A stretch of 56,983 nucleotides of DNA from an archaeon (GTDB taxonomy: Archaea > EX4484-52 > GLR71): assembly GCA_013138805.1 (NCBI GenBank), contig WTCA01000030.1, positions 1-56,983 on the forward strand, in the 5' to 3' direction. Both the position numbers and the translations under genes were made by a program. Shown here in pieces: positions 1-56,983 of the stretch. Each line of letters opens with the position of its first letter. Positions within the stretch are counted from its first letter, which is position 1. A model generated the notes under the pieces. It was given only the letters and a program-made list of their open reading frames with translations, searched no databases and had not been told where the DNA came from.

Positions 1-1530
1 TTATCGATACAGCATATTGAGCATCTTTTCTGTGGCCTCTACTGCGGCGAGAATCTGGTCCGGGTTGACACCTATTGTCTTGAACACTTTTCCGTCCTTT
101 TCCCAGACAATTATTGTCTCCACAAGAGCGTCTGTCTTTCCGCCGGGAGGTATATGCACTTCATAGTCTGCAAGCTTTGGAAGATTTATTCCTATTTCCG
201 GCGCGACTTTCTTTAAAGCGTTCATGAAAGCGTCATATCCGCCGCTGCCTTCGCTTTCTGCGCAGACTTCAGTTCCGTTGTATCTTAATGTGAAGGATGC
301 TTTCTGTATTTTTTTAAGAGACACTGAGACATCAAGATCTGTTATCCTTATCTTCTGTTTTACTTCTGTCTCAAGGACATCTGCTACAATGTATGGCAGG
401 TCTGCATGAGTTATCTTCTTTTTCCTGTCACCAAGCTTTACAATCTTCTTGAATACCTGTCTTTTGTCATCGCCTGAAAGCTCTATGCCTGCCTTTTTAA
501 GGTTCATCTCAAGGCTTGACATGCCGCTCAGCTTTCCCAGCGCATATTCCCGCTCCCTGCCGAACCTTTTCGGGTCAATCTTGTTTGTGTAAAGGTTGCC
601 TTTTTTGTCACCGTCAGCGTGGATGCCTGCCGTCTGGGTGAAGACGTCCTCTCCGACTATCGGCTTGTTTGAAGAGACTTTCTTTCCTGAAAAAGTTGAT
701 ACAAGACTGCTTAAGGTCTTCAGGTATCTTTCGTCTATTTTTGTGTCTGTACTTTTTGAGATATCTCTCAATGCGACAACAGTATCACATATCGGTGCGT
801 TGCCTGCACGCTCGCCTAAAGAATTGACTGTGACATGGATACCTTTCGCTCCTGCTTCTGCGGCCGCGATTGAGTTTGCGACAGCAAGACCGTAGTCGTT
901 GTGCGCATGGAAATCAAAATGTGTTTTTGGATATCTTTTGTTAAGGGCTGAGATGAACTGTTTTACTTCATCGGGAAGAAGAATACCTAATGTATCGGGA
1001 AGCATTATTCTTTTTAGGTTCTTGTTTTTTGTCAGGTTATCTAATAATAGATATACATAACCAGGGCTTTCTTTCATGCCGTTTGACCAGTCTTCAAGAT
1101 ATATGTTTGCAGATATGTCTTTTGAAGCGGCGTTGCTTATTGTGTCTTCTATATTTTTTATGTGCTCTTGCGGGGTCTTTTTCAGCTGGACTTCCAGGTG
1201 CTTCAGGGAGCCTTTGGCCAGGATGTTCATAGTTCTGCACCCAGTCTCGTGTATCCAGTCAACTGAACGGTTATTGTCTACAAATCCCAGGACTTCTATC
1301 CTGTCAATGTATCCATTTTTCTTTGCCCATCTGCATATCTCTTTGACTGAGTCTTTCTCGTTGTCTGAAACTCTTGCTGAGGCTATCTCTATCCTGTCCA
1401 CCTTAAGGTCTTCAAGAAGAATTTTTGCAATCGCAAGCTTTTCTTTCGCGTTGAAGCTGACGCCAGGTGTCTGCTCGCCGTCTCTCAATGTTGTGTCCAT
1501 CACTTCGATTATTTTTTTTTCAGAAGACAT
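1..1530 (-). CDS. cimA: (R)-citramalate synthase / 2-isopropylmalate synthase family (CimA-type, with C-terminal LeuA-dimer regulatory domain)
   Basis: The ORF-track protein has the HMGL-like TIM-barrel motifs (DTTLRDGEQTPGVSF, HFDFHAHNDYGLAVANS, NSLGERAGNAP). It also has C-terminal regulatory-domain motifs (GGYDAFMNAL, DYEVHIPPGGKTDALVETII, ATEKMLN). These resemble, from memory, the Leptospira-type CimA more than classical LeuA. The stop TAA is at 1-3. The track start at 1536 is a TTG; the ATG two codons downstream (1528-1530) is preferred. Confidence 0.85.
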   Translation of the reverse strand: MSSEKKIIEVMDTTLRDGEQTPGVSFNAKEKLAIAKILLEDLKVDRIEIASARVSDNEKDSVKEICRWAKKNGYIDRIEVLGFVDNNRSVDWIHETGCRTMNILAKGSLKHLEVQLKKTPQEHIKNIEDTISNAASKDISANIYLEDWSNGMKESPGYVYLLLDNLTKNKNLKRIMLPDTLGILLPDEVKQFISALNKRYPKTHFDFHAHNDYGLAVANSIAAAEAGAKGIHVTVNSLGERAGNAPICDTVVALRDISKSTDTKIDERYLKTLSSLVSTFSGKKVSSNKPIVGEDVFTQTAGIHADGDKKGNLYTNKIDPKRFGREREYALGKLSGMSSLEMNLKKAGIELSGDDKRQVFKKIVKLGDRKKKITHADLPYIVADVLETEVKQKIRITDLDVSVSLKKIQKASFTLRYNGTEVCAESEGSGGYDAFMNALKKVAPEIGINLPKLADYEVHIPPGGKTDALVETIIVWEKDGKVFKTIGVNPDQILAAVEATEKMLNMLYR

Positions 1531-1561
1531 AGTCAATAGATTATGTATTGGAAAGATATTC

Positions 1562-1569
1562 TTATATAA
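1562..1569. promoter_or_regulatory. Palindromic TATA box (TTATATAA), candidate shared bidirectional promoter for cimA (-) and tRNA-Gly (+)
   Basis: Perfect 8-bp palindrome centred at 1565.5. It is equidistant (29.5 nt) from the cimA TTG at 1536 and the tRNA 5' end at 1595. This spacing fits archaeal TATA-to-TSS distances. No experimental support. Confidence 0.45.
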
Positions 1570-1594
1570 TTTCGGGAGGTATTATGGATACTAT

Positions 1595-1709
1595 ACGGCA
1601 ATGGTCTAGTGGTATGATACGAGCTTCCCAAGCTTGTGCCCCGGGTTCAATTCAAGGAGGCTCCTTTGAGATGCAAAGGAGTCTTCAGGTGAAAATCCCG
1701 GTTGCCGTA
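1595..1709 (+). tRNA. tRNA-Gly(CCC): tRNA-Gly (anticodon CCC) with a ~44-nt intron in the T-loop
   Basis: Hand-folded. Acceptor ACGGCAA (1595-1601) pairs with TTGCCGT (1702-1708); discriminator is A1709. U8 is present and the D-arm is GTCT/AGTGGTA/TGAT. Anticodon stem CGAGC/GCTTG closes loop TTCCCAA. T-stem CCGGG (1641-1645) pairs with CCCGG (1697-1701). The T-loop TTCAA..AT is interrupted by 1651-1694. No encoded CCA. Confidence 0.8.
1651..1694 (+). other. Non-canonical tRNA intron in the T-loop (about position 58/59-59/60) of tRNA-Gly
   Basis: Removing 1651-1694 restores a canonical 7-nt T-loop TTCAAAT. The intron holds a stable hairpin: CTCCTTTG (1661-1668), loop AGATG, CAAAGGAG (1674-1681). 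The exact junction is ambiguous by 1-2 nt because of flanking A residues. The bulge-helix-bulge motif was not verified by hand. Confidence 0.7.
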
Positions 1710-1711
1710 TG

Positions 1712-1723
1712 TTTTCTTTTTTT
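1712..1723 (+). terminator. Oligo-T archaeal terminator after tRNA-Gly
   Basis: TTTTCTTTTTTT begins 3 nt after the tRNA 3' end. Confidence 0.5.
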
Positions 1724-1729
1724 ATAATA

Positions 1730-2089
1730 TCAAGCGCAAGCCAAAGCCGGACTGCTTCTCATCAGTATTGGCATTGATAACACAGGCATTATCTCTTTTG
1801 AAGCGGTTGTCAGATAAAATCTTATGGTTGTCAGAGAATTATCTGTCTTTATGTTTACCTTACAAGCAGTCAGACTTGCCAGAAATAATTTCATGTCTAT
1901 CTTTTCGTCAACAAGCATATCTTTAATCAGTCTTGAAGCATTCAATAACTGTATTGCGACTATCTCTTTTTTAGCATTATAATCAAGGATTATGTTGCCT
2001 ATTTCAACAGACCCTTTGGATCTGGATTTAGGATAATACATAAATAAGTCATCGTTGACTTTATCATAACTAAAATCAAAGTCTTTCAT
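1730..2089 (-). CDS. DUF2283-family protein (putative antitoxin partner of DUF4258)
   Basis: The N-terminal pattern MKDFDFSYDKVNDDLFMYY...GSVEIGNIILDYNAKKEIVAIQLLNAS matches the DUF2283 signature (YD.e.D.ly...ld.d..G.ivgiEilnAS). ATG is at 2087-2089. It overlaps the upstream DUF4258 gene by 14 nt. Confidence 0.65.
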   Translation of the reverse strand: MKDFDFSYDKVNDDLFMYYPKSRSKGSVEIGNIILDYNAKKEIVAIQLLNASRLIKDMLVDEKIDMKLFLASLTACKVNIKTDNSLTTIRFYLTTASKEIMPVLSMPILMRSSPALACA

Positions 2090-2408
2090 ATCGCTTCTCT
2101 ACCTCCCTCTGCCATCTTCTGTTAACCTTAATCACAGTGCAGACGATACAGTGCCGATTTATTGCCAGCACATATCTATGGCATTGCGTTTTGCTGTATC
2201 CGAAATAACAGTCATATTTCTCTTCATATATATTAGAGGACTCTTGTTTTCCTGCATAATACAATCTTTTCGGATTCAATATGTTTTCAATTATTTCGTC
2301 TGTGCTTATTCCTCTGTATTCTGCCTGAACCTTTGCGTGAGCTGTAATTATTATCTCTATTTTATCATACTTTTTGAATTTACCTATAACCTTATCTTTA
2401 TAGTTCAT
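2076..2408 (-). CDS. DUF4258-domain protein (putative toxin of a type II TA pair)
   Basis: ITAHAKVQAEYRGISTDEIIENILNP matches the DUF4258 core (H...R...RgIs..ei..vl). ATG is at 2406-2408. It is translationally coupled to the DUF2283 gene. Confidence 0.6.
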   Translation of the reverse strand: MNYKDKVIGKFKKYDKIEIIITAHAKVQAEYRGISTDEIIENILNPKRLYYAGKQESSNIYEEKYDCYFGYSKTQCHRYVLAINRHCIVCTVIKVNRRWQREVEKRYERL

Positions 2409-2505
2409 GACTTAAATAATTTCAACAGACGGGTTAAAGGTTGTCAAACACTGTAAGGGGTGATATGCCAACAATATTTTATAATTATCATCACAAAAAA
2501 TTGCT

Positions 2506-3129
2506 ATGAGAACTATTAAGATTAATCTTCATAATCCTGAAAAGATATTTCTTGAAATGGCTGCCGATATAATCAAGGACGGAGGGGTAGTCATATACCC
2601 CACTGATACTGCATATGGAATCGGGGCAGATATATTGAACAAGAAAGCTGTTGATAAGCTGAATCTTGCGAAAAGCAGACATCCGGAGAAACAATACACT
2701 GCGATTGTGTCTGATGTCAAGATGGCTGAGAAATTCTGTGTTCTTGGTGACTCTGAAAAAAGGCTGATAAAAAAGTTTATGCCGGGGCCTCTGACTCTTG
2801 TTCTGCCTAAGAAGGATATCGTTCCTGATTTTATACAGAAGACTGATTTCGCATTTCGTATACCAGACTGTGAAGTTGCGCGGGAGATATGTTCTATTTC
2901 CGGGGCTGCAATCACTGCCTCAAGTGCCAACATCAGCGGTGAGGAGACGCCTTATTCAGTAGATGAGATAAATCCGATTCTTAAAGAGAATGTTGATTTG
3001 ATCTTAGATGCGGGGAAGCTTGAAAAGAAAAAGACAAGCACTATCTGCAGAGTTGATGAGGGGAAGGTTAGAATATTGCGTGAAGGGGCGATAGCTGAGA
3101 AAGATATTGTTGATGCTGTCGGAGATTGA
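2506..3129 (+). CDS. tsaC: L-threonylcarbamoyladenylate synthase, YrdC-domain only (TsaC/Sua5 family)
   Basis: Motifs VIYPTDTAYGIGAD, FMPGPLTLVL, RIPD and ITASSANISG are typical of the Sua5/YciO/YrdC fold. At 207 aa it lacks the extra Sua5 C-terminal domain. A TATA-like TTTTATAATT lies at 2477-2486. Confidence 0.85.
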   Translation: MRTIKINLHNPEKIFLEMAADIIKDGGVVIYPTDTAYGIGADILNKKAVDKLNLAKSRHPEKQYTAIVSDVKMAEKFCVLGDSEKRLIKKFMPGPLTLVLPKKDIVPDFIQKTDFAFRIPDCEVAREICSISGAAITASSANISGEETPYSVDEINPILKENVDLILDAGKLEKKKTSTICRVDEGKVRILREGAIAEKDIVDAVGD

Positions 3130-3132
3130 ATT

Positions 3133-3345
3133 TTAGTTTAATGCATAAATCCTGTTTCTCATGTCGGCAAAGTTGTGAGATTCTGTTATCAGACCTTTTT
3201 CTTTTAGTATTGACAATGCATACGATAATGTCCTTTTCGGAATGCTTGTGCGCTTAAGAAGCTGAGAATAAGAGATAGGTCCCCTGTCTTTAAGGACTGT
3301 ATATATGGCTCTGCCTGATTTTGGAACGGAGACAAAGTAATTCAC
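3133..3345 (-). CDS. Small winged-helix transcriptional regulator
   Basis: 70 aa. GRAIYTVLKDRGPISYSQLLKRTSIPKRTLSYALSILKEKGLITE is a typical wHTH. The start codon is GTG (3343-3345) and there is no nearby ATG. Confidence 0.55.
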   Translation of the reverse strand: MNYFVSVPKSGRAIYTVLKDRGPISYSQLLKRTSIPKRTLSYALSILKEKGLITESHNFADMRNRIYALN

Positions 3346-3416
3346 CTGTCATCAGATATCACCTGAAATAAGATAGGTCTTTAAGCTTATAAAAGTTGGG
3401 ATTGGGGCAAAAAAGC

Positions 3417-3890
3417 TCAAACATCAACAACAATCCCGTCATCGCAGAAGGTGCGCTCGCAGTAATGGCATCTGACCTTGAGCGGGAATCTTGAGAGGAC
3501 ATCGAAACGGCTCTTTATATCCTCTTTTGCATTTGATATGCAGTCGGGGTTGATGCATCTTAATGTGGATACAAGCCTGTCTGATATGGATACTTCATGT
3601 TTTGAGATGAGGATGTAGTCTTTTATTATGCTTATGTTTGAACCGGGCGCAATTATAGCAATCTTACCCTCAAGGATCTTGCTTTCAAGATAAAAATCTT
3701 CAATCTTCAGCAGGTCTTTCTTGCCAAGCTTTCGGCTTTTGACGCACATGATGGCAGCAATTTTCCTGTCCTTGTCTTTAAGAAGACCCAAGGCATTGAG
3801 AATATCAAGAGACTTGCCTGCAGGTATGTGGTCTATGACTGTACCATCCTTCAGCTTTGTTATGACAAGCTCTTCTTTTTCTGAAACCAT
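3417..3890 (-). CDS. pyrI: Aspartate carbamoyltransferase regulatory subunit
   Basis: Has the allosteric-domain motif KLKDGTVIDHIPAG and a C-terminal zinc domain (CINPDCISN...RCHYCE). It lies immediately downstream of pyrB with a 12-nt gap. Confidence 0.9.
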   Translation of the reverse strand: MVSEKEELVITKLKDGTVIDHIPAGKSLDILNALGLLKDKDRKIAAIMCVKSRKLGKKDLLKIEDFYLESKILEGKIAIIAPGSNISIIKDYILISKHEVSISDRLVSTLRCINPDCISNAKEDIKSRFDVLSRFPLKVRCHYCERTFCDDGIVVDV

Positions 3891-3902
3891 AATTTATCAA
3901 CC

Positions 3903-4844
3903 TTAAACATCGTATCCCAGCAGGAGCAATATCAGCGCCATCCTGACAGGGACGCCGTTTCCTGCCTGAGGGAAATACACGGCGTTTTCCATTGTGTCCA
4001 CATCTGTGGATATCTCATCTACTCTGGGCAGAGGGTGCATGACTATAGTATTTTTTGCCGCGCCTTCCATAAGCTTTGCGTCAATGACATAGGCACTTTT
4101 CAGCCTGTGATATTCCTGCGGATCAGGAAACCTCTCCTTCTGTATTCTTGTGACATATATGACATCGCTTTTGAGCACTTCGTCGGATATGTCCCTGGTC
4201 TCGACTATATCTATATTCTGTTTTTTTGATATCTCATCCACAAGATATTTTGGCATCTTCAGCTCTTCCGGAGAGACGAAGATAAGCCTGATGTTGTCAA
4301 AAAGGGATAAGGCGTATGCGAGGCTGTGGACTGTACGGCCGTATTTCAGGTCGCCGACCATAGCTATTGTCAGTCCTGATATCTTTCCTTTTCTCTTTGC
4401 AATCGTGTACAGGTCAAGAAGTGTCTGGGTCGGGTGCTGGTTGGCGCCGTCGCCGCCGTTTATCACAGGTATCCCTGCGACTTCAGAGACATATCTTGCG
4501 CTGCCTTCCAGAGGATGCCTCATCACTATCATGTCTGCGTACTGGGCGACTGTGAGAGCTGTGTCTTTCAGAGTCTCGCCTTTCTTGACAGATGTGCCTT
4601 CAGTTCCTGAGAATCCGATGACTTTTGCGCCGAGCATCTGCATAGCTGTCTCAAAGGATAATCTTGTTCGGGTGCTGGGCTCAAAGAAAAGTGATGCTAT
4701 GACCTTGCCTTTTGCTATATTGAGGGTTTTGGACGGGCTTTGGGATGTAAGGGATTCTATCTTCTGTGCAGTACCAAGAATATTTGTTATGTCATCAACA
4801 GAAAGGTCGCGGATTGAGATTATGCTTCTTCCTTTGAAATTCAT
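3903..4844 (-). CDS. pyrB: Aspartate carbamoyltransferase catalytic subunit
   Basis: Motifs FFEPSTRTRLSFE, HPTQ and HPLPRV are present. The track ORF runs to 4955, but that extension overlaps tRNA-Arg. The ATG at 4842-4844 (MNFKGRSIISIRDLS) gives a normal 313-aa PyrB. Confidence 0.9.
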   Translation of the reverse strand: MNFKGRSIISIRDLSVDDITNILGTAQKIESLTSQSPSKTLNIAKGKVIASLFFEPSTRTRLSFETAMQMLGAKVIGFSGTEGTSVKKGETLKDTALTVAQYADMIVMRHPLEGSARYVSEVAGIPVINGGDGANQHPTQTLLDLYTIAKRKGKISGLTIAMVGDLKYGRTVHSLAYALSLFDNIRLIFVSPEELKMPKYLVDEISKKQNIDIVETRDISDEVLKSDVIYVTRIQKERFPDPQEYHRLKSAYVIDAKLMEGAAKNTIVMHPLPRVDEISTDVDTMENAVYFPQAGNGVPVRMALILLLLGYDV

Positions 4845-4903
4845 ATGTAGGATAGGGATGTGAAAGTTTAAAAATTTATCACTGATTATTAAAAAAAATA
4901 AAA

Positions 4904-5018
4904 TGCCCCCGACGCGATTTTCTTTTGCAGACATCATCAAAATGATGAATAGCATAATTTGAACGCGCGACTCCTTGCTTAGGAGGCAAGTGCTCTATCC
5001 AAACTGAGCTACGAAGGC
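4904..5018 (-). tRNA. tRNA-Arg(CCU): tRNA-Arg (anticodon CCT) with a 40-nt intron in the T-loop
   Basis: Hand-folded on the minus strand. Acceptor GCCTTCG pairs with CGGGGGC (two G.U pairs); discriminator is A. D-arm is GCTC/AGTTTGGATA/GAGC. Anticodon stem CTTGC/GCAAG closes loop CTCCTAA. Variable loop is GAGTC. T-stem is GCGCG/CGCGT. The T-loop TTCAA..AT is interrupted by 4919-4958. Confidence 0.8.
4919..4958 (-). other. Non-canonical T-loop intron of tRNA-Arg
   Basis: Excision restores the T-loop TTCAAAT. The intron contains the hairpin TCATCA-TTT-TGATGA. It sits at the same position as the intron in tRNA-Gly. Confidence 0.7.
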
Positions 5019-5106
5019 ACTAAAAACATTAAGAATAGTCTGCAAACCTTTAAAAAAGAATAACATGAGATTTTGAAAAAAAGAATTAAAAAAGAAGCAA
5101 AAGATT

Positions 5107-5370
5107 TTACTCTTTTGCCTTGATAACATTCTCAAATGCTTTCATCACAGCATCGATTATTTCTTTTTCATCCGGTATTGCGATTGAGCTTCTGAATTTC
5201 TTTCTCTTTTCCCCATCCATCTCAGAAAAAAAACCTCTAGAGATTGATAGAAAAACATTTTCTCCATCCTCTGTGATCGCTTTCTTCTTTGCGATCTCCA
5301 AGAAATTGTTCTTGCCGAACTGTATCTCTTCAGCCTTGATTGTTTCGAAACTTACATTTTCTTCAGCCAT
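5107..5370 (-). CDS. PC4-like (transcriptional coactivator p15 / ssDNA-binding fold) small protein, paralog 1
   Basis: FGKNNFLEIAKKK...FLSISRGFFSEMDGEKRKKFRSSIAIPDEKEIIDAV aligns by eye with the PC4 C-terminal domain (GK.ryv.v...lidIReyw.d.eGe.kpg.kGIsL). ATG is at 5368-5370. Confidence 0.5.
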   Translation of the reverse strand: MAEENVSFETIKAEEIQFGKNNFLEIAKKKAITEDGENVFLSISRGFFSEMDGEKRKKFRSSIAIPDEKEIIDAVMKAFENVIKAKE

Positions 5371-5481
5371 CTGTTTTCACCTTACTATCTAAGCCCTTAA
5401 AGGGCAATCTATATGCTAGATTATTATTCTTATAACATCTTTATAAATATTATTGATGAGAAGGAGAAAATCTTTGAAGAT

Positions 5482-5503
5482 AAAAAAAAAGAAAAAGAAA
5501 AAA
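5482..5503 (-). terminator. Oligo-T terminator after PC4-like paralog 2
   Basis: On the minus strand, T6, T5 and T9 runs follow directly after the TAA at 5508-5510. Confidence 0.5.
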
Positions 5504-5507
5504 GGAC

Positions 5508-5741
5508 TTATTCGACAAAGCTGTCAAGGATATCGACAACAGCTTTTAGTGTCTTGCCGTCTTCAGGTATCGATATCGCTTTTGTGAACTTCTTGTCCGT
5601 GCCGTCCTTGTAGTAGCCGCGGGTTATTGAGATGAATGGCTTCTCGCCCTCGTCCGTTACCGCCTTTTTGGAGGCTATCTCGAAGAAATTGTTCTCTCCG
5701 AATTTTACCTCTTTTTCCTTCAATGTTACAAATTCTACCAT
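5508..5741 (-). CDS. PC4-like small protein, paralog 2
   Basis: Clearly paralogous to 5107-5370 (FGENNFFEIASKKAVTDEGEKPFISITRGYYKDGTDKKFTKAISIPEDGK). The track start at 5750 is a GTG; the ATG at 5739-5741 is preferred. Confidence 0.5.
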   Translation of the reverse strand: MVEFVTLKEKEVKFGENNFFEIASKKAVTDEGEKPFISITRGYYKDGTDKKFTKAISIPEDGKTLKAVVDILDSFVE

Positions 5742-5853
5742 AGTATTCACCGTTTTTAAGGTAGAATCATTTCTCTTTCGAAGTAGGATATAAGTTTGTG
5801 ACCACGAGAGTGAGTGAATATCTTATAGAATATTAACACATACAAAAAAAAAT

Positions 5854-6387
5854 CTAAGTAAATTCTCTTTTTAGTATCTTATGCGCATTATTTAACTGCT
5901 TGAATCTTTCAGTGTCGCCTGTAGGCATATCAGGATGCATTTCTCGTGCCATATTTTTGTATTTTTTATCAATGACAGACCAGTCTGTTTCATCATGGTC
6001 CACCCCGAAAAAATCCCGTGCTTCTTTTCGTTTATCATCAACATCGTCAGATTCTTTAAAAGCTGCAAAAAAATCATCAAGTGTCTTTTTTTCTGAAAGA
6101 ACCATGTTGACTTCTGCTTCAATTACTTTGTACAGGACATACATATTATCCACAAATTTTCTTTGCTGATTATGACTATAATACAATCTATGCCCTGCCA
6201 TATACCATGTTACAGATGCTTTAGCTTTTTTTATCGCTATGCTTTCAAGAGGTATCTCGATGTCATATCCATCAACACCAATACGCTTTAGAAGTGCAAT
6301 TATATTGTTATTGAATTGCAATGCTTTTCGATTAAAAGCGACCTTAGTAATCATAACATTTATTTCATGCCCTTTAATATTTACCAT
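5854..6387 (-). CDS. J-domain (DnaJ-like) protein with an uncharacterised N-terminal domain
   Basis: The C-terminal IDKKYKNMAREMHPDMPTGDTERFKQLNNAHKILKRE carries the HPD tripeptide and J-domain helices II/III. The ATG at 6385-6387 is preferred over the upstream GTG. Confidence 0.7.
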   Translation of the reverse strand: MVNIKGHEINVMITKVAFNRKALQFNNNIIALLKRIGVDGYDIEIPLESIAIKKAKASVTWYMAGHRLYYSHNQQRKFVDNMYVLYKVIEAEVNMVLSEKKTLDDFFAAFKESDDVDDKRKEARDFFGVDHDETDWSVIDKKYKNMAREMHPDMPTGDTERFKQLNNAHKILKREFT

Positions 6388-6486
6388 CAGAATCACATAT
6401 TTTTGTTCTTGAAGACTTTATTTATGTCAGATTACATTATAAAAGAATATGTTTGTCTTGAGTGAAAGCTTATATTATTCAACCTC

Positions 6487-8277
6487 TCATTCAACCAAAA
6501 CTCTCAATGTCTTCATCACTATGGCCTGCATGATCTTGTTGCCTGTTTCGGTCTTCTTCTTGACTTTTATCAGGGCCTTCTTGCCGATTGTTGCTGAGAA
6601 AAGGAACTCTTCGCCCTTGTAGATGTCTGCCATCGCGCCGACATACTCTTTTTTAAGGCCTATGTTGATGTAGCCGCCAGATTCTGATGTCTTGTACTTC
6701 GCTGTCTCTTTCAGGGTCTCAACGATAGGCTCTATCGAGATATGGATGCCGAGTTTCTCCTCAATCCCTGATATGTTTGTGCCTTTCCTGCCGATTATTG
6801 ATGACATATCTTCTTTAGGCACGCGGACGATGGCGCGGTTGCCTGAGATTATGCTTATGTCAGGATTTGTTGTGTGTTTCTTGAGAACGGACCTTATCTT
6901 ATCTTCTGCCAGGCGGTTCACGGCTGATGTATCTGTGCCTTTATCCACCGGCATGACCACTGTCTCATCACCGTATGTATATATCTCATGAATAGGTCTT
7001 CCTGTCTCAAAATCAAGGACCTCTATGACCGGCCTTGCAAGATCCTGCTCCACCATGCCGTTTGGAACCTTGACTCTCAGGGAAAGGGACAGGACAGACT
7101 CAATCTTTCCGCCCTTGACAAATATTATAGTATCGACAATCTGCGGTATCATGCCAAGCTCTACCCTTCCTATGAACCTGTGCATGACATCTATTGCCCT
7201 TGTCGCGTGGACCACGCCGACCATGCCGACGCCTGCAAGGCGCATGTCAGCGAATATCCTGAAATCCTTTGTCTGGCGTATCTCATCGTAGATGGTTATG
7301 TCAGGCCGTACAAGAAGGAGTATCTCTGCTGTCTTTGCCATGTCAGACTCTAAAGGTCCGTATTGTGTTATGTCAGGTCCGAGCTGAAGGTCTCTCGGGT
7401 TCTCCATGGTCTTGACTATGTTTTTTTTGTCCTGGTAATATTCTGCCAATGCCTGGCACAGTGTTGATTTCCCGTGTCCAGGCGGTCCTGCAATTATTAT
7501 GCCTTCAGCTTCCTTGTCTATCCTGCCTTTGAGCTTGTCTGTAAGGCTGTAGTTGTCAAGAGACACTTTGACTATGGGCCGTACTGCCGTTATCTCCATC
7601 TTCTCGGAGAATGGCGGCCGTGTTATCGCTATCCTGTATTCCTTGAGCTGGATGACTGATACGAATCTCTTGGAAATTTCCATGAACGACTCATCAGATA
7701 CGCGGTTGAGCTCCATTATCTCGTGCGCGATGTTTTCAAGCATCTCTTTTGTTATGATATCTTCGTTCAAGTTTACCAGCTCAAATGTGCCGGGCTTTCC
7801 TTTCTTTGCCTTGGGGACAGACCCTTCCTTGAGATGAACTGACATTGTCTCTTTGTCAAAGAAGTTTTCCAGGGTGAAGGATTCTATCTTCTCTTTCGGG
7901 AAGTATATGACTTTTACTCCTTCGGCCTCGGCAGTCTTTGCCTGGACCATGTCGCCTGTGAGAAGCGTGGCATTTTCCTCTCTTGCTATGTCTCTTATGA
8001 GGGCATCTATCCTTCCTGACCCTGCCATCCTTATCTCTTCGGCCGTGGGTTTCCTTCCCTGCTGTGTCAGAGTTATGCCCTTGTCCTTTGCTATATTTCT
8101 TATCGTTTTTAACTCATCCAATCCACTGAAACCTATCTCTTTGCCGCGGTTTGCCTGGTTCTCAAGCTCTGAGACGACAAATTCAGGAATTATAAGAGTG
8201 CCTTTGATCTTGCCTTTTAAGATTAACTCCATCACTTTTCCTTCGATTATGGCTGATGTGTCTGGTACGTATTTCAT
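6487..8277 (-). CDS. PIN domain - P-loop ATPase (PilT-like) - KH domain protein (archaeal COG1855 type)
   Basis: N-terminal PIN domain (YVPDTSAIIEG...LLTGD), Walker A GPPGHGKST, and a C-terminal KH-like segment (IIGRKGTNISGIEEKLGIHISI). The ATG at 8275-8277 is preferred over the GTG at 8286. Confidence 0.8.
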   Translation of the reverse strand: MKYVPDTSAIIEGKVMELILKGKIKGTLIIPEFVVSELENQANRGKEIGFSGLDELKTIRNIAKDKGITLTQQGRKPTAEEIRMAGSGRIDALIRDIAREENATLLTGDMVQAKTAEAEGVKVIYFPKEKIESFTLENFFDKETMSVHLKEGSVPKAKKGKPGTFELVNLNEDIITKEMLENIAHEIMELNRVSDESFMEISKRFVSVIQLKEYRIAITRPPFSEKMEITAVRPIVKVSLDNYSLTDKLKGRIDKEAEGIIIAGPPGHGKSTLCQALAEYYQDKKNIVKTMENPRDLQLGPDITQYGPLESDMAKTAEILLLVRPDITIYDEIRQTKDFRIFADMRLAGVGMVGVVHATRAIDVMHRFIGRVELGMIPQIVDTIIFVKGGKIESVLSLSLRVKVPNGMVEQDLARPVIEVLDFETGRPIHEIYTYGDETVVMPVDKGTDTSAVNRLAEDKIRSVLKKHTTNPDISIISGNRAIVRVPKEDMSSIIGRKGTNISGIEEKLGIHISIEPIVETLKETAKYKTSESGGYINIGLKKEYVGAMADIYKGEEFLFSATIGKKALIKVKKKTETGNKIMQAIVMKTLRVLVE

Positions 8278-8366
8278 TGTTATCACTTTTTAAAAATAAA
8301 AAAACATATAAAGCTGTTGTTTTATATTTAATAATATTGGTTATAATCTTTATTAAGTTTGAGATT

Positions 8367-9065
8367 ATGGATACGGTTTTCATTATGGTAAATGGCGGGC
8401 ATATATCAAATAAATTTGAGAGAAAAGTTTCTGAAATTCTTATAAATTCAGGATTATATGAAAAAGCAATAATTTTCAACAATATACATTACAGGTATTC
8501 CACATACAAAGAAACATCTAGCGCAGGCAAGCCTTTGCGCATAAGGATGTTAAAGGGCAACGGAACTGAATATGAAGTAGACCTGGTTGCACTTGGAATC
8601 AATCAAGGCGAGATGGATATAATACAAGCAAGCATAAAGAACAGTCGTTTTGAAAATCTTATACCAGAGGATGTCAATAGTGCGAAACTGCTTGGGTATA
8701 AAAATATAGATAGATATTATTTTGACCAGACCCAATTGAATCTTACAGACAGACAAAAGGCAATGAAAGGTGAATTTGAACATTTCAAAAATACAATAAT
8801 ATATGATTATCTGGACGAGAATGGAAAACTTACAGGCCTACAGAAACAATACCTGATTGTAAAGTCTATTGAAAGGCAGACTGCAGAGAAATCATTGATT
8901 TTCCAAGACCTAAAATTAAACGGAATTGAAATAATCTCAAAGCGTGAGCTTTTAGAAGATATCAAAGAGAAAGGAGAAGTTCCTATTACCTGCATCAGCG
9001 GACTCACTGTCAATGACATGCAAAAAAGTGTGATAGATATAATCAATAGTTTAGATAAAGTCTAA
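8367..9065 (+). CDS. Hypothetical protein (weak PD-(D/E)xK / Mrr-like nuclease-fold resemblance at the N-terminus)
   Basis: An ATG at 8367 (MDTVFIMVNGG) avoids overlap with the divergent gene. FERKVSEIL...GTEYEVDLVALG...IIQASIK loosely resembles restriction-endonuclease-fold motifs. No firm family call. Confidence 0.4.
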   Translation: MDTVFIMVNGGHISNKFERKVSEILINSGLYEKAIIFNNIHYRYSTYKETSSAGKPLRIRMLKGNGTEYEVDLVALGINQGEMDIIQASIKNSRFENLIPEDVNSAKLLGYKNIDRYYFDQTQLNLTDRQKAMKGEFEHFKNTIIYDYLDENGKLTGLQKQYLIVKSIERQTAEKSLIFQDLKLNGIEIISKRELLEDIKEKGEVPITCISGLTVNDMQKSVIDIINSLDKV

Positions 9066-9193
9066 TAAATCATTAACTTCTATTTTCAATAATTCTTTAT
9101 CGCTATTAATGCAGATGAAAATACAAAATAAAAATTAGATAAATTAAAGAAGAAAATAAGAATTTCTAAAAAATAAAAGATACATCAAAATAT

Positions 9194-9201
9194 AAAAAAA
9201 A
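9194..9201 (-). terminator. Oligo-T (T8) terminator closing the minus-strand surface-protein cluster
   Basis: The A8 run on the plus strand is T8 on the minus strand, about 33 nt after the stop at 9234. It sits in a convergent A/T-rich spacer. Confidence 0.45.
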
Positions 9202-9233
9202 GAGCCTGTTTAGGACTTTCCAATCTATTTTTA

Positions 9234-10118
9234 TTATGATGCTATAAGTGTCAATGTACCCAGTGCAGTTTCTCCTGCAGGCATACCGTATGGGATAGAT
9301 GCATGAATAACTATATAGTCTTCAGCTCCAGGTACAAGGTCGTCCTCTCTTATATATGCTAAGTTTCCGCAGAGACCACCACCATATGTCGCATTGTAAT
9401 TGTATTTGTATATATATATCTTGTCGCATGTGCTTGCTGTAGCAATACAGTAACCTGCAAGAGGGCCGTCTGTGCATACAAAAGAGCCCCAAATGCCAGT
9501 GCTGACAGCACCGCATGTTGACAAATCGGATGAAAGGTCACGATTAAAGTCAGTAACATTTTCAGGTACTGTCTTTATTTCAAATACTGTACCTGTGGTA
9601 TTGCAGTATCCATCTGTGCCGTTCTCAACTTTCCAGAGATATTCATTTCCTGATGCATTTCTATACCATCCGTGCCCGAAATTTTCTGTTGCTGAGTTAA
9701 GGTCAAGAACCTCACCTGCAAGGATTGATGAAATATTCCATTCAAGCCTGCCTGCATGGTAATAAGTAGCATTTGTTGAGTTCCTTACAAATATCATGCC
9801 TGCTGCGGAATATGCACTAGCAGTTCCTGTAGGAAGAGGATTTGTCGATTCATCTGCGTCTGTGCTTGTATCCAGATACATGTTGGTTACATTTAAAGAA
9901 CCTGTATTTCTGATAGTTATATTTGAGACACCAGCAGCTGAATCTTCTCCAGGATTAAGGGTCCATGTAAAAGTGTTTGGAAGGACAACTATAGCTCCGA
10001 CAGAGCTTATAGTAATATTCACAGTCAATGTATCGTCTGCTGCGAAGGTCATAGGACCCGTAATCAAAGCCAAAACAATAATAGCTAATACAATCTGCAA
10101 TATAGATATCTTTTTCAT
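9234..10118 (-). CDS. Secreted Cys-rich, sequon-rich protein without membrane anchor (hypothetical; last gene of the cluster)
   Basis: Sec-type signal MKKISILQIVLAIIVLALITGPMTFA/ADD. Many N-x-S/T sequons and 8 Cys in the C-terminal half. No C-terminal TM. ATG at 10116-10118. Confidence 0.7.
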   Translation of the reverse strand: MKKISILQIVLAIIVLALITGPMTFAADDTLTVNITISSVGAIVVLPNTFTWTLNPGEDSAAGVSNITIRNTGSLNVTNMYLDTSTDADESTNPLPTGTASAYSAAGMIFVRNSTNATYYHAGRLEWNISSILAGEVLDLNSATENFGHGWYRNASGNEYLWKVENGTDGYCNTTGTVFEIKTVPENVTDFNRDLSSDLSTCGAVSTGIWGSFVCTDGPLAGYCIATASTCDKIYIYKYNYNATYGGGLCGNLAYIREDDLVPGAEDYIVIHASIPYGMPAGETALGTLTLIAS

Positions 10119-10184
10119 AATGATTACCTTTCGAAGGTTTTATAACATTATTTGGGTTAAGGAGAGTATATATATATTTCGGTT

Positions 10185-11510
10185 TTATGACATACTTGTA
10201 TCCTGAAACTTTTTCGCCATTTCATCCTTTTTCATGCTGCGCTTATGAACATATACTGCAATCAGAGATACGGCAATTATGACAATCATAGCAATCATAA
10301 GCAAAAGCATTGGCGCTCTTGATAAAAGTGAATCACTGCTTCTTAAACGCGCAAGCTCAATCACTGCAAGCTCCAGATGCCCTCTTGTATCTTTAAGATA
10401 TGCACGCACCTGCCCGTAATCTTTAAGGTCGTGGTAGTCTTTTGCAAGAATCAATGCTGAATCGGCATCATCTATATATCTTTCAAGAAGAGTCGTGTTT
10501 CCCCCAGCAAGATAAAGCGAATGGGTCTCATCCATAAGGCGCGTTATGATATACCTATAATTCAATATCATATCCATAAGGTTTTCATCAAGAAGCAAGG
10601 ATCCTACAACAACATCAATATGACCTGTCCTTTCTATCCTGTTTGCAATAACCTTAAAATCCATAGGGTATATGCCATCCTTTATACCTGCCGGAACATC
10701 AAGAGTTATCATAAATATTGCAGACTGTCCTCCTTTCAAGGTCTGTATGTTCATCGGCTGCGCACCAACTGCGATATTTCCTATGATACGCGGAAGGAGC
10801 AACAAGCGCCTCAAAGTCATCGTACCTGTGTTATTCACCAGGATATACACTACAGAAGTATCTCCGGACATGACATAAATTTTATCCGGATGCGATAATG
10901 TTATCATTGTCCGGCCATAATCATACAGTTCAAAATCCAATGCTGAAAAGATATCACCTAAAAATCCTGAGCTCGGACTGGTGCTTGATCCGCTACTACT
11001 ATCTGAATCTGAATCATCATCATCGCCGGTACTATCACCAGGGTCAATAGGAGGAACATACGCATAATATGGCTCTACATAAAAAGAGCCCCAGGCATCG
11101 GCAGTACTATCTCCATAAGACACCATGACATGTGCCCAGTAAAAGCCATATGCCACTGGAGTATATTTCAATGTCTCAAAAATTCTGTCCCCAGGCCCCA
11201 TAGATGCTGTGTGACCTATACGGTTTGCAATCACAGTCATATTTGCATCATATGTGCCAATCTGCAATAGTGTCTTTTTTATATAGGGAGTGCTTCCTGT
11301 GTTTCTAAATTCTATATCAAAATCCATATTTGAATATTGGATGGCCTCTGCAGGATACCCAAGATAACTGATCTTGCCATATTCCATAGGATTTATGGAA
11401 ACATTTACTTCACCCAGCAAGATATTTCCTGTTATGGATGGATGATCCTGAAATATGATAAAGATGCAGATGGTGAAAATAAATAATGCAAGATATCTGT
11501 TATTATCCAT
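10185..11510 (-). CDS. Membrane-anchored surface protein: N-terminal TM/signal, two CARDB/NEW3-like beta-sandwiches joined by an acidic Ser/Asp linker, helical stalk, C-terminal TM
   Basis: Linker DPGDSTGDDDDSDSDSSSGSS. NEW3-like motif VPAGIKDGIYPMDFKVIAN. C-terminal anchor MLLLMIAMIVIIAVSLIAVYVHKR. The ATG at 11508-11510 overlaps the upstream stop by 8 nt (ATGGATAA). The track start at 11531 is a TTG. Confidence 0.7.
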   Translation of the reverse strand: MDNNRYLALFIFTICIFIIFQDHPSITGNILLGEVNVSINPMEYGKISYLGYPAEAIQYSNMDFDIEFRNTGSTPYIKKTLLQIGTYDANMTVIANRIGHTASMGPGDRIFETLKYTPVAYGFYWAHVMVSYGDSTADAWGSFYVEPYYAYVPPIDPGDSTGDDDDSDSDSSSGSSTSPSSGFLGDIFSALDFELYDYGRTMITLSHPDKIYVMSGDTSVVYILVNNTGTMTLRRLLLLPRIIGNIAVGAQPMNIQTLKGGQSAIFMITLDVPAGIKDGIYPMDFKVIANRIERTGHIDVVVGSLLLDENLMDMILNYRYIITRLMDETHSLYLAGGNTTLLERYIDDADSALILAKDYHDLKDYGQVRAYLKDTRGHLELAVIELARLRSSDSLLSRAPMLLLMIAMIVIIAVSLIAVYVHKRSMKKDEMAKKFQDTSMS

Positions 11511-12180
11511 ACCTATATATCCTCCATGCAAGTATAATTATCAATGCAAGACCAAATATTACAAATGCTGTCTTAATTGTTTCGGGCGAAATAATAATAT
11601 CTGATCTGCCGGCAGGTTGCGCATCAATAAATTCTCTGACAATTTTCGGGTTTATATCAACTGAAACTGTTTTTGGATCCATATGTATATTAGGCATATC
11701 CTGATATAAGCCTTTCACTACATCAATATCAAAAAAGAACAATCGCTCCTGCTTCAACGAGAACCCGGATGCATTCCCAGGACTGCCTGCAACAGCTTTA
11801 ATAATCACTGTCTTTTTTCCGGGAATTTCATATTCAGGAACAGACACATAGATATCTATCAAAGATGCTTCTATCGTTTTCTTAAGTGAAGGAAGATATA
11901 TGTGTTCAATGTTTCCAACAGCTGTGCTATTAAGATAGAAACTGTCAGGATTTGATATGACAGTCCAATTATCAGGAACCTCTATATTTTCTAATTTTAC
12001 ATCATAACCATAATCGCCAGTATTCCAGAACAGAATAGCAAACATCACAGTATTTCCGGGAGATGTGTCCTGAACTGCTGATTTCTGCAGAGTCCCAAGA
12101 TTGAATGCGCTTACAGGTTCCAATAACATAAATGCAAAAAAGATTGCAAATACGATAAAATTACGGTTGCGGATCACCAT
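11503..12180 (-). CDS. Small type-I surface protein (signal peptide, NEW3/COG1470-like beta-sandwich, C-terminal TM)
   Basis: Signal FAFMLLEPVSA/FNL. Motif GNTVMFAILFWNTGDYGYDVKLENIEVPDNWTV. C-terminal anchor AFVIFGLALIIILAWRIYRYG. The ATG at 12178-12180 overlaps the upstream gene by 20 nt. Confidence 0.7.
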   Translation of the reverse strand: MVIRNRNFIVFAIFFAFMLLEPVSAFNLGTLQKSAVQDTSPGNTVMFAILFWNTGDYGYDVKLENIEVPDNWTVISNPDSFYLNSTAVGNIEHIYLPSLKKTIEASLIDIYVSVPEYEIPGKKTVIIKAVAGSPGNASGFSLKQERLFFFDIDVVKGLYQDMPNIHMDPKTVSVDINPKIVREFIDAQPAGRSDIIISPETIKTAFVIFGLALIIILAWRIYRYG

Positions 12181-14656
12181 TCATAACACCCTGTATAAAT
12201 ACAGTCCCATTATAATCAGCAGCAAAAATTGGAGGCACATTTATCCAATACCATGTTGTGAGATTTGTCAGGGGAGGCACATCAATCTTTAAAGGCGCAT
12301 AAGTATCTGTCATGTTATATGAAGTCGCATATGAATCTGAAACATTGTTCCATGTAAGATTTCCCACACCCAAAACATAACCGACATCATTGTCTTCCAT
12401 ATCTGTCCCTTTTATGTAAAGGTCAGTATTGCAGCTGCCATCATTTATTGTAATATTATATAGATTATTATCATTACCTAATGCAGGATTCTCATATGTA
12501 TTAGGCGTCAAAGGATCATCAAAGTCTATAGAGGACCAGGTAACTGTAAGATCCACTATGCAGGGCACCACCTCTATCTCTGAGGATAGTGTATTGTTTT
12601 TAGTTGTCCATCCCGAATCCGAGCTGAAATTGACATCAAGCTTCCAAAAGTCCAGCCCAGGATCTGTCGCATTCAATACCCATGTGATATTGCAGTATTC
12701 ATTTTCAGACAAAGGGTTTGTCGGGCAGGACTTTGTAGATAAGGGTGATACCTCATCAATAAATAAGGGTTCTGCACCTTGCGTAATGTTTATTGGTGTG
12801 TCCGGATTTTCCGATGTCTTGTTGTAACGGATTGTGGCTGACACATCACCGCAGCTGCCCTGTCTGCATATAACTGTTGCATTTACGATGAATGTTGTAT
12901 TTTGAATAATCGCAGTTGTGAAAGATGTGCTTGGCTCTTCAAGCACTAATTCAAGAGTTGTGTTGAATGAGAAGTATACAGTTGTGCTGTTGAGGTTTCC
13001 GGCAGTATCGTTCGCATAGACTGTTATGCTGTTGATACCTTCTGTTGCTGTTATTGTCGTGTTCGGGCTAAAGGTAACATTAGCATTGCCGTTAAGGCTG
13101 TATCTCCATGCATCTATATCTTCATCTGCACTGACATTCAGGTCTATCTGCTTATCTTTGTATGTTATGTTATCAGGAGATGCGATGTAAATTGTCGGCA
13201 ATGTTATATCAACTGAGAAATATATTGTGACTTCTGAAACATTCATATTTCCTGCAGTGTCATTGCATGAATATGTGATATAGTGACCTGATTCAGACAG
13301 GCTTTCAACAAGGATGTACCAGTCTGCTGCGGATGTGTTTGACATTGTGACATTTGCTGCGCCGTCTAAAGAATAACCGCACCAGTCACCGTCTTCATTT
13401 AATGTCAGGTTTGCCCAGACAGATGTTGAATTATAAGACCTGTTCAAGGGAGATTGTATAGTTATTTGGGGAGATGTTGAGTCAATTGTGTTGAAACTGT
13501 ATATATCTGAAACATTCATATTTCCTGCAGTATCGTTTGCGTAGACCCTCCACTGTATAGTACAGCCGGTAGTTGAGTTTATCCACTTGCTCACATTTGA
13601 CCAGTTTCCTGTGCCGGTCATTTCAATGTAGCTGTCGTTTTCAAAGGTGCCTGTGCAGTTATCGAATGAGAAGATGTAACCTGCGAGTTGGATGTTGTCG
13701 GTCCAGTAAAGGCTGAAGAGTGTGTAGGCTCCGGCTTCTGTGGAGTTGGTCTGGTTGAGGGAGTATTGAGGGTCTGTGAGGTCAACAGTAAAATATATTG
13801 TGACTGCTGATGAATTCATGTTCCCTGCAGTGTCATTGCAGGAATATGTAATGTTGTGAGATGATTCTGACAGGCTTTCAACAAGGATGTACCAGTCTGT
13901 AGCGGATGTATTTGACATGGTTACATTTGCTGCGCCGTCAAGACTGTAGCCGCACCAGTTACCATCTTCGTTCAAGGTCAGGTTTGCCCAGACAGATGTT
14001 GAGTTATAAGATTTATTAATCGGGGACTGGACTGTAATTTCCGGTGCCACTTCATCCTGATATTCTAATACAAGATTAATATCATCCCAAAAATTCCTGA
14101 TCAATGGTGTATCTGCGACAGATGTTTCAACATAATTATACAGCTTTATCCTATAAGTTCCATCGGAGGAGAAATTGTTGATGCCTACATCTATAGATTC
14201 AGAAGAATATGCTGCATCATCTGCTGTTGAAGACCGTGAGAAAAGCATTACCTCTGAACTGTCAGGCTTTATCAGAAACACCTTTATCAGATTTGTGGTG
14301 GGTGCTGCAAGATCCCATGTCTGCTTATATGAAAAAGGCACTGTAGCTGAAACAAGTGTTCCCGGATTAGACCATACACCGCCATCATTTGTAAGATTGC
14401 CGACAACTGTATATCCTGTGTCAGCCTCACTGTCATTAGCTTTAAGATACCAGACACCGGGGTCATCATCTCCGCCTGAGACATTAAATTCTGATGTTGC
14501 TATATCGCCTGAGTCATCTTCAGAATATGTCCAGCCAGTTGAGCTTCCGGAAGTAAAATTACCATTCACGACAAGATTCTGCTGAAGAGAATAGATTGAA
14601 GGCATCAGTACAGATAAGGTTGATATTAAAAAAAACAGAAGAAATCTCTTTTTCAA
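12161..14656 (-). CDS. Secreted 831-aa protein: N-terminal CBM/lectin-like jelly-roll, then Ig-like domains including a near-identical internal duplication
   Basis: Signal KKRFLLFFLISTLSVLMPSIYS. NGNFTSGSSTGWTY resembles CBM4/9-type openings. No C-terminal TM. The TTG start at 14654-14656 overlaps the upstream TGA (TTGA). An internal ATG would delete the signal peptide. Confidence 0.7.
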   Translation of the reverse strand: MKKRFLLFFLISTLSVLMPSIYSLQQNLVVNGNFTSGSSTGWTYSEDDSGDIATSEFNVSGGDDDPGVWYLKANDSEADTGYTVVGNLTNDGGVWSNPGTLVSATVPFSYKQTWDLAAPTTNLIKVFLIKPDSSEVMLFSRSSTADDAAYSSESIDVGINNFSSDGTYRIKLYNYVETSVADTPLIRNFWDDINLVLEYQDEVAPEITVQSPINKSYNSTSVWANLTLNEDGNWCGYSLDGAANVTMSNTSATDWYILVESLSESSHNITYSCNDTAGNMNSSAVTIYFTVDLTDPQYSLNQTNSTEAGAYTLFSLYWTDNIQLAGYIFSFDNCTGTFENDSYIEMTGTGNWSNVSKWINSTTGCTIQWRVYANDTAGNMNVSDIYSFNTIDSTSPQITIQSPLNRSYNSTSVWANLTLNEDGDWCGYSLDGAANVTMSNTSAADWYILVESLSESGHYITYSCNDTAGNMNVSEVTIYFSVDITLPTIYIASPDNITYKDKQIDLNVSADEDIDAWRYSLNGNANVTFSPNTTITATEGINSITVYANDTAGNLNSTTVYFSFNTTLELVLEEPSTSFTTAIIQNTTFIVNATVICRQGSCGDVSATIRYNKTSENPDTPINITQGAEPLFIDEVSPLSTKSCPTNPLSENEYCNITWVLNATDPGLDFWKLDVNFSSDSGWTTKNNTLSSEIEVVPCIVDLTVTWSSIDFDDPLTPNTYENPALGNDNNLYNITINDGSCNTDLYIKGTDMEDNDVGYVLGVGNLTWNNVSDSYATSYNMTDTYAPLKIDVPPLTNLTTWYWINVPPIFAADYNGTVFIQGVMNGDPQP
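13240..14025 (-). repeat. Two near-identical ~210-nt coding segments spaced 573 nt (191 aa) apart inside the 831-aa gene
   Basis: Compare 13240-13450 with 13813-14023, for example ggtttgcccagacagatgttga at 13408 and 13981. Protein copies: SPINKSYNSTSVWANLTLNEDGNWCGYSLDGAANVTMSNTSATDWYILVESLSES versus SPLNRSYNSTSVWANLTLNEDGDWCGYSLDGAANVTMSNTSAADWYILVESLSES. Confidence 0.85.
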
Positions 14657-17094
14657 TTTTTCAACACCTTTTTTCTTTTTTGGGTTTTGACGGGTCTCTT
14701 TTCTTTCCGGGAAGCCATACTCAGCTTTGTCTTTCTTGTCTGGAAAATATGATTGCGGATATCAAATATCATCTGCCTGTTAATTTTTCTTAATCCCTGA
14801 TCGTATGTGTTTATCAATCTTCGTCTACGAAACAGAAGCGCTGTTGAAATGCTGATGAATGCAAATGCTACAAGAGATATGGCTTCGCCCTGAGCTATCA
14901 TGAATAAAGATTGCCCTGTCGGCATACCGATTGATGGAAACAGATCAAAAGATAAAAGGGTTTCTGAAGTGTCTGATGACATAGATACTGTATCTATGCT
15001 TTCGTTTCTCAATGGAAGTATGTTCATCACAAAACTATGCTCTTTAGAAAAACCTGCACCTGAAATCTCAAAAGATGCACTTGTAATGCCGGCAGTCGCA
15101 TTTTCAGGTATTACGAAATAGACAATTACAGGAATGTCTTCAGACGCTTTTAAGATATTGATTGTTTCAGGGTATATCATCTGATAATAACTGTCCGGTA
15201 TGTTTTTCAATGAAATTGAGATGTTTGACAGATCAGCTTCACCCGTGTTTATCACAAGAAACTGCACTTCGGATGATTCGCCTGGATTTAACCTGACAGT
15301 ATCAGGACTTACTACAGATATATCTTTGCTTTTTACAATCTCAAAATCAATCTGTTTCTGTGATGAGATATAAGGGTCTTTAGACAACTCTATAAGAAGT
15401 GTATAATTGCCTTCAATACCAGGATTTTGTATATTGAAAGAAAAAAGCCCTTTGGAATCTGAGACAGATGATGCGGCTATGGATGTTGCTTCAATAGATG
15501 CGTTCAAGATTGCATCAGGGACTATATCTTTTGCGCTGTCCTGGCTTAAGCCTGTTATAATTATATTCTCGTTTATATTATAACTTGTCTTTTCAAGAGC
15601 AGCTCCGAGGTTCAAAGAATCCCTGTTGCCCACAATGTATGCTGCATCAAGCGCAGCATCAGCAATTGTTGCAGTCTTTCTCAGGCTGTCTATAACTGAG
15701 GAGATAATAATCCATTCGGAACTACATTTCCTGTTTCCTGTATTCCAGCTATTGCATACATATACTTCAATTGATGAGATATCATTGATTTTTGCAGGAT
15801 CGTATTTTATCTTAATGTCGGCAGAAGAATAATCCAGCTCTGATGCTATTGCATAATAGAATATGCCTTCGCCTGAAATGCCGCTCACAGAAGTTGTAGG
15901 GAGAGATTGATATTTTACAGGGTCATCAAAATCCTCTATGTCTGCATCAAATATGTCAAGCACTGCAAAATTATCTTCTACCTGTATGTCATAGGTATCC
16001 GGAGGAAATGAGATTGAATATTTCCCGGAAATATCTGTCCTGACATCTTTTGTGAGACTTCCGGAATCAAACATAATATCAACCTTATGATTGCCTGAGT
16101 CTGAAAATATTACTCCTGAAGCAGATATGACATATATTATGTTTTCAGAATCCTGAGCTGTATGAGTACTGTCATCAAAATCTACTTTAATCTTATGCCT
16201 GCCTGCGGATAATGAAGGAAGCTCAAATGCCAGATCGTAAGCATTGCTTGCGGATGATGAGGAAATATCAAAAACATCTACCTTTGTTGAATCCAGACGA
16301 ACAGATATATAGTCTTCCAATATTGTTATGGGAATGCCGCGATAGGTTGCTTTGAGTGTTGCTGTAATCGTATCTCCTGAAGACACCCAGTCCTTATCAA
16401 CATCAGTGATTGAAAAATCTAAAGGAGGTATTATATTCACAGCCTTATCTATTGAGACTTCAGCACCTGAATAATCTGCTGATATAGAAAGAGTATAGGT
16501 ATTTGATGCAAGTGCATCAGTCTCAAATCTTAAAACCCACCCTTTCTCAAAGTCATAATATGGTTGTGATGCAAAAGAGATTACTTCACCATCCATAGAT
16601 ATGCTGAAAGAGACATCATTAGATGTTATCGTATTTCCGTCTTTTTTGACAAATATGCTTATCTCTGCCATATCCCCTATGTATATCGGTGATGCTATAC
16701 TGCTTATCTCAATACTCAGATTTGAGACAGTGAATGATATTGAAGAATTTACTGATTCGCCCAATTCGTTTTCACAATAAGCAATGACATCAAAAGTTCC
16801 TGCCTTATTGAAATTTGATGATTCGGCGGTTGAAATTGACAGATAATATGTGCTGTTCACATCAGGAATGAAATAATTGCCGGGAAACAATGCAGTTGAA
16901 GTGCTAATGTCTGCATACACGCCGGATATTACTGAACCGTTGTCGTCGGTACAGTTAAGGAAGATTGTTTCTGTCTCGCCAAGCCAGATCTCCTGCGACT
17001 GGACAGAAAGATTGTTGATTACCGGATATGCATATGCAAAATTTCCGAGAGATAACAGGGATATGAAAATAAACAAAAATACTCCCCATCTCAT
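14653..17094 (-). CDS. 813-aa type-I surface protein (signal peptide, multiple Ig/CARDB-like domains, C-terminal TM, ~60-aa highly basic cytoplasmic tail)
   Basis: Signal MRWGVFLFIFISLLSLGNFAYA/YP. Anchor ISLVAFAFISISTALLF followed by RRRRLINTYDQGLRKINRQ...RKEKRPVKTQKRKKVLKN. ATG at 17092-17094. Confidence 0.7.
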   Translation of the reverse strand: MRWGVFLFIFISLLSLGNFAYAYPVINNLSVQSQEIWLGETETIFLNCTDDNGSVISGVYADISTSTALFPGNYFIPDVNSTYYLSISTAESSNFNKAGTFDVIAYCENELGESVNSSISFTVSNLSIEISSIASPIYIGDMAEISIFVKKDGNTITSNDVSFSISMDGEVISFASQPYYDFEKGWVLRFETDALASNTYTLSISADYSGAEVSIDKAVNIIPPLDFSITDVDKDWVSSGDTITATLKATYRGIPITILEDYISVRLDSTKVDVFDISSSSASNAYDLAFELPSLSAGRHKIKVDFDDSTHTAQDSENIIYVISASGVIFSDSGNHKVDIMFDSGSLTKDVRTDISGKYSISFPPDTYDIQVEDNFAVLDIFDADIEDFDDPVKYQSLPTTSVSGISGEGIFYYAIASELDYSSADIKIKYDPAKINDISSIEVYVCNSWNTGNRKCSSEWIIISSVIDSLRKTATIADAALDAAYIVGNRDSLNLGAALEKTSYNINENIIITGLSQDSAKDIVPDAILNASIEATSIAASSVSDSKGLFSFNIQNPGIEGNYTLLIELSKDPYISSQKQIDFEIVKSKDISVVSPDTVRLNPGESSEVQFLVINTGEADLSNISISLKNIPDSYYQMIYPETINILKASEDIPVIVYFVIPENATAGITSASFEISGAGFSKEHSFVMNILPLRNESIDTVSMSSDTSETLLSFDLFPSIGMPTGQSLFMIAQGEAISLVAFAFISISTALLFRRRRLINTYDQGLRKINRQMIFDIRNHIFQTRKTKLSMASRKEKRPVKTQKRKKVLKN

Positions 17095-17109
17095 ACAAAT
17101 CTCCTTAAA

Positions 17110-17853
17110 TCAATCCAATAAATCCATGAACATGCCAATCAGTTTTCTGATACCTGATTCTTTTTTGAGCAAAAATGTCTTTTCACCATAAAATCTTCCA
17201 TCCTCACTTACAGCGACCAGGGTAATCTCTGATTCACGGAACACACCTGCATCATAATTTATGTAGATTGTTCTTGATTTTCCTGCAATCACATCTTCAA
17301 TAACATTCTGCTCAAAAAGCCATCCTGCAGTATATTTTACAGGATAGATGATTATTTTTCCGGTATCATTTTCTGCGGTGATCTTGATTTTGATCTTATC
17401 ATCATATACGCGGACCATCTCAATATCTACCGCATCGGAAGATGTTGACGCATCGTTAAAGATCCAGGTAATATTTCCAATATCAACAATGTCATAAGCC
17501 CTGTAAAGTCTTGCATCTGCTGTAATTATTTTGTCTTTCGGCTCATACCAATACATATTTATTGTGTCTCTCTCACCGGGATTAAGCAAAGATTCGCTGC
17601 TCCATATTGATGTGACTTTTTTGGTCCCGTCAGATATATCAAGCCGAATACGGGCAGCATAAGCAACACTTCCGGAATTGAACACATCATAACTTGCAGA
17701 CATAACATTGCTGTTTAACATGCAGCAATCAATATATTTTATATCTGTATTCAATAATTCAATAACATTGACTTCAATAGAGGTGCTGCATACAGCAGGG
17801 ACCATCATTAAGATAAACAATAAAGATAGTGTCAATTGCCTGTTTTTCGACAT
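17110..17853 (-). CDS. Secreted hypothetical protein (247 aa)
   Basis: Signal MSKNRQLTLSLLFILMMVPAVCS/TS. The ATG at 17851-17853 is preferred over the GTG at 17862. It lies 13 nt downstream of the preceding stop. Confidence 0.6.
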   Translation of the reverse strand: MSKNRQLTLSLLFILMMVPAVCSTSIEVNVIELLNTDIKYIDCCMLNSNVMSASYDVFNSGSVAYAARIRLDISDGTKKVTSIWSSESLLNPGERDTINMYWYEPKDKIITADARLYRAYDIVDIGNITWIFNDASTSSDAVDIEMVRVYDDKIKIKITAENDTGKIIIYPVKYTAGWLFEQNVIEDVIAGKSRTIYINYDAGVFRESEITLVAVSEDGRFYGEKTFLLKKESGIRKLIGMFMDLLD

Positions 17854-17865
17854 AATATGCACCGA

Positions 17866-18414
17866 TCATAAAAACAATTTCATAAAATTGTATCTTGCCC
17901 TCTTGACAACCAGGTTTATTTCACCTGAATAATTCCCCATAGGAGTATTCTTATCTGTCTTAAGCATAATCTCTATATCCTTAGTAACTTCAGGCCTAAG
18001 ATAAAAATTATTATCATTATAATGAATCATTGAAGAGATATTTCCGTATGCAAAAAACAGCATCTTTGCTGTATCTTCCTGTGTATTTTTCAAGGTCAAA
18101 AAACGCATCCCTATGGCACCGCCTGTCGGCACCACCCCAAAATCAAGACTTGTTGAATCAAGAGAGAAACCAATTGATATATTCTGCCCTTCAATAACGC
18201 TTATCTCTACAGATGTCGGATATTTGCTGATCTCGTAAGTGAAGAACAGATTATTATCATATAAAACTGTATGATCAGTCACAAGCGTATCAGGTTCAAT
18301 ATATGGCATAATCAACATATCTGCCCTGGAGAATGCAAATAGAGATATAATCATAAATATTGGCAAAAACAAAGCATATTTTTTGATTTTTTGATTTTTT
18401 GATGATTTACTCAT
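17866..18414 (-). CDS. Secreted/membrane hypothetical protein (182 aa) with PapD/ASH-like beta-sandwich motif
   Basis: Signal-anchor YALFLPIFMIISLFAFSRA. SLDFGVVPTGGAIGMRFLTLKNT resembles ASH/PapD-like openings. Codons 5-12 contain a 3x 8-nt tandem repeat. Confidence 0.6.
   Translation of the reverse strand: MSKSSKNQKIKKYALFLPIFMIISLFAFSRADMLIMPYIEPDTLVTDHTVLYDNNLFFTYEISKYPTSVEISVIEGQNISIGFSLDSTSLDFGVVPTGGAIGMRFLTLKNTQEDTAKMLFFAYGNISSMIHYNDNNFYLRPEVTKDIEIMLKTDKNTPMGNYSGEINLVVKRARYNFMKLFL
18378..18401 (-). repeat. Perfect 3-copy tandem repeat of an 8-nt unit (plus ATTTTTTG, coding strand CAAAAAAT) in the 5' end of the 182-aa gene
   Basis: Read directly: attttttg attttttg attttttg at 18378-18401, encoding ...SKNQKIKK... 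The unit length is not a multiple of 3. Confidence 0.9.
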
Positions 18415-18498
18415 AGCAATCTAAAATAAATTAGTCCTGAGTGCTTATATAATTTATGAGAAACAGGGTTTTAATTCCCGATTTTTATATAATATCCA

Positions 18499-19506
18499 CT
18501 ATAATTTTCGTGTATTTCCAGCATCTTTCCTGTAAATGAAATATGCAACGACCAGTATTATTATCAATATTATCCAGAACATATTATTTCCCCTAGCGAT
18601 ATCCAACCGGGAAGCTTCTACTTTTGGGATAATCTTTGGCTTCTCTATAGATAACATAACCTGTTTTGATGATGAATTTATGTTATAAAATACTGTTGAA
18701 TTTACAAGATAGTTATCAGGAGATATCTTATCAGAATTGAATCTGGCACTCAAGACTCCAATCTCATCAGGCGATACAGATACATATCCGGAACGTCCTG
18801 TATCAACCAATGTGCCGTTTTCATAATATATTGCTACATCCGGGCTATATGATGAGAATGTTGCAGTGCCTGTATTCTGAAAATATATATCAAGAATGAC
18901 ATCATTAGCCGAACTGCCCTGCATGATATCCAATACATTGCCGCTGACAACACAAACACCATCAACCTTAAATTTTACGGTGATTGCCACCAATGCGACT
19001 ATACTTACGGAGCTGCCTGAGTCTTTGCTGATATAAGGTGTTGGCGCTATCCTGAATGCATGATAACACGGTTCTGCATCATCAGGAATTTCCAAGACAA
19101 AATTTACTTTTTTCCAGTCCGATATGGTTCCGCCCTTAGTGTTCAATAAGACATTGGCGGGTTTGAGCACATAAGGATTATCTGGAAAATATACCCATAC
19201 TGAGCTGTCCACTTCTGAAACAAGATTCACTATATCTGAATTTGCAGGTTTTTTGAAAAAATCAAGATTTGCAGGCGAAGATGTTAATTTCACAACAATC
19301 TCATCAGGCGATGATGTCACAATAAAAAATGAGCCTACAACCTTTTCTCCCCTATCCAAAGTTCCAAGATCTATAACTAATGGGGAAACACCGACCTGAA
19401 ACTCTTTTGCAGATACAGGAGCTGTCAGGATGAAAGATATGAAGATATAAATCATTAAGATATAGCCGGCTGCGCAAAATTGTTTTTTTGAAAATGAGAA
19501 TATCAT
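18499..19506 (-). CDS. 335-aa type-I surface protein (signal peptide, two beta-sandwich domains, C-terminal TM)
   Basis: Signal GYILMIYIFISFILTAPVSA/KEF. Anchor MFWIILIIILVVAYFIYRKD. The ATG at 19504-19506 is preferred over the GTG at 19515. Confidence 0.65.
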   Translation of the reverse strand: MIFSFSKKQFCAAGYILMIYIFISFILTAPVSAKEFQVGVSPLVIDLGTLDRGEKVVGSFFIVTSSPDEIVVKLTSSPANLDFFKKPANSDIVNLVSEVDSSVWVYFPDNPYVLKPANVLLNTKGGTISDWKKVNFVLEIPDDAEPCYHAFRIAPTPYISKDSGSSVSIVALVAITVKFKVDGVCVVSGNVLDIMQGSSANDVILDIYFQNTGTATFSSYSPDVAIYYENGTLVDTGRSGYVSVSPDEIGVLSARFNSDKISPDNYLVNSTVFYNINSSSKQVMLSIEKPKIIPKVEASRLDIARGNNMFWIILIIILVVAYFIYRKDAGNTRKL

Positions 19507-19515
19507 TCCTATCAC

Positions 19516-19570
19516 AGATTAAATTATAGAAGAACCCTATATATATTTAAACATTATAATATGATATCAT
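19516..19570. promoter_or_regulatory. Divergent A/T-rich promoter region with TATA-like elements
   Basis: TATATATATTTAAA (about 19543-19556) and TTCTATAATTTA (19522-19533, read on the minus strand) lie between the divergent starts at 19506 (-) and 19571 (+). This probably marks the start of a second transcription unit within the cluster. Confidence 0.4.
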
Positions 19571-19930
19571 ATGAAATATTATTTTTCAGATATATTAATC
19601 ATACTTTTCATGTTCATGTTAATCAATGCCACACATACATATCTTCATGAATCCATAGATGCAGACATCTGTGAAAACTTTGGAGGCACAGCAAATGTAG
19701 AATATTCTTTTCTTATGCAGGGCGGGACAACCAAATGCACGACAACAGACGGCGCTATATATCACACAATAAATGATATAGTAAGCTATACTACAAGCAT
19801 ACTTATATTGACAATGTTTGCATGCCTTATATTCTTAACATTATTTTTTGAAAAAAGATATAGCTCTTATGCGAACAAGAAAAGACTATCAACAGCTAAC
19901 GAGATAATACTAAAAACACATGTAAGATAG
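19571..19930 (+). CDS. Small two-TM membrane protein (119 aa), the only plus-strand gene inside the cluster
   Basis: ATG at 19571. TM1 is ILIILFMFMLINA. The ectodomain has 2 Cys (CENFGG...KCTTTDG). TM2 is SILILTMFACLIFLTLFF. A 119-codon open frame in AT-rich DNA is unlikely by chance. Its stop is 1 nt from the stop of the convergent 1964-aa gene. Confidence 0.5.
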   Translation: MKYYFSDILIILFMFMLINATHTYLHESIDADICENFGGTANVEYSFLMQGGTTKCTTTDGAIYHTINDIVSYTTSILILTMFACLIFLTLFFEKRYSSYANKKRLSTANEIILKTHVR

Positions 19931-19931
19931 A

Positions 19932-22900
19932 TTATTTCAATTTTTTTATCTTCTTATCTATACCAAGAAGCTTACCTTCATTAAGCTGTTTCAATTCCTT
20001 ATAGGATTCATTGTTTATTATGCCTTCTTTGGATTCGGTCTCCAAAAGCTTCAATACTCTTTGAATTTTCTCTTTATCGTTTTCAAAGTCTTTTTTCCTG
20101 GTCTCTATCTCTTCTTTGCTCAATGATTTTTTCAGATACCGCTGAAGTGATGCTTTCAATTTGTACTTGTCTTTCTTTCGTATCCACCAGACACTGATAT
20201 ATGCAAAAACTGCCAGCATAATCAGAACCTTTAAGGCAAAAATCCAGATACTGTCTTTCCAGTCAGTATCATCAGCCTCAGATGGCGTCTCAAGAATCAT
20301 CTTGGCCTGCTTTATCAACCCGGAAACCACCTGTATATTCTGAAGAGCTTCATCATATTTCTTGTTGTCAAGATTATTTTCAGCAAGCTCAATCTGTATC
20401 CATGCCTGCTCAACAACCCCCCATACTCTTGATACATCTTTTCCTATGTTCTGTGAAAAATATATATCATCTTCAAGTTTATGAAGTTCAATCTTAAGAT
20501 TTATTATATCCTGCCTTATCAAATCTTCAATTGATGTGAATACAACAAGACGGCCTATTTTATCGGTCACGGCCTCATCAGAATTTGCGATAAGTGTAAA
20601 AGGATATGCACCGGATTCTGAACCTGCAGGTATCTTGTATTCTATAAGAAATAATGTGCTGTTTCCTGAAGGCATCACCTCATATTTTTTTGGCGTGATA
20701 TTATACCATGAAGTAGGTATACCTGCCAGTGTCAAGGTTATATTCTTTATTTCAAGGTTACCATTGTTCCTGACACGTACTCCTGTAATATCTGTCCAGC
20801 CCTGCACGATGTTTATCTCTTTGTTATAGGATTCAATATTAATATTGTAATCCTTATCAAATACAGGAATCGGACCTAAATCAGCATACATATCAGAATC
20901 ATCATCCGAAAAACTTCCACTTGAAGGCGGGATATATTCCGGTACATCCGGTATATCCGGAGGCGTAGGAATCTCAAATTCTTCTTCAATAACTTCAAAA
21001 GTTGCGGTTGCGATAATCGGTGCCTGAACATTATCATATGTTGCCTTGAGATTAAGCGTATTCAATCCGATATACTGGTTTGAAAATATGTATGCGTTTC
21101 TTAAAATTGTTACATTTACACCGACAGGCGTAAGCACGGCCTCACTGTTGTAATAATATGTATCATTTCCTGCGGAGACCCAATAATCTAAAAATACATC
21201 CTGAGTTACCTCACCCATATTTTCTATCAATATCTCAAAATTGACATAATCCTGGCGAGGCACTTCCATAGGGGGCAATATTGTTACACGGACATCATAA
21301 GGGCCGCCTTTTGCAACACGGAACGGTTTTACAATCTGGCTTACAAAACCCTCTTTTGATGCTGTAAGGATTGCAAAATAGTAGCCGGAGGAAGAATTTA
21401 TAGGCATAGCATACTTATAATGATAAAGACCTGTGGAAGTCCTGTTGGCATCACTTAAATTTATGTTAAAATACAGGTTCTCTGCAGGATCATATACGAA
21501 AAGAGTCATATTATCAGGATCTGTCACATTTCCTGCATAAGAAAACCACATCTCAAAACGTATCACATTGTCAGGATACCATACAACTGCAGTCTCAAGG
21601 TCTGCTGTCAGCCCTCCGCCACCTCCAGAGCTTCCTGACAGGAGAGTAAATGTTGCATTATCTGATGAATTGATTACTGTCTCTAAAACAAAGTCATAAT
21701 ATGAAAGGTCTGCCGTAAGATTATAGTCACCTACAGGAGCATCATTTGCAAGGTCAAAAGTAGGTATAGGAGATACCTGCCCTGTTGAATCAGTTGTGAA
21801 ATCATTTATATAGATAATATTTCCTAAAGGGTCAGCAAGAGATATAGTTACATTTGCACCGGGTATGCCTGCACCCATAATATCTGTCAGAGTATAATAG
21901 ATAGAGCCTGTAGACCCCTGATAATATTTAGTTGAACCGGGAGTGAAACCAACAATCAAGTCAGTATAGATCTTAAAAGAGGTATTGCTGTAACCAACAA
22001 CACCCGTATTGTCCTGTGCGTATATTGTCACATTATATGTACCGTATATCAAAGTGTTGCCTGTATAATTTGATACATTTCCAGAATAATTGATATAGTC
22101 AGACATGTTTCCTGAATAATTAAAGAACCATAAACTTGAATCACCATCTGTTGAAACCCAAGACATATTAAATATTTCAACAGTACTATTTGGCAAAGTT
22201 AGATTCATCATTGTCCAGTTTATACCGGTTGTGGACCTGTCAGTAATATTTGCAAAAATTTCAATATTTGTATTCTGCTTAGCAACAGTCTCACTCAAAT
22301 TTAAAGAAAACAACGGCACGATATAAGGTATAAGAGTTATGTTAAAATCATAAGATAAAGGTACCGCATCAAGATTTGTTGTGTTTAAAGTATAGTTCTC
22401 ATAATAAAAACCTTTTGTCACATTTGTAACATTATAGAGGAATTCAATGACATATGTGGAGTTCTTAAGAACTGTCATGTCAGTCTCATTGACTGATGTA
22501 TAATTCACATCTATAGAATTTACAGTAATGTTTATCGGAACATTGCCTGTATTTTTAATACTGACAAGACAAACCGTGCCTGTGTCCGGATTCTCTGACC
22601 TTTCACAGGATTTAGGCGTTATATCCCACTCGCGCCTTGTCAAGACTGTCACATTGAGCTCAACTGTATCATAGCCACCGTCAACAGATGTTATGTTTAT
22701 TGTTCCTGTATAATTTCCAGGTGAATAAGCAAAGGGTACTGATACATTCACAAAAACCATCTGAGATATATTTACTCCTAAAGATGAGATATTGACAGGG
22801 CTGAATGTAATTGTGAAATCGGAAAGATCAGATACTGTAAATGTTGTGTCTGTCAGATTATCATTCCCTAAATTGAATATTGTGAAATTTCCAGCAAGAA

Positions 22901-25826
22901 CTGTTGAATTATCCGGTAAGGCAGTTGATATATTTCCTGAAACATTAAGTATAGGGTTTGAGAGTACATACACTGTAAAATTTATCTGGGTTGAATTCAA
23001 TGACAGATCAGGATTTATCCAGTCCGCTGTTATGTTAAAAGTATAATTTCCCGGAGATGTATAATTACTAATGCTTATATTAAACATTCTTTCACAGGAG
23101 TCACTTGCATTCAGACGATTGCATTGCTCAAAAGTAGAATTTGATGTGATGTTCTGGAGCATTGCCAGGGTCATATTTGCATCCTTGGCATCTGCAATAC
23201 CTATATTTGTCAAATTGATTGTAACATCAAATGAATCTCCGGAATACAGAGATATTATTGAAGACGTATAATTATCGGGAATGGCCTGCAAGGATAATAA
23301 TGTTGTTTCCGGCACGCTTACATTCAATGTAATGTTTTTTGACCCGCCGTCAACAGATGTTATGTTTATTGTCCCTGTATAATTTCCGGGAGTGTAATCC
23401 TGCGGCACTGTAACATTTACAGAAACAAGCAGAGATGTGCCTGAAGATAGTGATGATATATTTTCAGGAGAGAATGTTATTGTAAAATCTGAAAGACCTG
23501 AAACATCAAAAGTTATGTTTGTCAGGTTATCATTACCAATGGAATCCACTGTGAAATTTCCGACAGTCATAGTCTTGCCGTCAGCTACAATACCTGATAC
23601 ATTATTATCTATTGTATCAAGTATCGGATTTGATAGGACATAGACTGTAAATGATATATTGGTCATATTTGTAAGCATATTCAGATTTAACCATGTCACG
23701 CTTATATTGAATGTATAATTTCCAGGGGCTGTGCTGTTTGCAACAGTAATATTGAAATCTTTTAGGCAGGAGTCATTCATAGCTACATCCCCGCAGGACT
23801 CAAAACTAGAGTTAGCGCTCAGGTTTTGAGGGAACGATAAAGAAATATTTACTGATTTTGCATTTGCGCCGCCGATGTCTGTGGCATTCACAGAAATGTC
23901 AAATGAGTCTTCAAGCAAAAGAGATATGTTTGAGGAAGTATGATTCTCGGGTGAAACTTCAAGCGACATATTTGTCTCGCTTGTCTCAGCAGAAAATAAT
24001 TGTGAATCCATACCTGTATTGTTTAACTTTTCAGCACTGCAGTTCAATGTATAAGTGCCTGTTGATGCAGGAGCTGTGAAATTCAAGATATATGTACCAT
24101 TATCATAATCAGTTATGTTTGTCAAAGGACCTGCACCATATGTACAGTTAAGAGTTGCATTTCCTATGTATTCTCCTCTTGCATTCTTCACAGTTATTGT
24201 CGCATTTACCAGACGATCAACAATACCTAAAGGATTTGAGATATTAAGAGTCACATTATAAATGTCTGTAACATTGATGGATGTATTCTCTTCCTTCAAT
24301 GATACATTGCCTGAATCATATGCTATGACTGTAATGTTCCATTTCGCCACAGTGCTGTTCTCAGACAGATTATAAAAACCGGAGAAGATGCCGTCATCTG
24401 AAACTGCATCACCGTGTGCAGAATCACCGTCATCATAAAGTATGATTGTCTCATCATCTGAAGTGACCGGTGTACCCATATCAATTGTAGCATCCATATA
24501 TGTTGTTATATTATATAAATTTGATGTGATATTTGAGAAAATAAGGACTGAGTCATTCAGGTTATAAATCGTGTAGTTTGTCTGAGATGTGATTGAGATG
24601 GGAATGAACTCATTATTATCAAGAGTTATTATTGGCGGATAAAACATCTGATCCCTGAGTGATTTAAGGATTACCTGATTATAATTGACTCCGTCAAACT
24701 GCATTATGACTGTATTGGTTACAGATTCATTAGGCGCGATTACCACAGGATCAAGATGAATACCTATACGATCTAAAATTGTATCATTTTTAGCATAAAA
24801 ATTCGCATTAGAACTATAATTGATATTTATCAAACCAACGCCAGATGCTGCCGGATATGCCATACCATACCACGAAAAAGGATTTGTCATGTTTCCAAAT
24901 ATGGTAGGTCCGCCATATATTGAAAGCTCATTAAATGAAAATGCTCCTGCACTTGTAGAATTCCGTGTTACAGAGGATGCCCCTATATTTGTAAAATTCT
25001 GTTCAATCTTTATCCAAGAGGAGTTCTCATAAAATATGTATCTTTTTTTCATCAGGCCGAAACCAGTAAGTGAATCAGGATTATTCCACAAGGTCTCGTT
25101 TCCTATCTGCTCAACAACAAGCTTTACAGGGCCTGCTGAAAAAGAAGCATTGTTCCTGAAATCAAAAGAGAAATCATCTGTCCCGTTTGAAAATTGCGTA
25201 TATTCTTTTGTTTTACTATCTGTTGAAGGTGTTATAACTATTATATTAGTCTCCCAAATATCATAAATTCCAGATGTATTTTCACCACGCAATGTATCAA
25301 TCTTTAACCTATAAATACTATTATTCACATGGACTTCTTCACCATCCCAATAATAATCCAGATTAGTTGAATATGACACAGGTGTTTTTGCGCCATTCTC
25401 AACAATATCAAAATATACATAGATATATCTTACCTGATTTGCTGTTGTTGTTCCGTTCAAAAGAAAAGTCAGTGTGCCTGCCGCATTTGCTGACGCATCA
25501 AAACCTGTTGCATTGTCAAACTGAAAAGGATGCTCAAACAAGACGTATCCTGTTGAATTATGTTCATAGACGCGGATAGATTCATTATCAAAAGTGCCTG
25601 ATTTATTTTCCTGAGAGATGAGATCTGTAAAATTCATATCTAATTCAACAGGCCAGAAATCCCTGTCATAATTGGAATTGTTTATCGTAAAATTTGTCCT
25701 GAAATGCCAGGATGTATTAAACCAGTATGAATCTGATGCAGCCGTAACCTGAACAGACAAAAAAATCAAAGCTAACACTATTAAAAAAACCGATACATAA
25801 TGTTTTATTCTGATTCCTGCGGACAA
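19932..25826 (-). CDS. 1,964-aa type-I surface protein (signal peptide, many sequon-rich beta-sandwich domains, NEW3-like domain, helical stalk, TM, cytoplasmic coiled-coil tail with SHOCT-like motif)
   Basis: Signal VSVFLIVLALIFLSVQVTAA/SDS. Anchor IWIFALKVLIMLAVFAYISVWWIRKKDK. Tail ...LKLLETESKEGIINNESYKELKQLNEGKLLGIDKKIKKLK. The only plausible start is a TTG at 25824-25826, 5 nt after the upstream TGA. Confidence 0.75.
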   Translation of the reverse strand: MSAGIRIKHYVSVFLIVLALIFLSVQVTAASDSYWFNTSWHFRTNFTINNSNYDRDFWPVELDMNFTDLISQENKSGTFDNESIRVYEHNSTGYVLFEHPFQFDNATGFDASANAAGTLTFLLNGTTTANQVRYIYVYFDIVENGAKTPVSYSTNLDYYWDGEEVHVNNSIYRLKIDTLRGENTSGIYDIWETNIIVITPSTDSKTKEYTQFSNGTDDFSFDFRNNASFSAGPVKLVVEQIGNETLWNNPDSLTGFGLMKKRYIFYENSSWIKIEQNFTNIGASSVTRNSTSAGAFSFNELSIYGGPTIFGNMTNPFSWYGMAYPAASGVGLININYSSNANFYAKNDTILDRIGIHLDPVVIAPNESVTNTVIMQFDGVNYNQVILKSLRDQMFYPPIITLDNNEFIPISITSQTNYTIYNLNDSVLIFSNITSNLYNITTYMDATIDMGTPVTSDDETIILYDDGDSAHGDAVSDDGIFSGFYNLSENSTVAKWNITVIAYDSGNVSLKEENTSINVTDIYNVTLNISNPLGIVDRLVNATITVKNARGEYIGNATLNCTYGAGPLTNITDYDNGTYILNFTAPASTGTYTLNCSAEKLNNTGMDSQLFSAETSETNMSLEVSPENHTSSNISLLLEDSFDISVNATDIGGANAKSVNISLSFPQNLSANSSFESCGDVAMNDSCLKDFNITVANSTAPGNYTFNISVTWLNLNMLTNMTNISFTVYVLSNPILDTIDNNVSGIVADGKTMTVGNFTVDSIGNDNLTNITFDVSGLSDFTITFSPENISSLSSGTSLLVSVNVTVPQDYTPGNYTGTINITSVDGGSKNITLNVSVPETTLLSLQAIPDNYTSSIISLYSGDSFDVTINLTNIGIADAKDANMTLAMLQNITSNSTFEQCNRLNASDSCERMFNISISNYTSPGNYTFNITADWINPDLSLNSTQINFTVYVLSNPILNVSGNISTALPDNSTVLAGNFTIFNLGNDNLTDTTFTVSDLSDFTITFSPVNISSLGVNISQMVFVNVSVPFAYSPGNYTGTINITSVDGGYDTVELNVTVLTRREWDITPKSCERSENPDTGTVCLVSIKNTGNVPINITVNSIDVNYTSVNETDMTVLKNSTYVIEFLYNVTNVTKGFYYENYTLNTTNLDAVPLSYDFNITLIPYIVPLFSLNLSETVAKQNTNIEIFANITDRSTTGINWTMMNLTLPNSTVEIFNMSWVSTDGDSSLWFFNYSGNMSDYINYSGNVSNYTGNTLIYGTYNVTIYAQDNTGVVGYSNTSFKIYTDLIVGFTPGSTKYYQGSTGSIYYTLTDIMGAGIPGANVTISLADPLGNIIYINDFTTDSTGQVSPIPTFDLANDAPVGDYNLTADLSYYDFVLETVINSSDNATFTLLSGSSGGGGGLTADLETAVVWYPDNVIRFEMWFSYAGNVTDPDNMTLFVYDPAENLYFNINLSDANRTSTGLYHYKYAMPINSSSGYYFAILTASKEGFVSQIVKPFRVAKGGPYDVRVTILPPMEVPRQDYVNFEILIENMGEVTQDVFLDYWVSAGNDTYYYNSEAVLTPVGVNVTILRNAYIFSNQYIGLNTLNLKATYDNVQAPIIATATFEVIEEEFEIPTPPDIPDVPEYIPPSSGSFSDDDSDMYADLGPIPVFDKDYNINIESYNKEINIVQGWTDITGVRVRNNGNLEIKNITLTLAGIPTSWYNITPKKYEVMPSGNSTLFLIEYKIPAGSESGAYPFTLIANSDEAVTDKIGRLVVFTSIEDLIRQDIINLKIELHKLEDDIYFSQNIGKDVSRVWGVVEQAWIQIELAENNLDNKKYDEALQNIQVVSGLIKQAKMILETPSEADDTDWKDSIWIFALKVLIMLAVFAYISVWWIRKKDKYKLKASLQRYLKKSLSKEEIETRKKDFENDKEKIQRVLKLLETESKEGIINNESYKELKQLNEGKLLGIDKKIKKLK
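22640..23977 (-). repeat. Tandem duplication of a ~669-nt (223-aa) two-domain unit in the 1,964-aa gene
   Basis: ccgtcaacagatgttatgtttattgt.cctgtataatttcc occurs at about 22679 and 23348. Protein copies: ...SPGNYTFNI(S/T)...FTVYVLSNPIL...LSDFTITFSP(E/V)NISSL...PGNYTGTINITSVDGG... Confidence 0.85.
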
Positions 25827-25831
25827 TCAAA

Positions 25832-28123
25832 TCAACCTTCAATCAATTTTTTTGTTTTATCATAAGTCTCTTTTGAGATAAGACCTTGTTTCAGTGATTC
25901 GTCAAGCTCCTTAATCAAGATGGTCTGATCTTCTGTCTCTTTTTTCTCTTCTGTTTTTTCAGTCACTTTATCATTAGTAGTGGTTGTGGTTTCTGATTCG
26001 GGGGCTGTATCACTATCTTTTTTTATTTCTTCTTTTACTTCATCTTTTACTTCTTCTTTCACTTCATCTGTTACAAGGTCGGTTTTAGGTTCTGTTACAG
26101 GCTCGGTTTTAGGTTCAACAGGCTTATCCTCAGATGCATCCGGGGTATCAACTGATTTTTCCGATATTTCAGGTTTTTCAGGAGTTGGCGGAGGCGGATT
26201 GTCCTGAGTCTTTTTGTCATCCGTATCTGCGGCTTTATCTTCAGGATTATCTATCCCTTCTTTTTTAGCGGCTGTATTATCATTGCCTGTCTTATCGCTG
26301 TTATCTACCTTATCTGTGCTTTCTGATTTTTCTGATTTTTTATCACTGTCTTTATCTTTACCTTCGGCTGCTTCTTTACCTTCGGTTGCATCTGCCGTAT
26401 TAATTTCAGATTTATCAGAAGCAGAGGTTTTATCATTTTTATCAGTGTCTTTTGTGTCTTTTTTTGTTTTGGTCTTATCAGAATCTTTATCTGAAACTAC
26501 AGCAGGTCCGGATGCAGTGCTATCTTCTTTTTTGCCTATCAGATTTCTCATTATCTTTCCGATATCTTCATTTATCTTTTTCAGAGATTCTTCATTCTTT
26601 TTCTTTATCGTTGCATATTCCTTGTCAGATATCTGTTTTTTATGATGCTCAGATTCCAGCGCAGACAGAAGACTTCCTATATCCTCTTTCTTATCTTCAA
26701 GAACCTGAAGCTCTTTTGGAATTTCAGCTTCGGCAAAAGGAACTGCTTTTTTCAATATTTTCATCATAAGCTCCAGTTTTTCAGCAAGCGTCTCTATAGT
26801 ACTCTCTATCTTTACCATATCTTTCTTGTCAATATAGTTGTCAAATTTAATGCCTAGCTTGTCAACATTCTTAACCATATCATTAAGTACCTCATTCATA
26901 TTATCCTGTCTTGCTTCATATACTTCAAAATCTTCAAGATTTTTGTTCATAGCGAGAAACATCTTCTCCAACTTTGATGAAAGATTGTCCATTGATTTTT
27001 CAGTCTTGGTCATATGCTCCATTTTTTTTGCAACCTCATGGTCTATATTTGCAACATTCTCAAGACCTCCAATACTTTTAAGCAGAGCATTAATGCTGCC
27101 GGTTGTCCTTATGACATCTTCCATCTTGACTTCAAGCTTTTCTATACGGACTTCCATCTCAGAAGCAAACTGATCACGCTTCATAAACTGCTTGTTTATC
27201 TTTTCAGGTTCAATGTCCTCTACAAGCTCTTTCACACTTGTGAATTTAAGCTCCTGCTCTTTGATGCCTGCTTCTCTTTGCATTACAGTTGTCCTTAATT
27301 CAGTAAGACCTTCACTTATGGTCTGCATCCTTTCATCGTTAGAAGTCCTTGCCTCTTTTAAAGCATCAATCGTTGCCTTGATCCGTTCAATATCTACATT
27401 AAATTTTTCTGAAAATTTTTGCATTGTCAATTCAACGCTCTGTGCAGGTGGTGTTGCCGGTGCAGGAGGCGTGCTCGCTTGTGGAGGCGCAGGAGGCGTT
27501 TTCTGATCAGAATGATTAGATGATGTAAGATGCTGTTTGAGCTTTCCCATAAATGAAATCTTTTTTGAACCGCTTTCGGAAGGATTATCAGGAGTATCAT
27601 CTGATGTTTTCGGTGCGTCGTTATCAGGTGATGCCGGCGTAGGCGCATCAGTCGCAGGAGGTGTGGCGGCAGGAGGTGCATCAGATGCGGGAGGTATGGC
27701 TGCGGACGGTGCATCAGATGCGGGAGGTATGGCTGCGGGAGGTGCATCACTTGCTGGCGGTGTAACTGTGGAAGGAGGTATGGATGCAGGAGGTGCACCA
27801 GCTGTGGGAGATGTGGCTGCGAGAGGTGCACCAGCAGTGCCATCAGACCCAGTAGCCGGTTTTTTATCGCCATCTGCATTTTGATCTGTATCGCTGTCAT
27901 CATCAGTTATGCCAAAATCAGTAAGCTGCTTCTTTATGTCTTCAAGTTTCTTAAGATTTATTGTCTTTGTGTGCTTGTAGCTTGCTTCAGTGATTGCAGC
28001 ATTACGATAATCATTTTCAAGAGATGCAAGAAATTCTTTGACTTCTTTTTTCTTATCCATAAGGCCGTCAAGGCTCATGCCCTGAAATTCACTTACTTTA
28101 GCCTTATCTATCTTCCTGGTCAT
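25832..28123 (-). CDS. Signal-less coiled-coil / intrinsically disordered protein (Pro-Ala repeat block, Lys/Asp/Glu/Thr-rich block, three SHOCT-like motifs)
   Basis: No hydrophobic N-terminus and no TM. The central region has heptad-like character (ERIKATIDALKEARTS...KLEVKMEDVIRT...). The ATG at 28121-28123 is preferred; the track start at 28135 is a TTG. Confidence 0.7.
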   Translation of the reverse strand: MTRKIDKAKVSEFQGMSLDGLMDKKKEVKEFLASLENDYRNAAITEASYKHTKTINLKKLEDIKKQLTDFGITDDDSDTDQNADGDKKPATGSDGTAGAPLAATSPTAGAPPASIPPSTVTPPASDAPPAAIPPASDAPSAAIPPASDAPPAATPPATDAPTPASPDNDAPKTSDDTPDNPSESGSKKISFMGKLKQHLTSSNHSDQKTPPAPPQASTPPAPATPPAQSVELTMQKFSEKFNVDIERIKATIDALKEARTSNDERMQTISEGLTELRTTVMQREAGIKEQELKFTSVKELVEDIEPEKINKQFMKRDQFASEMEVRIEKLEVKMEDVIRTTGSINALLKSIGGLENVANIDHEVAKKMEHMTKTEKSMDNLSSKLEKMFLAMNKNLEDFEVYEARQDNMNEVLNDMVKNVDKLGIKFDNYIDKKDMVKIESTIETLAEKLELMMKILKKAVPFAEAEIPKELQVLEDKKEDIGSLLSALESEHHKKQISDKEYATIKKKNEESLKKINEDIGKIMRNLIGKKEDSTASGPAVVSDKDSDKTKTKKDTKDTDKNDKTSASDKSEINTADATEGKEAAEGKDKDSDKKSEKSESTDKVDNSDKTGNDNTAAKKEGIDNPEDKAADTDDKKTQDNPPPPTPEKPEISEKSVDTPDASEDKPVEPKTEPVTEPKTDLVTDEVKEEVKDEVKEEIKKDSDTAPESETTTTTNDKVTEKTEEKKETEDQTILIKELDESLKQGLISKETYDKTKKLIEG
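27640..27800 (-). repeat. 33-nt (11-aa) tandem repeat encoding IPPASDAP(P/S)AA
   Basis: Near-identical units (one mismatch) lie at 27678-27710 and 27711-27743 (gcatcagatgcgggaggtatggctgcgg..ggt). Degenerate copies flank them on both sides. Confidence 0.85.
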
Positions 28124-28207
28124 ATTATCAACCAATATTATATTTTCATTAAAGTCCTATTTATCTGTACATCATATCATAACATACTTATCATAACATA
28201 TTTTTTA

Positions 28208-31200
28208 TCACATATTCTCAAGCCTTGCTTTCAAAGACTGTATATAGGTCTCTGACATCTTGAAGACGCCCTGCTGAAGCTTAGTGCGGGCCATGTTAAG
28301 CTCAATCTCTATATCATAAGTGTTCACACCTTTCACTTTCAGAACTTCTACTTTTTTAGCAAGAGTATCAATTGATCTCTTCAAACCCATATAAGTATCA
28401 AGCTCTTCATTGCTTAATCTGCCGGTATCATGCAGAAGCGGCCTGAACTGTATGAACCAGGGCTTACCGTCATTATATTCGGGATTCTGTATAAGTCCTG
28501 CACCTACTGTAAGCTTTGCTACACGCATAGCATAGTCAGGACCATATCTCTGCTTGATACGCTGAATATCCCCATTATATTTAGTCCTGAGCTGAATCTC
28601 ATTTGCTACATTAGCTTTTATAGCACCCTTGAAATCTGCCAATACCTGAGATATCATGAACAGGCCAAGACCCCATTTTCGGAATTCACGGCAGCCGCGT
28701 TCAAGTTCAAGATAACCACCCTTACCGCCATATTTTGGAAGCAGCCTGTGCATCTCATCATAGACTATCAGAACTCTCAAAGTCTTTGCCTCAGGCCACT
28801 GGATACTGAATATGCTCTTTATAGTCCTCCTTACAAACTTATCAAGCTCAGCTGAACTTAGCTTGCTCATGACGAATACTGTAATCTCGCCAGGTTTCAT
28901 ATACTGGCGTATGTCTATTTCCGCATCAGTAAGGCTATCTGCGCTTTCAACAACAATTATATTTGTCTTGTAAGATTTTGCATTCTCTGGCTTAAGGCCG
29001 TATTTGGAATATAATTCAAGCATATGCGGATCTTTGCATGGATGTATAAACCCGCTCCACTGTGCTGTCGGGTCAAATACGACTACAGGTATGCCAAGAT
29101 CCAAAAGCTCTTCAGCTGTTGACATCGCAGTTACACTCTTTCCGGAACCTGTACCACCAGCTGCAATGGAATGCATGGTAAGGTTCTTAATGTTGATGAA
29201 TGCGTTGATATCTGTCTCTGCAATCTTTCCGACCTTTACGCTTTCTTCACCTTTCTGCGGCAGCTTTGAATAATCTGTCGGGAATATATATCTTGCAGCC
29301 TTCCTTTTCTTTTCAAGGTATGACAGATATGCTTTCCTGCCGAAATATATGCCAGGGATCAGGATCAATAATACAATATAAGTGACCCAGCTCATAAACA
29401 GCTTGCGAAGGAGAATCAGCGGCCAGGGCTGAGTGCTTACATCAAACACATCAGCAGATGATGCTGTCTTTTCAGCATTTGAATATTTCGCATTTGCATC
29501 TATGACATAACGGGTCTCTTCTGTGCTGTTAGGAATGTTTATGGATTTTACAAAGGACAATGTCTGATTCACTGCCAAAGTCTCGGAATAAGTTGTCAAT
29601 ACCTCTTCTGTCTCAAGGTTTTTTATGACATATTCCATAGTTATGTCTTCAACAGTCTTTGTCTCGCCCATGTTCTTGATAGTGACCAGCATCTTCAGGT
29701 CATCACCCGGCTTGACAACATTTGACAGAACATTGATTATGACATCCAGAAGCGCTTCTTTTTTAATTTCAACCTTGACTGTTATAGGAGTCTTGTATAT
29801 AGAATTACCTGTAGTTATTACTATATCGCCTGTATAGGTCCCAGGCATTGTAGACGGCAGGGCATAGACTGATATCTTTACATTCTCGGCAGAATTTGCA
29901 TTCACAGTGACTTCTGTTTTCTCAAGTTGGATAAGATCCCATACAAGACCATCAACACTCAACTTTGATGTTGATATCATATCCTGGTTATTCTTTATCT
30001 CAATTGAATGTATGGATCTCTCGCCGGGTGCCAAAGTGATATAGATTAATGTGGACTTGATTTCAATCGGGACTATGTTTTCGTCTAATTCCGGAGGTAT
30101 CAAAATGCTGGTGTCATCATCATCACCGCCATCATCACCAGTATCACCAGTTCCACCACCGCTGCCACCGGTTATGGCTGACGGCATCGGCGGGAATGTA
30201 GGTATGTCAATCACGCAGTCTGCAGGACATATTGAGTTGGATTCGCCATAAGCGGATTCACATATAGCATTCCCGCATATATATTGCGCTACTGCATAAG
30301 CACCGGTTACGACTGTAGTATCAACTGAAATTGTCCTTAAATTTGTATCTATAGATCCGTTTCTCCTTAACCAAAGGCTTACGCATCCTGTCTTTATGGC
30401 CCAGTTATCACAGTGATATATTGCAAGGTTGCTTACTACCACATCATCATATGGTGAATAGTCAAAAGTTATCTTCGGATTCACACCCATCAGAGTATCA
30501 TAATATATCGCTTTCTTTGGCCCTGAACCTATCAGTGATACAGGTATGTCACCAAAGACAGCCGGATTGAAAATATTTCCTGGAGGCATGCTGAAATCAT
30601 TGAAATCAAATGTCACATTCAGGACATCTACTGATACATCATACAATCTCACATATACGCTTTCATTGTAATATCCTGTCATGTTATCAGATTCAAAACT
30701 GTGCATCAGGGTCGGTGTGTCATGCTTATACATGCTGAAATTTGCGATGGTTGTTGCATTGCCAACACTTTCAAGATCATAAGAGTATCCTGCGAAGTAT
30801 GAAAGCAGATACGAATCAAAAGCTGCGGTTGTGACATTGACATTGTCTGAAAGGTCATAAGCGCTTATAACCACCTGATAAGGTCCCAGACCAGATGTGT
30901 CTGTGAACTCAAGCTCATAGAAATAATCATCTCCTGAAAATGAAATCAAGGTTGCATTATCTGCAAATATTGTCCCGTTCGGGAAAGTTATGTCGACTAA
31001 TACATTGCGCATACCTCCAAGATCTGTTGTGTTAATAAAGATGGTTACAGGCATTCCGTTGACTATGCTTGCAGGCAAAGATACTGAAAGCTGCGGCGGT
31101 GTTGCATCAGTATATACAATTGCGTCCTGTTCAGTTGCAGTTATCAAAAGGTTATCTGTTGCATAGAATGCATCTGCCACAAGATCATAAGCCACACCTG

Positions 31201-34200
31201 ATATGACATCAGGAGCTGTGAAATTGACTGTCCAAAGACCCGATGCGACAGAGTAGTTGACAGATGTGATATTTACGGAAACTGAAGTCCCTGCGTTAGT
31301 CAGGTTTATCTGCCATGTCACATTATCATCCAGAGGCACGAAAGCATAAGTCAGGTTAAAGATGACTGTCATGTTGTCGTTTTTTGATACATTCAGCACA
31401 GGAGATGAGGATGTCGGCGAGATTACATCAAGATATAACGGATGTATCGTAATGTTCAAAAGAGTATCATGGGTCTGCGGGAATGCTGTAAGATTTGTTG
31501 TCCTGAAATAAGCAGTATATGTCTGCAAAGATGTCAGTTCAGGTGCTGTATAATTTATCATGACATCTGAATAATTTCCTATAGGAAGATCAAGCATGCT
31601 TGCATTCACTCCAAACAAAGTGGTGTTTGTTGACTGTGCAGATACTGTCAAATACATGTTGCCTATATTTGACACGCGAACAGATCCAAACTCACCTGTT
31701 GTGTTTGCAATGACCACTTTTGATATCTGTACAGGGTTATGCATCCATGTCATATTCTCAGGTATTATAACAGTTATATTTGCAGATGTGTTTGTCTTTG
31801 ATGTGGAGATTGTATATGTCATATAATATATTCCGGATGAATAGATCTCAGGAACATACGCTGTGATTGTGAAATTTGTGCTGTTGCCTTTTGTCAGATT
31901 GACTATTGATGACGGATTGAAAGATATATTGAAATCAGCACATCCAATGCCTGAAGTGCAGTTGAACTCTATATCTTCTGCAATATCATTGCCCAATGAT
32001 TCCAGTGTCAGGTTCTTGCTATCATTATTTCCGTTTTCAATGATAAACATTACAGGATCCTCTGTTACGTTAAGCACAGGGTTTGAACCTATTGTCACTT
32101 TTATAGCAGTTGTCAAATTATCTGTTGAGTTATCATAATTTGTCCAGTTGGATGTGAAATTGATGTAATAGTCGCCAATTATATCTTTAGGTATTGACAG
32201 TTGGGTGTTTCCGTTATAAGGTGTCTTGAATATGTTACCCATAGCAAACTGCGAAGGCGATACATTCCACAAGGCAGGATATGTTATTGTCGTATTGACA
32301 TCAAGTGCTCTGGAATAACCTGCATTCAATGTTGTGAAATTGATTGTGATATTCAACCCGGAATAAAGGGTGACACCATATATTGTTGCATTTGTTATGT
32401 TTGTCTCTGTAATTATTGTTGTGTTCACTGCGACCGTCACATTATACTCAGGCGTGCATATCACAAGCGATGCAGTATCATTTGCGCATATCCTTATCTT
32501 ATGTATCCCTGTCTCATTCTCGCTGTAATTGAGATATACAGATGTCCCGTTCATGGCAAAGTAATCTATAAACACTGTGCCGTTTGGTTTTGTTGAATTG
32601 AGCCACACCTGTGATACGGCGACATTGTCTGTCACTTCTGCTGATATATTTGTGTATCCTGTTCCGGATTCATAACCCATAGGGTCTATTGATACATTAG
32701 ATATGACCGGAGGCAGGTCTGTCACATTGAGCCAGAAGTCTGTGACTGAAAATGGTGGATTGCCTGTAGCATCACTCAGATAGACCATCACATAATACAT
32801 ATCCTGTGCTGATGAAGAAGGAATTGAATAGTTCACTGTCACATTTGAAGAAGCACCGATACCCAAGCTGAATGCCAATGGTTCTCTTGTAACAAACGAA
32901 GTGCCATTGCCGCTTAGAAGAACCTGTATATTTCTTTCAGAATTTCCATTGTTGGATGCTGTAATTGTTCCTATCTGTGTTGTGCTGGTATTTACAAGAG
33001 CAAGAATGGTTCCGAATGTGGACGGTACACGTTCCCATGAGAGATCCAAAGGTACTGTTGCATTCACAAACACAGAATCGTCAGGAGCATTATCTGATTC
33101 TGCAGACACCCATGTCCAATAATATCCAGCGTCCTGACCATACGGTATATCTATAGATATGTCAGATGTGAAATTTGATCCGGCAGGCAGATATCCCCAA
33201 GAGGGCTGAGATATTGTAAGATTACATAAAGGACAGTCAATAGCTAATGTATTTCCTACTTTATCAAGAAGTATATTTGTAATAGCATCATTTCCTGATG
33301 CACTGACAGTTACAGTATCGATTAGCGTTGTCTCCCCATGAGGTGTCTGATTCTGGATATAGTCAGGTATAACTTCAAGAACAGGATTTGATGCAACAAC
33401 CACAATTGTACTACCTACTGTAGAATTCATAGTCCTGTCAGGATTATCCCACCAGATTGTATTGTATACTGTTATCAATTGAGGTCCTGTCTTTGCCGGG
33501 ACTGTGACAAGGAAGGCTCTTGTGCACATCTCACCGATACTCAAGTTTCCGCAGTCATAGTTTGTCGTATTGTATGTCAATGTACCTATTGGAATTTCAT
33601 CAACACTTATAGATACATTATATGCAGTTGCAGGACCATTGTTTGTAGCGTTCACTGTCAATACAAAAGATTCACCAGATATCTGGGTAATGCTGAATGC
33701 TGTAAATGAATCGGTCTGTGCTCCTGTCATATCAATCTTCCCCCAGACGCTGAAGCTTCCGGCATATGTCACATTTGTGTTGTTTTCCGGAGGAGAATCG
33801 CTTGCGACTATATCTACAGAATAATTGCCTCCAATCGGCGGCATATAAAGTGTTGAATAAGTGTCATTGACTGTATTTGCCATAGTCACATTGACTATGC
33901 TTCCGTTCGGCAGAGTTATCATGGCAAAGGCTGAATACACGCCTATGTCGTCAGTAATTATAGCTGTTATGTTTGTAGTATTCAGGTTAGCTTCCAATGT
34001 GCTGTTAGGGATTATGGTCATATTTGCAATGGATGGCGCATTTATATCTTCAACTATTATTGTTGCTGTTGCATTGCCAATATTCGGCGAATAAAATACA
34101 GTTGCATTATCTGTTATGTTGCACATGAAATCAATAGTACCTTTTGAGTCAGGATACCATACATATCCTGCAAGGCCTGAACTGTTTGTTACATAAGTAC

Positions 34201-37200
34201 CGTTATAGACATAATCAGACCCGTTAAGATACCAGAAATCAACACTATAACCTTCTACAGAAGCACCTGAATTATTATCTTTCACAAGACATTTGACATC
34301 AAAAGATCCAGGGTATGCCTGTTGGGATCCGTTGAGAGGCTCCCACCATATAACATCAACAAGACCGTTTATATTTATAGATATGTTATCAGTCCCTGTT
34401 ATATAATATGGTCTTGTCGCATTTGAAACCAGTGTTTTTGGCCCAGGAATCTGTGATACAAGCGGATATGTTGTGTTCTGACCTGTCGCAACAAAACCAG
34501 AATCTATATACCAGTCAACTGTTGCCGTGTCAACATAGCTGTTCTCATTTTCAATGTAAGATGTAAGATTCAAAATTTCTGCCTTGCTCCATGAACTTCC
34601 ATTTGCAGGCCCGGTTATGTTGATATATAAAAAACCGTATATACCTATTGTTGTCTGGTTTGTGATTGAGTCTTCAAGCCCTGCTTTTGTTGAGTTTATG
34701 TATACAACATAACCTTGCGGTGTGATGTTTTCAGGTGCGTCATAAGTGATGTAACAGTTTCCGTTCACATCAGTTGTGCAGTTGTCCATAAACCCTGTTG
34801 AATTGTAAAACCAAACATCTGCGTTTTCCGCCGGACCTATGAGGGCATCATATATTGTGACTGTGATATTTGTATCATACGGACTGAATGTATTGTTCCT
34901 GTATATGTCTGGATTGGACAGCACTATTTCTGTTATTACCGGTGACCTGTTTATCCTTACAGTAGTATTCTCATAATAAGTTGACGGCGTGTAATATAAT
35001 GAGTCATCGGAAGATATAGAACAGCTTATATTGTACCAGCCATAGTTCTCTGATGCTGTGGACCATATCCATACTGCGGTACCGTTTGAGTCTGTCAGGT
35101 TTGAATCCTGGAAAACATCATTCTTGTAGAAGCTGACATTATAGCCGGTTATATTTTCTGTTGTGTTGGCATCAATCACATTGCACTGCACATAAATATT
35201 GTATCCTGCAAGATAACTTGAAAGATTCAATGGCAAGATTGATGATATCATGCTCCAGCCATAGACATAGATGCCTGTCGTATTGGTGCCGATGTCATAA
35301 TCTGCGCGGGTCGCATTTACAGTTATGGTGTCAGGGCCTTTTGTATAATATATTGGGATGTTCCAGCTTGTGTCATATCCGGATCCTATCTGTATTGGTG
35401 TGCTGTTGTACCAGGACACAACTGCATCAAGAACAGGATTAGAACAGTCATCAGTCACAGTAGTGTTCAAAGATACTGTTGTGTTCCTGTTAAATATAAC
35501 ATTTTCCTGCGGATCAATTGGATTGGTGTATAGCTGCCCTATGACTGACAATGATACATTTGATGAGTTGATTATCTGGTAACTGGGGTCATCCACTGCA
35601 ATCTTCCATTTCTGCGCACCCACATCACTGTCACATTGCGGATCATAATCAATTCCGCAATAGCCGTCTGAGGATGAACATGACTCATTATAAGTGAAAA
35701 TATTTCCGTCTTTTGTAACCCATATTGTTGCATTTGTATCATTTTGATAGACTTCATAATCAGTATCATATATTCTTACATTAAGGAATGCAGTCGTCAC
35801 ACCGAGCCGTCGTACTGTACTGTTGCTTGCCGGATCTATTGAGATTGTGATATTATCATAATCAAGCGTGAAGTTATAGACTTCTGTCTCGCTGCTGAAA
35901 CCGAATACGCTTTCAGAGATTATCTTATAATAATTAAGACCTGACGGCGGTGTAAGGTAATCATTGGATGTGAACCTTTCATTGAAATATACCCACTGGT
36001 TTATAGGTGTTCCAACAAGCTGCCAGTTTACAAGATCCCATGAAGAATTATCAAAGCTTTTCCACAGTGATACATTGTTTGTTGCAAGATCAAGACTTGT
36101 AAGCCTTACGCTGAACTGATGATTCTCTCCCCAGCCGCCAAATTTGGGAGATACAGATACAAGTTCAAGTATAGGTGTCGTTCCAAGGAAGAACCTCTCA
36201 TCTCCTGAGGATTCATTATCTGCAAAAAACTCTTTTGATACATCTGCAGTTACATTGTACCATTTATATGGCTTGCTTGAAGAGTCCCATGTGCAGTTAT
36301 AGTCACCGCCGCTCTCATTCCATCCTGCATTGCTTTGCTTGTTACAAAAATACTCATTAGGAAAATTCAATAGAGCATATGATATTGTTACATTCTCAAC
36401 AGGACCGCAGTCATCAGACACTGTAGATATAAGAGGTATGAGGTCACCTCTCAAATATCCCTGCTCATATACATTTGTTATGTTGAGGAGAAGTGTTGAA
36501 TTCACAGACAGGTCATATTCTGTGGAATTCTTATCCTTATAGCAGACATCATTTACTATTCCTCCTTTCCATTTCTGAATGCCGACAGTATAATTACATT
36601 TCTGGCCGCCGTCCGGGAACTGCTGCATAAAGTAATATGCGATTGAACTGTCCAATGTAACTGTATCTTTTCCTATGTCCCATGATGAGGTATCATTCGC
36701 GTCAGTTGTCACCCAGAACCGTGCAGAAGTGCCTGTACCTACTGAGATATTACCCCTATCATAATCTAAAATATCCAACATCAATGTCGTGTTGTGGGTT
36801 CCGTTCCGCCAGACATAAGAATTGTCTCCTGTTGCGTATTGTATTGTCACATCATTTTTATCAATTGTGAAATTGTGAGGCGTTGTAGTGTTTACTTCTG
36901 CATGAGTATCGCTTGCCTCAAAATAATATTCCCAAGTGTCTATATTTGCACAATCAGGATTATTCCATGAAATAATTGCATATTCATTCTGTGGATTATA
37001 CAATGTTGTTGTGTTTTTTGGTGCGCCCCAAGCACCATCTGTATATTTTTTTGTATAAAGGTTTAAAGTGACATTGTCCCAATCCTCATCAGTCACATTG
37101 ACTGAAAAATAGAATGTTTCACCCCAGCCGCCAACATCTGTAATTGCAGTTTCATCTGTCAAATCCGGTAATGTCGTCACAAAGATATGATTTGCTTTAA

Positions 37201-40200
37201 GCAATGTGCCATTATTGTAATACTGCTCCCATGATATTATCTCTGTGTCGTACCATCTTGCTGCCATGTCGGTCGTGTTTCTTGTGCATTCATAATAACC
37301 ACCAACTATCTCTTCGCTAATACAGGAATAATTAGATACATTATCTTCATTATAAAAAGTGAAGCTGTTATTTATGTTTTCAAGGCCGAGATTACAGTCA
37401 TCAGTTATTGTAGGTGTTATTGTGCTGCTCAATGTGACATTCTCCCCTCTCAGATATTCAGAACTAAAAGGAGGATTCTCAATAGTATTTATAAGGTCTC
37501 CCATTATTGTTGTGTTATATTCTAAAGATAGATTTATTGCAGCATAACATGAATCTGTAACTCCTGCTTTCCATTTCTGCGGACCTATCTTATAAGTTGG
37601 AGAGGAACATCCCGGATTGAAATTGTAGTTTGCATAACCTGTGGAATTTGTCAATATGACAGTCCCAGTATCATAAGTCGGATTGTCATAGGTTGTCCAG
37701 AATGTCACGGATGAATCTGTCATCACTGGCATGCTTGCGTTGTCAAGATCAAGAACTCTTGCAGTAAACAATGCAGTCTGTGCACCTGACCGGTTCACGA
37801 CAGAATCATTGCCGAATATATATTCAATTGAGACAGTGTCTGCCGTAAGGTTCGGTCCGGACATTTGGCTTGTGTTGAACTTATTTGTGCCGTCATATAT
37901 CTGGAATTTGTACAGATTGTCTGTACCAATCTCTGCGCAGTCGAAATCCATGACTGATAGGGTGCAGTTTGCATCACCAGCAGGTGCGGTCTCTATGAAT
38001 GTGCTGTTCTTCAATATCCATAATGCTCCGTTGTCTGTGCTGACGAAAAGGTCGCAGGTAATGTTATCCTGCTGAGTGTCAGATATCTGGGCTTCATAAG
38101 TATATACACGGCCCCATCCTTCTACATCAGGAGATACTGTAAAATTTTCTACTATTGGCGGTGTATTGTTCAGGTATGTCCAATTAGAGAATATTGTTGA
38201 ATTGCTGTAATAATCTGTCTTGCTTGCATTAATCCTGAAACTCCAGTTTCCGCCCTGATGGAACAGTGTATCCCATGAGGAATTGTAATAGCCTATACTG
38301 TTGTTTGTTACAGGAGTTATATCTTCAAAGACAATATCCTGATATACTGCTTCATGAGTTATGGAAGCTTCTGACATCTGGACTGTGCAGTCATCATAGA
38401 TGCTTACATTCAGGTTTACAATAGCACCTACAAGTATGTTTGAGCCTTCTGCAGGATCTGCGATAGAGCTTTTCAACTGCCCTATTATGTCTGTATCCCT
38501 GTCAGATGAATTTGAATCCTTATAGCAGGCATCACCGTTTGAACCGCCTTTCCATTTATGTCCTCCTACAGAATAATTGCAGTCCGGGTTGAATGAATAA
38601 TACAGATATCCTGAAGAATCTGTCTGGTTCTGTGTGCCTAAATCATAAGAAGATCCGTCTGTTGTCACGAATATCTTTCCTGTTGCGTTAGGTATTGATG
38701 AACCTACATATACGTTGTGGTCTGCGTCAAATATCCTCACTGAGAAAACTTCGATATCATCCCCTTCACGACCTATCTGTGACAGGTCCCCCATGCCGCC
38801 ATAATATGTTATTGTATCATCCCTGATTATGTTGAATGTTCCTGATGTCTCATTTGTATAATTATAATTATCAGATGCGTTGAACTTGAAACCCCTTGTA
38901 CCTATATCACTGCATGAGAATCCGTGACCGCTAAAGCTGATAGTCTGTATGCTTCCACAATTTGTGCAGACTGTTGAATTAAGAAGTTCCCAGTCTCCTG
39001 TAAGATTGACCCAAAGGTAAACATTAACATTATCCTGATCCTCATCAAGCAGATTTACTTCAAATGTCCAGGATTCACCCCACCCATAATCTGATAAACC
39101 AACAGATGTAATGGTCGTAATAGAGGGATTGCTAATCTCTGGAACTGTCACAAGACGGAATGCACTGTCTTTCCTATAGATATCTGAAGAGTTATAATAT
39201 AATTTTGAAGCAGTAAAGTTTATGTCATAGTCACCTGTAAACCATCCTGTTGTGGATGCTGCAGGTATTGTGCAGTTGTAATAGCCGTCTGCCTCATCAT
39301 ATAATGTATTATCAGGAGGGCATGTGAAATATGGAATTGCTGACTGTTCAACTACAAACTCTGAGCTTGCACCAGGAACCAGACCGCAATCATCTGTAAC
39401 ATTACCCCTTATCAATATGTCATCAACACCACGAACCCTTGTGATGCCGTCAGGCTCTGTAAGGGTTGTCAATAACGGTATTGCAGTTATATTAAATTCA
39501 ATATCAGATGAGTTTTGCAGCTTATACCAGCTACCCCCTATTACGCTTGATGCTTTCCACATCTGCGGGCCGAGACTATATGTGCAATCAGGATCAAGAG
39601 TCACAAAGAAATAACCAGTATTGTTTGATATAGTATCCAAGGTCTCAAAAGAACTACCATCCTTTGTCACATAGAATCTTGTATTTATAGGTGATGTTAT
39701 CAACAGGTCTTTGTCATCATCATATACACTTACACTGAAAGTCACATTCGGATTGCTGTTTCCAGGCAGATCTGACCTGTTGACAATTGAATTGTTTCCT
39801 GAAAGTATCTCAATCCTAACATCATCAGCTTCAACTGTAAATGATACATTTGACGTCTCATATTCATCCCATGCATCGTCAGCTGTTACATTGAACTTGA
39901 ACTCCCAGTCGTCCATATCATTTCCGCTTATGAATTTTGCAGACAGGTTTACAGTTACATTTATTCCCTGCGCGGTTGTTGAGTTTTTAAATATCCATGT
40001 GCCGCTTGATGTTTTCTTTATCCAAAGCCTTACAGTCATAAGGTCATTATCCCTGTCTGTCGCATTTGTCGTGAAATAGAATGTCTCTCCCCAACCACCG
40101 GTACTTGGGTTTGGAGACGGCAGTGAAAGATATGGCAATGTCTCTATCCAAAATGAAGATATCCCATAAGCGTACTGGAATACTTCCGAGTCATTATTGT

Positions 40201-43200
40201 AGAATGACTGTGATGAGTTCACCTCAAAGTCATAGTATCCCGGCGGCATACCTGTGTTGTTGAATGTGCAGTTATAATATCCTGTAGACTCATTGTTGAT
40301 TATGCAGGTGTCTGAATATCCTGTCCTGAAATACCTGAAAGATACATTGCTCTCATTCATCACTTCTGCTACGCAGTCGCTTGTAACATTAGCTCTTAAA
40401 GTAACATTGTCATCAAGGAAATACTCAACACCCAAAGGCGATGCTAGAGAATTATATAGAGTTCCATACACTGTCAGATTATATTCGGTTGTGTTTTTCG
40501 GTGTATAACAGGAATCGTTCACTTCAGCATACCATTTCTGATCTCCTACATCATAGGAACAGGACGGTGTGAAATCATATGTCGCATTGCCGCCGGATGT
40601 TGTATTGAAACCTTCAAGAATATATGTTGTGCCGTCGGTTGTTATGTTGAAATATACATCTATATCTGGTGAGACAGGCATTCCTCTCACAGTGTCGTTG
40701 ATGTATACCTTAAGCTGCTGCATACCGTATGATCTGTTGACATCCTTATTGTTTCCGTCCATATATATTATCTTAATATCATCTATAGTCATGTTCGGTC
40801 CGCTCATATTTGTAGTGTTTATCGTGTTATAGCTGTCATCAAGCTCAAACTTGAAATAGTTGTCAGTGCCGATGTCACCGCAGTTGAAATCAGAGACTGT
40901 CAGGTTGCATACTGCAGGGCTTGCTAAAGTTGTCATGTTCCTGAAGATCCATGATGCACCGCCATTGGTTGTTGTATAAAGGCTGCAGTTGACTGTGTCT
41001 GCATCCGGATCTGTGAAATTTAAGCTGAATGTATATGTTGCACCCCATGCACTGGAATTTGGCGTCACATTAAGGTTTGAATAGGCTGGAGGATTGTTGA
41101 GAAGCTCAAAATATTCTGTCAATGTGTCAATTGCAGTATAATATGTGCTGTTTGATGCATTTGTTTTTATTGTCCAGTTTCCCGGCTCCTTTAATGTTGA
41201 ATCCCAGGTGCAGTTGTACCATCCTGCATCAGATCCGGTCTCATCATTTATAGGAGAACAGCTATACCATGAGGCGGATGGGCTTTGAAGCTCAATGCCT
41301 TTTGATTCGGCCTCTATCCTGCCTTCAACTGAACAATCGGTTGTCACATTGAATCGCATAAAAACTGGTGTTCCTGTACCATAGCTTGAACCGTTTACAG
41401 GTGATTCAACGCTTGTATATAATTTGCCATATGAATCAAAATATTCTGTGGGATATAAAGAATCCTTATAACAGACACTTCCTGATGTCCCTCCTTCCCA
41501 TGCATGCTCGCCTGTAGTGTAAGAGCAGTTTATGTCAAAATCATAACTAAGGTATCCCAATGCATCTGTCTGCAATGCGTATCCATCATCAAAACTGCTT
41601 AAGTTACTCCAGTTCACAGTGACCCAGATCTTACCATTAACACCGGATTCTACCGAAGTATATCCTCTATCTGTATCCAGTATCTGTGTCTTAAGAAGTA
41701 TTGTGGCGGTGCCGTTCCTGTCAACATTCTGGCCGCCTGTACTTACAGGTATCGCATCCACATCATCTTTCTCAATTGTCATTGTTGATGTGATATTATC
41801 AGTATAATTATAGTCATCAGATACATTGAACTTGTATTGCTTTACACCAAGATCCGCTGCACCTGCACAGGAAAATGTTTTTCCTGCAAAGGTTATTGTC
41901 GGATCGCCCTGAGACCATATCACAGAATCAAGAAGTTCCCATGAACCTGTACGGTTTATCCAAAGAGATACATTTGAACTGTCTCCGTCATTATCCATGA
42001 TATCTACTGTAAATGTCCAAAATTCACCCCAACCACCAATACTGCCACCCTGTGTCGATGTTGATGTCGGGTTTGACAAGACAGGCCTTGTGACCAGCCG
42101 GAATGCATTTTCCACCACAAAGACATTGGAATCGTTATAATATGTCTTATCTGCTTTTATTGTAATATTATATAATCCGACAGGCCAGGTATTATGGGTT
42201 GTATTTGCAATTGTGCAGTTATACCAGCCGTCAGTCTCGTCGCCGGCAGGGTAACATAATGCATATGTTGTTCCCCCCTGTACCACACTGATATTTACAT
42301 TGGCATCACTTACAGGACCGCAGTCATCTGTAACATTTCCTCGAAGAAGAATATTATCCACACCTTTTTCAAATGTAAGTCCGCCTGTGGGATAATCAAA
42401 CATGGCTACAAGAGGTGTTGTTGTTATGTTGAAATAAAATTCTGTTGAATTTGTTGAGTTGTATTCAAAATTATCAAGAAGACCTGATTTCCATTTCTGA
42501 GGCCCTACAGCATAGGTGCAGTCCGGCTTAAATGTGTATGTCTGATAACCTGTTATATTTGAATTAATATAGCTTGTCGGCAGGAAAGGGTATGGAATAT
42601 AATTGCTGAAAGTATCATTTGTCAGGTAAAACTTGCTTCTCTTAAATGGGATAATAGCGTCAGGATCCTTGTCAACATCCCATACTCTTGTGATTAATGT
42701 TATATTATAATCCGGGTCGTATGCCTGGGCTGACCTGTTCACTATACTGTTATTTCCGGATATATATTCTATTGAGACTGTATCTTTTTCAATATAAAAA
42801 GTCTTTTCAATAGTCTCGTTTGTATAGCCATCACCATCTGATGCTGTCACATTGAACTTATAATACCATGTCGTATCTGCATATACATTAGTAAATGTCT
42901 TTGGCGAGAAAGTTACATATTGATTGACACCTGATATTGTATTGTTTGTCAGGGAATTTGCGGGAACATATCCATCACTTTCATTACGGAACCATGCTTT
43001 TACTATCAAAGTATCAAGATCATAGTCTGTCGCATTGACAGTGAAATAATGTTTTTCTCCCCATCCGCCAGATGACGGAGTAACATCCGATGCAGCAAGA
43101 GTTGGCCTGGTCTCAATCCAGAATGATTCTGTTCCTTCAGAATAGACATCTGTAGTTATCTCGGTGATATAGAACGGCTGTGTTGAGTTCATAGTTATGT

Positions 43201-46200
43201 TATATCCTCTTGGTTCTTTTCCTGCCGTGTCAAAAGTGCAGTTATAATAGCCTGTTGATTCATTGTATATCTCGGTCGTGCAGGCATATTGTGTTTCTGT
43301 ATACTGAGAGGTCATTGTGAAATTGACATAAGTTGTGTTCATCGTCTCCTGAGAACTGCAGTCGCTTGTTATGTTTGCACGGATTGTCACATTCTCCTCG
43401 CCGCGAAGATATTTTTCTCCGGAAGGAGAGGTCACAAGATTTGTCATCTGCCCATAGATTGTGATTGTATAATTCTCTGTTGTATTTGAATAGAGATAAT
43501 TGTCATCAGTTATACCTGCCAACCACAACTGATTTTCTGTTTCATAATATGGTGTACATGTCGGCGAAAATATATATGATGCGTGTCCTGTTGAGTTTGT
43601 CTGTAACAGGGAACCGCTGTCATAAGTTGTGCCGTCTGTTGTTATCCAGAAAGTCACATTGGAACTATTTATATAAGACTTGTTTTCAAGGTCATAAGCC
43701 CGCACTATAAGAGTTTCGCTTCCTGCTGACCTGTTGACAGATGTATCATTTGCAGAATAGAATGTCACATTGACTGACGGTTTTGTCACTGTCGGTCCGC
43801 TGAAGACTGTTGTGTTGAATGTGTTTGATGATTCAGCATCTTCTATCTGGAATTTATATGATGCAGTTCCCATATCCTGCGGAGTGAAATCCCATACGAG
43901 AATGCTGCAGTTACCAGTACCGCCCATGACTATGCTTTGACCTTTATCAACCCAGACGCCTGTCGTGTTCGTGAACAGTGTACAGGTCACATTGTCTGAT
44001 TCTGGATCGTCAACAGAGATGTTGAATGTGAAATTCCTGCTCCATCCACCGCTTGATGGTGTGACTGACTCATTATCATAAGTGGTGTTAAGATTCTCAA
44101 GCCAGAATCTGTCAGTCCACCATGTCGTGTTTGGATAGTAATCGGATAGAGTGGATGTCATGTTGACTGTATAGTTGCCTTCCAACTTGCCTGTGGAATC
44201 CCAGGTGCAGTTGTATATTCCTGTACTTTCATCATTCACAGGACTGCACTGGTATGTGCTGCTACCTGAATGCGTAAGGTTAAGAGCTATTGATGCGCCT
44301 GCCTGATTTCCTTCAGCAGGACAGTCTGTACCTGTTGAAATATTTACAAAGATGCTGTCAGTCACATTGAAGACAGAATCCTGGACAGGCAGGTATAAAC
44401 TGTTCTTTAGCTGGCCTACAATCGCAAACTGCCTTATAACGGTTAGGTTTTTGTCTTTATAACAGATGTTATCTGTTGTGCCTATAAGCCAATACTGATC
44501 AGTTGATGCAGAATATCCGCAATCCGGATTAAAAGAATAATTCACATAACCATCTGCATCTGTAACTGTCGTGTTTCCAGAGTCATACGAGATTTCATTG
44601 TATGTTTTCCAGACTGTAGCATTTATACTTGCACCAACTATTGAGCCTAAATCTGTGTCATTTATTCTTACCTTGAAATATTCTGAATCTGCATCTTCAC
44701 GATCAATTGATACACCGGCTCCAGAAACATAGATTACTTCAATATCATCTTTTTCAAGAGTGATGTTCTTTATCACAGACTCATTTGTAAAGCCGAAGCT
44801 GTCTGTCACATTGAATTTATAATAAAGGTAAGGACCCTGAGTTAAATCAGAACAGTCAAAGATCTTGTTGAAAGTTATATTTATCCAGGCCACCGCATTA
44901 AACTTCTCTTCAGAGTCTACAAAATACCATGGTCCTGCTGCGTTATAAGCTTTCCAGAATGATATGTTATCTGTGTCATCCGGCTCAATATCCCTGAACT
45001 CTACCTTGAAGGTATAATTATATCCCCATCCTTCCAGTTCAACATCTACAAATGTCTCTCCCAGTTCCGGAGACTCACCAAGCCGTAAAGCGTCTTCCAC
45101 AAATATGCTTGACATATCATAATATGGCTTTGTTGAGTTCATAGTTATGTTATGGATGCCAAGGAATGCAACACTGCTGTCCCAGGTGCAGTTATATGTT
45201 CCATTGCCAAGATCAGTGAAAGATGAACATACATAAGAATTTGCTCCGGAGGTTATATCAAACTTTATGGTATCAGACTCATTGACATATGTTCCTGTCG
45301 TGGCGGTGCAATCATCGCTTACAGTACCGTACATTGTGATATATGTGCCTTTCTGGTATAAAGCAGTAGGTACAGGAACCTCAAGATTGTTTGAGAGTGT
45401 ACCGTTTATGTCAAGCTCATATAATGTTGAATTCTCATCAAAATAATTGGTACCCCCAATGATTCCTGCTTTCCAGTCCTGTTTTCCTGTAAGGTACAAT
45501 GGAGCTGAACAGCCAGGATTGAAAGTTATGTTAAGATTGCCGGACGGGTCTGTAGTGTCTGCCAAAGAAGTACCCCATATCCCTGTAGTTGTGCCGTTTG
45601 TGGTCACCCAGAAATATCCCTGCATACCCGCACCTAAAGCAGAATCTGTATAATTATCAAATGCCTGTACTGTAAGTACTGTTGAATTGGTGCCTACACG
45701 ATTTATATCTGTACTGTTTCCTAAAACATAATTTATGTATATGCTTCTTTTTGTTACATTGAAATCATAGACCGGCTGCTCATCTGAAAGACTGTCAGTA
45801 TCGCTTGCATTAATCTTCCAGTACCAGGTATCTATGTCTCCAGCTGCTGAATATAATCTTGTCAAGGTCTTTGTCGTGTTTATGCAGTCTGAACAGGATG
45901 TCTGGTCTGCAAGAGTCCATGGGCCTGTCGCAGAACCCATAGATTCCCAGAGATATATATCAACCGTGTCATCATCATCTGTAACATTCACAGTGAATGT
46001 TACCTGTGATTTTGCGGGATTATTTCCCCATACAACTGAAGATTTGTCAGCAGAGGCACCGGAAAGAACAGGATTTATCTGATGGAAAAATGAGTTTAAA
46101 TAGGTCTTGAACAATGGGTTAAGATATTGTCTTGTGGAATTGAGTGTGATGTTATACCAGCCGCCCGGTGCACCTGTGACATTCCATGTGCAGTTATAAT

Positions 46201-49200
46201 AACCGCTTCCTTCATTCACTACAGAACATGCAGTATAATAAGTATCATGCGACAGGTTAAATGAGACTGTTGCATCATCAACAAGATCGGTGACATCACA
46301 TTCCTGTGTCAGGTTTATCCTCACTGTGACATTATCATCATCAAAGAAATCTTCACCTGACGGAGAGACCAGAGTATCGTTCATCTCACCTATGACATAT
46401 ACTATCAATGGCTGTGTAATGTTGGTGTCAAAATAACATGAATCGTCTTTTATGCCGCCGGTCCAGTTCTGAGGACCTATTGAATATTTGGGTGAACAGG
46501 AAGGCTTAAAGATATAATTCATATGGCCTGTTGAATTTGTCTGGTTGAAATAACCACCATCATATGTTGTATCATTATAAGATACCCAGAATGTGCCGTT
46601 TCTTCCCTGTGGCAGTGTTGGAGTGCTTACATTGTCTGAATCAAACACCTGCAATATGAAATGTGTGGTTCCCGAACCTGTCCTGTTGACAGATGTCGCA
46701 TTACCGCCGCCTGCAAAATATGAGACTGTCACATTATCTTTTTCCACTGTGAAATTACTGCTTGAAAGCTCTGTGTCATTCTCATAGTCTGTCGCATTGA
46801 ACTTGTAATACCATACCTGCTGGTCTGAACAGGAAAAACCTTCATAGCTGAAATTCAGCTGGTTCCAGCCATTGCATGAAGTGCAGTTCTTGGAATCCTC
46901 AAATACCCAGGTTGAATTGTCTGACGATATCCAGAAAGAGACATTGACAGTATCGTAATCTTTATCATATACTTCTACTGAAAAATCAAATATTGCACCC
47001 CATCCGTCTGCTTCCTGCAACATGGTCTGATTTGTAAGGTTAGGTACATTGTTTATCGGCGGTATCACTCTAAAAGAATCAGCCTCTGTAATTGTGCCGT
47101 TATTATAATAAGATACATTATATGCTTTTGCAATGACATCGTATCTCCCTACACCTGTGTCTGTTGTGTTCCATTCACAGGAGTAGTTTCCTGACCCAAG
47201 ATCAATCACAGCAGTACAATATGATGCAAAACCGGTGTCTGTGTTATTCAAGGTAAGATTTAATGATGCTCCTGCAATGCTCTGGTTACATTCATCAAGA
47301 ACAGTTATGTTTATTGTCACATTCTCAATGCTGTTCTGATACTGTTCAAGATCTTTAGGGAATGTTACATTAGGCCTTAAATCACCTTGAATATATATAG
47401 TATAGTTTGATGATACCTGATCAGAATAACATGTATCTCCGTCTGTGTATGTCTGCCATTTCTGCTCACCTACCGAATATGAGCAGTCAGGCAGGAAGTT
47501 GAAATTTGCATATCCTGATGAGTTTGTGGTGTTTGAATTAAATGTTGTGAAATTATCTGCATTGTCGTTTGTTACATTCAGGTAGACTGTTGCCTGAGGA
47601 TTGCCTGCAAGAAGGTTTCTGACTGTATCGTTCACAGTATGGGCAAGAAGGACTGAGACCTGTCCAAGCGTGTCTGACCTGTTGACATATGATGCATTGC
47701 CTATATATGACTGGCCAAGAAGAATGTCATCTGTGGTCAATGTATAGTCATGGAATGTGGTTGTCGCATTGCCTTCATAGTATGAGTCAGTCGCATTGAA
47801 CTTGTAAAACCATGTGCTTATGTCTGAACATGTGTAATTTTTGAAAATATTCACCTGTGTGTCTACCGGGCCTGATAGGAATGTGTTGTTCACAACACTG
47901 TAAGGTCCGCCACTTGCGCCTTTGCTATGCCACAGAGTAAGGTTGACACCATTATAATGGCTTACAATTATTGAGAAATTCCGCTCAGAACCCCAACCGG
48001 AATCTGCTGAATTTACAGTTTCATCTGAAAGATATATCGGTGCTGTCAGGAAAAATGCATCCACTCTTGAATCATTGTCCGGATGGTTATATGGCTTTTC
48101 AGCATACATTGTCACATTATAATATCCACCACTAATACCCACAGTATCAAAATTACAGGAGTATACACCGCCGCCTTCATCTGTCGCATAGCCTGCTCCC
48201 GGGCATCTGAAAGTGTTTGCATTTCTGGTCAGGTTGAAATAAACAGATGCGCCTGTCACATCAGTTCCGCAGTCATCTGAAAGAGTTCCGTTCACAGGTA
48301 TGATATCATCCTGAGTATAATTTGTCGATGTGTCAGGGAATGTCTGGGTTGCTGCAAGCGTTCCGTATATGTTGACATTTAATGTGAAAAAGCCTTCAGT
48401 ATCATTTGTCTTGAAATAGTCGCTTGATGTGTTCACTTTCCAGTCCTGCTGGCCTGCAACATAATCGCATCCTGGATTAAAGTCCAGATAATAATGTGTC
48501 GTGTTTTTTGTGTCTGTTGTCTCTTCGCGCCAGAATGATGCTGCTGTATCATTTGTTATCCAGAACTGCACCTCATCAGGCGATGAGGATGAGAGATTAG
48601 TTGTGTATGTATTATTGTCATCATCATATATTCTTAAAGATAAATTTGCGCTGCCTGCGGTCCTGTTGATGTCAACTGCTACAGGTACGACATCTGAAAA
48701 AGATATGTCATCCTTTTCGATGGTGAATGAGCCTGTCTGAAGCGATGTATTTATGTTTCCGGATATATCCGATGCGTTGAAAAGATAGTACCAGTCATCA
48801 ACTTCATCCTGTGTGAATGTCCTGTTGAACACTGTCTGGTTATCCTTGCAGTCATAACATGTCCAATTTTCATACAGGTTCCAGGAACCTGCGCCTTTCT
48901 TAAGATACAGATATACTATGACAGTATTATTATCCTCATCTGTCACATTTATTGTGAAATTGACAGGTGATGCTGACCAGCCATCAGATAATGGAGATAC
49001 ATCCACATAATCTGATTGAGGCACTGTGGACAGATAGAATGCGTTGACAAGAATATCTGTACTGTTCACATAAACACCGAATTCGGTGCCTTCAGAATAA
49101 GATATCATCGTCACATTATACCATCCCAACGGTGCGTTTCCCGGCGAGTTCCATGAATCTGTGGCAAGAGATGCTATTACAGAATAGTTTGTGGCACCGT

Positions 49201-52200
49201 TTGACAAGACATATTCTGTCCCGTATTTTGCGCTGTCAGATTTCACAGCATTGCAGTCATCTTTTATAGTGCCGTCAAGAGGTACTGCACTGCCACGGGT
49301 GTAGTTTACACTGCCGTCCGGAGAAGACATAGATGATGCGGACAGGTTTCCTAAAAGAATGAAAGGGATTGAACCGTAAGGTGAAGGTATTGTGGAATTG
49401 TCCTTATAGTATGACGAGCCTGAAAGACCTGTGATGTAATAGTTCTGCCCAAGCGAATATGATTTTGCGTCATCACACCATTCAGCAGTTGTCATTTCAT
49501 ACAGCATGTATCCTGTACTATTGACAACAGGGCTTTGGGGATAATAAGTGTTGAATGTTGTGTTGCTCCCGAACATAGATATCCGGAAATAACCTTTACC
49601 GAATTCAAGAATTTCAGGAGCTGTACCGTTGTCTGTATCATTGAATCTGGTTGTGAAGTTCAATGCAGAGCTTCGCATGACTGTCGCGTTCCATTGAGGT
49701 GTCTCATTATATACTGCAACATTGTCTTTCTCAACAGTATAGCTATGTCCGGAAAGTTCGGTTGAACCGTCAGCGTTTGTTGCGTTGAACTTGAAGTCCC
49801 AGGTTGAGATGTTTGTATAATTATAATCATAAGTGAAGTTAGCCTGTGTCCATGATACACATGAGGGACAAACCCAGCTGTCTATCAATACATAGCTTCC
49901 TGCAGAGACCTTATGCCAGGCATAGACTGTGACATCTCTTCCAAACCTATCTCTTACCATTGCCGAGAAATTGAATTCCTCACCCCAGCCGCCGATTGTC
50001 AATGCGTCATTACCATCTATATATAATGTGGAGTTATCCAGAAGAGGTGTGTAATCATAGACTTTTACATTGAAATAAAGGTTTTGAGATTCCCGGAAAA
50101 GTTTTCCTGTCACCCAGGTATAGCTTAATTTATCTACGCTTGCATTGACATAAGGATCTGATGTAGCGTCTGCGTAAGATGATATGCTTATATCTCTTGC
50201 AGAGTCTACAAATGATGCCCGGTCTGATGTATCAATTGAATAGTTGCTCCAGAGTAAATTGTATGTGTCAGCAAATGTGTAGTTCTGCCATACTGTATGA
50301 ATCATGCCTGAATCATCTGATATGTTGACTGATGCCTGGCCGATTGTAAGATTGTAGCCTGTCCAGTTATATCTTATATAAAAGTCAATCCCAGTCAGCA
50401 TCTCATATCTTGCGTCGGCAGGTTTTGTGAAACCATAATTTTCTGTTGCTGAACATGATGAAGAGGATTCACAGCCAATAGCTGTGTCATTTGATATTGT
50501 CGTGTATGCTGTAGTATTCCTTATACCTTCTGCAACAAAGATATATGAACCTTCAGCTGTGCAGTTAGCTGTGAAATTTACATATGATGATGCATAAGGG
50601 CTTATGTCTGATAACTGCCAGGTTATCTTTCGTGAGGTATCATTCCAGGTGCCGGAATCATAGACCTGTGTGATGTTGCATTCCCCCGGGATATCAAGAG
50701 TCACATTCCAGTCACTGCTGGTTGAGTTGTCGCCGATGTTTGTGACTTTCAGAGAATAGTTGTAAGAGACATTCAACTGTGAACTTCTTGGCTCAACCCA
50801 GGGATATGCAGGCTGCTGGAGTGTCTCAATATTAAATTCAAGATGGGACTCTTCGGTGTAATTGAATGTCCGGACAGGGTGCGTATCATATTCAACAAAG
50901 TTCTTATTTTCCCAGGTCGTGTTATGATATAGTGTACCTGCCTGACTTGTGCTGACCGGGGATTTTGCCTGGTATGTAAGAACTGCATATTTATTTACAG
51001 GTATTGTTCCAAGCTCCCAGGTGACGATATTGTTTATAAGATCTGTTGTCGCTGAGATAAGTTCTATGTCTGAACCATACTCGTTTGTCATGATACCCGG
51101 GTTTGCAGGGGTCCAGCCGGTCGATATTGTCTCTTTTATTATGGTGCTTCCTGAAGATGCTGTGCATCCCTTGTTGTATATGGTCAGCTGTGAATCAAAG
51201 ACTGTATCAGTCCCTATGTTTGACGGTGTCTCTCTTGTGATTTCAAGTATGGCTATTGAATTGCTCTCATTTATCATAGAGGTAGAATTTCTTGTCTTTT
51301 CAGAGACAGGATAGGTATAGGCAACGGTTGCATTGATATAGACGATTTCTGCAGCTGAGGAGGAGGAGGTAAGGTTAAAGCTGACAGTATAATTGCCGGG
51401 GGATGTCGTGTTTACCAATTGATATGCCGGCGAATAGCTCCATCCTGCCGGTGTTTCAAGAGATACATTATATTCTATTGTATCTGTGAATGGATTCGTG
51501 ATTGTGACATTGTACTGCTCAGTTGTCTGGTTGCACATCCAGTCAAGAACACGGCTTGAGACTGATACATTCTTGAATATGAAAGGTTCTGTACGGTCGT
51601 ATGAAGTTGAGCCGTTGACAAGATATGCGTTGAGATCATAGTCATCGGAAAGCCATGAAGATGTGTTGATATCTGTGATGTTAGCAAGATAGATTGAATC
51701 GGCAGAAATGCTTATGGACTGGGAAGATGAATTTATTATGGCGCCGGTGCTGTTGGTTATGTTAAGCCATAAAGTTCCTTCAAACTGATTGTTTTGGGAA
51801 TTGGCTATCCTTACAGATACATTGAAAAAACCGTCTCCTGTCTCCATCCCTGTTGTCTCTGTGCTGTTGATTGATGCCTGTAAGTTTTGGATATGGACAG
51901 TCTCATTATAATATGCCTGAAGGTTCATGGCAGTCAGATTGATGCCGTTTGAGCCTATATTTGTTATGTTGAATGTGCAGTAGCCGGTGCCGTTTGCGTT
52001 AAGCTGTCGTTCCAGAACCGGAATCCTGTCTGTGCTGTCTGAAGTCAGGTTGATAGTGTAGCTGTGCAATATGTCAGTCCAGACTGTGCCATTGTAGGAC
52101 AGGACTCTTAACATTACATCTTTTTGTCCTGCTGTGACATTTGTATAATTGATATTAAGATATGCAGCCCGGTAATCTCCTGAGTCGCAGGCAAAATATG

Positions 52201-55200
52201 CGATTGCGCTGTCGCCTGAAGCAAGGATGATGGGGAGAGATACACCAGGATTGCTGTCTTCAATCAGCTTGTATATAGATATAGTGTCATCTATTGTATC
52301 GTTTCTCAGTTCAGAATCCATTGTGGCGTTAACTGTGATGGTAAGATTATATGCGCCGGAAGAGTTTGGTGTTATGTCCCAGTGAGCATCTTTTGTGTTT
52401 CCTGAAAGGATTGAGGCAATATACACGACATTGCTGTATGCAGTGCCGTTCCAGACTGTCCAGCCGGAAGGAACTGTTAATGTTGCGTTTATGTCTGTAG
52501 CATCGCCCTGCAATGCCATAAAGGTTGCGTTGAGACCGAAGGTTCGGTTCTCAAAGATTTCAGCAGGACTCTTTACTGAAGTTGCATCAATGACGGGTTC
52601 ACAGGATTCTGTATTGACATCAACTATGAAATTGTCTGAGATATTGTAATTATAATAACTGTCAAGAGATGTGTTGATGAAAGCGCGCCATAATCGTGTG
52701 CCGTTCTGGAATGTACAGTCAGGGATGAAATCAAAGTTTGCATGGCCTGTCGTATTTGTATTGTTTGTGCCGATGGTCTGCCAGATAGTATCTGCAGCAT
52801 CTCTTGTGACTTCAAAAGTGACTGTAGCTGCAGTCGTGTTGACATAATCCTGACGGATAAGGTCGTTTACACGGACTGAAAAGTTTGCAGACTGAGGCGG
52901 TAAGTAATGAGCATCAGATTCGTTTCCTGACGCGTATTCTACAGACACATTATCTTTGGTGACTGTCACCTTATGAGTTGAGGCGTCAAAATCTGAATAT
53001 GTACCGTTCATGTCAAACCTGTAATACCATGTGCCTATCTCGGACGATGTGAAATTACGATACCAATACTTTAAAGAGTCAACACAGTTGATGCAGTCTG
53101 TCGGTGTCTGGTTTATGCAAGTCGCACCATCACATGCAGTTGTCGGTGGAGGTGTCTGGGAAAGCATCAAAGAAACGGTATATACATCTGTAGGATGACC
53201 GCTGCTCGCTATGATTGAAAAGTTCCAGTCAGAATAACCCCAGCCGTGTGATAAGGGGATGCCGTCGGGATTTTCAAGCTTGAGCTTTTCCAAAAGATAG
53301 AACAGACTATCCCTTCCGAAAGAGGAGCCGTCCTTAAGCGTGCCATTATCATAATAGTATGTCTTGTTTGAATACATTGTGGTGTTATACCAGCCCATGT
53401 TGGTCTGCAAGGTTGTCGGAAGATCGCAGGTGTATGCGTTTGCACCCACAGGACTTACATCAGTACAGTTATAGCCTGAAGCAGCACTGTAATTGGCATA
53501 AAATCGTACTGTTGTCGTCAGAGGATCGCCGCAATCATCTGTGGTTGAGCCAAGGAACGGGATAGTGGCTTCCTGGGTATAATTGATTGAACCGTCAGGT
53601 TTTTGAAGGTCAAGAATTATGTCACCATAGATTGTGAAATTGAGATCAGCGGTTGTATTATATATATAGCAGGTTGATGTGGATTCTGCAACATAAGCTT
53701 TCCAAAGACGGTCGCCGACCTCATATTTAGGCAAGCATCCAGGTTCAAAAGAATACTGGGAATATCCGGTACTGTTTGTTGTGTTGCCGTATACAGGACC
53801 CCAGACACCGGGCGATAATGTCATTGTGAAGTTTACCATAAGATCAGGCAATACAGAACCGTTAAGATCGCTGACTCTTAATGAGAATTGGTTTGTCTGA
53901 GTACCGCTCCTGTTAGCTGTGGAATCTATGCCATATATGTAATCAAACAAGATTGTGTCCTGGGTCAATGTGAAATTGTTTTCTGATGTCTCAGCAGTTG
54001 TGTTTGTATTATTCATAGCATTTGTCATGTTGAATTTCCAGAACCAGGTATCCTGCAGTGAACAGTCAAAAGTCTGGGTGAAATTGAAATCCTGCCACTG
54101 GCCGATTAAAGTATAATTGCTTGAGTTCATCTGGATCCATGGACCGGACGGACTGGAACCTCTCCAAAGATATAATTCGGCTGTTGAATTTGTGTCAAAG
54201 ATGCTTATATTGAATGTTCTCTGCATACCCCAGCCTTCTGTTATAAGGTCAACTGACGCGTTCTCTGACTGAGGCACATTTGTCCAGGTCGTCATGTTGA
54301 ATGTTTCTGAAAAATTGTACTTGTAACATGAATCTGAGTCAGGTACAAAACCAAGCCATTCCTGTTTCTCTGTCGAATATGCAGAGTCTGGTGTGATATC
54401 ATAAAGGACATAACCGGTTGAGTTTGTTGTGTTTGTGCCAAGAGTATAATATTGTGTGCCCAAACCCTGCTTTGTAATGTTGATGCTGACTGAGGCTGAG
54501 GTTGATGAAAGATAAGTTGAGTTGTCTATATCATACACTCTCAACTGTATTGTGGAAGGATGATTCAATGTTGCGTTGGTCTCATTTCCTGCGATGTAGT
54601 CTATACGGATATTGCTCTCCTCAAGAACAAACTGCTCATCGATAGTGTAATCTGCGCCGGATGTTGTATAGTTGTTGCCTTCAGTGTCTGTCGCGTTGAA
54701 CTTGAATTTTTTTGTCTCAATATCTGAACAGCCATAAGTAGTGTTCCATGACAAGGTCGTATTTGAACAGGAAACGCACTGCTGGCTGGAACCTATCTCG
54801 ACCCAGTCCTCTGTTCCAAAAGTTGCCTGCCATAATCTGACAGTCACTGTGTCTCCAGTATTATCTGTTACATTCACTGTGAAATTTCTCAATGCAGACC
54901 AGCCTTCTGTCTTTGGTGTGACTTCGGCAGAATCCAGTTTTGGTGTTGATTTTATTTTTAATGCATCAGTTTCAGAAGATGTGTCATTATTATAGTAGCC
55001 TTTTGATGCGATGATTGTCACATTATAATTGCCTACAAGTTTTCCTGAAGTTGGCCAAAGACAGGTATATGGATTTTCAGTTGAGGAAGAATAACAGTAA
55101 TAGGATGTGCTGGCAGTTGTTATGTTGAAAGTTACATTTGTATCAGAAACTGCAGTCAGGCAGTCATCTGTCACATTTCCGCTGAAGGATACATCTGTAC

Positions 55201-56983
55201 CGGTCTCATATTCCTGCAAAGATGTAGGAGATATGTATGTTGCGTTAAGGTCGCCGATGATGTTAATAACAAGTGTGTTATAGCCGGTCGTCGTGTTGTC
55301 TGAATATGCCTGGGCACCGTTCACTGTGACATTCCAGTATGCAGGACCAACACTATAATTGCAGTTGGGATTGAAGCTTCGGATATAATCTGTGCCGTTC
55401 AATGATTCTTCCGTGACATTCTCAACATAACTGCTGCCGTTGAAGACATAGAAATGAATCTCGTCAAGTGTGATGTTTGGAGTTGATGAATCAAGAGTGT
55501 CCTGATCCAAGACAAGGTCCCAGACCTTTGATGTAAGATTGATTGTTGTCTGCGGAGCTGAGGTCCTGTTGACTGAAGAGCCGTTGTTTGTGAAAAAACG
55601 GAGATCTATATGATTTTTTGTAACATTGAACCATTGCTGGGAAAGAGTGTCATTTGAATATCCTGTTGAAGATGTTGCGTTGAACCTGAAATACCAGATG
55701 TTTCCTGCAATCGAATCGTTTGTGAAATATTTTGTTGTAGAAAATGTTGTGTTTTCACAAGTGGTGCAGGTTGTCTGGTTCTCAATCCACCAGACACCGG
55801 AACTGTTTGACATCCAAAGATAGACTGTAATGGACTCATTATCTATGCCTGTCACATTTACTGTGAAATTGTATGGGGACTGACCCCATGGCACTTCTGT
55901 AGCTGACGGAGATTTTGAAGCACTGTCTAATTGTATTGGGCTTCTCAGGAAAAAATGGCTCTCATTCAAAAGGAAACCGTCATTGTAACCGGTCTTATTG
56001 CTTGTAACAGTTACATTATACCAGCCAAGAGGAAATCCGGAATCAGTGTCAATGTTGCAGGAACCTGAGGTGGCAGTGCAGTTTCTTTCAAAAGCGTCAT
56101 GGATCATCTTTATGATTATTGTGGTATCGTCAGTTATTATCTCCTGACAGTCATCTTCTATTGCAGCAGTAAAAGATATTGCTGCATCTCGTGTAAAGTT
56201 TGATGCGCCGTCCGGGTTGACAAGAGTGTTTGAAAGGCTGCCAATCAATGTGAAGTTTATAGAGTCTGTGACATTATCTTTAACATCGCTGTCTTCATAG
56301 GTGCCGCCTTTCCAAGCATGTTTTGTCGGACCCAGATAATATTTGCCTTCATCAGCACACCAGTCACTGTTTGTCATAGTCCGGTTTATCCAGCCGTCAT
56401 CGCTTGATAAAGGTGGTGGGGACGGTTCAAAACCCTCTATATCATATATAGTTATCCATATCTTACTGTCTGAATTATTAGCATATGTGCCATTGTCCCT
56501 GTCATAAGACCTTATGGAAAATACAGTCGTATCGCTTCTGTTTATTGTGGCATCATGCAGAGGTTCCTGGATAACAGAATCAATATCATCTTTCTCAACA
56601 GTGTAACTGTATCCGGCGAGAGTGGAGGAACTGTCTGCATTTGTGGCATTGAACTTGAAGTCCCATGTTGACATATTATCTGCAACATAATCATAGGTGA
56701 AGTTTGCCTGTGTCCATGATGCGCATGATGTGCAGACCCAGCTGTCTATCAAGACATAGCTTCCTGCTGGTTTTTTGTGCCAGGCATAGACTGTGACATC
56801 TCTTCCGAACCTATCTTTTACTATTGCGGAGAAATTGAATTCCTCGCCCCAGCCGCCGATTGTCAAGGCGTCATTGCCATCTATATATAATGTGGAATTG
56901 TCCAGAAGAGGTGCGTAATCATATACTTTGACATTGAAGTAAAGATCCTGAGGTTCCTGGAAAAGTTTTCCTGTACGCCAGGT
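28208..56983 (-). CDS. Giant surface protein (at least 9,591 aa, 5'-truncated by the window edge) with a C-terminal TM helix and cytoplasmic HerA/DUF87-type ATPase
   Basis: One uninterrupted frame runs from 56983 to the TGA at 28208-28210. The track M at 56866 is an in-frame TTG. Thirty-nine further sense codons (TWRTGKLFQEPQDLYFNVKVYDYAPLLDNSTLYIDGNDA) reach the window edge without a stop or signal peptide. See the sub-features for architecture. Confidence 0.85.
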   Translation of the reverse strand, partial: TWRTGKLFQEPQDLYFNVKVYDYAPLLDNSTLYIDGNDALTIGGWGEEFNFSAIVKDRFGRDVTVYAWHKKPAGSYVLIDSWVCTSCASWTQANFTYDYVADNMSTWDFKFNATNADSSSTLAGYSYTVEKDDIDSVIQEPLHDATINRSDTTVFSIRSYDRDNGTYANNSDSKIWITIYDIEGFEPSPPPLSSDDGWINRTMTNSDWCADEGKYYLGPTKHAWKGGTYEDSDVKDNVTDSINFTLIGSLSNTLVNPDGASNFTRDAAISFTAAIEDDCQEIITDDTTIIIKMIHDAFERNCTATSGSCNIDTDSGFPLGWYNVTVTSNKTGYNDGFLLNESHFFLRSPIQLDSASKSPSATEVPWGQSPYNFTVNVTGIDNESITVYLWMSNSSGVWWIENQTTCTTCENTTFSTTKYFTNDSIAGNIWYFRFNATSSTGYSNDTLSQQWFNVTKNHIDLRFFTNNGSSVNRTSAPQTTINLTSKVWDLVLDQDTLDSSTPNITLDEIHFYVFNGSSYVENVTEESLNGTDYIRSFNPNCNYSVGPAYWNVTVNGAQAYSDNTTTGYNTLVINIIGDLNATYISPTSLQEYETGTDVSFSGNVTDDCLTAVSDTNVTFNITTASTSYYCYSSSTENPYTCLWPTSGKLVGNYNVTIIASKGYYNNDTSSETDALKIKSTPKLDSAEVTPKTEGWSALRNFTVNVTDNTGDTVTVRLWQATFGTEDWVEIGSSQQCVSCSNTTLSWNTTYGCSDIETKKFKFNATDTEGNNYTTSGADYTIDEQFVLEESNIRIDYIAGNETNATLNHPSTIQLRVYDIDNSTYLSSTSASVSINITKQGLGTQYYTLGTNTTNSTGYVLYDITPDSAYSTEKQEWLGFVPDSDSCYKYNFSETFNMTTWTNVPQSENASVDLITEGWGMQRTFNISIFDTNSTAELYLWRGSSPSGPWIQMNSSNYTLIGQWQDFNFTQTFDCSLQDTWFWKFNMTNAMNNTNTTAETSENNFTLTQDTILFDYIYGIDSTANRSGTQTNQFSLRVSDLNGSVLPDLMVNFTMTLSPGVWGPVYGNTTNSTGYSQYSFEPGCLPKYEVGDRLWKAYVAESTSTCYIYNTTADLNFTIYGDIILDLQKPDGSINYTQEATIPFLGSTTDDCGDPLTTTVRFYANYSAASGYNCTDVSPVGANAYTCDLPTTLQTNMGWYNTTMYSNKTYYYDNGTLKDGSSFGRDSLFYLLEKLKLENPDGIPLSHGWGYSDWNFSIIASSGHPTDVYTVSLMLSQTPPPTTACDGATCINQTPTDCINCVDSLKYWYRNFTSSEIGTWYYRFDMNGTYSDFDASTHKVTVTKDNVSVEYASGNESDAHYLPPQSANFSVRVNDLIRQDYVNTTAATVTFEVTRDAADTIWQTIGTNNTNTTGHANFDFIPDCTFQNGTRLWRAFINTSLDSYYNYNISDNFIVDVNTESCEPVIDATSVKSPAEIFENRTFGLNATFMALQGDATDINATLTVPSGWTVWNGTAYSNVVYIASILSGNTKDAHWDITPNSSGAYNLTITVNATMDSELRNDTIDDTISIYKLIEDSNPGVSLPIILASGDSAIAYFACDSGDYRAAYLNINYTNVTAGQKDVMLRVLSYNGTVWTDILHSYTINLTSDSTDRIPVLERQLNANGTGYCTFNITNIGSNGINLTAMNLQAYYNETVHIQNLQASINSTETTGMETGDGFFNVSVRIANSQNNQFEGTLWLNITNSTGAIINSSSQSISISADSIYLANITDINTSSWLSDDYDLNAYLVNGSTSYDRTEPFIFKNVSVSSRVLDWMCNQTTEQYNVTITNPFTDTIEYNVSLETPAGWSYSPAYQLVNTTSPGNYTVSFNLTSSSSAAEIVYINATVAYTYPVSEKTRNSTSMINESNSIAILEITRETPSNIGTDTVFDSQLTIYNKGCTASSGSTIIKETISTGWTPANPGIMTNEYGSDIELISATTDLINNIVTWELGTIPVNKYAVLTYQAKSPVSTSQAGTLYHNTTWENKNFVEYDTHPVRTFNYTEESHLEFNIETLQQPAYPWVEPRSSQLNVSYNYSLKVTNIGDNSTSSDWNVTLDIPGECNITQVYDSGTWNDTSRKITWQLSDISPYASSYVNFTANCTAEGSYIFVAEGIRNTTAYTTISNDTAIGCESSSSCSATENYGFTKPADARYEMLTGIDFYIRYNWTGYNLTIGQASVNISDDSGMIHTVWQNYTFADTYNLLWSNYSIDTSDRASFVDSARDISISSYADATSDPYVNASVDKLSYTWVTGKLFRESQNLYFNVKVYDYTPLLDNSTLYIDGNDALTIGGWGEEFNFSAMVRDRFGRDVTVYAWHKVSAGSYVLIDSWVCPSCVSWTQANFTYDYNYTNISTWDFKFNATNADGSTELSGHSYTVEKDNVAVYNETPQWNATVMRSSALNFTTRFNDTDNGTAPEILEFGKGYFRISMFGSNTTFNTYYPQSPVVNSTGYMLYEMTTAEWCDDAKSYSLGQNYYITGLSGSSYYKDNSTIPSPYGSIPFILLGNLSASSMSSPDGSVNYTRGSAVPLDGTIKDDCNAVKSDSAKYGTEYVLSNGATNYSVIASLATDSWNSPGNAPLGWYNVTMISYSEGTEFGVYVNSTDILVNAFYLSTVPQSDYVDVSPLSDGWSASPVNFTINVTDEDNNTVIVYLYLKKGAGSWNLYENWTCYDCKDNQTVFNRTFTQDEVDDWYYLFNASDISGNINTSLQTGSFTIEKDDISFSDVVPVAVDINRTAGSANLSLRIYDDDNNTYTTNLSSSSPDEVQFWITNDTAASFWREETTDTKNTTHYYLDFNPGCDYVAGQQDWKVNTSSDYFKTNDTEGFFTLNVNIYGTLAATQTFPDTSTNYTQDDIIPVNGTLSDDCGTDVTGASVYFNLTRNANTFRCPGAGYATDEGGGVYSCNFDTVGISGGYYNVTMYAEKPYNHPDNDSRVDAFFLTAPIYLSDETVNSADSGWGSERNFSIIVSHYNGVNLTLWHSKGASGGPYSVVNNTFLSGPVDTQVNIFKNYTCSDISTWFYKFNATDSYYEGNATTTFHDYTLTTDDILLGQSYIGNASYVNRSDTLGQVSVLLAHTVNDTVRNLLAGNPQATVYLNVTNDNADNFTTFNSNTTNSSGYANFNFLPDCSYSVGEQKWQTYTDGDTCYSDQVSSNYTIYIQGDLRPNVTFPKDLEQYQNSIENVTINITVLDECNQSIAGASLNLTLNNTDTGFASYCTAVIDLGSGNYSCEWNTTDTGVGRYDVIAKAYNVSYYNNGTITEADSFRVIPPINNVPNLTNQTMLQEADGWGAIFDFSVEVYDKDYDTVNVSFWISSDNSTWVFEDSKNCTSCNGWNQLNFSYEGFSCSDQQVWYYKFNATDYENDTELSSSNFTVEKDNVTVSYFAGGGNATSVNRTGSGTTHFILQVFDSDNVSTPTLPQGRNGTFWVSYNDTTYDGGYFNQTNSTGHMNYIFKPSCSPKYSIGPQNWTGGIKDDSCYFDTNITQPLIVYVIGEMNDTLVSPSGEDFFDDDNVTVRINLTQECDVTDLVDDATVSFNLSHDTYYTACSVVNEGSGYYNCTWNVTGAPGGWYNITLNSTRQYLNPLFKTYLNSFFHQINPVLSGASADKSSVVWGNNPAKSQVTFTVNVTDDDDTVDIYLWESMGSATGPWTLADQTSCSDCINTTKTLTRLYSAAGDIDTWYWKINASDTDSLSDEQPVYDFNVTKRSIYINYVLGNSTDINRVGTNSTVLTVQAFDNYTDSALGAGMQGYFWVTTNGTTTGIWGTSLADTTDPSGNLNITFNPGCSAPLYLTGKQDWKAGIIGGTNYFDENSTLYELDINGTLSNNLEVPVPTALYQKGTYITMYGTVSDDCTATTGTYVNESDTIKFDITSGANSYVCSSFTDLGNGTYNCTWDSSVAFLGIHNITMNSTKPYYDMSSIFVEDALRLGESPELGETFVDVELEGWGYNYTFKVEFRDIEPDDTDNISFWKAYNAAGPWYFVDSEEKFNAVAWINITFNKIFDCSDLTQGPYLYYKFNVTDSFGFTNESVIKNITLEKDDIEVIYVSGAGVSIDREDADSEYFKVRINDTDLGSIVGASINATVWKTYNEISYDSGNTTVTDADGYVNYSFNPDCGYSASTDQYWLIGTTDNICYKDKNLTVIRQFAIVGQLKNSLYLPVQDSVFNVTDSIFVNISTGTDCPAEGNQAGASIALNLTHSGSSTYQCSPVNDESTGIYNCTWDSTGKLEGNYTVNMTSTLSDYYPNTTWWTDRFWLENLNTTYDNESVTPSSGGWSRNFTFNISVDDPESDNVTCTLFTNTTGVWVDKGQSIVMGGTGNCSILVWDFTPQDMGTASYKFQIEDAESSNTFNTTVFSGPTVTKPSVNVTFYSANDTSVNRSAGSETLIVRAYDLENKSYINSSNVTFWITTDGTTYDSGSLLQTNSTGHASYIFSPTCTPYYETENQLWLAGITDDNYLYSNTTENYTITIYGQMTNLVTSPSGEKYLRGEENVTIRANITSDCSSQETMNTTYVNFTMTSQYTETQYACTTEIYNESTGYYNCTFDTAGKEPRGYNITMNSTQPFYITEITTDVYSEGTESFWIETRPTLAASDVTPSSGGWGEKHYFTVNATDYDLDTLIVKAWFRNESDGYVPANSLTNNTISGVNQYVTFSPKTFTNVYADTTWYYKFNVTASDGDGYTNETIEKTFYIEKDTVSIEYISGNNSIVNRSAQAYDPDYNITLITRVWDVDKDPDAIIPFKRSKFYLTNDTFSNYIPYPFLPTSYINSNITGYQTYTFKPDCTYAVGPQKWKSGLLDNFEYNSTNSTEFYFNITTTPLVAMFDYPTGGLTFEKGVDNILLRGNVTDDCGPVSDANVNISVVQGGTTYALCYPAGDETDGWYNCTIANTTHNTWPVGLYNITIKADKTYYNDSNVFVVENAFRLVTRPVLSNPTSTSTQGGSIGGWGEFWTFTVDIMDNDGDSSNVSLWINRTGSWELLDSVIWSQGDPTITFAGKTFSCAGAADLGVKQYKFNVSDDYNYTDNITSTMTIEKDDVDAIPVSTGGQNVDRNGTATILLKTQILDTDRGYTSVESGVNGKIWVTVNWSNLSSFDDGYALQTDALGYLSYDFDINCSYTTGEHAWEGGTSGSVCYKDSLYPTEYFDSYGKLYTSVESPVNGSSYGTGTPVFMRFNVTTDCSVEGRIEAESKGIELQSPSASWYSCSPINDETGSDAGWYNCTWDSTLKEPGNWTIKTNASNSTYYTAIDTLTEYFELLNNPPAYSNLNVTPNSSAWGATYTFSLNFTDPDADTVNCSLYTTTNGGASWIFRNMTTLASPAVCNLTVSDFNCGDIGTDNYFKFELDDSYNTINTTNMSGPNMTIDDIKIIYMDGNNKDVNRSYGMQQLKVYINDTVRGMPVSPDIDVYFNITTDGTTYILEGFNTTSGGNATYDFTPSCSYDVGDQKWYAEVNDSCYTPKNTTEYNLTVYGTLYNSLASPLGVEYFLDDNVTLRANVTSDCVAEVMNESNVSFRYFRTGYSDTCIINNESTGYYNCTFNNTGMPPGYYDFEVNSSQSFYNNDSEVFQYAYGISSFWIETLPYLSLPSPNPSTGGWGETFYFTTNATDRDNDLMTVRLWIKKTSSGTWIFKNSTTAQGINVTVNLSAKFISGNDMDDWEFKFNVTADDAWDEYETSNVSFTVEADDVRIEILSGNNSIVNRSDLPGNSNPNVTFSVSVYDDDKDLLITSPINTRFYVTKDGSSFETLDTISNNTGYFFVTLDPDCTYSLGPQMWKASSVIGGSWYKLQNSSDIEFNITAIPLLTTLTEPDGITRVRGVDDILIRGNVTDDCGLVPGASSEFVVEQSAIPYFTCPPDNTLYDEADGYYNCTIPAASTTGWFTGDYDINFTASKLYYNSSDIYRKDSAFRLVTVPEISNPSITTITSVGLSDYGWGESWTFEVNLLDEDQDNVNVYLWVNLTGDWELLNSTVCTNCGSIQTISFSGHGFSCSDIGTRGFKFNASDNYNYTNETSGTFNIIRDDTITYYGGMGDLSQIGREGDDIEVFSVRIFDADHNVYVGSSIPNATGKIFVTTDGSSYDLGTQNQTDSSGYLYYSFNPDCNYSVGGHKWKGGSNGDACYKDSNSSDRDTDIIGQLKSSIADPAEGSNILVGAIVNLNVSIYDDCTVQMSEASITHEAVYQDIVFEDITPVTNNSIGYYNSSWDTLFHQGGNWSFRINASKTDYYSNSTIFSNWTYLNNTPPIVENFTVSPDVEGWGRVYTYEAQISDTQQDNITCDLFVSTDNGALWILKNSTFIETAPAGDANCTLSVMDFDCAEIGTDNLYKFQIYDGTNKFNTSQMSGPNLTADTVSIEYIFGNDSVVNRSGAQTALFTARVLDLDNASMPVMTDSSVTFWTTYDNPTYDTGTVILTNSTGYANYNFNPGCSSPTYKIGPQKWKAGVTDSCYAAINLSLEYNTTIMGDLINTIENPPFSSEYLRGENVTLSSTITPTITDDCNLGLENINNSFTFYNEDNVSNYSCISEEIVGGYYECTRNTTDMAARWYDTEIISWEQYYNNGTLLKANHIFVTTLPDLTDETAITDVGGWGETFYFSVNVTDEDWDNVTLNLYTKKYTDGAWGAPKNTTTLYNPQNEYAIISWNNPDCANIDTWEYYFEASDTHAEVNTTTPHNFTIDKNDVTIQYATGDNSYVWRNGTHNTTLMLDILDYDRGNISVGTGTSARFWVTTDANDTSSWDIGKDTVTLDSSIAYYFMQQFPDGGQKCNYTVGIQKWKGGIVNDVCYKDKNSTEYDLSVNSTLLLNITNVYEQGYLRGDLIPLISTVSDDCGPVENVTISYALLNFPNEYFCNKQSNAGWNESGGDYNCTWDSSSKPYKWYNVTADVSKEFFADNESSGDERFFLGTTPILELVSVSPKFGGWGENHQFSVRLTSLDLATNNVSLWKSFDNSSWDLVNWQLVGTPINQWVYFNERFTSNDYLTPPSGLNYYKIISESVFGFSSETEVYNFTLDYDNITISIDPASNSTVRRLGVTTAFLNVRIYDTDYEVYQNDTNATIWVTKDGNIFTYNESCSSSDGYCGIDYDPQCDSDVGAQKWKIAVDDPSYQIINSSNVSLSVIGQLYTNPIDPQENVIFNRNTTVSLNTTVTDDCSNPVLDAVVSWYNSTPIQIGSGYDTSWNIPIYYTKGPDTITVNATRADYDIGTNTTGIYVYGWSMISSILPLNLSSYLAGYNIYVQCNVIDANTTENITGYNVSFYKNDVFQDSNLTDSNGTAVWIWSTASENYGWYNISCSISSDDSLYYTPSTYYENTTVRINRSPVITEIVLSNPDIYRNNTFSPYDTNITVTIYDALIGPAENADVWFYNSTGFMDNCTTDVNGNCYITYDAPENITPQGYVVYINSTKAGLEDSITNQTTIGIYGFLYINITGPANGSSWSKAEILNLTSYIENENSYVDTATVDWYIDSGFVATGQNTTYPLVSQIPGPKTLVSNATRPYYITGTDNISININGLVDVIWWEPLNGSQQAYPGSFDVKCLVKDNNSGASVEGYSVDFWYLNGSDYVYNGTYVTNSSGLAGYVWYPDSKGTIDFMCNITDNATVFYSPNIGNATATIIVEDINAPSIANMTIIPNSTLEANLNTTNITAIITDDIGVYSAFAMITLPNGSIVNVTMANTVNDTYSTLYMPPIGGNYSVDIVASDSPPENNTNVTYAGSFSVWGKIDMTGAQTDSFTAFSITQISGESFVLTVNATNNGPATAYNVSISVDEIPIGTLTYNTTNYDCGNLSIGEMCTRAFLVTVPAKTGPQLITVYNTIWWDNPDRTMNSTVGSTIVVVASNPVLEVIPDYIQNQTPHGETTLIDTVTVSASGNDAITNILLDKVGNTLAIDCPLCNLTISQPSWGYLPAGSNFTSDISIDIPYGQDAGYYWTWVSAESDNAPDDSVFVNATVPLDLSWERVPSTFGTILALVNTSTTQIGTITASNNGNSERNIQVLLSGNGTSFVTREPLAFSLGIGASSNVTVNYSIPSSSAQDMYYVMVYLSDATGNPPFSVTDFWLNVTDLPPVISNVSIDPMGYESGTGYTNISAEVTDNVAVSQVWLNSTKPNGTVFIDYFAMNGTSVYLNYSENETGIHKIRICANDTASLVICTPEYNVTVAVNTTIITETNITNATIYGVTLYSGLNITINFTTLNAGYSRALDVNTTITYPALWNVSPSQFAMGNIFKTPYNGNTQLSIPKDIIGDYYINFTSNWTNYDNSTDNLTTAIKVTIGSNPVLNVTEDPVMFIIENGNNDSKNLTLESLGNDIAEDIEFNCTSGIGCADFNISFNPSSIVNLTKGNSTNFTITAYVPEIYSSGIYYMTYTISTSKTNTSANITVIIPENMTWMHNPVQISKVVIANTTGEFGSVRVSNIGNMYLTVSAQSTNTTLFGVNASMLDLPIGNYSDVMINYTAPELTSLQTYTAYFRTTNLTAFPQTHDTLLNITIHPLYLDVISPTSSSPVLNVSKNDNMTVIFNLTYAFVPLDDNVTWQINLTNAGTSVSVNITSVNYSVASGLWTVNFTAPDVISGVAYDLVADAFYATDNLLITATEQDAIVYTDATPPQLSVSLPASIVNGMPVTIFINTTDLGGMRNVLVDITFPNGTIFADNATLISFSGDDYFYELEFTDTSGLGPYQVVISAYDLSDNVNVTTAAFDSYLLSYFAGYSYDLESVGNATTIANFSMYKHDTPTLMHSFESDNMTGYYNESVYVRLYDVSVDVLNVTFDFNDFSMPPGNIFNPAVFGDIPVSLIGSGPKKAIYYDTLMGVNPKITFDYSPYDDVVVSNLAIYHCDNWAIKTGCVSLWLRRNGSIDTNLRTISVDTTVVTGAYAVAQYICGNAICESAYGESNSICPADCVIDIPTFPPMPSAITGGSGGGTGDTGDDGGDDDDTSILIPPELDENIVPIEIKSTLIYITLAPGERSIHSIEIKNNQDMISTSKLSVDGLVWDLIQLEKTEVTVNANSAENVKISVYALPSTMPGTYTGDIVITTGNSIYKTPITVKVEIKKEALLDVIINVLSNVVKPGDDLKMLVTIKNMGETKTVEDITMEYVIKNLETEEVLTTYSETLAVNQTLSFVKSINIPNSTEETRYVIDANAKYSNAEKTASSADVFDVSTQPWPLILLRKLFMSWVTYIVLLILIPGIYFGRKAYLSYLEKKRKAARYIFPTDYSKLPQKGEESVKVGKIAETDINAFINIKNLTMHSIAAGGTGSGKSVTAMSTAEELLDLGIPVVVFDPTAQWSGFIHPCKDPHMLELYSKYGLKPENAKSYKTNIIVVESADSLTDAEIDIRQYMKPGEITVFVMSKLSSAELDKFVRRTIKSIFSIQWPEAKTLRVLIVYDEMHRLLPKYGGKGGYLELERGCREFRKWGLGLFMISQVLADFKGAIKANVANEIQLRTKYNGDIQRIKQRYGPDYAMRVAKLTVGAGLIQNPEYNDGKPWFIQFRPLLHDTGRLSNEELDTYMGLKRSIDTLAKKVEVLKVKGVNTYDIEIELNMARTKLQQGVFKMSETYIQSLKARLENM
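28211..29337 (-). other. Cytoplasmic HerA/DUF87-like (FtsK-HerA superfamily) P-loop ATPase domain of the giant protein
   Basis: Walker A HSIAAGGTGSGKSV (GGTGSGKS = 29135-29158). Walker B LRVLIVYDEMH (LIVYDEMH = 28748-28771). The downstream motif CREFRKWGLGLFMISQVLADF...NVANEIQLRT matches the HerA pattern EGRKfGlgl.lisQrP...c.t.i.lrl. Confidence 0.75.
29338..29400 (-). other. Single transmembrane helix of the giant protein
   Basis: LFMSWVTYIVLLILIPGIYFG is followed by the positive stop-transfer RKAYLSYLEKKRKAARY. This implies N-out/C-in topology. Confidence 0.75.
30110..30290 (-). other. Membrane-proximal Cys-rich motif plus Gly/Asp acidic linker
   Basis: YICGNAICESAYGESNSICPADCV (about 30213-30284) is followed by PTFPPMPSAITGGSGGGTGDTGDDGGDDDDTS (about 30110-30200). 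Confidence 0.7.
35200..50130 (-). repeat. Array B: 15 tandem three-domain supermodules (~330 aa, ~990 nt each) of the giant protein
   Basis: The conserved G-W-G/S anchor (plus-strand ccccaNcc) recurs at about 49988, 48980, 47996, 47003, 46031, 45029, 44045, 43063, 42032, 41048, 40094, 39083, 38117, 37127 and 36134. Spacings are 954-1031 nt. Confidence 0.85.
49716..50119 (-). repeat. Copy 2 of a ~400-nt high-identity intragenic duplication (partner 56580-56983)
   Basis: The offset is exactly 6,864 nt (2,288 codons), for example ccgccgattgtcaa at 49990 and 56854. By eye about 85-90% nucleotide identity, far above the other inter-module comparisons. Confidence 0.85.
50545..51255 (-). other. Two DUF11-like ('conserved repeat domain') segments in the non-modular insert of the giant protein
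   Basis: First segment: ITRETPSNIGTDTVFDSQLTIYNKGCTASSGSTIIKETISTGWTP...NIVTWELGTIPVNKYAVLTYQAKS. Second segment: LKVTNIGDNSTSSDWNVTLDIPGECNITQV...KITWQLSDISPYASSYVNFTANCTAEG. Both fit the DUF11 pattern (..v.N.G...a..v.v.D.lp.g......W.lg.l..g.s..l.y). Confidence 0.55.
52600..56983 (-). repeat. Array A: 5 (or more) supermodules of the same type, continuing past the window edge
   Basis: G-W-G/S anchors lie at about 56852, 55889, 54902, 54233 and 53242. The 54902-to-54233 module is short (669 nt) and lacks the third domain. Confidence 0.8.
56580..56983 (-). repeat. Copy 1 of the ~400-nt high-identity intragenic duplication (partner 49716-50119), truncated by the window edge
   Basis: Protein TWRTGKLFQEPQDLYFNVKVYDYAPLLDNSTLYIDGNDALTIGGWGEEFNFSAIVKDRFGRDVTVYAWHK... 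versus TWVTGKLFRESQNLYFNVKVYDYTPLLDNSTLYIDGNDALTIGGWGEEFNFSAMVRDRFGRDVTVYAWHK... Confidence 0.85.

Follow-up and report, generated by a model that had tools for sequence, protein, structure and literature searches.

A SPEARE-type giant gene in a conserved eleven-gene cluster that probably encodes one cell-envelope apparatus in a DPANN archaeon

Introduction

A large part of archaeal diversity is made up of DPANN archaea, and those in culture all live attached to a host and need contact with it. Nanotubes, cones and cytoplasmic bridges of DPANN cells have been seen by cryo-ET, with component proteins that are unknown according to the authors of that work. On the genomic side, the main suspect for host contact has so far been the SPEARE giant, described for Nanohaloarchaeota by Hamm et al. 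2019 (PMC6642349) and re-analyzed by Reva et al. 2023 (PMC10266531). The window analyzed here, one whole contig of 56,983 bp, raises the question of what such a giant might build together with its neighbors: eleven consecutive minus-strand ORFs span 9234–56983 in its ORF listing, led by a giant gene. We read the locus, with moderate confidence, as a SPEARE-type locus that forms part of a conserved cluster of eleven genes, most likely for one cell-envelope apparatus, and on sequence grounds as a candidate for the machinery by which DPANN archaea contact their hosts.

Layout of the cluster

A preliminary description of the window had proposed an 11-gene minus-strand cluster of surface proteins at 9234–56983, and both the ORF list and a hydropathy scan agree. 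In the direction of transcription, and all on the minus strand, the cluster opens with the giant SPEARE-type gene (28208–56983; at least 9,591 codons, open at the contig end, N-terminus missing), followed by a 767-aa cytoplasmic coiled-coil protein with no signal peptide or TM (25832–28135) and a 1964-aa type-I glycoprotein (19932–25826) with a signal peptide, a TM at 20196–20252 and an 87-aa cytoplasmic tail. A 338-aa type-I protein (18499–19515) then opens the accessory block, which continues with two proteins bearing signal peptides, of 182 aa (17866–18414) and 250 aa (17110–17862), an 813-aa type-I protein (14653–17094), an 831-aa secreted, heavily glycosylated Ig-like repeat protein (12161–14656), type-I proteins of 225 aa (11503–12180) and 448 aa (10185–11531; 441 aa if started at ATG 11510), and a 294-aa secreted, Cys-containing protein (9234–10118) with a Sec AxA signal peptide and a T-rich tract downstream. 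The 338-aa and 448-aa proteins are those previously listed at 335 and 441 aa.

The hydropathy scan found an N-terminal hydrophobic, signal-peptide-like segment in every protein with a visible N-terminus except the 767-aa protein, as had been described. It likewise found a C-terminal TM in each of the six proteins claimed to be type-I, at aa 9150–9168 of the giant, 1859–1877 of the 1964-aa, 306–324 of the 338-aa, 731–749 of the 813-aa, 201–219 of the 225-aa and 408–426 of the 448-aa protein. The close packing reported for these genes was exact at the three junctions named: the TTG start of the 831-aa gene overlaps the 813-aa stop as TTGA at 14653–14656, ATGGATAA lies at 11503–11510, and the 831-aa and 225-aa genes overlap by 20 nt at 12161–12180. 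Remaining intergenic gaps in the cluster measured 3–15 nt, a slightly wider range than the 5–13 nt first given. Promoters had been expected only at a few spacers, and TATA-like boxes stand 26–39 nt 5' of the 338-, 182- and 294-aa genes.

Known surface machinery was sought among these proteins. Pfam families of class III signals, prepilin peptidase or FlaI/PilB were absent from the cluster, in line with the preliminary description, and Pfam likewise gave no FlaJ/PilC platform among the cluster proteins. The signal peptides of the 294-aa family are of the Sec AxA type. By hydropathy and Pfam the cluster has no polytopic (multi-TM) membrane protein, so no CedA/VirB6 analog, and no pilin either. 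No individual member matched an unrelated, well-characterized function in Pfam, NCBIfam, PADLOC or PHROGs; searches of all four gave no family assignment to the accessory proteins or the coiled-coil protein.

Genes flanking the cluster are housekeeping genes, and composition is uniform across the window. The sole T2SSE-like match, a PIN-ATPase-KH protein at 6487–8286, lies outside the cluster.

The giant protein

The giant is at least 9,591 aa long: no stop codon occurs in 56866–56983, the ORF is open at the window end, and the 5' end of the gene lies beyond it. We numbered residues from TTG 56866, and the Pfam scan covered 9,552 residues. Even so truncated, the protein exceeds all 150 best cluster representatives (maximum 7,878 aa) and the published 9,409-aa record for cultivated archaea (PMC10266531). 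Full-length relatives of 6,873–7,878 aa (P0191, P0182, P0148 and P0142) begin with signal-peptide-like segments. Of 80 species-representative loci, 72 had an ATPase ORF that was 5'-open at the edge of the fetched locus, and in 44 there were at least 3,000 aa ahead of the ATPase. Of the 138 top cluster representatives, 68 reached 2,000 aa or more, with the ATPase C-terminal in every one.

Tile self-search and repeat spacing resolved much of the ectodomain into a ~330-aa super-repeat unit, present in ~4 copies in zone A (52964–56983) and ~15 copies, 23–49% identical, in zone B (35222–50068). In total the ectodomain holds about 19 diverged super-repeats plus unique segments. An assembly artefact was considered and rejected: zone B is not one because the gene has no DNA-level tandem repeat, its repeats are only 23–49% identical at the protein level, and dozens of species have a protein of the giant form. 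A chance ORF is excluded because the stop-free frame runs for 28.8 kb at 40% GC and is conserved in hundreds of genomes. NEW3 matched the giant at a Pfam E of 3e-8, and the Ig, NEW3 and Big matches in the ectodomain were weak. Pfam gave no serine-protease, laminin-G or restriction-endonuclease domain in the 9,552 residues scanned, and PDB sequence searches with two non-repetitive ectodomain regions returned no match.

Toward the membrane lies a NEW3/CARDB-like β-sandwich module (29531–30910) common to short (~730 aa) paralogs; as a query it matched 78 of 84 loci. The single TM helix follows (29363–29419) and runs on as a long helix in the AlphaFold2 model. Sequon density is 6.0 per 100 aa ahead of the TM vs 0.26 past it, where 384 cytoplasmic residues remain.

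The C-terminal ATPase

Those residues contain a HerA-clade P-loop ATPase with a C-terminal helical bundle (28208–29362). The HerA-like tail first noticed from the sequence is real: Pfam DUF87 matches at 28985–29239 with 34.7 bits vs a cut-off of 23.2. Walker A (GTGSGKS), Walker B (DE) and a REFRKWG motif are invariant across DPANN phyla, and the catalytic motifs are intact as read from the sequence. An AlphaFold2 model of the region (pLDDT 87.5) had as its best Foldseek match the HerA hexamer 4d2i (E 1.7e-11), and a PDB hmmsearch gave HerA at 3.6e-10. The Foldseek list also holds the TcpA coupling protein, FtsK and defense HerA complexes.

The ATPase scored far under the curated cut-offs of HerA, CedD, TraC and TraD. 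In NCBIfam, HerA_Thermprot reached 40.7 bits (cut-off 800), CedD 39.8 bits (E 2e-10, cut-off 600), TraC 18.8 bits vs 567 and TraD 14.2 vs 366. Pfam did not find the VirB4 N-terminal domain (CagE_TrbE_VirB) in the giant.

Closer relatives were found among DPANN proteins. The C-terminal 700 aa of the giant have more than 145 DPANN homologs. By phmmer the ATPase matched SPEARE-1 of SG9 (8,553 aa) at E 3e-112 and BNXNv_0298 (8,880 aa) at E 5e-115, and P0077 (AQV86_02330 of SG9) matched the giant's C-terminal region at E 1e-115. Because the ATPase matches SPEARE C-termini and the architecture fits the published description, the giant very likely belongs to the SPEARE family, and its locus is then the DPANN SPEARE locus in its Aenigmatarchaeota-type form. 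This membership had been overlooked in the preliminary description, as had the truncation of the giant by the contig end.

The coiled-coil protein and the partner glycoproteins

The 767-aa protein has a conserved core at ~aa 243–530 between Pro-rich and acidic low-complexity flanks, and a sequon density of 0.4 per 100 aa. Neither Pfam nor a PDB profile search found a relative of it, and a SHOCT-like motif was not significant (E 0.2). A word-indexed search with the core gave a single near-identical match; homologs are also present in Nanohaloarchaeota. The acidic protein had been suggested as an electrostatic partner of the K/R-rich tail of the 813-aa protein, described as ~60 aa long. That tail is indeed 64 aa with 21 K/R, all 19 of the 813-aa homologs examined have a C-terminal TM and a 43–68-aa tail, and the tails are basic in most homologs. 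The other side of the pair fared less well: homologs of the coiled-coil protein have a median net charge of -1.6 per 100 aa and so are just mildly acidic, giving the proposed pairing weak support.

The 1964-aa protein consists of a signal peptide, a ~540-aa novel N-terminal region for which we found no known relatives, three NEW3 domains (Pfam E 1.8e-26), MG2 and a C-terminal NEW3-stalk-TM module. Domain sharing reported among these genes was borne out. The SNP(I/V)L...GND motif recurs at nt 23633 and 22961 in the 1964-aa protein and at 33391 and 32086 in the giant, and the PAG...G.YP....IAN module is present in both the 448-aa and 1964-aa proteins. Its description as NEW3-like holds directly for the 1964-aa protein, where Pfam finds NEW3; the 448-aa protein has no Pfam hit and is NEW3-like through its homology to the 1964-aa C-terminus (E 4e-9). 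By sequence, the 448-aa protein is a paralog of that NEW3-stalk-TM module. A NEW3 match in the 813-aa protein was sub-threshold (Pfam E 0.0094, 16.6 bits vs a cut-off of 24.4). A membrane-proximal NEW3 (+stalk), TM and short-tail module recurs in several cluster proteins.

The 294-aa family had 50 database matches and 91 metagenome relatives. An AlphaFold2 model of the protein (pLDDT 89.5) had no significant structural neighbor in the PDB by Foldseek; likeness to TasA, CanA or a pilus subunit, at E 0.3–1.1, is not evidence. Because neither the 294-aa protein nor the N-terminal region of the 1964-aa protein has known relatives, roles for them are guesses.

Conservation of the cluster

The synteny comparison proposed at the outset, in which loss of gene order would have spoken against one apparatus, found that order strongly conserved in many uncultivated relatives. 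Homolog matches fall in DPANN lineages. Of 75 loci, all from different species, 74 have the coiled-coil gene directly after the ATPase gene, and a ~1,960-aa homolog comes next in 42 of 61 genome loci. For the accessory genes we used the surroundings of 294-aa homologs in 33 metagenomic loci no shorter than 6 kb. In 25–29 of these, homologs of the 1964-aa (29), 338-aa (28), 182-aa (28), 250-aa (27) and 813-aa (25) proteins occur in the order seen in the window. The 831-aa count was limited by flank length, at 15/33; homologs of the 225-aa and 448-aa proteins were found in 14/33 and 13/33. On at least 10 metagenomic contigs the nine genes beyond the coiled-coil gene are collinear with those of the window, apart from a shifted 294-aa gene; when the flank is long enough, the coiled-coil and ATPase genes come next. 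The 338-aa gene also has syntenic homologs in locus L027. A metagenome scan with the 182-aa alignment retrieved no relatives.

In relatives the 294-aa homolog is inverted and placed between the 1964-like and 338-like genes, matching the place of a 119-aa plus-strand ORF (19571–19930) in the window. As a relic of a 294-like gene this ORF was rejected, showing no similarity.

Gene order is held at merely 30–45% protein identity over many contigs, and hundreds of species have the locus as a stable part of the chromosome. Relatives' loci usually include a MinD/ParA ATPase and a small HExxH membrane protein; these, and the small SHOCT-like proteins of such loci, are absent from the window. There are also minimal paralogous systems, consisting of a ~730-aa ATPase, a coiled-coil protein, a ~330-aa NEW3-stalk-TM protein and MinD, with no big adhesin parts. 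They point to a core machine onto which the ectodomains expanded.

A proposed apparatus and its alternatives

We judge it likely that the cluster proteins function together as one apparatus; the earlier reading of the locus as a multi-protein cell-surface apparatus is supported in that synteny is conserved. The ATPase would form a ring under the membrane, probably a hexamer, by analogy with every characterized enzyme of the HerA/FtsK/VirB4 clade, and as a ring it would hold several giant chains together as one long glycosylated fiber or stalk. The coiled-coil protein may dock on the ring, with the type-I proteins as a collar round the base and the secreted proteins decorating or extending the fiber. 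Such an assembly would make contact with a host cell, and ATP would there move a substrate across the symbiont membrane or drive mechanical work. The contact role seems to us somewhat better than an even bet; it is extrapolated from other DPANN archaea, since no host system has been cultivated for Aenigmatarchaeota. That the ATPase translocates a substrate we hold to be less likely than not. The substrate could be protein or, if the DNA importers CedB/CedD are a guide, nucleic acid, and a single TM helix in each chain offers little from which to form a pore.

A bolder version of this model, which we hold to be doubtful, has the cluster encode an intercellular bridge of the nanotube or attachment-organelle type seen by cryo-ET. 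Chains of ~1 megadalton would be bundled on ATPase rings into a hollow or sheathed glycoprotein fiber hundreds of nanometers long, with the type-I partners as its base, and the motor would pull macromolecules, host nucleic acid or others, into the symbiont cell. On this view the ancestral core machine would be the minimal one of ~730-aa ATPase, coiled-coil protein, ~330-aa partner and MinD.

The cluster might instead be no machine, only a co-regulated envelope, S-layer or adhesin island whose ATPase transports nothing and serves the giant itself, for instance in its membrane insertion, quality control, extraction or tension sensing. Plain β-sandwich surface proteins that have no catalytic domain make up ten of the eleven members, the stalk and TM modules presumably resemble archaeal S-layer anchors, and a channel component was not found in the cluster. 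An island of this kind is hard to square with a gene order that survives at 30–45% protein identity on many contigs, with a dedicated cytoplasmic partner conserved from Aenigmatarchaeota to Nanohaloarchaeota, or with minimal paralogous systems that keep the core and dispense with large adhesin parts; we regard it as unlikely. The model published for the homologs SVXNc_0300 and BNXNv_0298 (PMC10266531) is a type-IV-secretion-like "straw" whose Ig-like domains bind the host while a VirB4/TraG-like ATPase exports effectors into it. The ATPase does belong to the FtsK-HerA superfamily, which takes in VirB4 and VirD4, its Foldseek list includes TcpA and FtsK, and there are weak TraC, TraD and TraB matches. 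Against this, its nearest relative by sequence and fold is HerA, not VirB4 or VirD4, and the TraC and TraD scores given above fall far below their cut-offs. The cluster is also without the VirB4 N-terminal domain, a VirB6-like channel, a VirB2-like pilin or a candidate effector, and the window has no second standalone ATPase of the kind that Reva et al. cited as support (PMC10266531). We find effector export of this type quite unlikely for the window.

On gene context we reject a defense system, a provirus or a conjugative element. One might suspect anti-virus defense of the HerA type, as in Sir2-HerA or DUF4297-HerA, or else a mobile or conjugative element that has integrated, since PADLOC HerA models match the ATPase (E 3e-15), a weak PHROG match is terminase-like, and the top Foldseek matches include defense HerA complexes. 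The locus has no Sir2, DUF4297 or nuclease partner and no integrase or replication gene; it is flanked by housekeeping genes in uniform composition, its ATPase is joined to a glycosylated ectodomain of 9,000 aa, and it stays in place on the chromosome across hundreds of species, making this origin very improbable.

Comparison with known systems

The closest comparison is with the nanohaloarchaeal SPEARE loci. Similar sequences in Aenigmarchaeota were already remarked by Hamm et al. (PMC6642349), and the serine-protease, laminin-G and restriction-endonuclease domains of the original SPEARE definition were rejected by Reva et al. (PMC10266531). Nanohaloarchaeal SPEARE proteins are 5,998–9,409 aa long vs at least 9,591 aa in the window, and share with it extracellular Ig-like repeats, one C-terminal-proximal TM, a cytoplasmic ATPase and then a helical tip. 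A coiled-coil homolog lies downstream of the giant in both nanohaloarchaeal loci and in the window. Nanohaloarchaeota have in addition a standalone ~625-aa paralogous ATPase between the giant and the coiled-coil gene, whereas the window has none; conversely, the ~1,960-aa type-I partner and eight more secreted or anchored proteins occur in the window and its relatives and not in the two nanohaloarchaeal loci. The ectodomains of the two giants are not alignable, and, unlike in SPEARE descriptions, Pfam finds no WD40, laminin-G or protease-like parts in the visible portion of the window giant.

Published SPEARE accounts deal mainly with the giant, with one ATPase next to it and with a proteasome activator further downstream (PMC10266531, PMC6642349). 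We found no description of the nine-gene partner set in the SPEARE literature, a literature search for a conserved DPANN cluster with HerA gave SPEARE papers only, and the text of Sakai et al. 2022 describes no conserved DPANN HerA cluster. The giant with its ATPase is already known from SPEARE work, though uncharacterized. Beyond the published accounts, the present analysis adds a near-universal cytoplasmic partner of the giant-ATPase gene, a fixed set of nine further envelope proteins in Aenigmatarchaeota-type genomes, and minimal paralogous versions of the system. The cluster thereby supplies a defined parts list and a testable hypothesis of an ATP-driven translocation step.

With giant repeat adhesins the window giant shares thousands of residues of tandem β-sandwich repeats at the cell surface. 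Bacterial examples are of the RTX/Bap type. To our knowledge, neither these nor halomucin has a cytoplasmic motor domain or a conserved cytoplasmic partner. Halomucin, of Haloquadratum, is an archaeal giant surface protein (PMC6642349).

HerA (PDB 4d2i; HerA-NurA) is the nearest sequence and fold match of the ATPase core, at a TM-score of merely 0.41–0.48 for the window model. Its repair context differs, NurA, Mre11 and Rad50 being neighbors of HerA and none of them present in the window, and the window ATPase is membrane-anchored and fused to a giant ectodomain.

TM-anchored HerA-clade ATPases are found again in the Ced system, where CedB/CedD import DNA in archaea (PMC11868833). The Ced ATPases have no extracellular domain, unlike the window giant, and work with the polytopic channel proteins CedA/CedE and the pilin CedA1, which have no counterpart in the window cluster. 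The likeness is that of archaeal TM-anchored HerA-clade ATPases at cell–cell contact, a role that in the window locus is predicted, and the paralogous ATPase pair of Nanohaloarchaeota echoes the CedB/CedD pair.

Layout of the cluster

Eleven consecutive minus-strand ORFs run from 9234 to the window end, among them the giant gene (28208..56983). A hydropathy scan detected an N-terminal signal-peptide-like segment in every product other than the 767-aa coiled-coil protein, setting aside the giant, whose N-terminus lies off the contig. C-terminal TM anchors were found in exactly the six proteins that the preliminary description had called type I (the giant and the 1964-, 338-, 813-, 225- and 448-aa proteins) and in no others. 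The gene junctions it quoted were exact: TTGA at 14653-14656, ATGGATAA at 11503-11510 and a 20-nt overlap at 12161-12180. Other intergenic gaps are 3–15 nt, except for four spacers of 66–416 nt. The 338-, 182- and 294-aa genes have TATA-like boxes 26–39 nt ahead of them, and the sequence 3' of the 294-aa gene is T-rich; the boxes are consistent with the promoters proposed for a few spacers, but do not prove them.

Sequence motifs said to recur between genes were found where they had been placed, and Pfam searches identified three NEW3 copies (E 1.8e-26) plus MG2 in the 1964-aa protein, and NEW3 and DUF87/HerA in the giant. The density of N-glycosylation sequons is a clean topology marker, at 6.0 per 100 aa in the giant's ectodomain versus 0.26 in its cytoplasmic part, 6.7 in the ectodomain of the 1964-aa protein and 0.4 in the signal-less 767-aa protein.

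The 416-nt gap between the 1964- and 338-aa genes contains a 119-aa ORF on the plus strand (19571-19930) with hydrophobic N- and C-terminal segments; in relatives this site is occupied by one or more inverted 294-like genes. We considered the ORF as a relic of the 294-like gene and rejected this, as it is unrelated to the 294-aa family; it has no homologue beyond an identical Logan contig.

The giant protein is a SPEARE family member

The giant gene needs a correction: its frame is without a stop from the TTG at 56866 to the window end, which is also the end of a complete 56,983-bp contig, so the protein has at least 9,591 aa. A tile-against-self search revealed two repeat zones (aa 1-1,340 and ~2,300-7,250) with ~19 copies of a ~330-aa super-repeat across them, 23–49% identical (median 28%). 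Tandem Repeats Finder reported no DNA-level repeat in the gene. Because the copies are so diverged and lack any DNA tandem repeat, we rejected an assembly artefact. Two regions of the giant have no internal paralogues, Pfam enzyme domain or PDB sequence relative.

The conserved part is the last ~900 residues. Within it, a membrane-proximal beta-sandwich module precedes a single TM helix (aa 9150-9168), after which 384 residues form the cytoplasmic domain. AlphaFold2 modelled the C-terminal 440 residues with confidence (pLDDT 87.5): the TM continues as a long helix, followed by the ATPase core and a C-terminal three-helix bundle. The top Foldseek match of the ATPase was the Sulfolobus HerA hexamer 4d2i (E 1.7e-11), followed by defence and repair HerA complexes, with the coupling protein TcpA and FtsK further down; a PDB profile search likewise put HerA first. 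Sequence and fold searches thus agree in placing the modelled domain closer to HerA than to VirB4/VirD4. Its scores against curated HerA, CedD, TraC and TraD models were all far under the cut-offs. Across several DPANN phyla, aligned at 39–59% identity, Walker A, Walker B and a REFRKWG motif do not vary, which argues for an active enzyme.

The window's ATPase domain matched the C-termini of the published SPEARE giants of the Nanohaloarchaeota SG9 and BNXNv at E 3e-112 and 5e-115, and the neighbouring standalone ATPases at 8e-117 and 3e-120, respectively. This direct homology establishes the giant, by sequence, as a SPEARE protein. Hamm et al. 2019 (PMC6642349) described SPEARE proteins of Nanohaloarchaeota of up to 8,553 aa that lie largely outside the cell, carry a TM close to the C-terminus and have a conserved intracellular region, and noted similar sequences in Woesearchaeota, Aenigmarchaeota, Micrarchaeota and Altiarchaeales. 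Reva et al. 2023 (PMC10266531) re-analysed giants of 8,880 and 9,409 aa, reporting a signal peptide, ~75 Ig-like domains, a TM, a 'VirB4/TraG-like' ATPase and a coiled-coil tip; they noted that a second ATPase gene adjoins the giant, and proposed a secretion 'straw'. The published architecture is that of the window's giant, which adds a new and exceptionally long protein to a family that is known but functionally uncharacterised.

Gene order is conserved in relatives

Synteny in relatives had been named as the decisive check on the proposed cell-surface apparatus; the order is conserved, with no sign of the opposite outcome. Directly downstream of the ATPase gene, and on its strand, 74 of the 75 loci with enough sequence encode a homologue of the 767-aa coiled-coil protein. 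Next comes a 1964-aa homologue (~1,900–2,100 aa) in 42 of 61 loci; five further loci have only a ~330-aa version, equivalent to its C-terminal NEW3-stalk-TM module. In one relative (L027), homologues of the 338-, 182-, 250- and 813-aa proteins follow in order past the coiled-coil gene, at 26–36% identity.

A metagenome scan seeded with the 294-aa family yielded 91 relatives, with 33 fetched loci of at least 6 kb. Homologues present among these 33 were those of the 1964-aa (29), 338-aa (28), 182-aa (28), 250-aa (27), 813-aa (25), 831-aa (15), 225-aa (14) and 448-aa (13) proteins, the coiled-coil protein (8) and the ATPase (5), the lower counts reflecting the 10-kb flank limit. The constant order is ATPase, coiled-coil, (small gap), 1964, 294, 338-182-250-813, (gap), 831-225-448, with the 294 gene inverted and often duplicated (examples are L096, L099, L123, L130, L141 and L150). 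The window's sole rearrangement places the 294-aa gene at the far end, on the same strand.

We also found a minimal system, composed of a ~730-aa TM-ATPase, a coiled-coil protein (~520 aa), a ~330-aa NEW3-stalk-TM partner and MinD/ParA. At least two MAGs carry both the giant and the minimal system (L028 with L069; L015 with L075). Loci grouping with the minimal system are L003 10001-15553, L004 6381-12608, L069, L075 and L082; L004 has a large form truncated by the contig start (at least 3,095 aa), together with MinD/ParA and the short ~330-aa partner.

Relatives commonly have further neighbours (a MinD/ParA ATPase, a small membrane protein with HExxH, and small helical proteins), none of which occurs in the window. 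Recurring extras that the window lacks comprise a ~220-aa 'LTDYKNFWLIW' protein, MinD/ParA, a ~150–170-aa multi-TM HExxH protein and small helical 'GKIS..F' proteins. They lie downstream of the 1964-like gene in L008, L011, L017, L018, L021, L033 and L059, and either after that gene or between it and the coiled-coil gene in L014, L019, L035, L036 and L061.

Partner proteins

The 767-aa coiled-coil protein has neither signal peptide nor TM; its conserved core (~aa 243-530) is flanked by Pro-rich and acidic low-complexity sequence, and it matches generic coiled-coil models only. The N-terminal 540 residues of the 1964-aa family had no Pfam match in ten diverse members, and the C-terminal module of the 1964-aa protein has a paralogue in the 448-aa protein. 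Members of the 294-aa family have Sec-type AxA signal peptides and four conserved cysteines; the AlphaFold2 model of the 294-aa protein, although confident (pLDDT 89.5), matched no PDB structure at E ≤1e-3. All 19 of the 813-aa homologues examined have a C-terminal TM followed by a 43–68-aa tail. These tails are usually basic, in keeping with the suggested electrostatic pairing with the coiled-coil protein, but coiled-coil homologues are only mildly acidic overall, and the pairing is speculative.

Distribution and size of the giant form

Scanning one genome per GTDB species, we found at least 516 loci encoding a relative. The best 80 of these, a set skewed towards relatives of the query, are mostly from Aenigmatarchaeota, and also from Micrarchaeota, Undinarchaeota, Nanoarchaeia, Woesearchaeota, Parvarchaeota and Altiarchaeota, taking labels as deposited with the MAGs. 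ORFs in fetched loci were called stop-to-stop, with approximate start sites. In 72 of the 80 the ATPase ORF extended, still open, to the 5' limit of the fetched locus, and at least 3,000 residues, the maximum visible with a 10-kb flank, lay N-terminal to the ATPase in 44. Hamm et al. (PMC6642349) reported no matches in Nanoarchaeota or Parvarchaeota; we found relatives in genomes labelled Nanopusillaceae, Nanoarchaeia and Nanoarchaeota (P0008; L067, L076) and in one labelled Parvarchaeota (L072).

A representative library of 1.84 billion proteins gave 358 clusters at E <1e-30. Among 138 new top representatives the ATPase was always C-terminal; 68 were at least 2,000 aa and 21 at least 4,000 aa long, and the four longest have signal-peptide-like N-termini. 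The window's giant, though incomplete, exceeds both the longest representative (7,878 aa) and the published record from cultivated archaea (9,409 aa). In the closest long relative (L002 1-11776, 87–96% aa identity) the giant gene is broken up over three frames, and its public annotation retains no more than the C-terminal 591 aa. Owing to such fragmentation by gene callers and assemblies, databases probably underestimate the size and frequency of giant genes.

Chromosomal setting

The first 9 kb carry housekeeping genes (LeuA/CimA-type synthase, Sua5, PyrI, PyrB, a DnaJ-domain protein and a PIN-ATPase-KH protein), and GC is even across the window (0.34–0.44). The ATPase region and the 294-aa protein had best matches of 84% and 79% identity in Candidatus Aenigmarchaeota (Aenigmatarchaeota) MAGs. 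Judged by this flank, the even GC and these matches, the window is chromosomal DNA of a DPANN archaeon. Among the best 80 of the at least 516 loci, the closest species-representative genome is that of isolate LFW-46 (74%).

Just beyond the cluster, 6487-8286 (-) encodes the 599-aa PIN-ATPase-KH protein, whose T2SSE/PilT-like ATPase is the sole secretion-ATPase-like Pfam match in the window; the protein's combination of domains does not point to a pilus motor. A 269-aa ORF on the opposite strand (8256-9065, +), which starts with a hydrophobic segment and lacks a Pfam match, marks the cluster boundary. Two small overlapping neighbours at 1730-2408 (-), encoding DUF2283 and DUF4258 proteins, look like a toxin-antitoxin-type pair. 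An Rfam tRNA match at 4952-5011 (-) was barely over the gathering score (30.1 bits) and covered model positions 8-63 only, with no acceptor stem, a poor T-arm and a CCU anticodon loop; ARAGORN called no tRNA there, and the match could reflect a tRNA gene that is degenerate, split or unusual in some other way. The ~900 nt at 4956-5853 lack any ORF of at least 100 aa. A weak archaeal RNase P RNA match at 5246-5381 (-) (20.6 bits against an 84-bit gathering score) compresses the entire model into 136 nt, and may be due to chance or reflect a strongly reduced RNA gene.

Proposed function and comparison with known systems

Our analysis shows an intact HerA-clade ATPase joined by a single TM helix to a glycosylated megadalton surface chain; its dedicated partner in the cytoplasm is conserved along with it, and a constant set of envelope proteins, type-I and secreted, shares membrane-proximal modules with the giant. 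From sequence, predicted structure and gene context we infer how these parts might function. The ATPase would form a ring beneath the membrane, as in characterised relatives, and would gather several of the giant chains into one long fibre. The coiled-coil protein would dock on this ring, the type-I proteins would build a base, and the secreted proteins would decorate the structure. It would serve in host contact, with ATP powering translocation or mechanical work at the contact site.

DPANN cells rely on their hosts for building blocks, and for this reason nucleic-acid import by the giant's ATPase seems somewhat more likely to us than the published proposal of effector export. The nearest functionally tested analogues of this ATPase are CedB and CedD, TM-anchored HerA-clade ATPases required for DNA import in Sulfolobales (PMC11868833). 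The absence of a polytopic channel protein from the cluster and the presence of only one TM helix per giant chain both point against a transport role.

Besides the giant itself, published SPEARE accounts (PMC6642349; PMC10266531) cover a second ATPase next to it and a proteasome activator downstream. In the literature searched we came across neither the near-universal coiled-coil partner nor the ~1,960-aa partner, and no account of the eight-gene accessory block or the minimal paralogous systems; the locus is also absent from an Aenigmarchaeota comparative-genomics paper. Having a defined and conserved list of parts helps work on DPANN nanotubes and attachment organelles, since their proteins are unknown according to the authors of cryo-ET papers.

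In Nanohaloarchaeota (L085 1-13478, Nanohalovita BNXNv; L087 1-14138, SG9), the giant's ATPase and the standalone ~625-aa ATPase are paralogues, about equally close to the window's ATPase domain. A homologue of the coiled-coil partner, not mentioned in the published accounts of SPEARE giants searched, follows the second ATPase in these loci (E 5e-13 and 3e-6). The ATPase pair is reminiscent of CedB/CedD of the Ced DNA importer.

Follow-up and report, generated by a model that had tools for sequence, protein, structure and literature searches.

DPANN archaea spend their lives attached to host cells and are unable to make many building blocks for themselves, which poses the question of how they attach to a host and draw material from it. 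Their most conspicuous genomic feature is a family of giant proteins, present in at least 508 species-level genomes and able to occupy 3% of a genome with a single gene. The locus considered here, carried on a 56,983-nucleotide stretch of DNA from a tiny archaeon that depends on a host (the window in what follows), encodes one of these giants and raises the question of why a surface protein of this size should end in a cytoplasmic ATPase, that is, whether the fusion is genuine, to which branch of motors the ATPase belongs, and what such a motor could do beneath an extracellular chain. The assignment to a DPANN-type archaeon, made in a first-pass annotation from the DNA letters, agrees with the nearest relatives, which are Aenigmatarchaeota metagenome-assembled genomes.

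The giant protein is longer than 9,591 residues, its N-terminus and any signal peptide falling beyond the window (Table 1); a figure of 9,552 residues for the same ORF is the length measured from the first TTG only. A Sec signal peptide would belong to the part that the window excludes, and a complete relative of 3,591 residues (L081) carries one. A Kyte–Doolittle scan of the whole protein located one transmembrane (TM) helix, which is uniformly hydrophobic, is followed by GRKAYLSYLEKKRKAAR as a K/R-rich juxtamembrane helix (one continuous helix in the AlphaFold model, residues 293–335), and leaves exactly 376 residues on its C-terminal side. Sequons before the helix occur at 6.0 per 100 residues as against 2.0 expected from composition, whereas the C-terminal tail holds a single one, or 0.27 per 100 residues. 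This difference in density supports an outside/inside topology, so that the earlier description of a type I protein with a single TM helix and a K/R stop-transfer signal holds, and the more than 9,000 residues of the ectodomain are predicted from their sequons to be heavily N-glycosylated. Within the ectodomain, residues from about 2200 to 7600 make up 4–5 copies of a super-repeat of approximately 1,000 residues with 35–45% identity, as found by chunked BLAST. Its description as an array of beta-sandwich modules stands for the two membrane-proximal domains, which are all-beta in the AlphaFold model and the first of which is conserved throughout the family, and is in line with a few weak NEW3/PITM matches in Pfam; it does not extend to the bulk of the ectodomain, which has no match in Pfam or NCBIfam, and PDB sequence searches with two pieces of it gave nothing useful.

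Table 1. Features of the giant ORF and of its neighbours (positions within the window).
Feature	Position	Strand	Remarks
1,964-aa type I surface protein	19932..25826	-	Signal peptide, NEW3/MG2-type domains, C-terminal TM helix
Partner gene, 767-aa ORF	25832..28135	-	Likely start ATG 28123; directly downstream of giant ORF
Giant ORF	28208..56983	-	Frame without stop codon for at least 9,591 codons, to the window end; stop at 28208-28210
C-terminal three-helix (coiled-coil-like) extension	28211..28411	-	Predicted helices 310-335, 341-355 and 359-375 of the tail model, pLDDT >90
HerA-clade RecA-like ATPase core	28445..29242	-	Assigned from profile and structure matches
NEIQLRT	28603-28583	-	
FRKWGLGLFMISQ	28684-28646	-	REFRKWG...SQ motif
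Walker B LIVYDEMH	28771-28748	-	DE
Walker A GGTGSGKS	29158-29135	-	
Single TM helix LFMSWVTYIVLLILIPGIYFG	29339..29401	-	Residues 9195-9215; sole segment with hydropathy >1.6 in 9,591 aa
Extracellular part	29402..56983	-	9,194 aa within the window; Thr/Ser/Asn-rich; 550 N-glycosylation sequons (N-x-S/T)
Beta-sandwich domain 2	29438..29749	-	All-beta in AlphaFold model, residues 185-288, pLDDT ~90
Beta-sandwich domain 1 (NEW3/CARDB-like)	29771..30067	-	All-beta in AlphaFold model, residues 79-177, pLDDT ~88
Junction	30077..30301	-	Cys motif ICGNAICESAYGESNSICPADC, then Gly/Asp-rich linker predicted to be disordered

A chain of this kind might be a product of assembly, an indel in the low-complexity linker (approximately 30080–30294) having falsely joined an adhesin gene to a separate TM-HerA gene of about 630 residues. 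The linker is variable and Gly/Asp-rich, with an AlphaFold pLDDT below 50 over model residues 1–75; the closest contig (L001; P0001, with approximately 90% nucleotide identity) carries a 100-N scaffold gap exactly at the junction; and standalone copies of the module do exist, in Nanohalovita as a 628-residue copy downstream that overlaps the giant gene by 1 nt, and elsewhere as L062 and L064. These standalone versions start at the junction, however, and carry a signal peptide at that position which is absent from the window sequence, while the giant protein of Nanohalovita likewise ends in the C-terminal module, and the same Cys motif and linker lie in frame in partial proteins of other assemblies (P0017, P0005 and P0083 in the alignment). 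Upstream sequence of 9.4 kb or more is available for 44 related genomes, and in 41 of them no stop interrupts the ATPase ORF anywhere in that flank, so that in independent assemblies the frame crosses the junction and continues for ~3,300 codons more; of the 80 related loci, 70 have the frame open as far as their sequence reaches. Of the best 150 representatives from an exhaustive search, 68 measured 2,000 residues or more, the largest 7,878, with the ATPase at the C-terminus. Because the frame is open in those 41 loci and the giants from the exhaustive search carry a C-terminal ATPase, the fusion of ectodomain and ATPase is real and widespread in DPANN archaea. The reading of both parts as one cistron in the first-pass annotation is thereby sustained, other giant ORFs carry the same TM-HerA tail, the assembly or sequencing error that it had named as a danger is effectively refuted by the open loci, and we regard the false joining of two genes as extremely improbable.

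Two observations that at first suggested a separate ATPase were set aside. In L001 the ATPase appeared as an ORF of its own of 591–668 residues, the frame breaks being 100-N scaffold gaps and hence uninformative. A standalone-ATPase family, suggested by word-indexed protein matches of at most 709 residues, many of them labelled "partial", was rejected because the genome loci and the exhaustive search show these matches to be fragments of giant ORFs.

The last ~375 residues had been described as a complete P-loop NTPase of the HerA/FtsK superfamily, and both parts of this description were corroborated, the second being narrowed to the HerA branch. Walker A, Walker B and the REFRKWG...SQ motif are present in the 376-residue tail and align with the corresponding ones of Sulfolobus HerA (PDB 4d2i), and the catalytic motifs are intact, with the Walker A Lys, the Walker B Asp-Glu, R-E-F-R-K-W-G and S-Q invariant in 79 homologues. 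In Pfam, the tail matches the DUF87/HerA central domain (PF01935) with 38.1 bits at a gathering score of 23.2 and HerA_C (PF05872) with 26.1 bits at a gathering score of 22; in the PDB profile search the best match is 4d2i (E 4.7e-11), and six more HerA or HerA-like entries precede the first coupling protein or FtsK (PDB FtsK, E 0.04). The AlphaFold model of the tail has a pLDDT of 94.4, and Foldseek ranks 1–45 with it are all HerA (4d2i: E 1e-13, TMq 0.55), followed by the coupling protein TcpA at rank 46, with VirB4 absent from the top 50. All other families stayed under threshold: T4SS-DNA_transf (18.1 bits, cutoff 20.1) and TraC/TraD models match around the P-loop, TraC-F-type reaches 20 bits against 567, FtsK_SpoIIIE (PF01580) 15.3 against 24 in the P-loop region only, NCBIfam CedD (NF053655) 41 against 600, and every other NCBIfam equivalog scores well under its cutoff as well (e.g. 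42 against 800), while ResIII (19.1 bits, cutoff 22.5), again a P-loop match, is the sole source of a "restriction" signal. By profiles and modelled structure, the tail ATPase is placed in the HerA clade, apart from VirB4, VirD4 and FtsK. The position aligned in the PDB profile alignment with Arg142 of Sulfolobus HerA, which we take to be a trans-acting residue, holds Met in this protein, whereas the consensus has Thr.

The HerA of HerA–NurA (PDB 4d2i, 9x1l and 7f6d) is thus the best sequence and structure match for the core, and both share Walker A, Walker B and the R-E-x-R-K-x-G...SQ motif, whereas identity is only ~15–17% with a TM-score of ~0.55, and the protein described here is anchored in the membrane and fused to an ectodomain. 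A canonical cytoplasmic role in end resection or in an anti-phage system, with the surface protein fused to it by chance, would agree with the best profile matches being HerA repair and defence models, which are also the top matches in PADLOC. The HerA–NurA repair pair has an adjacent NurA nuclease, usually together with Mre11/Rad50. Neither NurA, which the first-pass annotation had already reported missing from the window, nor Sir2, DUF4297 or any other effector is encoded in the window or the conserved cassette, and the conserved neighbour is instead a coiled-coil protein; a nuclease or DNA-binding partner was not found. The models show no HAS-barrel, only ~45 residues (a helix and a linker) being left from the TM helix to the first strand of the core, the membrane anchor and the extracellular domains are always part of the module, and the equivalog scores lie far under their cutoffs. 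A canonical role is therefore very improbable, and the defence-system reading in particular, checked with PADLOC, was rejected, the matches being to generic HerA models only and the effector partner being absent.

The claim that no motor-tailed surface protein exceeding 9,000 residues had been described fails, because the architecture has been published for the SPEARE proteins of Nanohaloarchaeota (PMC6642349, PMC10266531) and the tails are homologous: against the C-terminus of the 8,880-residue BNXNv_0298 (CP107255.1), the tail shows 38% identity over 607 residues (E 5e-136). Hamm 2019 described SPEARE proteins of up to 8,553 residues, largely extracytoplasmic, in which a TM helix close to the C-terminal end leads into a conserved cytoplasmic region, pointed out related-looking sequences in Aenigmarchaeota, Woesearchaeota, Micrarchaeota and Altiarchaeales, and found a SPEARE protein to be expressed, with its extracytoplasmic and cytoplasmic parts in separate size fractions (PMC6642349). 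Reva 2023 re-annotated the tail as a VirB4/TraG-like ATPase plus a coiled coil in proteins of 8,880 and 9,409 residues and disputed the protease, laminin-G and "restriction" domains of the original acronym (PMC10266531). The published giants comprise NAR1_1133 (5,998 residues), that of Nanopetramus SG9 (8,553), BNXNv_0298 (8,880) and SVXNc_0300 (9,409) (PMC6642349, PMC10266531). Like these, the protein described here comes from a DPANN archaeon, extends over thousands of residues outside the cell, crosses the membrane once close to its C-terminal end and continues there as a conserved cytoplasmic ATPase with a coiled-coil tail; it likewise has a coiled-coil partner gene downstream. It differs from them in its Aenigmatarchaeota origin, its non-halophilic composition, its greater length (>9,591 residues), an ectodomain sequence that is unrelated except for the base module, and the lack of a second ATPase gene directly downstream, such as adjoins the giant gene in Nanohaloarchaeota (PMC10266531). 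The serine protease, laminin-G/adhesion, toxin and "restriction endonuclease" domains claimed for SPEARE were likewise absent from this ectodomain in Pfam and NCBIfam; since Reva 2023 disputes such domains, their absence bears on the name and not on the homology. In identity and architecture, the giant protein almost certainly belongs with the SPEARE-type giant surface proteins known from DPANN archaea, as a representative from Aenigmatarchaeota, so that the specific finding is not new and the known architecture is extended to another phylum.

What goes beyond the published work is the definition of the conserved unit as a pair of beta-sandwich domains with a TM helix and the ATPase, the placement of that ATPase in the HerA clade as opposed to a VirB4/TraG-like one, and a cassette found DPANN-wide. 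The product of the partner gene is predicted to be cytoplasmic, without a TM helix, and has a coiled coil in its centre flanked by low-complexity sequence, together with SHOCT-like motifs; a word-indexed search with it found three homologues, and comparison of its family with the PDB and Pfam returned coiled-coil noise and weak SHOCT matches only. Its homologues lie directly downstream in 74 of the 80 related loci, and in Nanohalovita too. The second neighbour, the 1,964-residue surface protein, has homologues of ~1,950 residues in 52 of the 80, ~38–40% identical over their full length, and its cytoplasmic tail of ~90 residues bears a SHOCT-like motif, a type of motif that it has in common with the partner. 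No gene for a polytopic membrane protein occurs in the window or the conserved cassette, and the cassette holds no pilin, no VirB6/CedA-like protein and no VirB2/3/8 analogues.

The HerA-clade tail points to DNA translocation or to ring assembly. The model that we consider rather probable places a ring-forming motor in the membrane at the foot of a host-contact fibre, the ring being proposed by analogy with HerA-clade enzymes. The ectodomain would be exported, presumably by a Sec signal peptide outside the window, and the base module would then consist of two beta-sandwich domains outside the membrane, the TM helix, the cytoplasmic HerA-clade ATPase and the three-helix tail. Oligomerisation of the ATPase would create a ring lying flat on the inner face of the membrane, as in other HerA-clade enzymes, which would bundle several giant chains, possibly with short standalone paralogues, into one fibre, and the coiled-coil neighbour and the SHOCT-like tail of the 1,964-residue protein would bind the assembly together from the cytoplasmic side. 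At the contact site, ATP hydrolysis would drive a polymer along the axis of the ring, with DNA as the foremost candidate by comparison with HerA itself and with the membrane-anchored DNA importers CedB and CedD; DNA as the substrate of the motor is possible rather than probable. The full scheme, in which the giant protein, the partner and the ~1,950-residue protein form a DPANN host-contact machine whose ring anchors the fibre and imports host DNA or another polymer, is rather doubtful. If true, it would amount to a new type of machinery for transfer between cells, separate from T4SS and Ced alike. Six ectodomains of ~1 MDa per ring may be sterically implausible. As separate observations that count against a motor, the HAS-barrel of canonical HerA rings is absent here, the position of Arg142 is taken by another residue, and a nuclease or DNA-binding partner is missing.

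Reva 2023 proposed a T4SS-like "straw", in which the tail acts as a secretion ATPase of the VirB4/TraG type and effectors are injected into the host through a channel formed by the ectodomain. This reading would draw on the common FtsK-HerA superfamily of the tail, VirB4 and VirD4, on the sub-threshold T4SS-type matches and the rank of TcpA given above, and on the second paralogous ATPase gene of Nanohaloarchaeota (PMC10266531). The VirB4 N-terminal domain (PF03135), however, is unmatched at E up to 10 both here and in BNXNv_0297 (P0101), the top sequence and structure matches are all HerA, and the cassette lacks a pilin and the VirB6/CedA-like and VirB2/3/8 components, as given above. VirB4, VirD4 (TraG/TrwB/TcpA) and FtsK/SpoIIIE resemble the tail in having a TM helix N-terminal to the motor and in forming a ring at the cytoplasmic face of the membrane, a ring that is a proposal here, and differ from it in the VirB4 N-domain, the all-alpha domain and the FtsK gamma domain, none of which it has. 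Moreover, tandem beta-sandwich chains are, to our knowledge, not known as conduits, and we hold an injecting channel to be quite unlikely. Because the TM helix is uniformly hydrophobic and no polytopic protein is encoded, no path by which DNA or protein could cross the membrane is evident, which counts against the preferred motor as well; Ced requires CedA, and T4SS requires VirB6.

The missing conduit speaks for a different possibility, in which an ATP-dependent ring and the coiled-coil partner anchor and cluster the adhesins without any transport, as an inside-out control of adhesion, the ATPase being an assembly platform of the sort that HerA provides for Sir2 or DUF4297 in defence. The prevalence of the cytoplasmic partner, the SHOCT-like motifs on both neighbours and the structural matches to anti-phage complexes with HerA as a scaffold would all suit it. 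Against this, the catalytic motifs are strictly conserved across wide phylogenetic distances, which suggests sustained turnover and not a nucleotide switch, and the characterised HerA-clade enzymes that we know of all act on nucleic acid; anchoring without transport is thus unlikely, if worth keeping in mind. The HerA tail and the cassette partners bring the published ideas of a "secretion straw" and a "restriction enzyme" into a sharper, testable form.

Other giants, such as the halomucin of Haloquadratum walsbyi or the adhesins of Omnitrophota and CPR bacteria, are similarly very large, repetitive, prokaryotic and secreted or surface-bound, and we know of no C-terminal TM-HerA module in them, with which their domain lists accord (10.1101/2023.11.21.568195). 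CedB and CedD of the crenarchaeal Ced system are TM-anchored HerA-clade ATPases required for DNA import (PMC11868833), which, likewise archaeal, carry an N-terminal TM tether, act at cell-cell contacts and come as paired paralogues (PMC11868833, PMC9905601), and the CedD profile does give its weak match to the tail. The Ced system differs in having a cytoplasmic VirB4-like N-domain, the polytopic channel CedA and pilins, all absent here, and its ATPases lack an ectodomain. The pairing has a counterpart in the giant family, where standalone modules of ~630–730 residues with signal peptides of their own share a genome with a giant copy (L002, L033 with L062, and L038 with L064).

The giant open reading frame runs uninterrupted on the minus strand from position 56983 to a stop codon at 28208-28210 and comprises 9,591 codons, a lower bound given that the N-terminus lies beyond the window (the figure of 9,552 aa is a count starting at the first TTG only). 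Chance cannot account for 28.8 kb of open frame at the window G+C of ~40%. A hydropathy scan of the entire protein finds a sole hydrophobic segment, LFMSWVTYIVLLILIPGIYFG (residues 9195-9215, window 29401-29339), followed by a K/R-rich stretch and 376 more residues, in agreement with the single TM helix originally described, and the ATPase motifs lie where they had been placed (see the table). The 550 N-x-S/T sequons before the TM helix (6.0 per 100 aa vs 2.0 expected from composition) contrast with a single one in the cytoplasmic tail, which independently supports the proposed outside/inside topology. The giant protein is a type I glycoprotein, the cytoplasmic end of which is an intact HerA-clade ATPase, in a module with two juxtamembrane extracellular domains.

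Features of the giant protein, its C-terminal module and the neighbouring genes
Feature	Position	Strand	Remarks
Module part 1: disordered stretch with Cys motif ICGNAICES...CPADC and Gly/Asp linker			697-residue model; pLDDT below 50
Module part 2: all-beta domain 1	model residues 79-177		pLDDT ~88-90
Module part 3: all-beta domain 2	model residues 185-288		pLDDT ~88-90
Module part 4: single long helix that includes the TM segment			697-residue model
Module part 5: ATPase			697-residue model
Module part 6: three-helix tail			697-residue model
Walker A	29158-29135	minus	giant ORF tail
Walker B	28771-28748	minus	giant ORF tail
FRKWGLGLFMISQ motif	28684-28646	minus	giant ORF tail
Coiled-coil partner protein	25832-28135	minus	cytoplasmic; without TM helix
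1,964-aa type I surface protein	19932-25826	minus	signal peptide; C-terminal TM helix
Eight further genes	9234-19515	minus	same orientation; products secreted or anchored

Hamm et al. 2019 (PMC6642349) described the SPEARE proteins of Nanohaloarchaeota, which reach 8,553 aa, are mostly extracytoplasmic with a TM segment near the C-terminus, and possess a conserved intracellular region interpreted as type III restriction enzyme-like; similar sequences were found in Woesearchaeota, Aenigmarchaeota, Micrarchaeota and Altiarchaeales, and proteomics showed that the protein is made, their extracytoplasmic and cytoplasmic parts occurring in different size fractions. Reva et al. 2023 (PMC10266531) studied SVXNc_0300 (9,409 aa, by their account the largest protein in cultivated archaea) and BNXNv_0298 (8,880 aa), in which they recognised ~75 Ig-like domains besides a signal peptide and a TM helix, along with a coiled coil and a "VirB4/TraG-like ATPase"; they also noted that another ATPase gene lies downstream, and proposed a type IV secretion-like "straw". 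Since the last 607 residues of the giant ORF share 38% identity (E 5e-136) with the C-terminal end of BNXNv_0298 (from CP107255.1), the first-pass view that no such case was known is wrong: the observation is confirmed, the novelty is not, and the giant ORF adds to a published architecture a new and very large member from Aenigmatarchaeota, longer (> 9,591 aa) than SVXNc_0300. In neither paper did we find the HerA-clade placement, the definition of a two-beta-sandwich, TM and ATPase module, its DPANN-wide distribution with counts, or the coiled-coil and 1,950-aa partners that are conserved with it.

The profile HMM and Foldseek comparisons that had been suggested place the tail in the HerA branch of the FtsK-HerA superfamily, the family first proposed for it and a more precise assignment than the literature label "VirB4/TraG-like". 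Only the Pfam families DUF87 ("Helicase HerA, central domain") and HerA_C exceed their gathering scores, T4SS-DNA_transf (18.1 against 20.1) and FtsK_SpoIIIE (15.3 against 24) being sub-threshold and covering the P-loop only. With a profile of 79 homologues, the top PDB-sequence match is Sulfolobus HerA (4d2i, E 4.7e-11), followed by six more HerA or HerA-like entries, with coupling proteins and FtsK at just E ~0.01-0.3. Consistent with that, the AlphaFold model of the 376-residue tail (mean pLDDT 94.4, pTM 0.91) retrieves HerA structures at all of Foldseek ranks 1-45 (repair HerA, Sir2-HerA and DUF4297-HerA defence complexes), the earliest non-HerA match being the coupling protein TcpA at rank 46. 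The published type IV secretion "straw" appears improbable to us, as the VirB4 N-terminal domain PF03135 gave no match in a profile search at E up to 10 and no VirB4 occurs in the top 50 Foldseek matches of the tail model. NCBIfam and PADLOC agree with the Pfam and PDB picture, and every equivalog score is far under its cutoff, so that the tail is orthologous to no named HerA, CedD or TraC. The Walker A lysine, the Walker B Asp-Glu and the R-E-F-R-K-W-G and S-Q motifs are invariant in the 79 homologues and align with the equivalent HerA motifs in the PDB profile alignment; the catalytic residues, possible degeneracy of which had been raised, are therefore preserved. The tail differs from canonical HerA in having no HAS-barrel, only ~45 residues separating TM helix and core in the models, and in having Met or Thr where Sulfolobus HerA has Arg142, a trans-acting finger. 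A further difference is that neither NurA, the absence of which had been recorded before, nor any other effector partner accompanies the giant protein in the window or the conserved cassette, which makes a cytoplasmic repair or defence role very improbable.

What the DPANN relatives conserve is the whole two-beta-sandwich, TM and ATPase module, a unit larger than the stretch first delimited. The earlier reading of the ectodomain as beta-sandwich modules holds for the two membrane-proximal domains of the 697-residue model, and is verifiable at that local scale rather than for the bulk of the ectodomain. The latter is Thr/Ser/Asn-rich, has almost no matches in Pfam, NCBIfam or PDB sequences, and contains, rather than a simple tandem array of ~100-aa domains, a super-repeat of ~1,000 aa, present in 4-5 copies of 35-45% identity (window ~34200-50400, ORF residues ~2200-7600). 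The final 337 nt of the window (56648-56983), coding for residues 1-112 of the truncated ORF, match ~49784-50119 within this gene at 87% identity; the repeat probably defeated the assembler and so ended the contig, and the full gene may be much longer.

The closest public contig, ZHAN22-2 scaffold_1528 (~90% nucleotide identity), in which the giant gene is seemingly split, was dropped as evidence for separate genes, its frame breaks being 100-N scaffold gaps (9741-9900 and ~5641-5746), one exactly at the junction, and thus uninformative either way. Because of these gaps, the gene caller's output is reduced to a "DUF87" protein of 591 aa plus small antisense ORFs that are spurious, and such fragmentation conceals the giant-HerA family in protein databases. 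The comparison set comprised 80 related loci from GTDB species-representative genomes, with at least 508 confirmed relatives. In 70 of these loci the ATPase-bearing ORF meets no stop before the upstream sequence runs out, and in 41 of the 44 with at least 9.4 kb upstream it is open throughout (at least ~3,800 codons); one further locus (L081) has a complete ORF of 3,591 aa with an N-terminal signal peptide. When 1.84 billion cluster representatives were searched exhaustively with HMMER, 356 matched at E <= 1e-30; of the best 150, 108 reach 1,000 aa or more, 68 reach 2,000 and 21 reach 4,000, the longest representative having 7,878 aa, with the ATPase almost always at the extreme C-terminus. 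The in-frame Cys motif and Pro/Gly-rich linker upstream of the module also occur in partial proteins from other assemblies. Taken together, these data exclude for practical purposes that an assembly error joined separate genes, an objection anticipated in the first-pass annotation. In some members of 680-1,000 aa (P0176, P0199, P0211, P0218, P0250 and others) the ATPase is central or close to the N-terminus, with 250-430 more residues after it, a different or reversed architecture; one reversed SPEARE is mentioned by Hamm et al. 2019 (PMC6642349). Relatives carrying other labels include an Altiarchaeota contig (JAUXGB010000008.1) and a 3.5-kb "Heimdallarchaeota" contig (JAEOTG010000200.1), the latter probably a mis-binned DPANN contig.

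The coiled-coil partner is conserved together with the giant-HerA module, a homologue directly following the giant gene in 74/80 related loci (L003-L082), often with a 4-nt ATGA stop/start overlap, and being present in Nanohalovita as well (locus L002 from CP107255.1, 11922-13478, E 3e-13). It combines low-complexity flanks, Pro/Ala/Thr-rich and acidic, with repeated SHOCT-like "G-[LI]-I-S-x-E-x-Y" motifs; it lacks an enzymatic domain, and its matches are limited to weak ones of SHOCT type. A similar SHOCT-like motif is found in the ~90-aa cytoplasmic tail of the 1,964-aa protein, which has NEW3/MG2/Invasin-like domains and, being conserved in 52/80 loci with ~38-40% identity along the full length, is the third member of the cassette.

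The module is also encoded standalone, as proteins of ~630-730 aa with their own signal peptides (e.g. P0101, P0103, P0105, L062, L064), and giant and standalone copies coexist in CAYGBE01 (L033 and L062), CAZYZB01 (L038 and L064) and Nanohalovita, where a standalone 628-aa gene overlaps the stop of the giant gene by one base and the adjacent copies are 62% identical. CedB and CedD of Sulfolobales are TM-anchored HerA-clade proteins required for DNA import (PMC11868833). As HerA-clade enzymes, including CedB/CedD, work as rings, the tail would by family analogy act as one, and a membrane-apposed ring would gather several giant chains. The coexisting copies suggest mixed rings, a plausible escape from the crowding of six ~1-MDa ectodomains. 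We consider it fairly probable that the tail serves as a motor that forms a ring where a host-contact fibre has its base; such a motor would move a polymer at the contact site, DNA being the foremost candidate, although its identification as the cargo is tentative. The chief weakness of the ring-motor model is the lack of a gene for a membrane conduit in the neighbourhood, together with the plainly hydrophobic character of the TM helix; no polytopic membrane protein is encoded in the cassette or anywhere in the window. A transport-free role in clustering and anchoring is rather unlikely in our estimation.

The products of the eight genes beyond the cassette (338, 182, 250, 813, 831, 225, 448 and 294 aa) all have signal peptides, and most have C-terminal TM anchors; they make up a surface-protein island with little conservation among relatives. 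A 599-aa protein with a PIN domain, a T2SSE/PilT-type ATPase and a KH domain (6487-8286, minus) is encoded next to housekeeping genes, namely pyrB and pyrI (3417-4955), Sua5 (2506-3129) and a LeuA/homocitrate synthase-like gene (1-1536).

Follow-up and report, generated by a model that had tools for sequence, protein, structure and literature searches.

Does a reading frame that stays open over 28.8 kb of archaeal DNA represent one gene and, if so, what kind of protein does it encode? The question is raised by a DNA stretch of 56,983 nt (the window, to which all coordinates refer; all features described below are on its minus strand). The frame is open from base 56983, and its first stop codon is at 28208-28210. 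Its in-window part (28208..56983) comprises 9,591 sense codons and the stop codon, and codes for 1.06 MDa of protein with a pI of 4.1; the 5′ end is off the window, which is devoid of Ns. A preliminary description had reported the frame as open from the window edge to 28208, with at least 9,591 codons, and this was confirmed. It had also proposed that genes of such size often mark host-interaction machinery in small-genome symbionts, and they are indeed its published hallmark in such organisms (PMC6642349, PMC10266531). DPANN archaea rely on being in physical contact with their host, the molecules that mediate this contact are largely obscure, and giants of the SPEARE type are the main candidates.

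Source organism

That the DNA is from an archaeon with the small genome of a symbiont, as had been suggested, is supported by sequence comparisons: for both a housekeeping PIN-ATPase-KH protein and the giant itself, all named homologs are from DPANN archaea, a group of small-genome symbionts. The lineage is non-halophilic and is related to metagenome-assembled genomes (MAGs) labelled Aenigmatarchaeota or Nanohaloarchaea. Because LeuA and PyrBI are also encoded, the genome is less reduced than those of classic obligate symbionts.

The C-terminal module and family assignment

Close to its C-terminus, the giant protein has a Cys-rich knot (YICGNAICES...CPADC) and a Gly/Asp/Pro-rich linker (aa 8900-8965, 30089..30286), followed by two β-sandwich domains (aa 8966-9190, 29414..30088) and a single transmembrane (TM) helix (aa 9197-9215, 29339..29395), across which the AF2 model is helical. 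After the TM helix comes a positive-inside stretch, RKAYLSYLEKKRKAARY (29288-29338), and then a predicted cytoplasmic P-loop ATPase of the HerA/FtsK superfamily (aa ~9245-9522, 28418..29251), which was identified by comparison to Pfam and PDB and by AF2/Foldseek. It contains Walker A (GGTGSGKS, 29135-29158), Walker B (LIVYDEMH, 28748-28771), and an Arg-finger-type motif (CREFRKWGLG, 28664-28693). The Walker A Lys, the Walker B Asp-Glu, and the motif R-E-F-R-K-W-G are invariant in 25 homologs. Pfam assigns DUF87 (E=2.5e-8), the PDB sequence matches are HerA chains, and the scores against the NCBIfam models for HerA, CedD, and TraC are all below the cut-offs. The AF2 model of the ATPase (pLDDT 88) has HerA (4d2i) as its top Foldseek match, followed by TcpA and FtsK. 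As judged from sequence and model, the ASCE fold, Walker A and B, and a conserved Arg after sensor-1 place this domain among the P-loop translocases of the FtsK-HerA superfamily. The protein ends with a tail (aa 9523-9591, 28211..28417) that is helical/coiled coil in the AF2 model; a C-terminal coiled coil has likewise been reported for SVXNc_0300 (PMC10266531).

Proteins of the SPEARE type have an N-terminal signal, an ectodomain of tandem Ig-like domains, a single TM segment near the C-terminus, a cytoplasmic P-loop ATPase, and a terminal coiled coil (PMC6642349, PMC10266531). Because of its TM helix and its C-terminal ATPase of the HerA/FtsK type, we assign the giant protein by sequence to this already described family of membrane-anchored giants. 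Residues 8988-9590 align with the C-terminus of BNXNv_0298 end to end over ~600 aa (38% identity, E=5e-131), and with BNXNv_0297 at 36% identity (E=4e-134). In an exhaustive search, proteins with lengths of 583-7,878 aa were found to end with this module, which is present in 633 representatives at E≤1e-30. Neither the TM helix nor the ATPase had been noticed in the earlier reading of the sequence.

The junction at the Cys-rich knot is the same as in compact family members of 722-730 aa, in which the Cys-rich part and the P/G linker come after a signal peptide. As these compact proteins correspond exactly to the last part of the giant, from the Cys-rich knot to the ATPase, and as the giant carries the homologous junction, the frame might be translated as one but yield two functional products, with a giant adhesin being cleaved off on the outside of the cell and the ATPase acting as a separate membrane protein of the compact type. 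Hamm et al. found extracytoplasmic peptides in other size fractions than TM/cytoplasmic peptides (PMC6642349), as expected under cleavage, but according to the authors this may be an artefact of preparation. There is neither an internal start nor a signal peptide at the junction, and the fusion has been kept across hundreds of representatives of all lengths. We thus regard cleavage into two products as unlikely and treat the giant as one polypeptide.

Architecture of the ectodomain

The in-window ectodomain is acidic and covers about 9,190 aa with roughly 85-90 Ig-like/MG-like β-sandwich domains. It has 550 N-glycosylation sequons versus 182±11 expected, while the cytoplasmic part has a single one. 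Its organization can be described by 20 supermodules of ~329 aa each, which are conserved in a position-specific manner, by two copies of a conserved block-plus-segment unit, and by a distinct membrane-proximal region.

At the window edge is the first copy of a conserved segment (aa 1-133, 56585..56983), which overlaps with the start of supermodule block A (aa 43-1554, 52322..56857). The latter consists of five supermodules of Ig-like β-sandwich domains, of which the third is truncated. Then follow a conserved β-sandwich block (aa ~1555-2288, 50120..52321), which is all-β with NEW3/MG-like domains, and the second copy of the conserved segment (aa 2289-2421, 49721..50119). The two segment copies show 84%-87% protein sequence identity to each other, and the first copy shows 44%-87% to its equivalents in the related loci examined and is therefore the best-conserved extracellular piece. 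Supermodule block B (aa 2331-7229, 35297..49993) contributes another 15 supermodules. The membrane-proximal ectodomain (aa 7230-8899, 30287..35296) is built from a different set of Ig-like/NEW3 β-sandwich domains and shows weak similarity to the equivalent part of BNXNv_0298.

The conserved β-sandwich block had been described earlier as a non-modular insert of ~2.5 kb preceding the internal segment. A region of ~2.2-2.5 kb does indeed differ from the 329-aa supermodule, but it is not an insertion: all relatives whose sequence extends far enough upstream have the block directly 5′ of the conserved segment, and the pair of block and segment is present twice in five relatives.

Supermodule paralogs are 22%-47% identical to each other; positional orthologs in relatives are roughly 30%-87% identical and are closer in sequence than the internal paralogs, with module order kept position by position. 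The ectodomain is thus an old array that is conserved position by position rather than a fast-evolving repeat.

Only weak Pfam matches (Big_1, Big_7, NEW3, PITM) were obtained for the ectodomain. The AF2 model of the block-plus-segment unit is all-β, and its Foldseek matches are MG/Ig-like arrays; the structure search returned generic multi-β-sandwich proteins (TM 0.1-0.17), from which no specific function can be read. A database search with this unit retrieved seven fragments of at most 1,524 aa, which did not permit a full-length comparison. No LamG family was detected in the 9,591 in-window residues (E≤0.01) or in three relatives over their N-terminal 2,300-2,950 aa (E≤0.001), and a family search for protease, toxin, β-propeller, and intein domains in the window part and in the N-terminal regions of relatives was negative. 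Because LamG, protease, toxin, and β-propeller domains were not found, it is the generic adhesin-like fold that points to host binding.

Neighbouring genes

Directly downstream of the giant gene is a conserved partner gene (25832..28135) coding for a cytoplasmic coiled-coil protein of 767 aa. Its homologs are the gene that immediately follows the one for the ATPase-bearing protein in compact systems (525/527 aa, E=3e-26) and, in Nanohalovita, a 518-aa gene located after a second ATPase (E=2e-13). The second conserved partner (19932..25826) is a signal-bearing protein of 1,964 aa with NEW3/MG2 β-sandwich domains. In compact systems, the second gene downstream (306/340 aa) is a homolog of its C-terminal ~300 aa (E=1e-14), a part that includes a TM helix. 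A three-gene core, consisting of an ATPase-bearing protein, a coiled-coil protein, and a membrane protein, is thus common to the giant and the compact versions.

Eight more tightly packed genes on the same strand (338, 182, 250, 813, 831, 225, 448, and 294 aa; 9234..19515) all code for proteins with an N-terminal signal or TM helix, most of them without a family match. They probably form a co-transcribed cluster of surface proteins, and they may belong to the system of the giant protein. Pfam and NCBIfam searches with the partner genes and the small neighbours gave nothing significant. A scan for bacterial-type promoters and terminators, applied here to an archaeon, showed no terminator-like hairpin in the 3′ flank of the giant gene.

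Proposed function

We propose that the ectodomain would be exported co-translationally and N-glycosylated, and that it would bind to the surface of the host cell, reaching several hundred nanometres when fully extended. The cytoplasmic ATPase would oligomerise like its hexameric relatives and, together with the two conserved partners (767 and 1,964 aa), would drive a macromolecule (DNA or protein) through the membrane of the symbiont where the two cells are in contact, or the ATPase may instead power the assembly of the apparatus itself. Host contact together with ATP-driven translocation is thus the function that we infer. Taken together, we consider it highly probable that the 28.8 kb are the 3′ part of a single real gene from a DPANN archaeon and that its product is a giant surface protein of the SPEARE type, anchored in the membrane, for which the above would be the mechanism.

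A more far-reaching idea is tentative and, in our view, doubtful: the giant and its two conserved partners might constitute a self-contained archaeal trans-envelope translocation machine that is distinct from bacterial type IV secretion and from Ced. A hexamer of the HerA-like tails would then bundle six megadalton ectodomains into a conduit or tether of several hundred nanometres, through which DNA, nucleotides, or proteins might pass between host and symbiont, and the compact forms of 550-730 aa would be the ancestral core.

The gene could also be real but code for a structural or protective coat of the envelope (S-layer-like or halomucin-like) with no host-specific role, the ATPase serving only for export or anchoring. 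Such a coat would agree with an ectodomain in which β-sandwich domains are found but no enzyme, lectin, or toxin domain, with a sequon density as extreme as in archaeal S-layer glycoproteins, with the retention of LeuA and PyrBI, and with the occurrence of compact members in MAGs labelled as non-DPANN archaea (Heimdallarchaeaceae and Hydrothermarchaeaceae). However, a single C-terminal TM helix fused to an ATPase of the hexameric-translocase type is not known as a design of S-layer proteins, the family occurs mainly in DPANN lineages, and cultured nanohaloarchaea link it to host contact, though not by genetics (PMC6642349, PMC10266531). A mere coat is thus quite improbable, and we prefer a role in host contact and translocation.

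Reality of the gene

Since the gene is internally repetitive, the frame might have arisen in the assembly by collapse or chimeric joining of several shorter paralogous genes for surface proteins. The window ends in a segment of which another copy is found 6.9 kb further downstream with ~88% DNA sequence identity (over the first ~400 nt of the frame); short-read assemblies break at such repeats, contig ends truncate most relatives, and database entries are fragmentary. However, with the low identity between the paralogous modules given above, the longest exact DNA repeat within the giant gene is 29 nt, and not a single 31-mer is repeated. The giant protein is matched colinearly by four loci that were assembled independently from other samples (L005, aa 1-3544; L014, aa 517-3232; L013, aa 915-5656; L021, aa ~5569-9591) and that together cover the entire in-window ORF. 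Scaffold L021, which was independently assembled from another sample and shows 87%-94% nucleotide sequence identity to the giant gene, has one frame that is open between its scaffold gaps. Its comparison, which covers the 3′ ~40% of the giant ORF, resulted in dN/dS values of 0.17, 0.17, and 0.08 over 1,878, 1,351, and 623 codons, respectively. A collapsed or chimeric assembly, which the preliminary description had named as the finding that would refute a single gene, is thus very unlikely, and these comparisons lead us to conclude that 28208-56983 represents the last 9,591 codons of a real single gene.

The frame of a decaying or unexpressed pseudogene, open by chance, can practically be dismissed, even though a close relative (L004) has an in-frame TAG, because 9,591 stop-free codons in DNA of 40% GC cannot persist without selection, dN/dS is 0.08-0.17, and the catalytic motifs are invariant.

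The missing 5′ end and the predicted full length

Several lines of evidence agree with the earlier proposal that translation starts several kb upstream of the window. The TTG at 56866, which had been listed as the ORF start and had been considered internal, is not a plausible start: there is no Met in the first 60 codons, and homologs extend further upstream. The segment at the window edge had been taken as homologous to an internal one, and its first 133 codons indeed match the second segment copy. In other assemblies, homologous genes continue for 1,621 to >3,333 codons upstream of the point equivalent to the window edge. Most relatives are cut by contig ends, but in the seven with true N-termini, 2,541-3,204 aa precede the first edge-type segment, which would correspond to ~7.6-9.6 kb; where the 5′ end of a relative is complete, the protein begins with a hydrophobic signal-anchor. 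We therefore predict a full length of ~12,100-12,800 aa (about 12,500 aa), extrapolated from relatives that are 44%-87% identical in the edge segment. The part beyond the window edge would thus consist of an N-terminal signal-anchor and a further ~2,500-3,200 aa of β-sandwich domains. At the predicted length the protein would exceed any published SPEARE member (9,409 aa) and would be the longest member found; with about 12,500 aa, it would also be among the largest archaeal proteins.

Extension of the contig by exact look-ups of neighbouring proteins retrieved the same organism only in short Logan contigs from SRR10375098 (8.8 and 5.9 kb), with no record for the 767-aa neighbour. The best matches among GTDB representatives (82%-85%) and in the JGI metagenome collection (60%) did not recover the 5′ end.

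In L004, the closest relative with a double unit, the frame is interrupted by one TAG located 158 aa before the conserved segment. We rejected the possibility that this stop delimits the real gene start because it is a single TAG inside a conserved domain; the window has Tyr at this position, and the L004 frame is open for 2,858 aa before the TAG. It follows that interrupted versions exist or that sequencing errors occur. Short-read assemblies and protein databases systematically break up or mis-call giant genes of this kind.

Comparison with known systems

Like the giant, halomucin from Haloquadratum (about 9,000 aa) and the giant proteins of Omnitrophota, which carry numerous enzymatic domains (West-Roberts et al. 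2023, bioRxiv 10.1101/2023.11.21.568195), are extremely long, have a repetitive extracellular part, and have been proposed to act in cell-cell interaction or protection. However, the papers examined describe no C-terminal TM-plus-ATPase module for halomucin and the Omnitrophota giants, and homology to the giant protein was not detected.

With hexameric translocases of the HerA, FtsK, VirB4-VirD4 (TraG, TcpA), and CedB types, the giant shares the ASCE P-loop fold, Walker A and B, and the Arg-finger-type motif; the best structural matches of its ATPase are HerA 4d2i, SIR2-HerA, HerA-NurA, TcpA 6o1w, and FtsK 2ius. It differs in that its ATPase scores far below every curated family cut-off, has neither a HAS-barrel nor an N-terminal domain of the VirB4 type, and is linked via its own TM helix to an ectodomain of megadalton size. 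Assignment as a HerA repair helicase was rejected (NCBIfam HerA_Thermprot, 42.7 bits vs. a cut-off of 800; no HAS barrel in the model; surface proteins as neighbours), the core fold alone being common to both. Assignment as VirB4/TraC was also rejected (TraC-F-type, 20.5 bits vs. a cut-off of 567), as the top structural matches are HerA and not VirB4. A family search of the neighbours recognised no T4SS genes near the giant gene.

The closest correspondence is to the nanohaloarchaeal SPEARE/giant surface proteins, for which NAR1_1133 (5,998 aa), AOV94740.1 from Ca. Nanopetramus SG9 (8,553 aa), BNXNv_0298 (8,880 aa), and SVXNc_0300 (9,409 aa) have been published (Hamm et al. 2019, PMC6642349; Reva et al. 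2023, PMC10266531). Their conserved intracellular domain was described as "type III restriction" (Hamm et al. 2019, PMC6642349) and was later re-assigned to a VirB4/TraG-like ATPase (Reva et al. 2023, PMC10266531). The giant from the window resembles them in being extracytoplasmic over most of its length, in the single TM helix on the C-terminal side, the cytoplasmic C-terminal region with a homologous ATPase domain, the tandem Ig-like ectodomain, the homologous coiled-coil gene at its 3′ side, and the DPANN host organism. Beyond the generic fold, its ectodomain is unrelated in sequence, with its own 329-aa supermodule and a duplicated macro-unit of ~2,290 aa. The published ectodomain contains at least one laminin-G domain according to Hamm et al. 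2019 (PMC6642349), whereas the window part has no detectable LamG; the other domains described for it were likewise not detected in the window part or in the N-terminal regions of relatives. As Reva et al. 2023 (PMC10266531) argue that such domains are missing from the founding members, too, they are probably not defining for SPEARE. While a second ATPase of the VirB4/TraG family is encoded immediately downstream of the giant gene in nanohaloarchaeal loci (Reva et al. 2023, PMC10266531), there is none at this position in the window, where the 767-aa protein lacks a Walker A motif.

The compact members (about 550 and 722-730 aa), annotated as "DUF87/DUF853 domain-containing proteins", are from Aenigmatarchaeota and other archaea and include BNXNv_0297. 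A 717-aa "SPEARE" from Lake Tyrrell is probably one of them. They share the Cys-rich knot, the linker, the two β-sandwiches, the TM helix, and the ATPase with the giant at 44%-58% identity, as well as the two downstream genes, but have a plain Sec signal peptide before the Cys-rich knot in place of a giant ectodomain, and their cluster also contains a ParA-like ATPase and small signal-bearing proteins. The three-gene core is a tractable target for structural and biochemical work on the exchange of material between symbiont and host. The giant is longer than the nanohaloarchaeal proteins, as the window alone codes for at least 9,591 aa and the predicted total is about 12,500 aa, and this locus takes the SPEARE family outside the halophiles beyond its published size record.

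Continuity of the giant open reading frame

Read on the reverse strand from position 56983, where the window ends, the frame of the giant gene runs for 9,591 sense codons before its first stop at 28208-28210; the window is free of Ns. The preliminary description had reported a single frame of at least 9,591 codons, open from the window edge to 28208; this finding is real and was well read. No Met occurs in the first 60 codons from the window edge, and the TTG at 56866 is internal, as had been stated: the ORF list begins there only for want of a start codon. The homology proposed between the window edge and an internal segment of the same protein was also recovered, codons 1-133 being 84-87% identical to aa 2289-2421 (amino acids are counted from the window edge). 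This second copy of the 133-aa conserved segment was found at window 49721-50119, matching its earlier placement. In DNA, the copies are ~88% identical over the first ~400 nt, with similarity falling off beyond. The "non-modular insert" described before the internal copy corresponds to ~2.2-2.5 kb upstream of copy 2 which are outside the main repeat pattern (here termed the conserved block).

A pseudogene is one alternative to a functional giant gene, and a very improbable one. One comparison is with L021, a locus from another, independently assembled sample (ENA ZHAN22-2), which shows 87-94% DNA identity and is colinear with window 40278-19967. Its giant-gene pieces between 100-N scaffold gaps are each open in one frame. 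The dN/dS values between the window and L021 are 0.17 (1,878 codons), 0.17 (1,351 codons), and 0.08 (623 codons); the giant gene is under purifying selection.

Another alternative, that the frame is an assembly artefact (a collapsed or chimeric locus, a case already raised in the preliminary description), is contradicted by the low identity of the paralogous modules within the protein (22-47%), by a longest exact DNA repeat of 29 nt with no 31-mer occurring twice in the gene, and by independent relatives: L005 (colinear with aa 1-3544, 51% identity), L014 (aa 517-3232, 75%), L013 (aa 915-5656, 41%), and L021 together span the entire in-window ORF. The gene is real and its internal repeats are old. 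In 100-aa bins, the giant is about 30-87% identical to its positional counterparts in relatives, which is above the similarity of modules within the protein. Conservation thus follows position along the array.

The family is represented almost wholly by fragments in gene calls and databases (L021; proteins P0001, P0121-P0127). For L021, the gene caller reported only the last 591 aa of the giant and assigned spurious small opposite-strand ORFs to the other ~10 kb of the giant gene there. Protein-length surveys in DPANN will undercount such genes.

The missing 5' end

Wherever a related locus extends far enough upstream, the conserved block is found immediately before the conserved segment. This block-plus-segment unit occurs twice in L004, L005, L019, L027, and L032, at a spacing of about 2,060-2,290 aa, and the window shows the same arrangement. 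(L028, also listed with a double unit, has coordinates identical to L019.) Because the window begins exactly at a conserved-segment copy, a further conserved block is expected just upstream. Locus L003, 85% identical to aa 1-475, has 2,001 more open codons upstream; L005 has 1,621 more, after which its contig ends.

True N-termini with a hydrophobic signal-anchor are located 2,541 (L007), 2,619 (L032), 2,952 (L027), 2,964 (L029), 3,142 (L013), and 3,204 aa (L033) upstream of the first segment. For L004, which among the double-unit loci is the closest relative, reading through one in-frame TAG puts the N-terminus about 2,946 aa upstream. This TAG (nt 9524-9526), the only break in a frame of ~5,480 codons, lies in a conserved domain at a site occupied by Tyr in the window; an error of sequencing, a recent nonsense mutation, and codon recoding are all conceivable causes.

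From these N-termini we infer that the gene reaches about 7.6-9.6 kb past the window, in line with the several kb anticipated earlier. The full protein would have about 12,100-12,800 aa (best guess near 12,500) and probably exceeds 12,000 aa.

The signal-anchors of the giant homologs (L007, L027, L029, L032, L004, and protein P0268) carry the motif K-(K)-S-E/Q-x-G-Q-x-Q-L-L-x-S followed by a hydrophobic helix. There is a loose likeness to class III (prepilin-type) signals; the N-terminus may be cut by a prepilin peptidase or may be retained as a second membrane anchor.

Architecture of the in-window protein

The in-window part (1.06 MDa, pI 4.1) comprises conserved segment copy 1 (aa 1-133); five supermodules (~329-aa repeats), the third truncated (aa 43-1554); the all-beta conserved block, which is unlike the supermodules (aa ~1555-2288); segment copy 2 (aa 2289-2421); fifteen supermodules with a start-to-start spacing of 317-344 aa (aa 2331-7229); further Ig-like/NEW3 domains (aa 7230-8899); a Cys-rich knot with a Gly/Asp/Pro linker (aa 8900-8965); two beta-sandwiches (aa 8966-9190); a single TM helix (aa 9197-9215), then RKAYLSYLEKKRKAARY; a P-loop ATPase (aa ~9245-9522); and a helical tail (aa 9523-9591).

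Pfam returned only weak beta-sandwich matches (Big_1, Big_7, NEW3, PITM) apart from the C-terminal DUF87/HerA. For the block-plus-segment unit, AlphaFold predicted an all-beta structure (pLDDT 76), which matched only generic strings of macroglobulin/Ig-like domains. Searches of the window part and of the N-terminal regions from three relatives detected no LamG, protease, toxin, or beta-propeller domain.

The ectodomain is acidic, with a high content of Thr, Ser, and Asn. Its 550 N-X-S/T sequons (182±11 expected from composition), compared to one in the cytoplasmic part, support the predicted topology and heavy N-glycosylation of the ectodomain.

By sequence, the ATPase tail matched Pfam DUF87 (2.5e-8) and, in the PDB, chains of HerA (E about 1e-7). 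NCBIfam matches to HerA, CedD, TraC, and TraD were all far below cut-off. The domain is neither HerA proper nor VirB4 proper. The ATPase model (25 homologs in the input; pLDDT 88, pTM 0.81) is confident and structurally closest to a hexameric translocase, Sulfolobus HerA (4d2i, E=1e-13); SIR2-HerA and HerA-NurA complexes come next, ahead of TcpA, a conjugative coupling protein, and FtsK. No variation was seen across the alignment at the Walker A Lys, the Walker B Asp-Glu, or an R-E-F-R-K-W-G motif. Given these matches and residues, the ATPase tail is a member of the FtsK-HerA superfamily and probably active.

Compact forms and genomic context

At E<=1e-30, an exhaustive profile search with the C-terminal module returned 633 cluster representatives. 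Of the best 150, 144 were newly returned; they carry the module at or near the C-terminus and range from 583 to 7,878 aa (median about 2,200 aa), with at least 4,000 aa in 25 and at least 9,000 aa in none. The window giant is the longest member found.

A compact form of 722-730 aa recurs on long contigs within a conserved cluster. It consists of a Sec signal, Cys-rich knot, P/G linker, two beta-sandwiches, TM helix, and ATPase. The first gene after it (525/527 aa) is homologous to the 767-aa coiled-coil protein (25832-28135, -) downstream of the giant (E=3e-26), and the second (306/340 aa) to the C-terminal ~300 aa of the 1,964-aa signal-bearing protein (19932-25826, -) (E=1e-14). A three-gene core is thus common to both, and two of its three members are enlarged by extracellular domains in the window.

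In L022 (1-11013) and L025 (1725-15553), which code for 722-728-aa ATPase proteins, a large beta-helix protein and four small signal-bearing proteins (about 72/171-180/194-196/46-49/303-312 aa) are encoded upstream, and the two conserved partners, then a ParA/CbiA-like ATPase, downstream. A Peptidase_A24 gene is found a few kb from both clusters. The compact cluster has the look of a separate archaeal surface or secretion system, as yet uncharacterised. In the window, the two partners are followed by eight tightly packed same-strand genes (9234-19515, -), each with an N-terminal signal or TM helix and most without a family match. One codes for an 831-aa protein that has domains in common with the beta-helix protein (E=1e-24).

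Genes near the giant include LeuA (2-isopropylmalate/homocitrate synthase family), PyrB/PyrI, Sua5, and a PIN-ATPase-KH protein of a typical archaeal kind; LeuA and both aspartate carbamoyltransferase chains are encoded next to the PIN-ATPase-KH gene, the group occupying 6487-8286, 1-1536, and 3417-4955 (all -). Named homologs of the PIN-ATPase-KH protein are from a "DPANN group archaeon" (78%), then Nanoarchaeota, Nanohaloarchaeota, Altiarchaeales, and Aenigmatarchaeota; for the giant, the best named relatives come from MAGs that carry the label Aenigmatarchaeota or Nanohaloarchaea. These homologs place the window in a DPANN archaeon, in keeping with the small-genome symbionts mentioned earlier. 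Because LeuA and PyrBI are present, some amino acid and pyrimidine biosynthesis is kept, and the organism is not among the most reduced DPANN. An Rfam tRNA match at 4952-5011 (-) (30.1 bits, gathering score 29; model positions 8-63 of 71) abuts the annotated PyrB ORF start; ARAGORN found no tRNA anywhere in the window. The match may be spurious, or it may reflect a tRNA fragment or a DPANN tRNA that is split or atypical.

Possible mode of action

The architecture, topology signals, intact ATPase motifs, purifying selection, and conserved partners of the giant are established. Building on these, the ectodomain would be exported co-translationally, glycosylated, and bind a host surface. An Ig-like domain is roughly 4 nm long; with about 87 domains in the window part alone, the extended ectodomain could span several hundred nanometres. 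The tail may hexamerise like its structural relatives and, with the coiled-coil and membrane partners, might drive DNA or protein movement or the assembly of an apparatus. Less probably, the giant could be a structural coat, or it could be split post-translationally at the linker.

Comparison with SPEARE proteins

Very long nanohaloarchaeal proteins were named SPEARE by Hamm et al. 2019 (PMC6642349). They are mainly extracytoplasmic, with a TM helix close to the C-terminus and a conserved cytoplasmic region that was taken for a type III restriction enzyme. Related sequences were noted from Aenigmarchaeota and other DPANN, a short form of 717 aa was also reported, and an invasion tool was proposed (PMC6642349). 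Reva et al. 2023 re-analysed the SPEARE proteins, described SVXNc_0300 (9,409 aa, the largest protein in any cultivated archaeon according to these authors) and BNXNv_0298 (8,880 aa) as having a signal peptide, about 75 Ig-like domains, a TM, a VirB4/TraG-like ATPase, and a coiled coil, rejected the protease and endonuclease assignments, and proposed a secretion "straw" (PMC10266531).

The window giant has exactly this design. Its aa 8988-9590 align end-to-end with the BNXNv_0298 C-terminus (38%, E=5e-131) and with BNXNv_0297 (P0120; 36%, E=4e-134), the gene directly after BNXNv_0298 in the complete Nanohalovita genome. The 767-aa partner is related to a nanohaloarchaeal 518-aa gene (E=2e-13). 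The ectodomains are alike in generic fold only, and the window lacks a second ATPase gene downstream of the giant. The window giant thus belongs to a known kind, the SPEARE-type giants, and is distinguished by its size, its duplicated ~2,290-aa macro-unit, and the link between giant and compact versions.

What the first reader, a model, noticed from the sequence alone, without database searches (positions are those of the whole stretch)
35200..50130. Fifteen consecutive ~990-nt three-domain supermodules with invariant GWG and eight-cysteine pattern
Each module has three parts. Domain A is ..(G/E)GWG(E)..F.F.V.V.D.D.D.V.V.LW...W......C..C...........F.C.D...W.YKFN.TD. Domain B is F.IEKD.V.V.Y..GN.S.VNR......L.VRV.D.D......F(W)VT.......TN.TGYA.Y.F.P.C.Y.VG.Q.W.AG...D.CY. 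Domain C is ..P.G......D.V.L.G.VTDDC......A.V.F.......Y.C......E..G.YNCTW......G.YN.T(I/M).S.K..YN. The anchor spacing is very regular (954-1031 nt) over 15 kb, yet nucleotide identity between neighbours is low. This indicates old, selectively maintained modules rather than recent slippage. I cannot assign A, B or C to named Pfam families by eye, so they may be new domain families. The conserved Cys and the CxxC in domain A suggest disulfides or metal sites in an extracellular rod.
Basis: seen in the sequence. Interest (0 to 1): 0.7.

Follow-up and report, generated by a model that had tools for sequence, protein, structure and literature searches.

The report
Stalk of a giant DPANN surface protein
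The 15 repeats are real: they are triple beta-sandwich modules, apparently stapled by disulfides, that form the glycosylated stalk of a giant membrane-anchored surface protein ending in an ATPase, a protein class already described in tiny symbiotic (DPANN) archaea and thought to mediate host contact.

Summary
Window 35186-50026 encodes 15 tandem ~330-aa A-B-C modules, spaced 954-1032 nt, with 27% aa and 43% nt identity. They lie inside one ORF of more than 9,552 aa (28208-56983) that is open at the window end. "Invariant GWG and eight Cys" is overstated: only the Trp and two Cys are invariant, and Cys come and go in pairs.

A, B and C are Ig-like beta-sandwiches (AlphaFold pLDDT 92) with no Pfam family above threshold. 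Across 417 modules from 148 proteins, cysteines covary as four pairs. Two pairs link different domains (A-B phi 0.98, B-C phi 0.83), which suggests disulfide staples. CxxC is in only about 20% of modules, so a metal site is unlikely.

The ectodomain has three times the expected N-glycosylation sequons. It is followed by one TM helix and a cytoplasmic HerA/VirB4-type ATPase. That is the architecture published for nanohaloarchaeal "SPEARE" giant proteins.

The module profile finds 717 protein clusters; the ten looked up are from several DPANN lineages. Module order is conserved between homologues. An orthologue gives dN/dS 0.17.

Verdict: a new member of a known kind, with an apparently undescribed ordered, stapled three-domain module. 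Function (host contact or secretion stalk) is inferred.

The parts
28208..56983 (-). One giant ORF. It has 9,552 codons from the first listed start, plus 39 further in-frame codons up to the window edge. The stop codon is at 28208-28210 and the N-terminus lies outside the window.
   Evidence: ORF list. Translation shows no upstream stop. An orthologous ORF exists in L001, 87-94% nt identical; its only breaks are 100-N scaffold gaps.
35186..50026 (-). Fifteen consecutive A-B-C supermodules, M1-M15 (aa 2281-7227). The coordinates are M1 49019-50026, M2 48035-49018, M3 47042-48034, M4 46067-47041, M5 45068-46066, M6 44084-45067, M7 43103-44083, M8 42071-43102, M9 41087-42070, M10 40133-41086, M11 39122-40132, M12 38156-39121, M13 37166-38155, M14 36173-37165 and M15 35186-36172.
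   Evidence: Alignment and identities. Domain HMM hits. AlphaFold2 of M4 gives pLDDT 92.2 and pTM 0.77, with three all-beta domains. There is a three-module higher-order period: M6/M9/M12 are 33-37% identical, M7/M10/M13 36-41% and M8/M11 43%.
52637..56866 (-). Five further units of the same domains nearer the N-terminus (aa 1-1410): ABC, ABC, AB, ABC, AB.
   Evidence: Own domain HMMs, E-values 1e-11 to 1e-27.
50027..52636 (-). Non-ABC 'X' region (aa 1411-2280), beta-rich and faintly NPCBM_assoc-like. It separates the two module blocks.
   Evidence: No significant A/B/C hits. Faint NPCBM_assoc match. A homologous stretch followed by an M1-like module is visible in P0127 and twice in P0131.
56581..56983 (-). 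A copy of the X-to-M1 junction (84% nt identity to 49717-50119). This is the only DNA-level repeat inside the gene, and the window ends within it.
   Evidence: blastn self-comparison. Protein aa 1-95 is nearly identical to aa 2290-2385.
29417..35185 (-). Membrane-proximal ectodomain (aa 7228-9150). It contains C-like and other beta-sandwich domains, NPCBM_assoc-like domains, a Cys-rich motif (CGNAICESAYGESNSICPADC, 30215-30277), a Gly/Asp-rich linker and two beta domains.
   Evidence: The same C-terminal series is present in P0128, P0137, P0143, P0144 and P0227 and in the ~725-aa short family members.
29345..29401 (-). Single transmembrane segment (aa 9156-9174, LFMSWVTYIVLLILIPGIY).
   Evidence: It is the only Kyte-Doolittle window above 1.6 in 9,552 aa. 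Sequon density drops from 6.0 to 0.27 per 100 aa across it.
28211..29326 (-). Cytoplasmic HerA-FtsK/VirB4-superfamily P-loop ATPase plus a conserved helical C-terminal tail. Walker A (GGTGSGKS) is at 29135-29158.
   Evidence: Pfam DUF87 scores 34.7 bits against a cut-off of 23.2. A PDB profile search hits HerA at 1.8e-10. More than 432 DPANN relatives were found. It aligns end to end with nanohaloarchaeal P0290, P0293 and P0298.
25832..28135 (-). Conserved downstream partner 1: a 767-aa cytoplasmic coiled-coil and low-complexity protein.
   Evidence: No TM segment, 3 sequons. Weak SMC/JetC-like coiled-coil hits. tblastn relatives lie directly downstream of the ATPase gene in 77 of 81 loci.
19932..25826 (-). 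Conserved downstream partner 2: a 1,964-aa glycoprotein with an N-terminal signal/anchor and a C-terminal TM segment.
   Evidence: Pfam NPCBM_assoc (two stretches) and MG2. It has 125 sequons and TM-like segments at aa 11-29 and 1859-1877. Relatives lie downstream in 74 of 81 loci.

Best explanation
The 15 repeats are the central stalk of one giant (more than 9,590 aa), heavily N-glycosylated surface protein of a DPANN (Nanobdellati, Aenigmatarchaeota-like) archaeon. The protein has the architecture published for nanohaloarchaeal SPEARE or giant surface proteins. That architecture is a huge ectodomain of tandem Ig-like domains, one transmembrane helix, and a cytoplasmic HerA/VirB4-type ATPase with a helical tail.

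The building block here is a three-domain unit, not a single Ig domain. The unit consists of beta-sandwich domains A, B and C. Covarying cysteine pairs suggest it is locked together by one near-universal B-C disulfide, an optional A-B disulfide and small local disulfides.

The modules are position-specific paralogues whose order is conserved among DPANN lineages. Copy number changes in blocks of three modules.

Shown here: the repeats, their folds, the membrane topology, the ATPase family, purifying selection, the distribution, the collinear order and the cysteine covariation.

Inferred: the staples are real disulfides. They and the glycan coat make a stiff, protease-resistant stalk that holds distal binding or enzymatic domains far from the small cell. 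Because ATPases of this superfamily typically work as hexamers, several chains may bundle at the membrane into a host-contact or secretion structure, together with the two conserved downstream gene products.
For: Repeats and domains.

Folds: the M4 model has pLDDT 92.2 and pTM 0.77 and is all-beta. Foldseek top hits are MG/Ig arrays at E about 1e-10. Domain A alone has pLDDT 93.7 and a generic Ig/Fn3-like fold.

Topology: 549 sequons against 183 +/- 11 expected outside, 1 against 1.5 inside, and one hydrophobic segment.

ATPase: Pfam DUF87 above cut-off; HerA structures at E 1e-10.

Same architecture as published giants: PMC10266531 section 11 and PMC6642349. The latter already noted relatives of the cytoplasmic part in Aenigmarchaeota, Woesearchaeota, Micrarchaeota and Altiarchaeales. 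The window's C-terminal ~600 aa aligns at 35-37% identity, E 1e-128 to 1e-136, with nanohaloarchaeal proteins including AQV86_02330, which is listed as a SPEARE protein.

Selection: dN/dS is 0.17 in the modules and 0.08 in the ATPase, against orthologue L001.

Distribution: 717 representative clusters match the whole three-domain profile, 347 of them at E<1e-30. The ten looked up are from Micrarchaeia, Aenigmatarchaeota, Haiyanarchaeum and Anstonellales. Of 45 species-representative loci with 10 kb of upstream DNA, 42 carry A+B+C hits, and in 42 one ORF runs through to the ATPase.

Collinearity: 53% of 339 adjacent module pairs follow the window's order, against about 7% by chance.

Cysteine pairs over 417 modules: C71-C198 has phi 0.98 (239 both, 173 neither, 5 discordant). 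C180-C244 has phi 0.83 (387, 21, 9). C266-C279 has phi 0.95. C34-C62 has phi 0.90. Every window module has an even number of these Cys.
Against: - No coordinates were available, so no S-S distance was measured. The inter-domain disulfides rest on covariation and parity alone.
- The organism probably lives in anoxic habitats, where extracellular disulfide formation is not guaranteed.
- The N-terminus, with its signal peptide and any distal adhesive or enzymatic domains, is outside the window.
- I could not compare the modules with the actual nanohaloarchaeal giants (NAR1_1133, SVXNc_0300), only with short relatives of their cytoplasmic part.
- The laminin-G domain said to be present in all SPEARE ectodomains was not found in the window.
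- Hexamerisation, bundling and host contact follow from family knowledge and the literature's hypotheses. Nothing here tests them.
- There is no expression evidence for this gene.
- The 80 loci examined are those closest to the window's ATPase, so 42 of 45 overstates the frequency in the family as a whole.
Confidence: 0.72

Rival explanations
1. A generic cell-envelope or S-layer-like scaffold. The array is a structural coat or spacer of the DPANN cell itself, with no role in host contact or transport.
For: The ectodomain is glycan-rich and made of beta-sandwiches, like archaeal S-layer glycoproteins. The conserved neighbour of 1,964 aa is also a membrane-anchored glycoprotein. No recognisable adhesin, lectin or enzyme domain lies within the window.
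Against: Covalent fusion to a conserved cytoplasmic HerA/VirB4-type ATPase is not a feature of S-layer proteins. Short family members of about 725 aa keep the ATPase with almost no ectodomain, so the ATPase-linked function is the core. The published work on the homologous class favours host interaction.
Confidence: 0.12
2. A type IV-secretion-like 'straw' (Reva et al. 2023). The Ig-like stalks form a conduit, and the ATPase pumps effectors or DNA between symbiont and host.
For: The architecture is the same as that of the proteins for which this was proposed. The ATPase has weak similarity to TraC/VirB4 and to the DNA-translocating CedD. ATPases of this superfamily are pumping hexamers (established knowledge of the HerA-FtsK superfamily). 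A three-gene cassette is conserved.
Against: This is a sub-case of the best explanation, not an exclusive alternative. TraC scores 18.9 bits against a cut-off of 567, and no PF03135 domain is found. The downstream gene here is a coiled-coil protein without a Walker A motif, not a second VirB4/TraG ATPase as in nanohaloarchaea. Only one TM helix per chain is present, and no channel-forming component is identified. Nothing shows that beta-sandwich stalks enclose a lumen.
Confidence: 0.25
3. The repeats are ordinary members of known Ig-like Pfam families (Big_2, PKD, Cadherin, Big_7) in an ordinary adhesin, with no special cysteine pattern.
For: All three domains have common beta-sandwich folds. 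C gives faint Big_7 hits and B faint PITM1-3 and Big_1 hits.
Against: No Pfam or NCBIfam model reaches its curated cut-off on any A, B or C domain. The PDB sequence profile search finds nothing. The three domains are conserved as one unit in 717 clusters, with best stretches spanning positions 2-319 of the 320-position profile. Strongly covarying Cys pairs link different domains.
Confidence: 0.1
4. The CxxC and other Cys form metal-binding sites rather than disulfides.
For: CxxC is a classic metal-ligand or redox motif. It is present in M1, M4 and M12.
Against: C53+C56 occurs in only 85 of 417 modules. In 61 others the partner is at +5. In most modules both are absent. Cys always appear and disappear two at a time, and modules have 2, 4, 6 or 8 of them. 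No conserved His or third and fourth ligand column exists among the positions that are at least 80% conserved. The location is extracellular.
Confidence: 0.04
5. Assembly artefact or recent slippage. The array is inflated by mis-assembly of a few repeats.
For: The window ends inside a 404-nt duplicated junction. Giant repetitive genes are prone to mis-assembly.
Against: Apart from that junction, blastn detects no DNA-level similarity between any two modules, so there is nothing for an assembler to collapse or expand. An independent assembly (L001) is collinear over M10-M15 and onwards. The module order is reproduced in many unrelated assemblies.
Confidence: 0.02

Closest known systems
SPEARE or giant membrane-anchored surface proteins of Nanohaloarchaeota (Ca. 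Nanohaloarchaeum antarcticus NAR1_1133, 5,998 aa; Ca. Nanopetramus SG9, up to 8,553 aa; Ca. Nanohalococcus SVXNc_0300, 9,409 aa). Sources: Hamm et al. 2019 (PMC6642349) and Reva et al. 2023 (PMC10266531).
   Same: - Giant size.
- A mostly extracytoplasmic chain of tandem Ig-like domains.
- A single TM helix near the C-terminus.
- A conserved cytoplasmic HerA/VirB4-like ATPase with a helical tail.
- A DPANN host organism.
- The cytoplasmic plus membrane-proximal part is homologous to AQV86_02330 of SG9 (35% identity over 605 aa).
   Different: - A different phylum (Aenigmatarchaeota-like).
- The stalk is built from an ordered series of three-domain A-B-C modules with covarying Cys pairs. The papers describe about 75 single ~100-aa Ig-like domains and do not mention such modules. 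I could not test whether the nanohaloarchaeal giants contain them.
- No laminin-G, WD40 or protease domain lies within the window, although the N-terminus is missing.
- The downstream gene is a coiled-coil protein rather than a second VirB4/TraG ATPase.
Short (~625-730 aa) DPANN 'DUF87/DUF853' membrane ATPases (for example P0050, P0070, P0290)
   Same: The C-terminal ~640 aa is shared. It comprises two beta domains, a TM helix, the ATPase and the tail. Identity is 47.5% to P0050. The long forms of about 725 aa also keep a Cys-rich motif; the ~625-aa nanohaloarchaeal forms (for example P0298) do not show it. This C-terminal portion is the conserved core of the family.
   Different: They lack the giant ectodomain. 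In the window protein more than 8,800 aa, including 20 A-B(-C) units, precede the Cys-rich motif (the N-terminus is outside the window).
Macroglobulin (MG) domain arrays of alpha-2-macroglobulin and complement C3/C5
   Same: They are the best structural matches to the three-domain module: consecutive Fn3-like beta-sandwiches, Foldseek E about 1e-10. The neighbouring 1,964-aa gene has a Pfam MG2 hit.
   Different: Sequence identity is 8-13% and global TM-score 0.2-0.4. There is no thioester motif and no TED, CUB or bait region. The resemblance is in fold only.
Giant tandem-Ig proteins with super-repeats (titin) and bacterial giant adhesins (Apilactobacillus Giant1-5, PMC12863079; Omnitrophota giant proteins, bioRxiv 10.1101/2023.11.21.568195)
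   Same: Long arrays of beta-sandwich domains. Identity between neighbouring domains is low. Higher-order super-repeats occur (here three domains per module and three modules per block).
   Different: There is no sequence relationship. The organism is archaeal and the ectodomain is rich in N-glycosylation sequons. It is anchored by a C-terminal TM helix fused to an ATPase. Module order is position-specific and conserved across lineages.

Membership tests
SPEARE-like DPANN giant membrane-anchored proteins | A very large, mostly extracytoplasmic chain made of tandem Ig-like or adhesion-type domains | tested here: met
   More than 9,150 aa lie before the TM segment. There are 20 A-B(-C) units plus other beta domains. 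The folds are beta-sandwiches. Sequons are enriched three-fold.
SPEARE-like DPANN giant membrane-anchored proteins | A single TM helix near the C-terminus, with the C-terminal region in the cytoplasm | tested here: met
   There is one hydrophobic segment, at aa 9156-9174. Sequon density is 6.0 per 100 aa before it and 0.27 after it.
SPEARE-like DPANN giant membrane-anchored proteins | A conserved cytoplasmic P-loop ATPase (VirB4/TraG-like in Reva 2023; HerA-FtsK superfamily), homologous to that of named family members | tested here: met
   Pfam DUF87 is above cut-off. HerA structures match at E 1e-10. Identity to AQV86_02330 of SG9 (P0298) is 35% over 605 aa, E 3e-128, and to Ca. Nanohalococcus occultus P0290 37%. 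It was not compared with the giant members themselves.
SPEARE-like DPANN giant membrane-anchored proteins | An N-terminal Sec signal peptide | not testable with these tools
   The ORF runs off the window end. Homologues P0125, P0126, P0132, P0137 and P0140 begin with a hydrophobic N-terminal segment.
SPEARE-like DPANN giant membrane-anchored proteins | At least one laminin-G domain in the ectodomain (Hamm et al. 2019) | tested here: inconclusive
   There is no Laminin_G hit in the 9,552 aa in view, but the N-terminal part is missing. The homologue P0140 is annotated DUF2341; reading that as LamG-like rests on my recollection and was not tested.
SPEARE-like DPANN giant membrane-anchored proteins | A terminal coiled-coil after the ATPase | not tested
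   A conserved tail (..YD.ELELNLA..K.K.G.FKMAETYIES..) is visible in the alignment. No coiled-coil predictor was run.
Named Pfam Ig-like families (Big_1, Big_2, Big_7, PKD, Cadherin, MG2, PITM1-3) | A score at or above the family's curated gathering threshold | tested here: not met
   Best scores are Big_7 19.6 bits (cut-off 24.1) on C, PITM1-3 16.9-23.9 bits (cut-off 27.7) on B, and Big_1 16.6 bits (cut-off 34.9). Nothing was found on A. NCBIfam gave nothing either.
Ig-like / Fn3-like beta-sandwich fold class | A seven-to-nine-stranded two-sheet beta-sandwich | tested here: met
   DSSP of confident AlphaFold2 models. Foldseek probability is 1.0 to MG, Ig and Fn3-like domains.
Alpha-2-macroglobulin / complement thioester proteins | A thioester motif (CGEQ) and a thioester domain | tested here: not met
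   No C[GA]E[QN] motif occurs in the giant protein or in the 1,964-aa neighbour. No TED or A2M Pfam hits were found.
Type IV secretion VirB4/TraC ATPases | A score above the model cut-off, and the N-terminal CagE/TrbE/VirB domain | tested here: not met
   TIGR02746 TraC-F-type scores 18.9 bits against 567. No PF03135 hit was found. The relationship is at superfamily level only.
HerA DNA-repair helicase (HerA-NurA) | Equivalog-level similarity and a NurA/Mre11/Rad50 neighbourhood | tested here: not met
   HerA_Thermprot scores 40.8 bits against 800. None of the neighbouring ORFs scanned against Pfam (the ten downstream of the giant gene and seven at the left end of the window) gave a NurA, Mre11 or Rad50 hit. 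This protein is membrane-anchored.
Anti-phage HerA systems (Sir2-HerA, DUF4297-HerA and others) | A HerA partnered with a defence effector gene | tested here: not met
   PADLOC HerA matches only partially, at 3e-15. The partners are a coiled-coil protein and a surface glycoprotein. The cassette is conserved next to housekeeping genes.

The most novel reading that the evidence does not exclude
The A-B-C unit may be a distinct, previously unnamed building block: three beta-sandwiches covalently stapled to each other by inter-domain disulfides. DPANN giant proteins would then be assembled from an ancient, fixed, position-specific series of such units (M1 to M15), with length tuned by adding or removing three-module blocks. 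On this reading the stalk is an ordered structure of defined length and register, for example a six-chain bundle set by the hexameric ATPase that spans the symbiont-host gap, and not a generic string of Ig domains. With its two conserved partner genes it would define a DPANN-wide cell-contact apparatus that has so far been noticed only in nanohaloarchaea.
Probability: 0.4. Interest if true: 0.65.

Novelty: new member of a known kind. Interest (0 to 1): 0.5.

Why it matters
All cultivated DPANN archaea are tiny cells that depend on direct contact with a host, and the contact machinery is largely unknown. Giant ATPase-anchored surface proteins are the leading candidates, but they have been described only in nanohaloarchaea and only as "about 75 Ig-like domains".

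This window shows that the same kind of protein in an Aenigmatarchaeota-like organism has a precise internal grammar. The unit is three domains with covarying cysteine staples. Module order is conserved in at least four other DPANN lineages. Expansion happens in blocks of three modules. Two partner genes are conserved downstream.

This yields usable tools and testable predictions. The tools are an HMM that recovers 717 protein clusters currently annotated as hypothetical, and a well-predicted 325-aa module suitable for expression. The predictions concern disulfide mapping, mechanical stiffness and stalk length compared with the symbiont-host gap seen in cryo-ET.

It is not a new kind of system. 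Its function remains inferred.

Tried and rejected
- **Pfam, NCBIfam and PADLOC** on the whole protein, on single domains and on neighbours. Nothing above cut-off in the modules.
- **PDB sequence-profile search with the module.** Only spurious ribosomal protein L23 matches at E about 0.5.
- **Word-indexed homologue search with one module.** It found only four fragments, which at first suggested rarity. The exhaustive profile search overturned that.
- **The search for related loci with the module alignment.** I used the ATPase alignment instead.
- **dN/dS between modules.** Not attempted, because they are saturated at 43% nt identity. I used the orthologue L001 instead.
- **Thioester / alpha-2-macroglobulin reading**, suggested by the Foldseek top hits. 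Rejected: no motif and no TED.
- **Defence-system HerA reading.** Rejected on gene context.
- **Metal-site reading of CxxC.** Rejected on frequency and pairing.
- **Mis-assembly.** Rejected.
- **tRNA scan of the window.** None found.
- **Literature.** Searches for a description of this module or of an Aenigmarchaeota giant protein found only the two nanohaloarchaeal papers and the Omnitrophota giant-gene preprint. The preprint has no hits for the terms DPANN or HerA.
- **Not possible here.** I could not obtain model coordinates, so I measured no Cys-Cys distances. I could not obtain the sequences of NAR1_1133 or SVXNc_0300.

Full report
**1. What is there**

The flagged interval lies on the minus strand inside a single reading frame. 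The ORF tool lists it as 28208..56866, 9,552 aa. The 39 codons between 56866 and the window end contain no stop, so the gene continues beyond the window and the protein has more than 9,590 residues.

Trp-centred anchors (GWG, GWS, AWG, VWG) recur at aa 2293 to 6911.

HMMs built from the three parts recover A, B and C in strict order in every unit, with E-values from 1e-22 to 1e-41. They also find five further units (ABC, ABC, AB, ABC, AB) in aa 1-1410. These are separated from the main block by an 870-aa region that is not A/B/C. Twenty shuffles of the protein give no hit.

Modules average 27% amino-acid identity (range 20-43%) and 43% codon-aligned nucleotide identity. blastn sees no similarity between any two modules.

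There is a higher-order period of three modules. M6/M9/M12 are 33-37% identical, M7/M10/M13 36-41% and M8/M11 43%.

**2. Corrections to the observation**

Only W14, R120, D134, C182 and C248 (M4 numbering) are invariant in the window's complete modules. The motif is GWG in 11 of 15 modules.

The eight-cysteine pattern is not invariant. Modules carry 2, 4, 6 or 8 of the key Cys. CxxC occurs in three of the 15 modules (M1, M4, M12).

**3. What the domains are**

AlphaFold2 on M4, using the 18 window modules as its alignment, gives pLDDT 92.2 and pTM 0.77, with three all-beta domains. The high pTM indicates that the model is confident about how the domains sit relative to each other.

Foldseek against the PDB returns arrays of macroglobulin, Ig and Fn3-type sandwiches: A2ML1, C3, C5, CD109 and mastigoneme. 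E-values are about 1e-10 but identity is only 8-13%.

Domain A alone (pLDDT 93.7) is a seven-stranded sandwich. Its best matches are accessory domains of GH3 and GH2 enzymes, CTLA-4 and Asf1, at E >= 2e-3. That is a generic fold with no close solved relative.

No Pfam or NCBIfam model reaches its cut-off on A, B or C. A PDB profile search by sequence finds nothing. hhalign suggests that A and B are distant homologues (probability 90%), B-C is weaker (46%) and A-C is not supported.

The domains are therefore unmodelled in Pfam and NCBIfam but belong to an ordinary fold class.

**4. Cysteine pairing**

I extracted 417 full modules from 148 proteins (the window protein and homologues) and aligned them to the module HMM.

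| Pair (HMM positions) | Domains | phi | Both / neither / discordant |
|---|---|---|---|
| C71-C198 | A-B | 0.98 | 239 / 173 / 5 |
| C180-C244 | B-C | 0.83 | 387 / 21 / 9 |
| C266-C279 | within C | 0.95 | 317 / 92 / 8 |
| C34-C62 | within A | 0.90 | 63 / 343 / 11 |

C34-C62 is typical of the M7/M10/M13 module type. C53 pairs with C56 (85 modules) or C58 (61 modules).

Every window module has an even number of these Cys.

The simplest reading is four disulfides, two of which staple neighbouring domains together. That would explain why the three domains are inherited as one unit. This is inference, because I had no coordinates to measure distances.

The low frequency and variable spacing of the CxxC argue against a metal site.

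**5. The rest of the protein and its topology**

After M15 come further beta domains, then a Cys-rich motif (CGNAICESAYGESNSICPADC), a Gly/Asp-rich linker and two beta domains. Next is the only hydrophobic segment in the protein (aa 9156-9174), followed by a 370-aa C-terminal domain.

That C-terminal domain hits Pfam DUF87 (HerA central domain) above cut-off, with Walker A GGTGSGKS. It matches HerA structures at E 1e-10. Its matches to HerA, CedD and TraC equivalog models are far below their cut-offs. It is thus a separate family within the HerA-FtsK/VirB4 superfamily.

The ectodomain has 549 N-x-S/T sequons against 183 +/- 11 expected from its composition. The tail has 1 against 1.5. This fits a heavily N-glycosylated exterior and a cytoplasmic ATPase.

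**6. Context and distribution**

The left part of the window carries housekeeping genes: a LeuA-like gene, Sua5, PyrI, PyrB and a PIN-ATPase-KH gene. The locus is therefore chromosomal.

The closest relatives of the C-terminal part are annotated Aenigmarchaeota or Aenigmatarchaeota. The nearest species representative is 'Nanobdellati archaeon KA24', at 92% identity. Nanobdellati is the DPANN kingdom.

A related strain (L001) has the same gene, collinear and 87-94% identical in DNA. Its only ORF breaks are 100-N scaffold gaps. dN/dS against it is 0.17 over M10-M15, 0.17 over the proximal ectodomain and 0.08 over the ATPase.

The word-indexed search found only four module fragments. The exhaustive profile search found 717 representative clusters, 347 of them at E<1e-30. 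Many of these are proteins of 3,000-6,900 aa with up to 17 matched stretches, and the best stretches span the whole three-domain profile. The ten looked up come from Micrarchaeia, Aenigmatarchaeota, Haiyanarchaeum and Anstonellales. All are annotated 'hypothetical' or 'DUF87-containing'.

At least 513 loci in species-representative genomes encode the ATPase. Of the 45 best loci that have 10 kb of upstream DNA, 42 carry A+B+C hits, and in 42 one ORF runs from the edge of the fetched DNA through the ATPase. Short family members of about 725 aa consist only of the signal peptide, Cys-rich motif, two beta domains, TM helix and ATPase.

**7. Module order is conserved**

I assigned each of 517 homologue modules to its best-matching window module. 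The resulting strings include M1-M2-M3-M4-M5-M6-M7 (P0134) and M3 to M10 (P0125, Micrarchaeia). P0128, P0143 and P0144 show M11-M12-M13-M14-M15 followed by the C-terminal region.

Of 339 adjacent pairs, 53% follow the window's order, against about 7% by chance. The figure is 73% if the three-module register is allowed. Median identity to the best module is 35%, higher than the 27% among the window's own modules.

The array is therefore an ancient, ordered series of paralogues, and copy number varies in three-module blocks.

**8. Comparison with what is known**

Hamm et al. 2019 (PMC6642349) described nanohaloarchaeal 'SPEARE' proteins of up to 8,553 aa. They are mostly extracytoplasmic, with a TM helix near the C-terminus and a conserved cytoplasmic part. 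The authors noted relatives of that part in Woesearchaeota, Aenigmarchaeota, Micrarchaeota and Altiarchaeales, and showed by proteomics that the protein is made.

Reva et al. 2023 (PMC10266531) re-analysed these proteins together with a 9,409-aa protein. They describe a Sec signal, about 75 Ig-like domains, a TM helix, a VirB4/TraG-like ATPase and a coiled coil. They proposed a role in host binding and effector secretion.

The window protein has this architecture. Its last ~600 aa align end to end with nanohaloarchaeal family members, including AQV86_02330. It is therefore a member of a known kind.

I found no description of the three-domain module, its cysteine pairs, the conserved module order or the cassette described below. 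I could not test whether the nanohaloarchaeal giants carry the same modules.

**9. Mechanism**

Shown:
- a glycan-rich stalk of beta-sandwiches under purifying selection;
- anchoring by one TM helix to a P-loop ATPase;
- conservation together with two downstream genes.

Inferred:
- Disulfide staples and glycans make each module a rigid, protease-resistant unit.
- Low identity between neighbouring modules is what one expects of tandem beta-sandwich arrays that must avoid misfolding with each other. This is established for titin-like proteins (my own knowledge).
- Because HerA, FtsK and VirB4 ATPases act as hexamers (family knowledge), several chains may emerge together and form a bundle of defined register. 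That would account for position-specific module identities.
- The distal, unseen N-terminus would carry the binding or enzymatic functions, as in homologues with subtilase plus RCC1-like regions or DUF2341-annotated regions.
- Whether the ATPase pumps a substrate, as in the 'straw' model, or serves assembly is open.

**10. Verdict**

The object is a new member of the SPEARE-like class of DPANN giant surface proteins, with module-level features that appear undescribed. Interest is moderate.

Noticed in passing
window 19932-28135 (minus strand); loci L001-L081: There is a conserved three-gene cassette. The 767-aa coiled-coil and low-complexity cytoplasmic protein and the 1,964-aa signal-plus-C-terminal-TM glycoprotein (NPCBM_assoc, MG2) lie directly downstream of the giant/ATPase gene. 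They have tblastn relatives in 77 and 74 of 81 DPANN loci respectively. In nanohaloarchaea the downstream gene is reported to be a second VirB4/TraG ATPase instead.
   Followed up: partly
window 56581-56983 vs 49717-50119: The only DNA-level repeat in the gene is a 404-nt stretch at 84% identity. It covers the junction from the non-ABC 'X' region into an M1-type module. The window ends inside it, so a second X region probably lies upstream, and the repeat may be why the contig stops here.
   Followed up: partly
window 50027-52636 (aa 1411-2280): An 870-aa region that is not A/B/C splits the module array. A homologous region followed by an M1-like 'GWGEKFNFSV..RDRFGRDV' module occurs in P0127 (Haiyanarchaeum) and twice in P0131. 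This suggests a still larger repeat unit of about 2,290 aa.
   Followed up: no
window 30215-30277 (aa 8864-8884): The Cys-rich motif CGNAICESAYGESNSICPADC lies just before the Gly/Asp-rich linker. Close copies are present in P0128, P0137, P0143, P0144 and P0227. A variant (C..A..CCWCTS....CQ.CPCP) sits right after the signal peptide of the ~725-aa short family members. Its function is unknown.
   Followed up: no
window 34500-35260 (aa ~7200-7600): After M15 come several ~105-aa units that match domain C only weakly (E 0.004-0.006) and start with 'YGWS'-type strands. The same series follows M15 in P0128, P0143 and P0144.
   Followed up: no
window 50001-56000: GC skew on the plus strand is +0.11 to +0.15 over the N-terminal third of the gene, against -0.07 to +0.03 over the 15-module block. 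Composition therefore differs within one gene.
   Followed up: no
window 9234-19515 (minus strand): A run of further ORFs has N-terminal hydrophobic segments and no confident Pfam family. Examples are an 831-aa ORF with 50 sequons and faint Big_13/Big_3_3 hits, and an 813-aa ORF with a CarboxypepD_reg-like stretch. They look like additional surface proteins. Only a few have relatives in the fetched loci.
   Followed up: partly
window 1-8286: A housekeeping block contains a LeuA/homocitrate-synthase-like gene (cut by the window start), Sua5/YrdC, PyrI, PyrB, a DnaJ-domain protein and a PIN + secretion-type ATPase + KH protein. It shows the locus is chromosomal.
   Followed up: partly
L001 5646-5745, 9801-9900, 11793-11892, 13518-13617: The public scaffold that carries the orthologous gene has four 100-N gaps. 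Its gene caller therefore reported only a 591-aa 'DUF87' protein plus small spurious minus-strand genes. Giant genes of this family are probably under-called in databases for the same reason.
   Followed up: yes
module HMM positions 82, 118, 203, 278, 292 (for example FNAT, NRS, YNCT, YNxT in window modules): Five N-glycosylation sequons are each conserved in 52-63% of 417 modules, and modules carry about 8 sequons on average. This suggests position-specific glycans on every module.
   Followed up: partly
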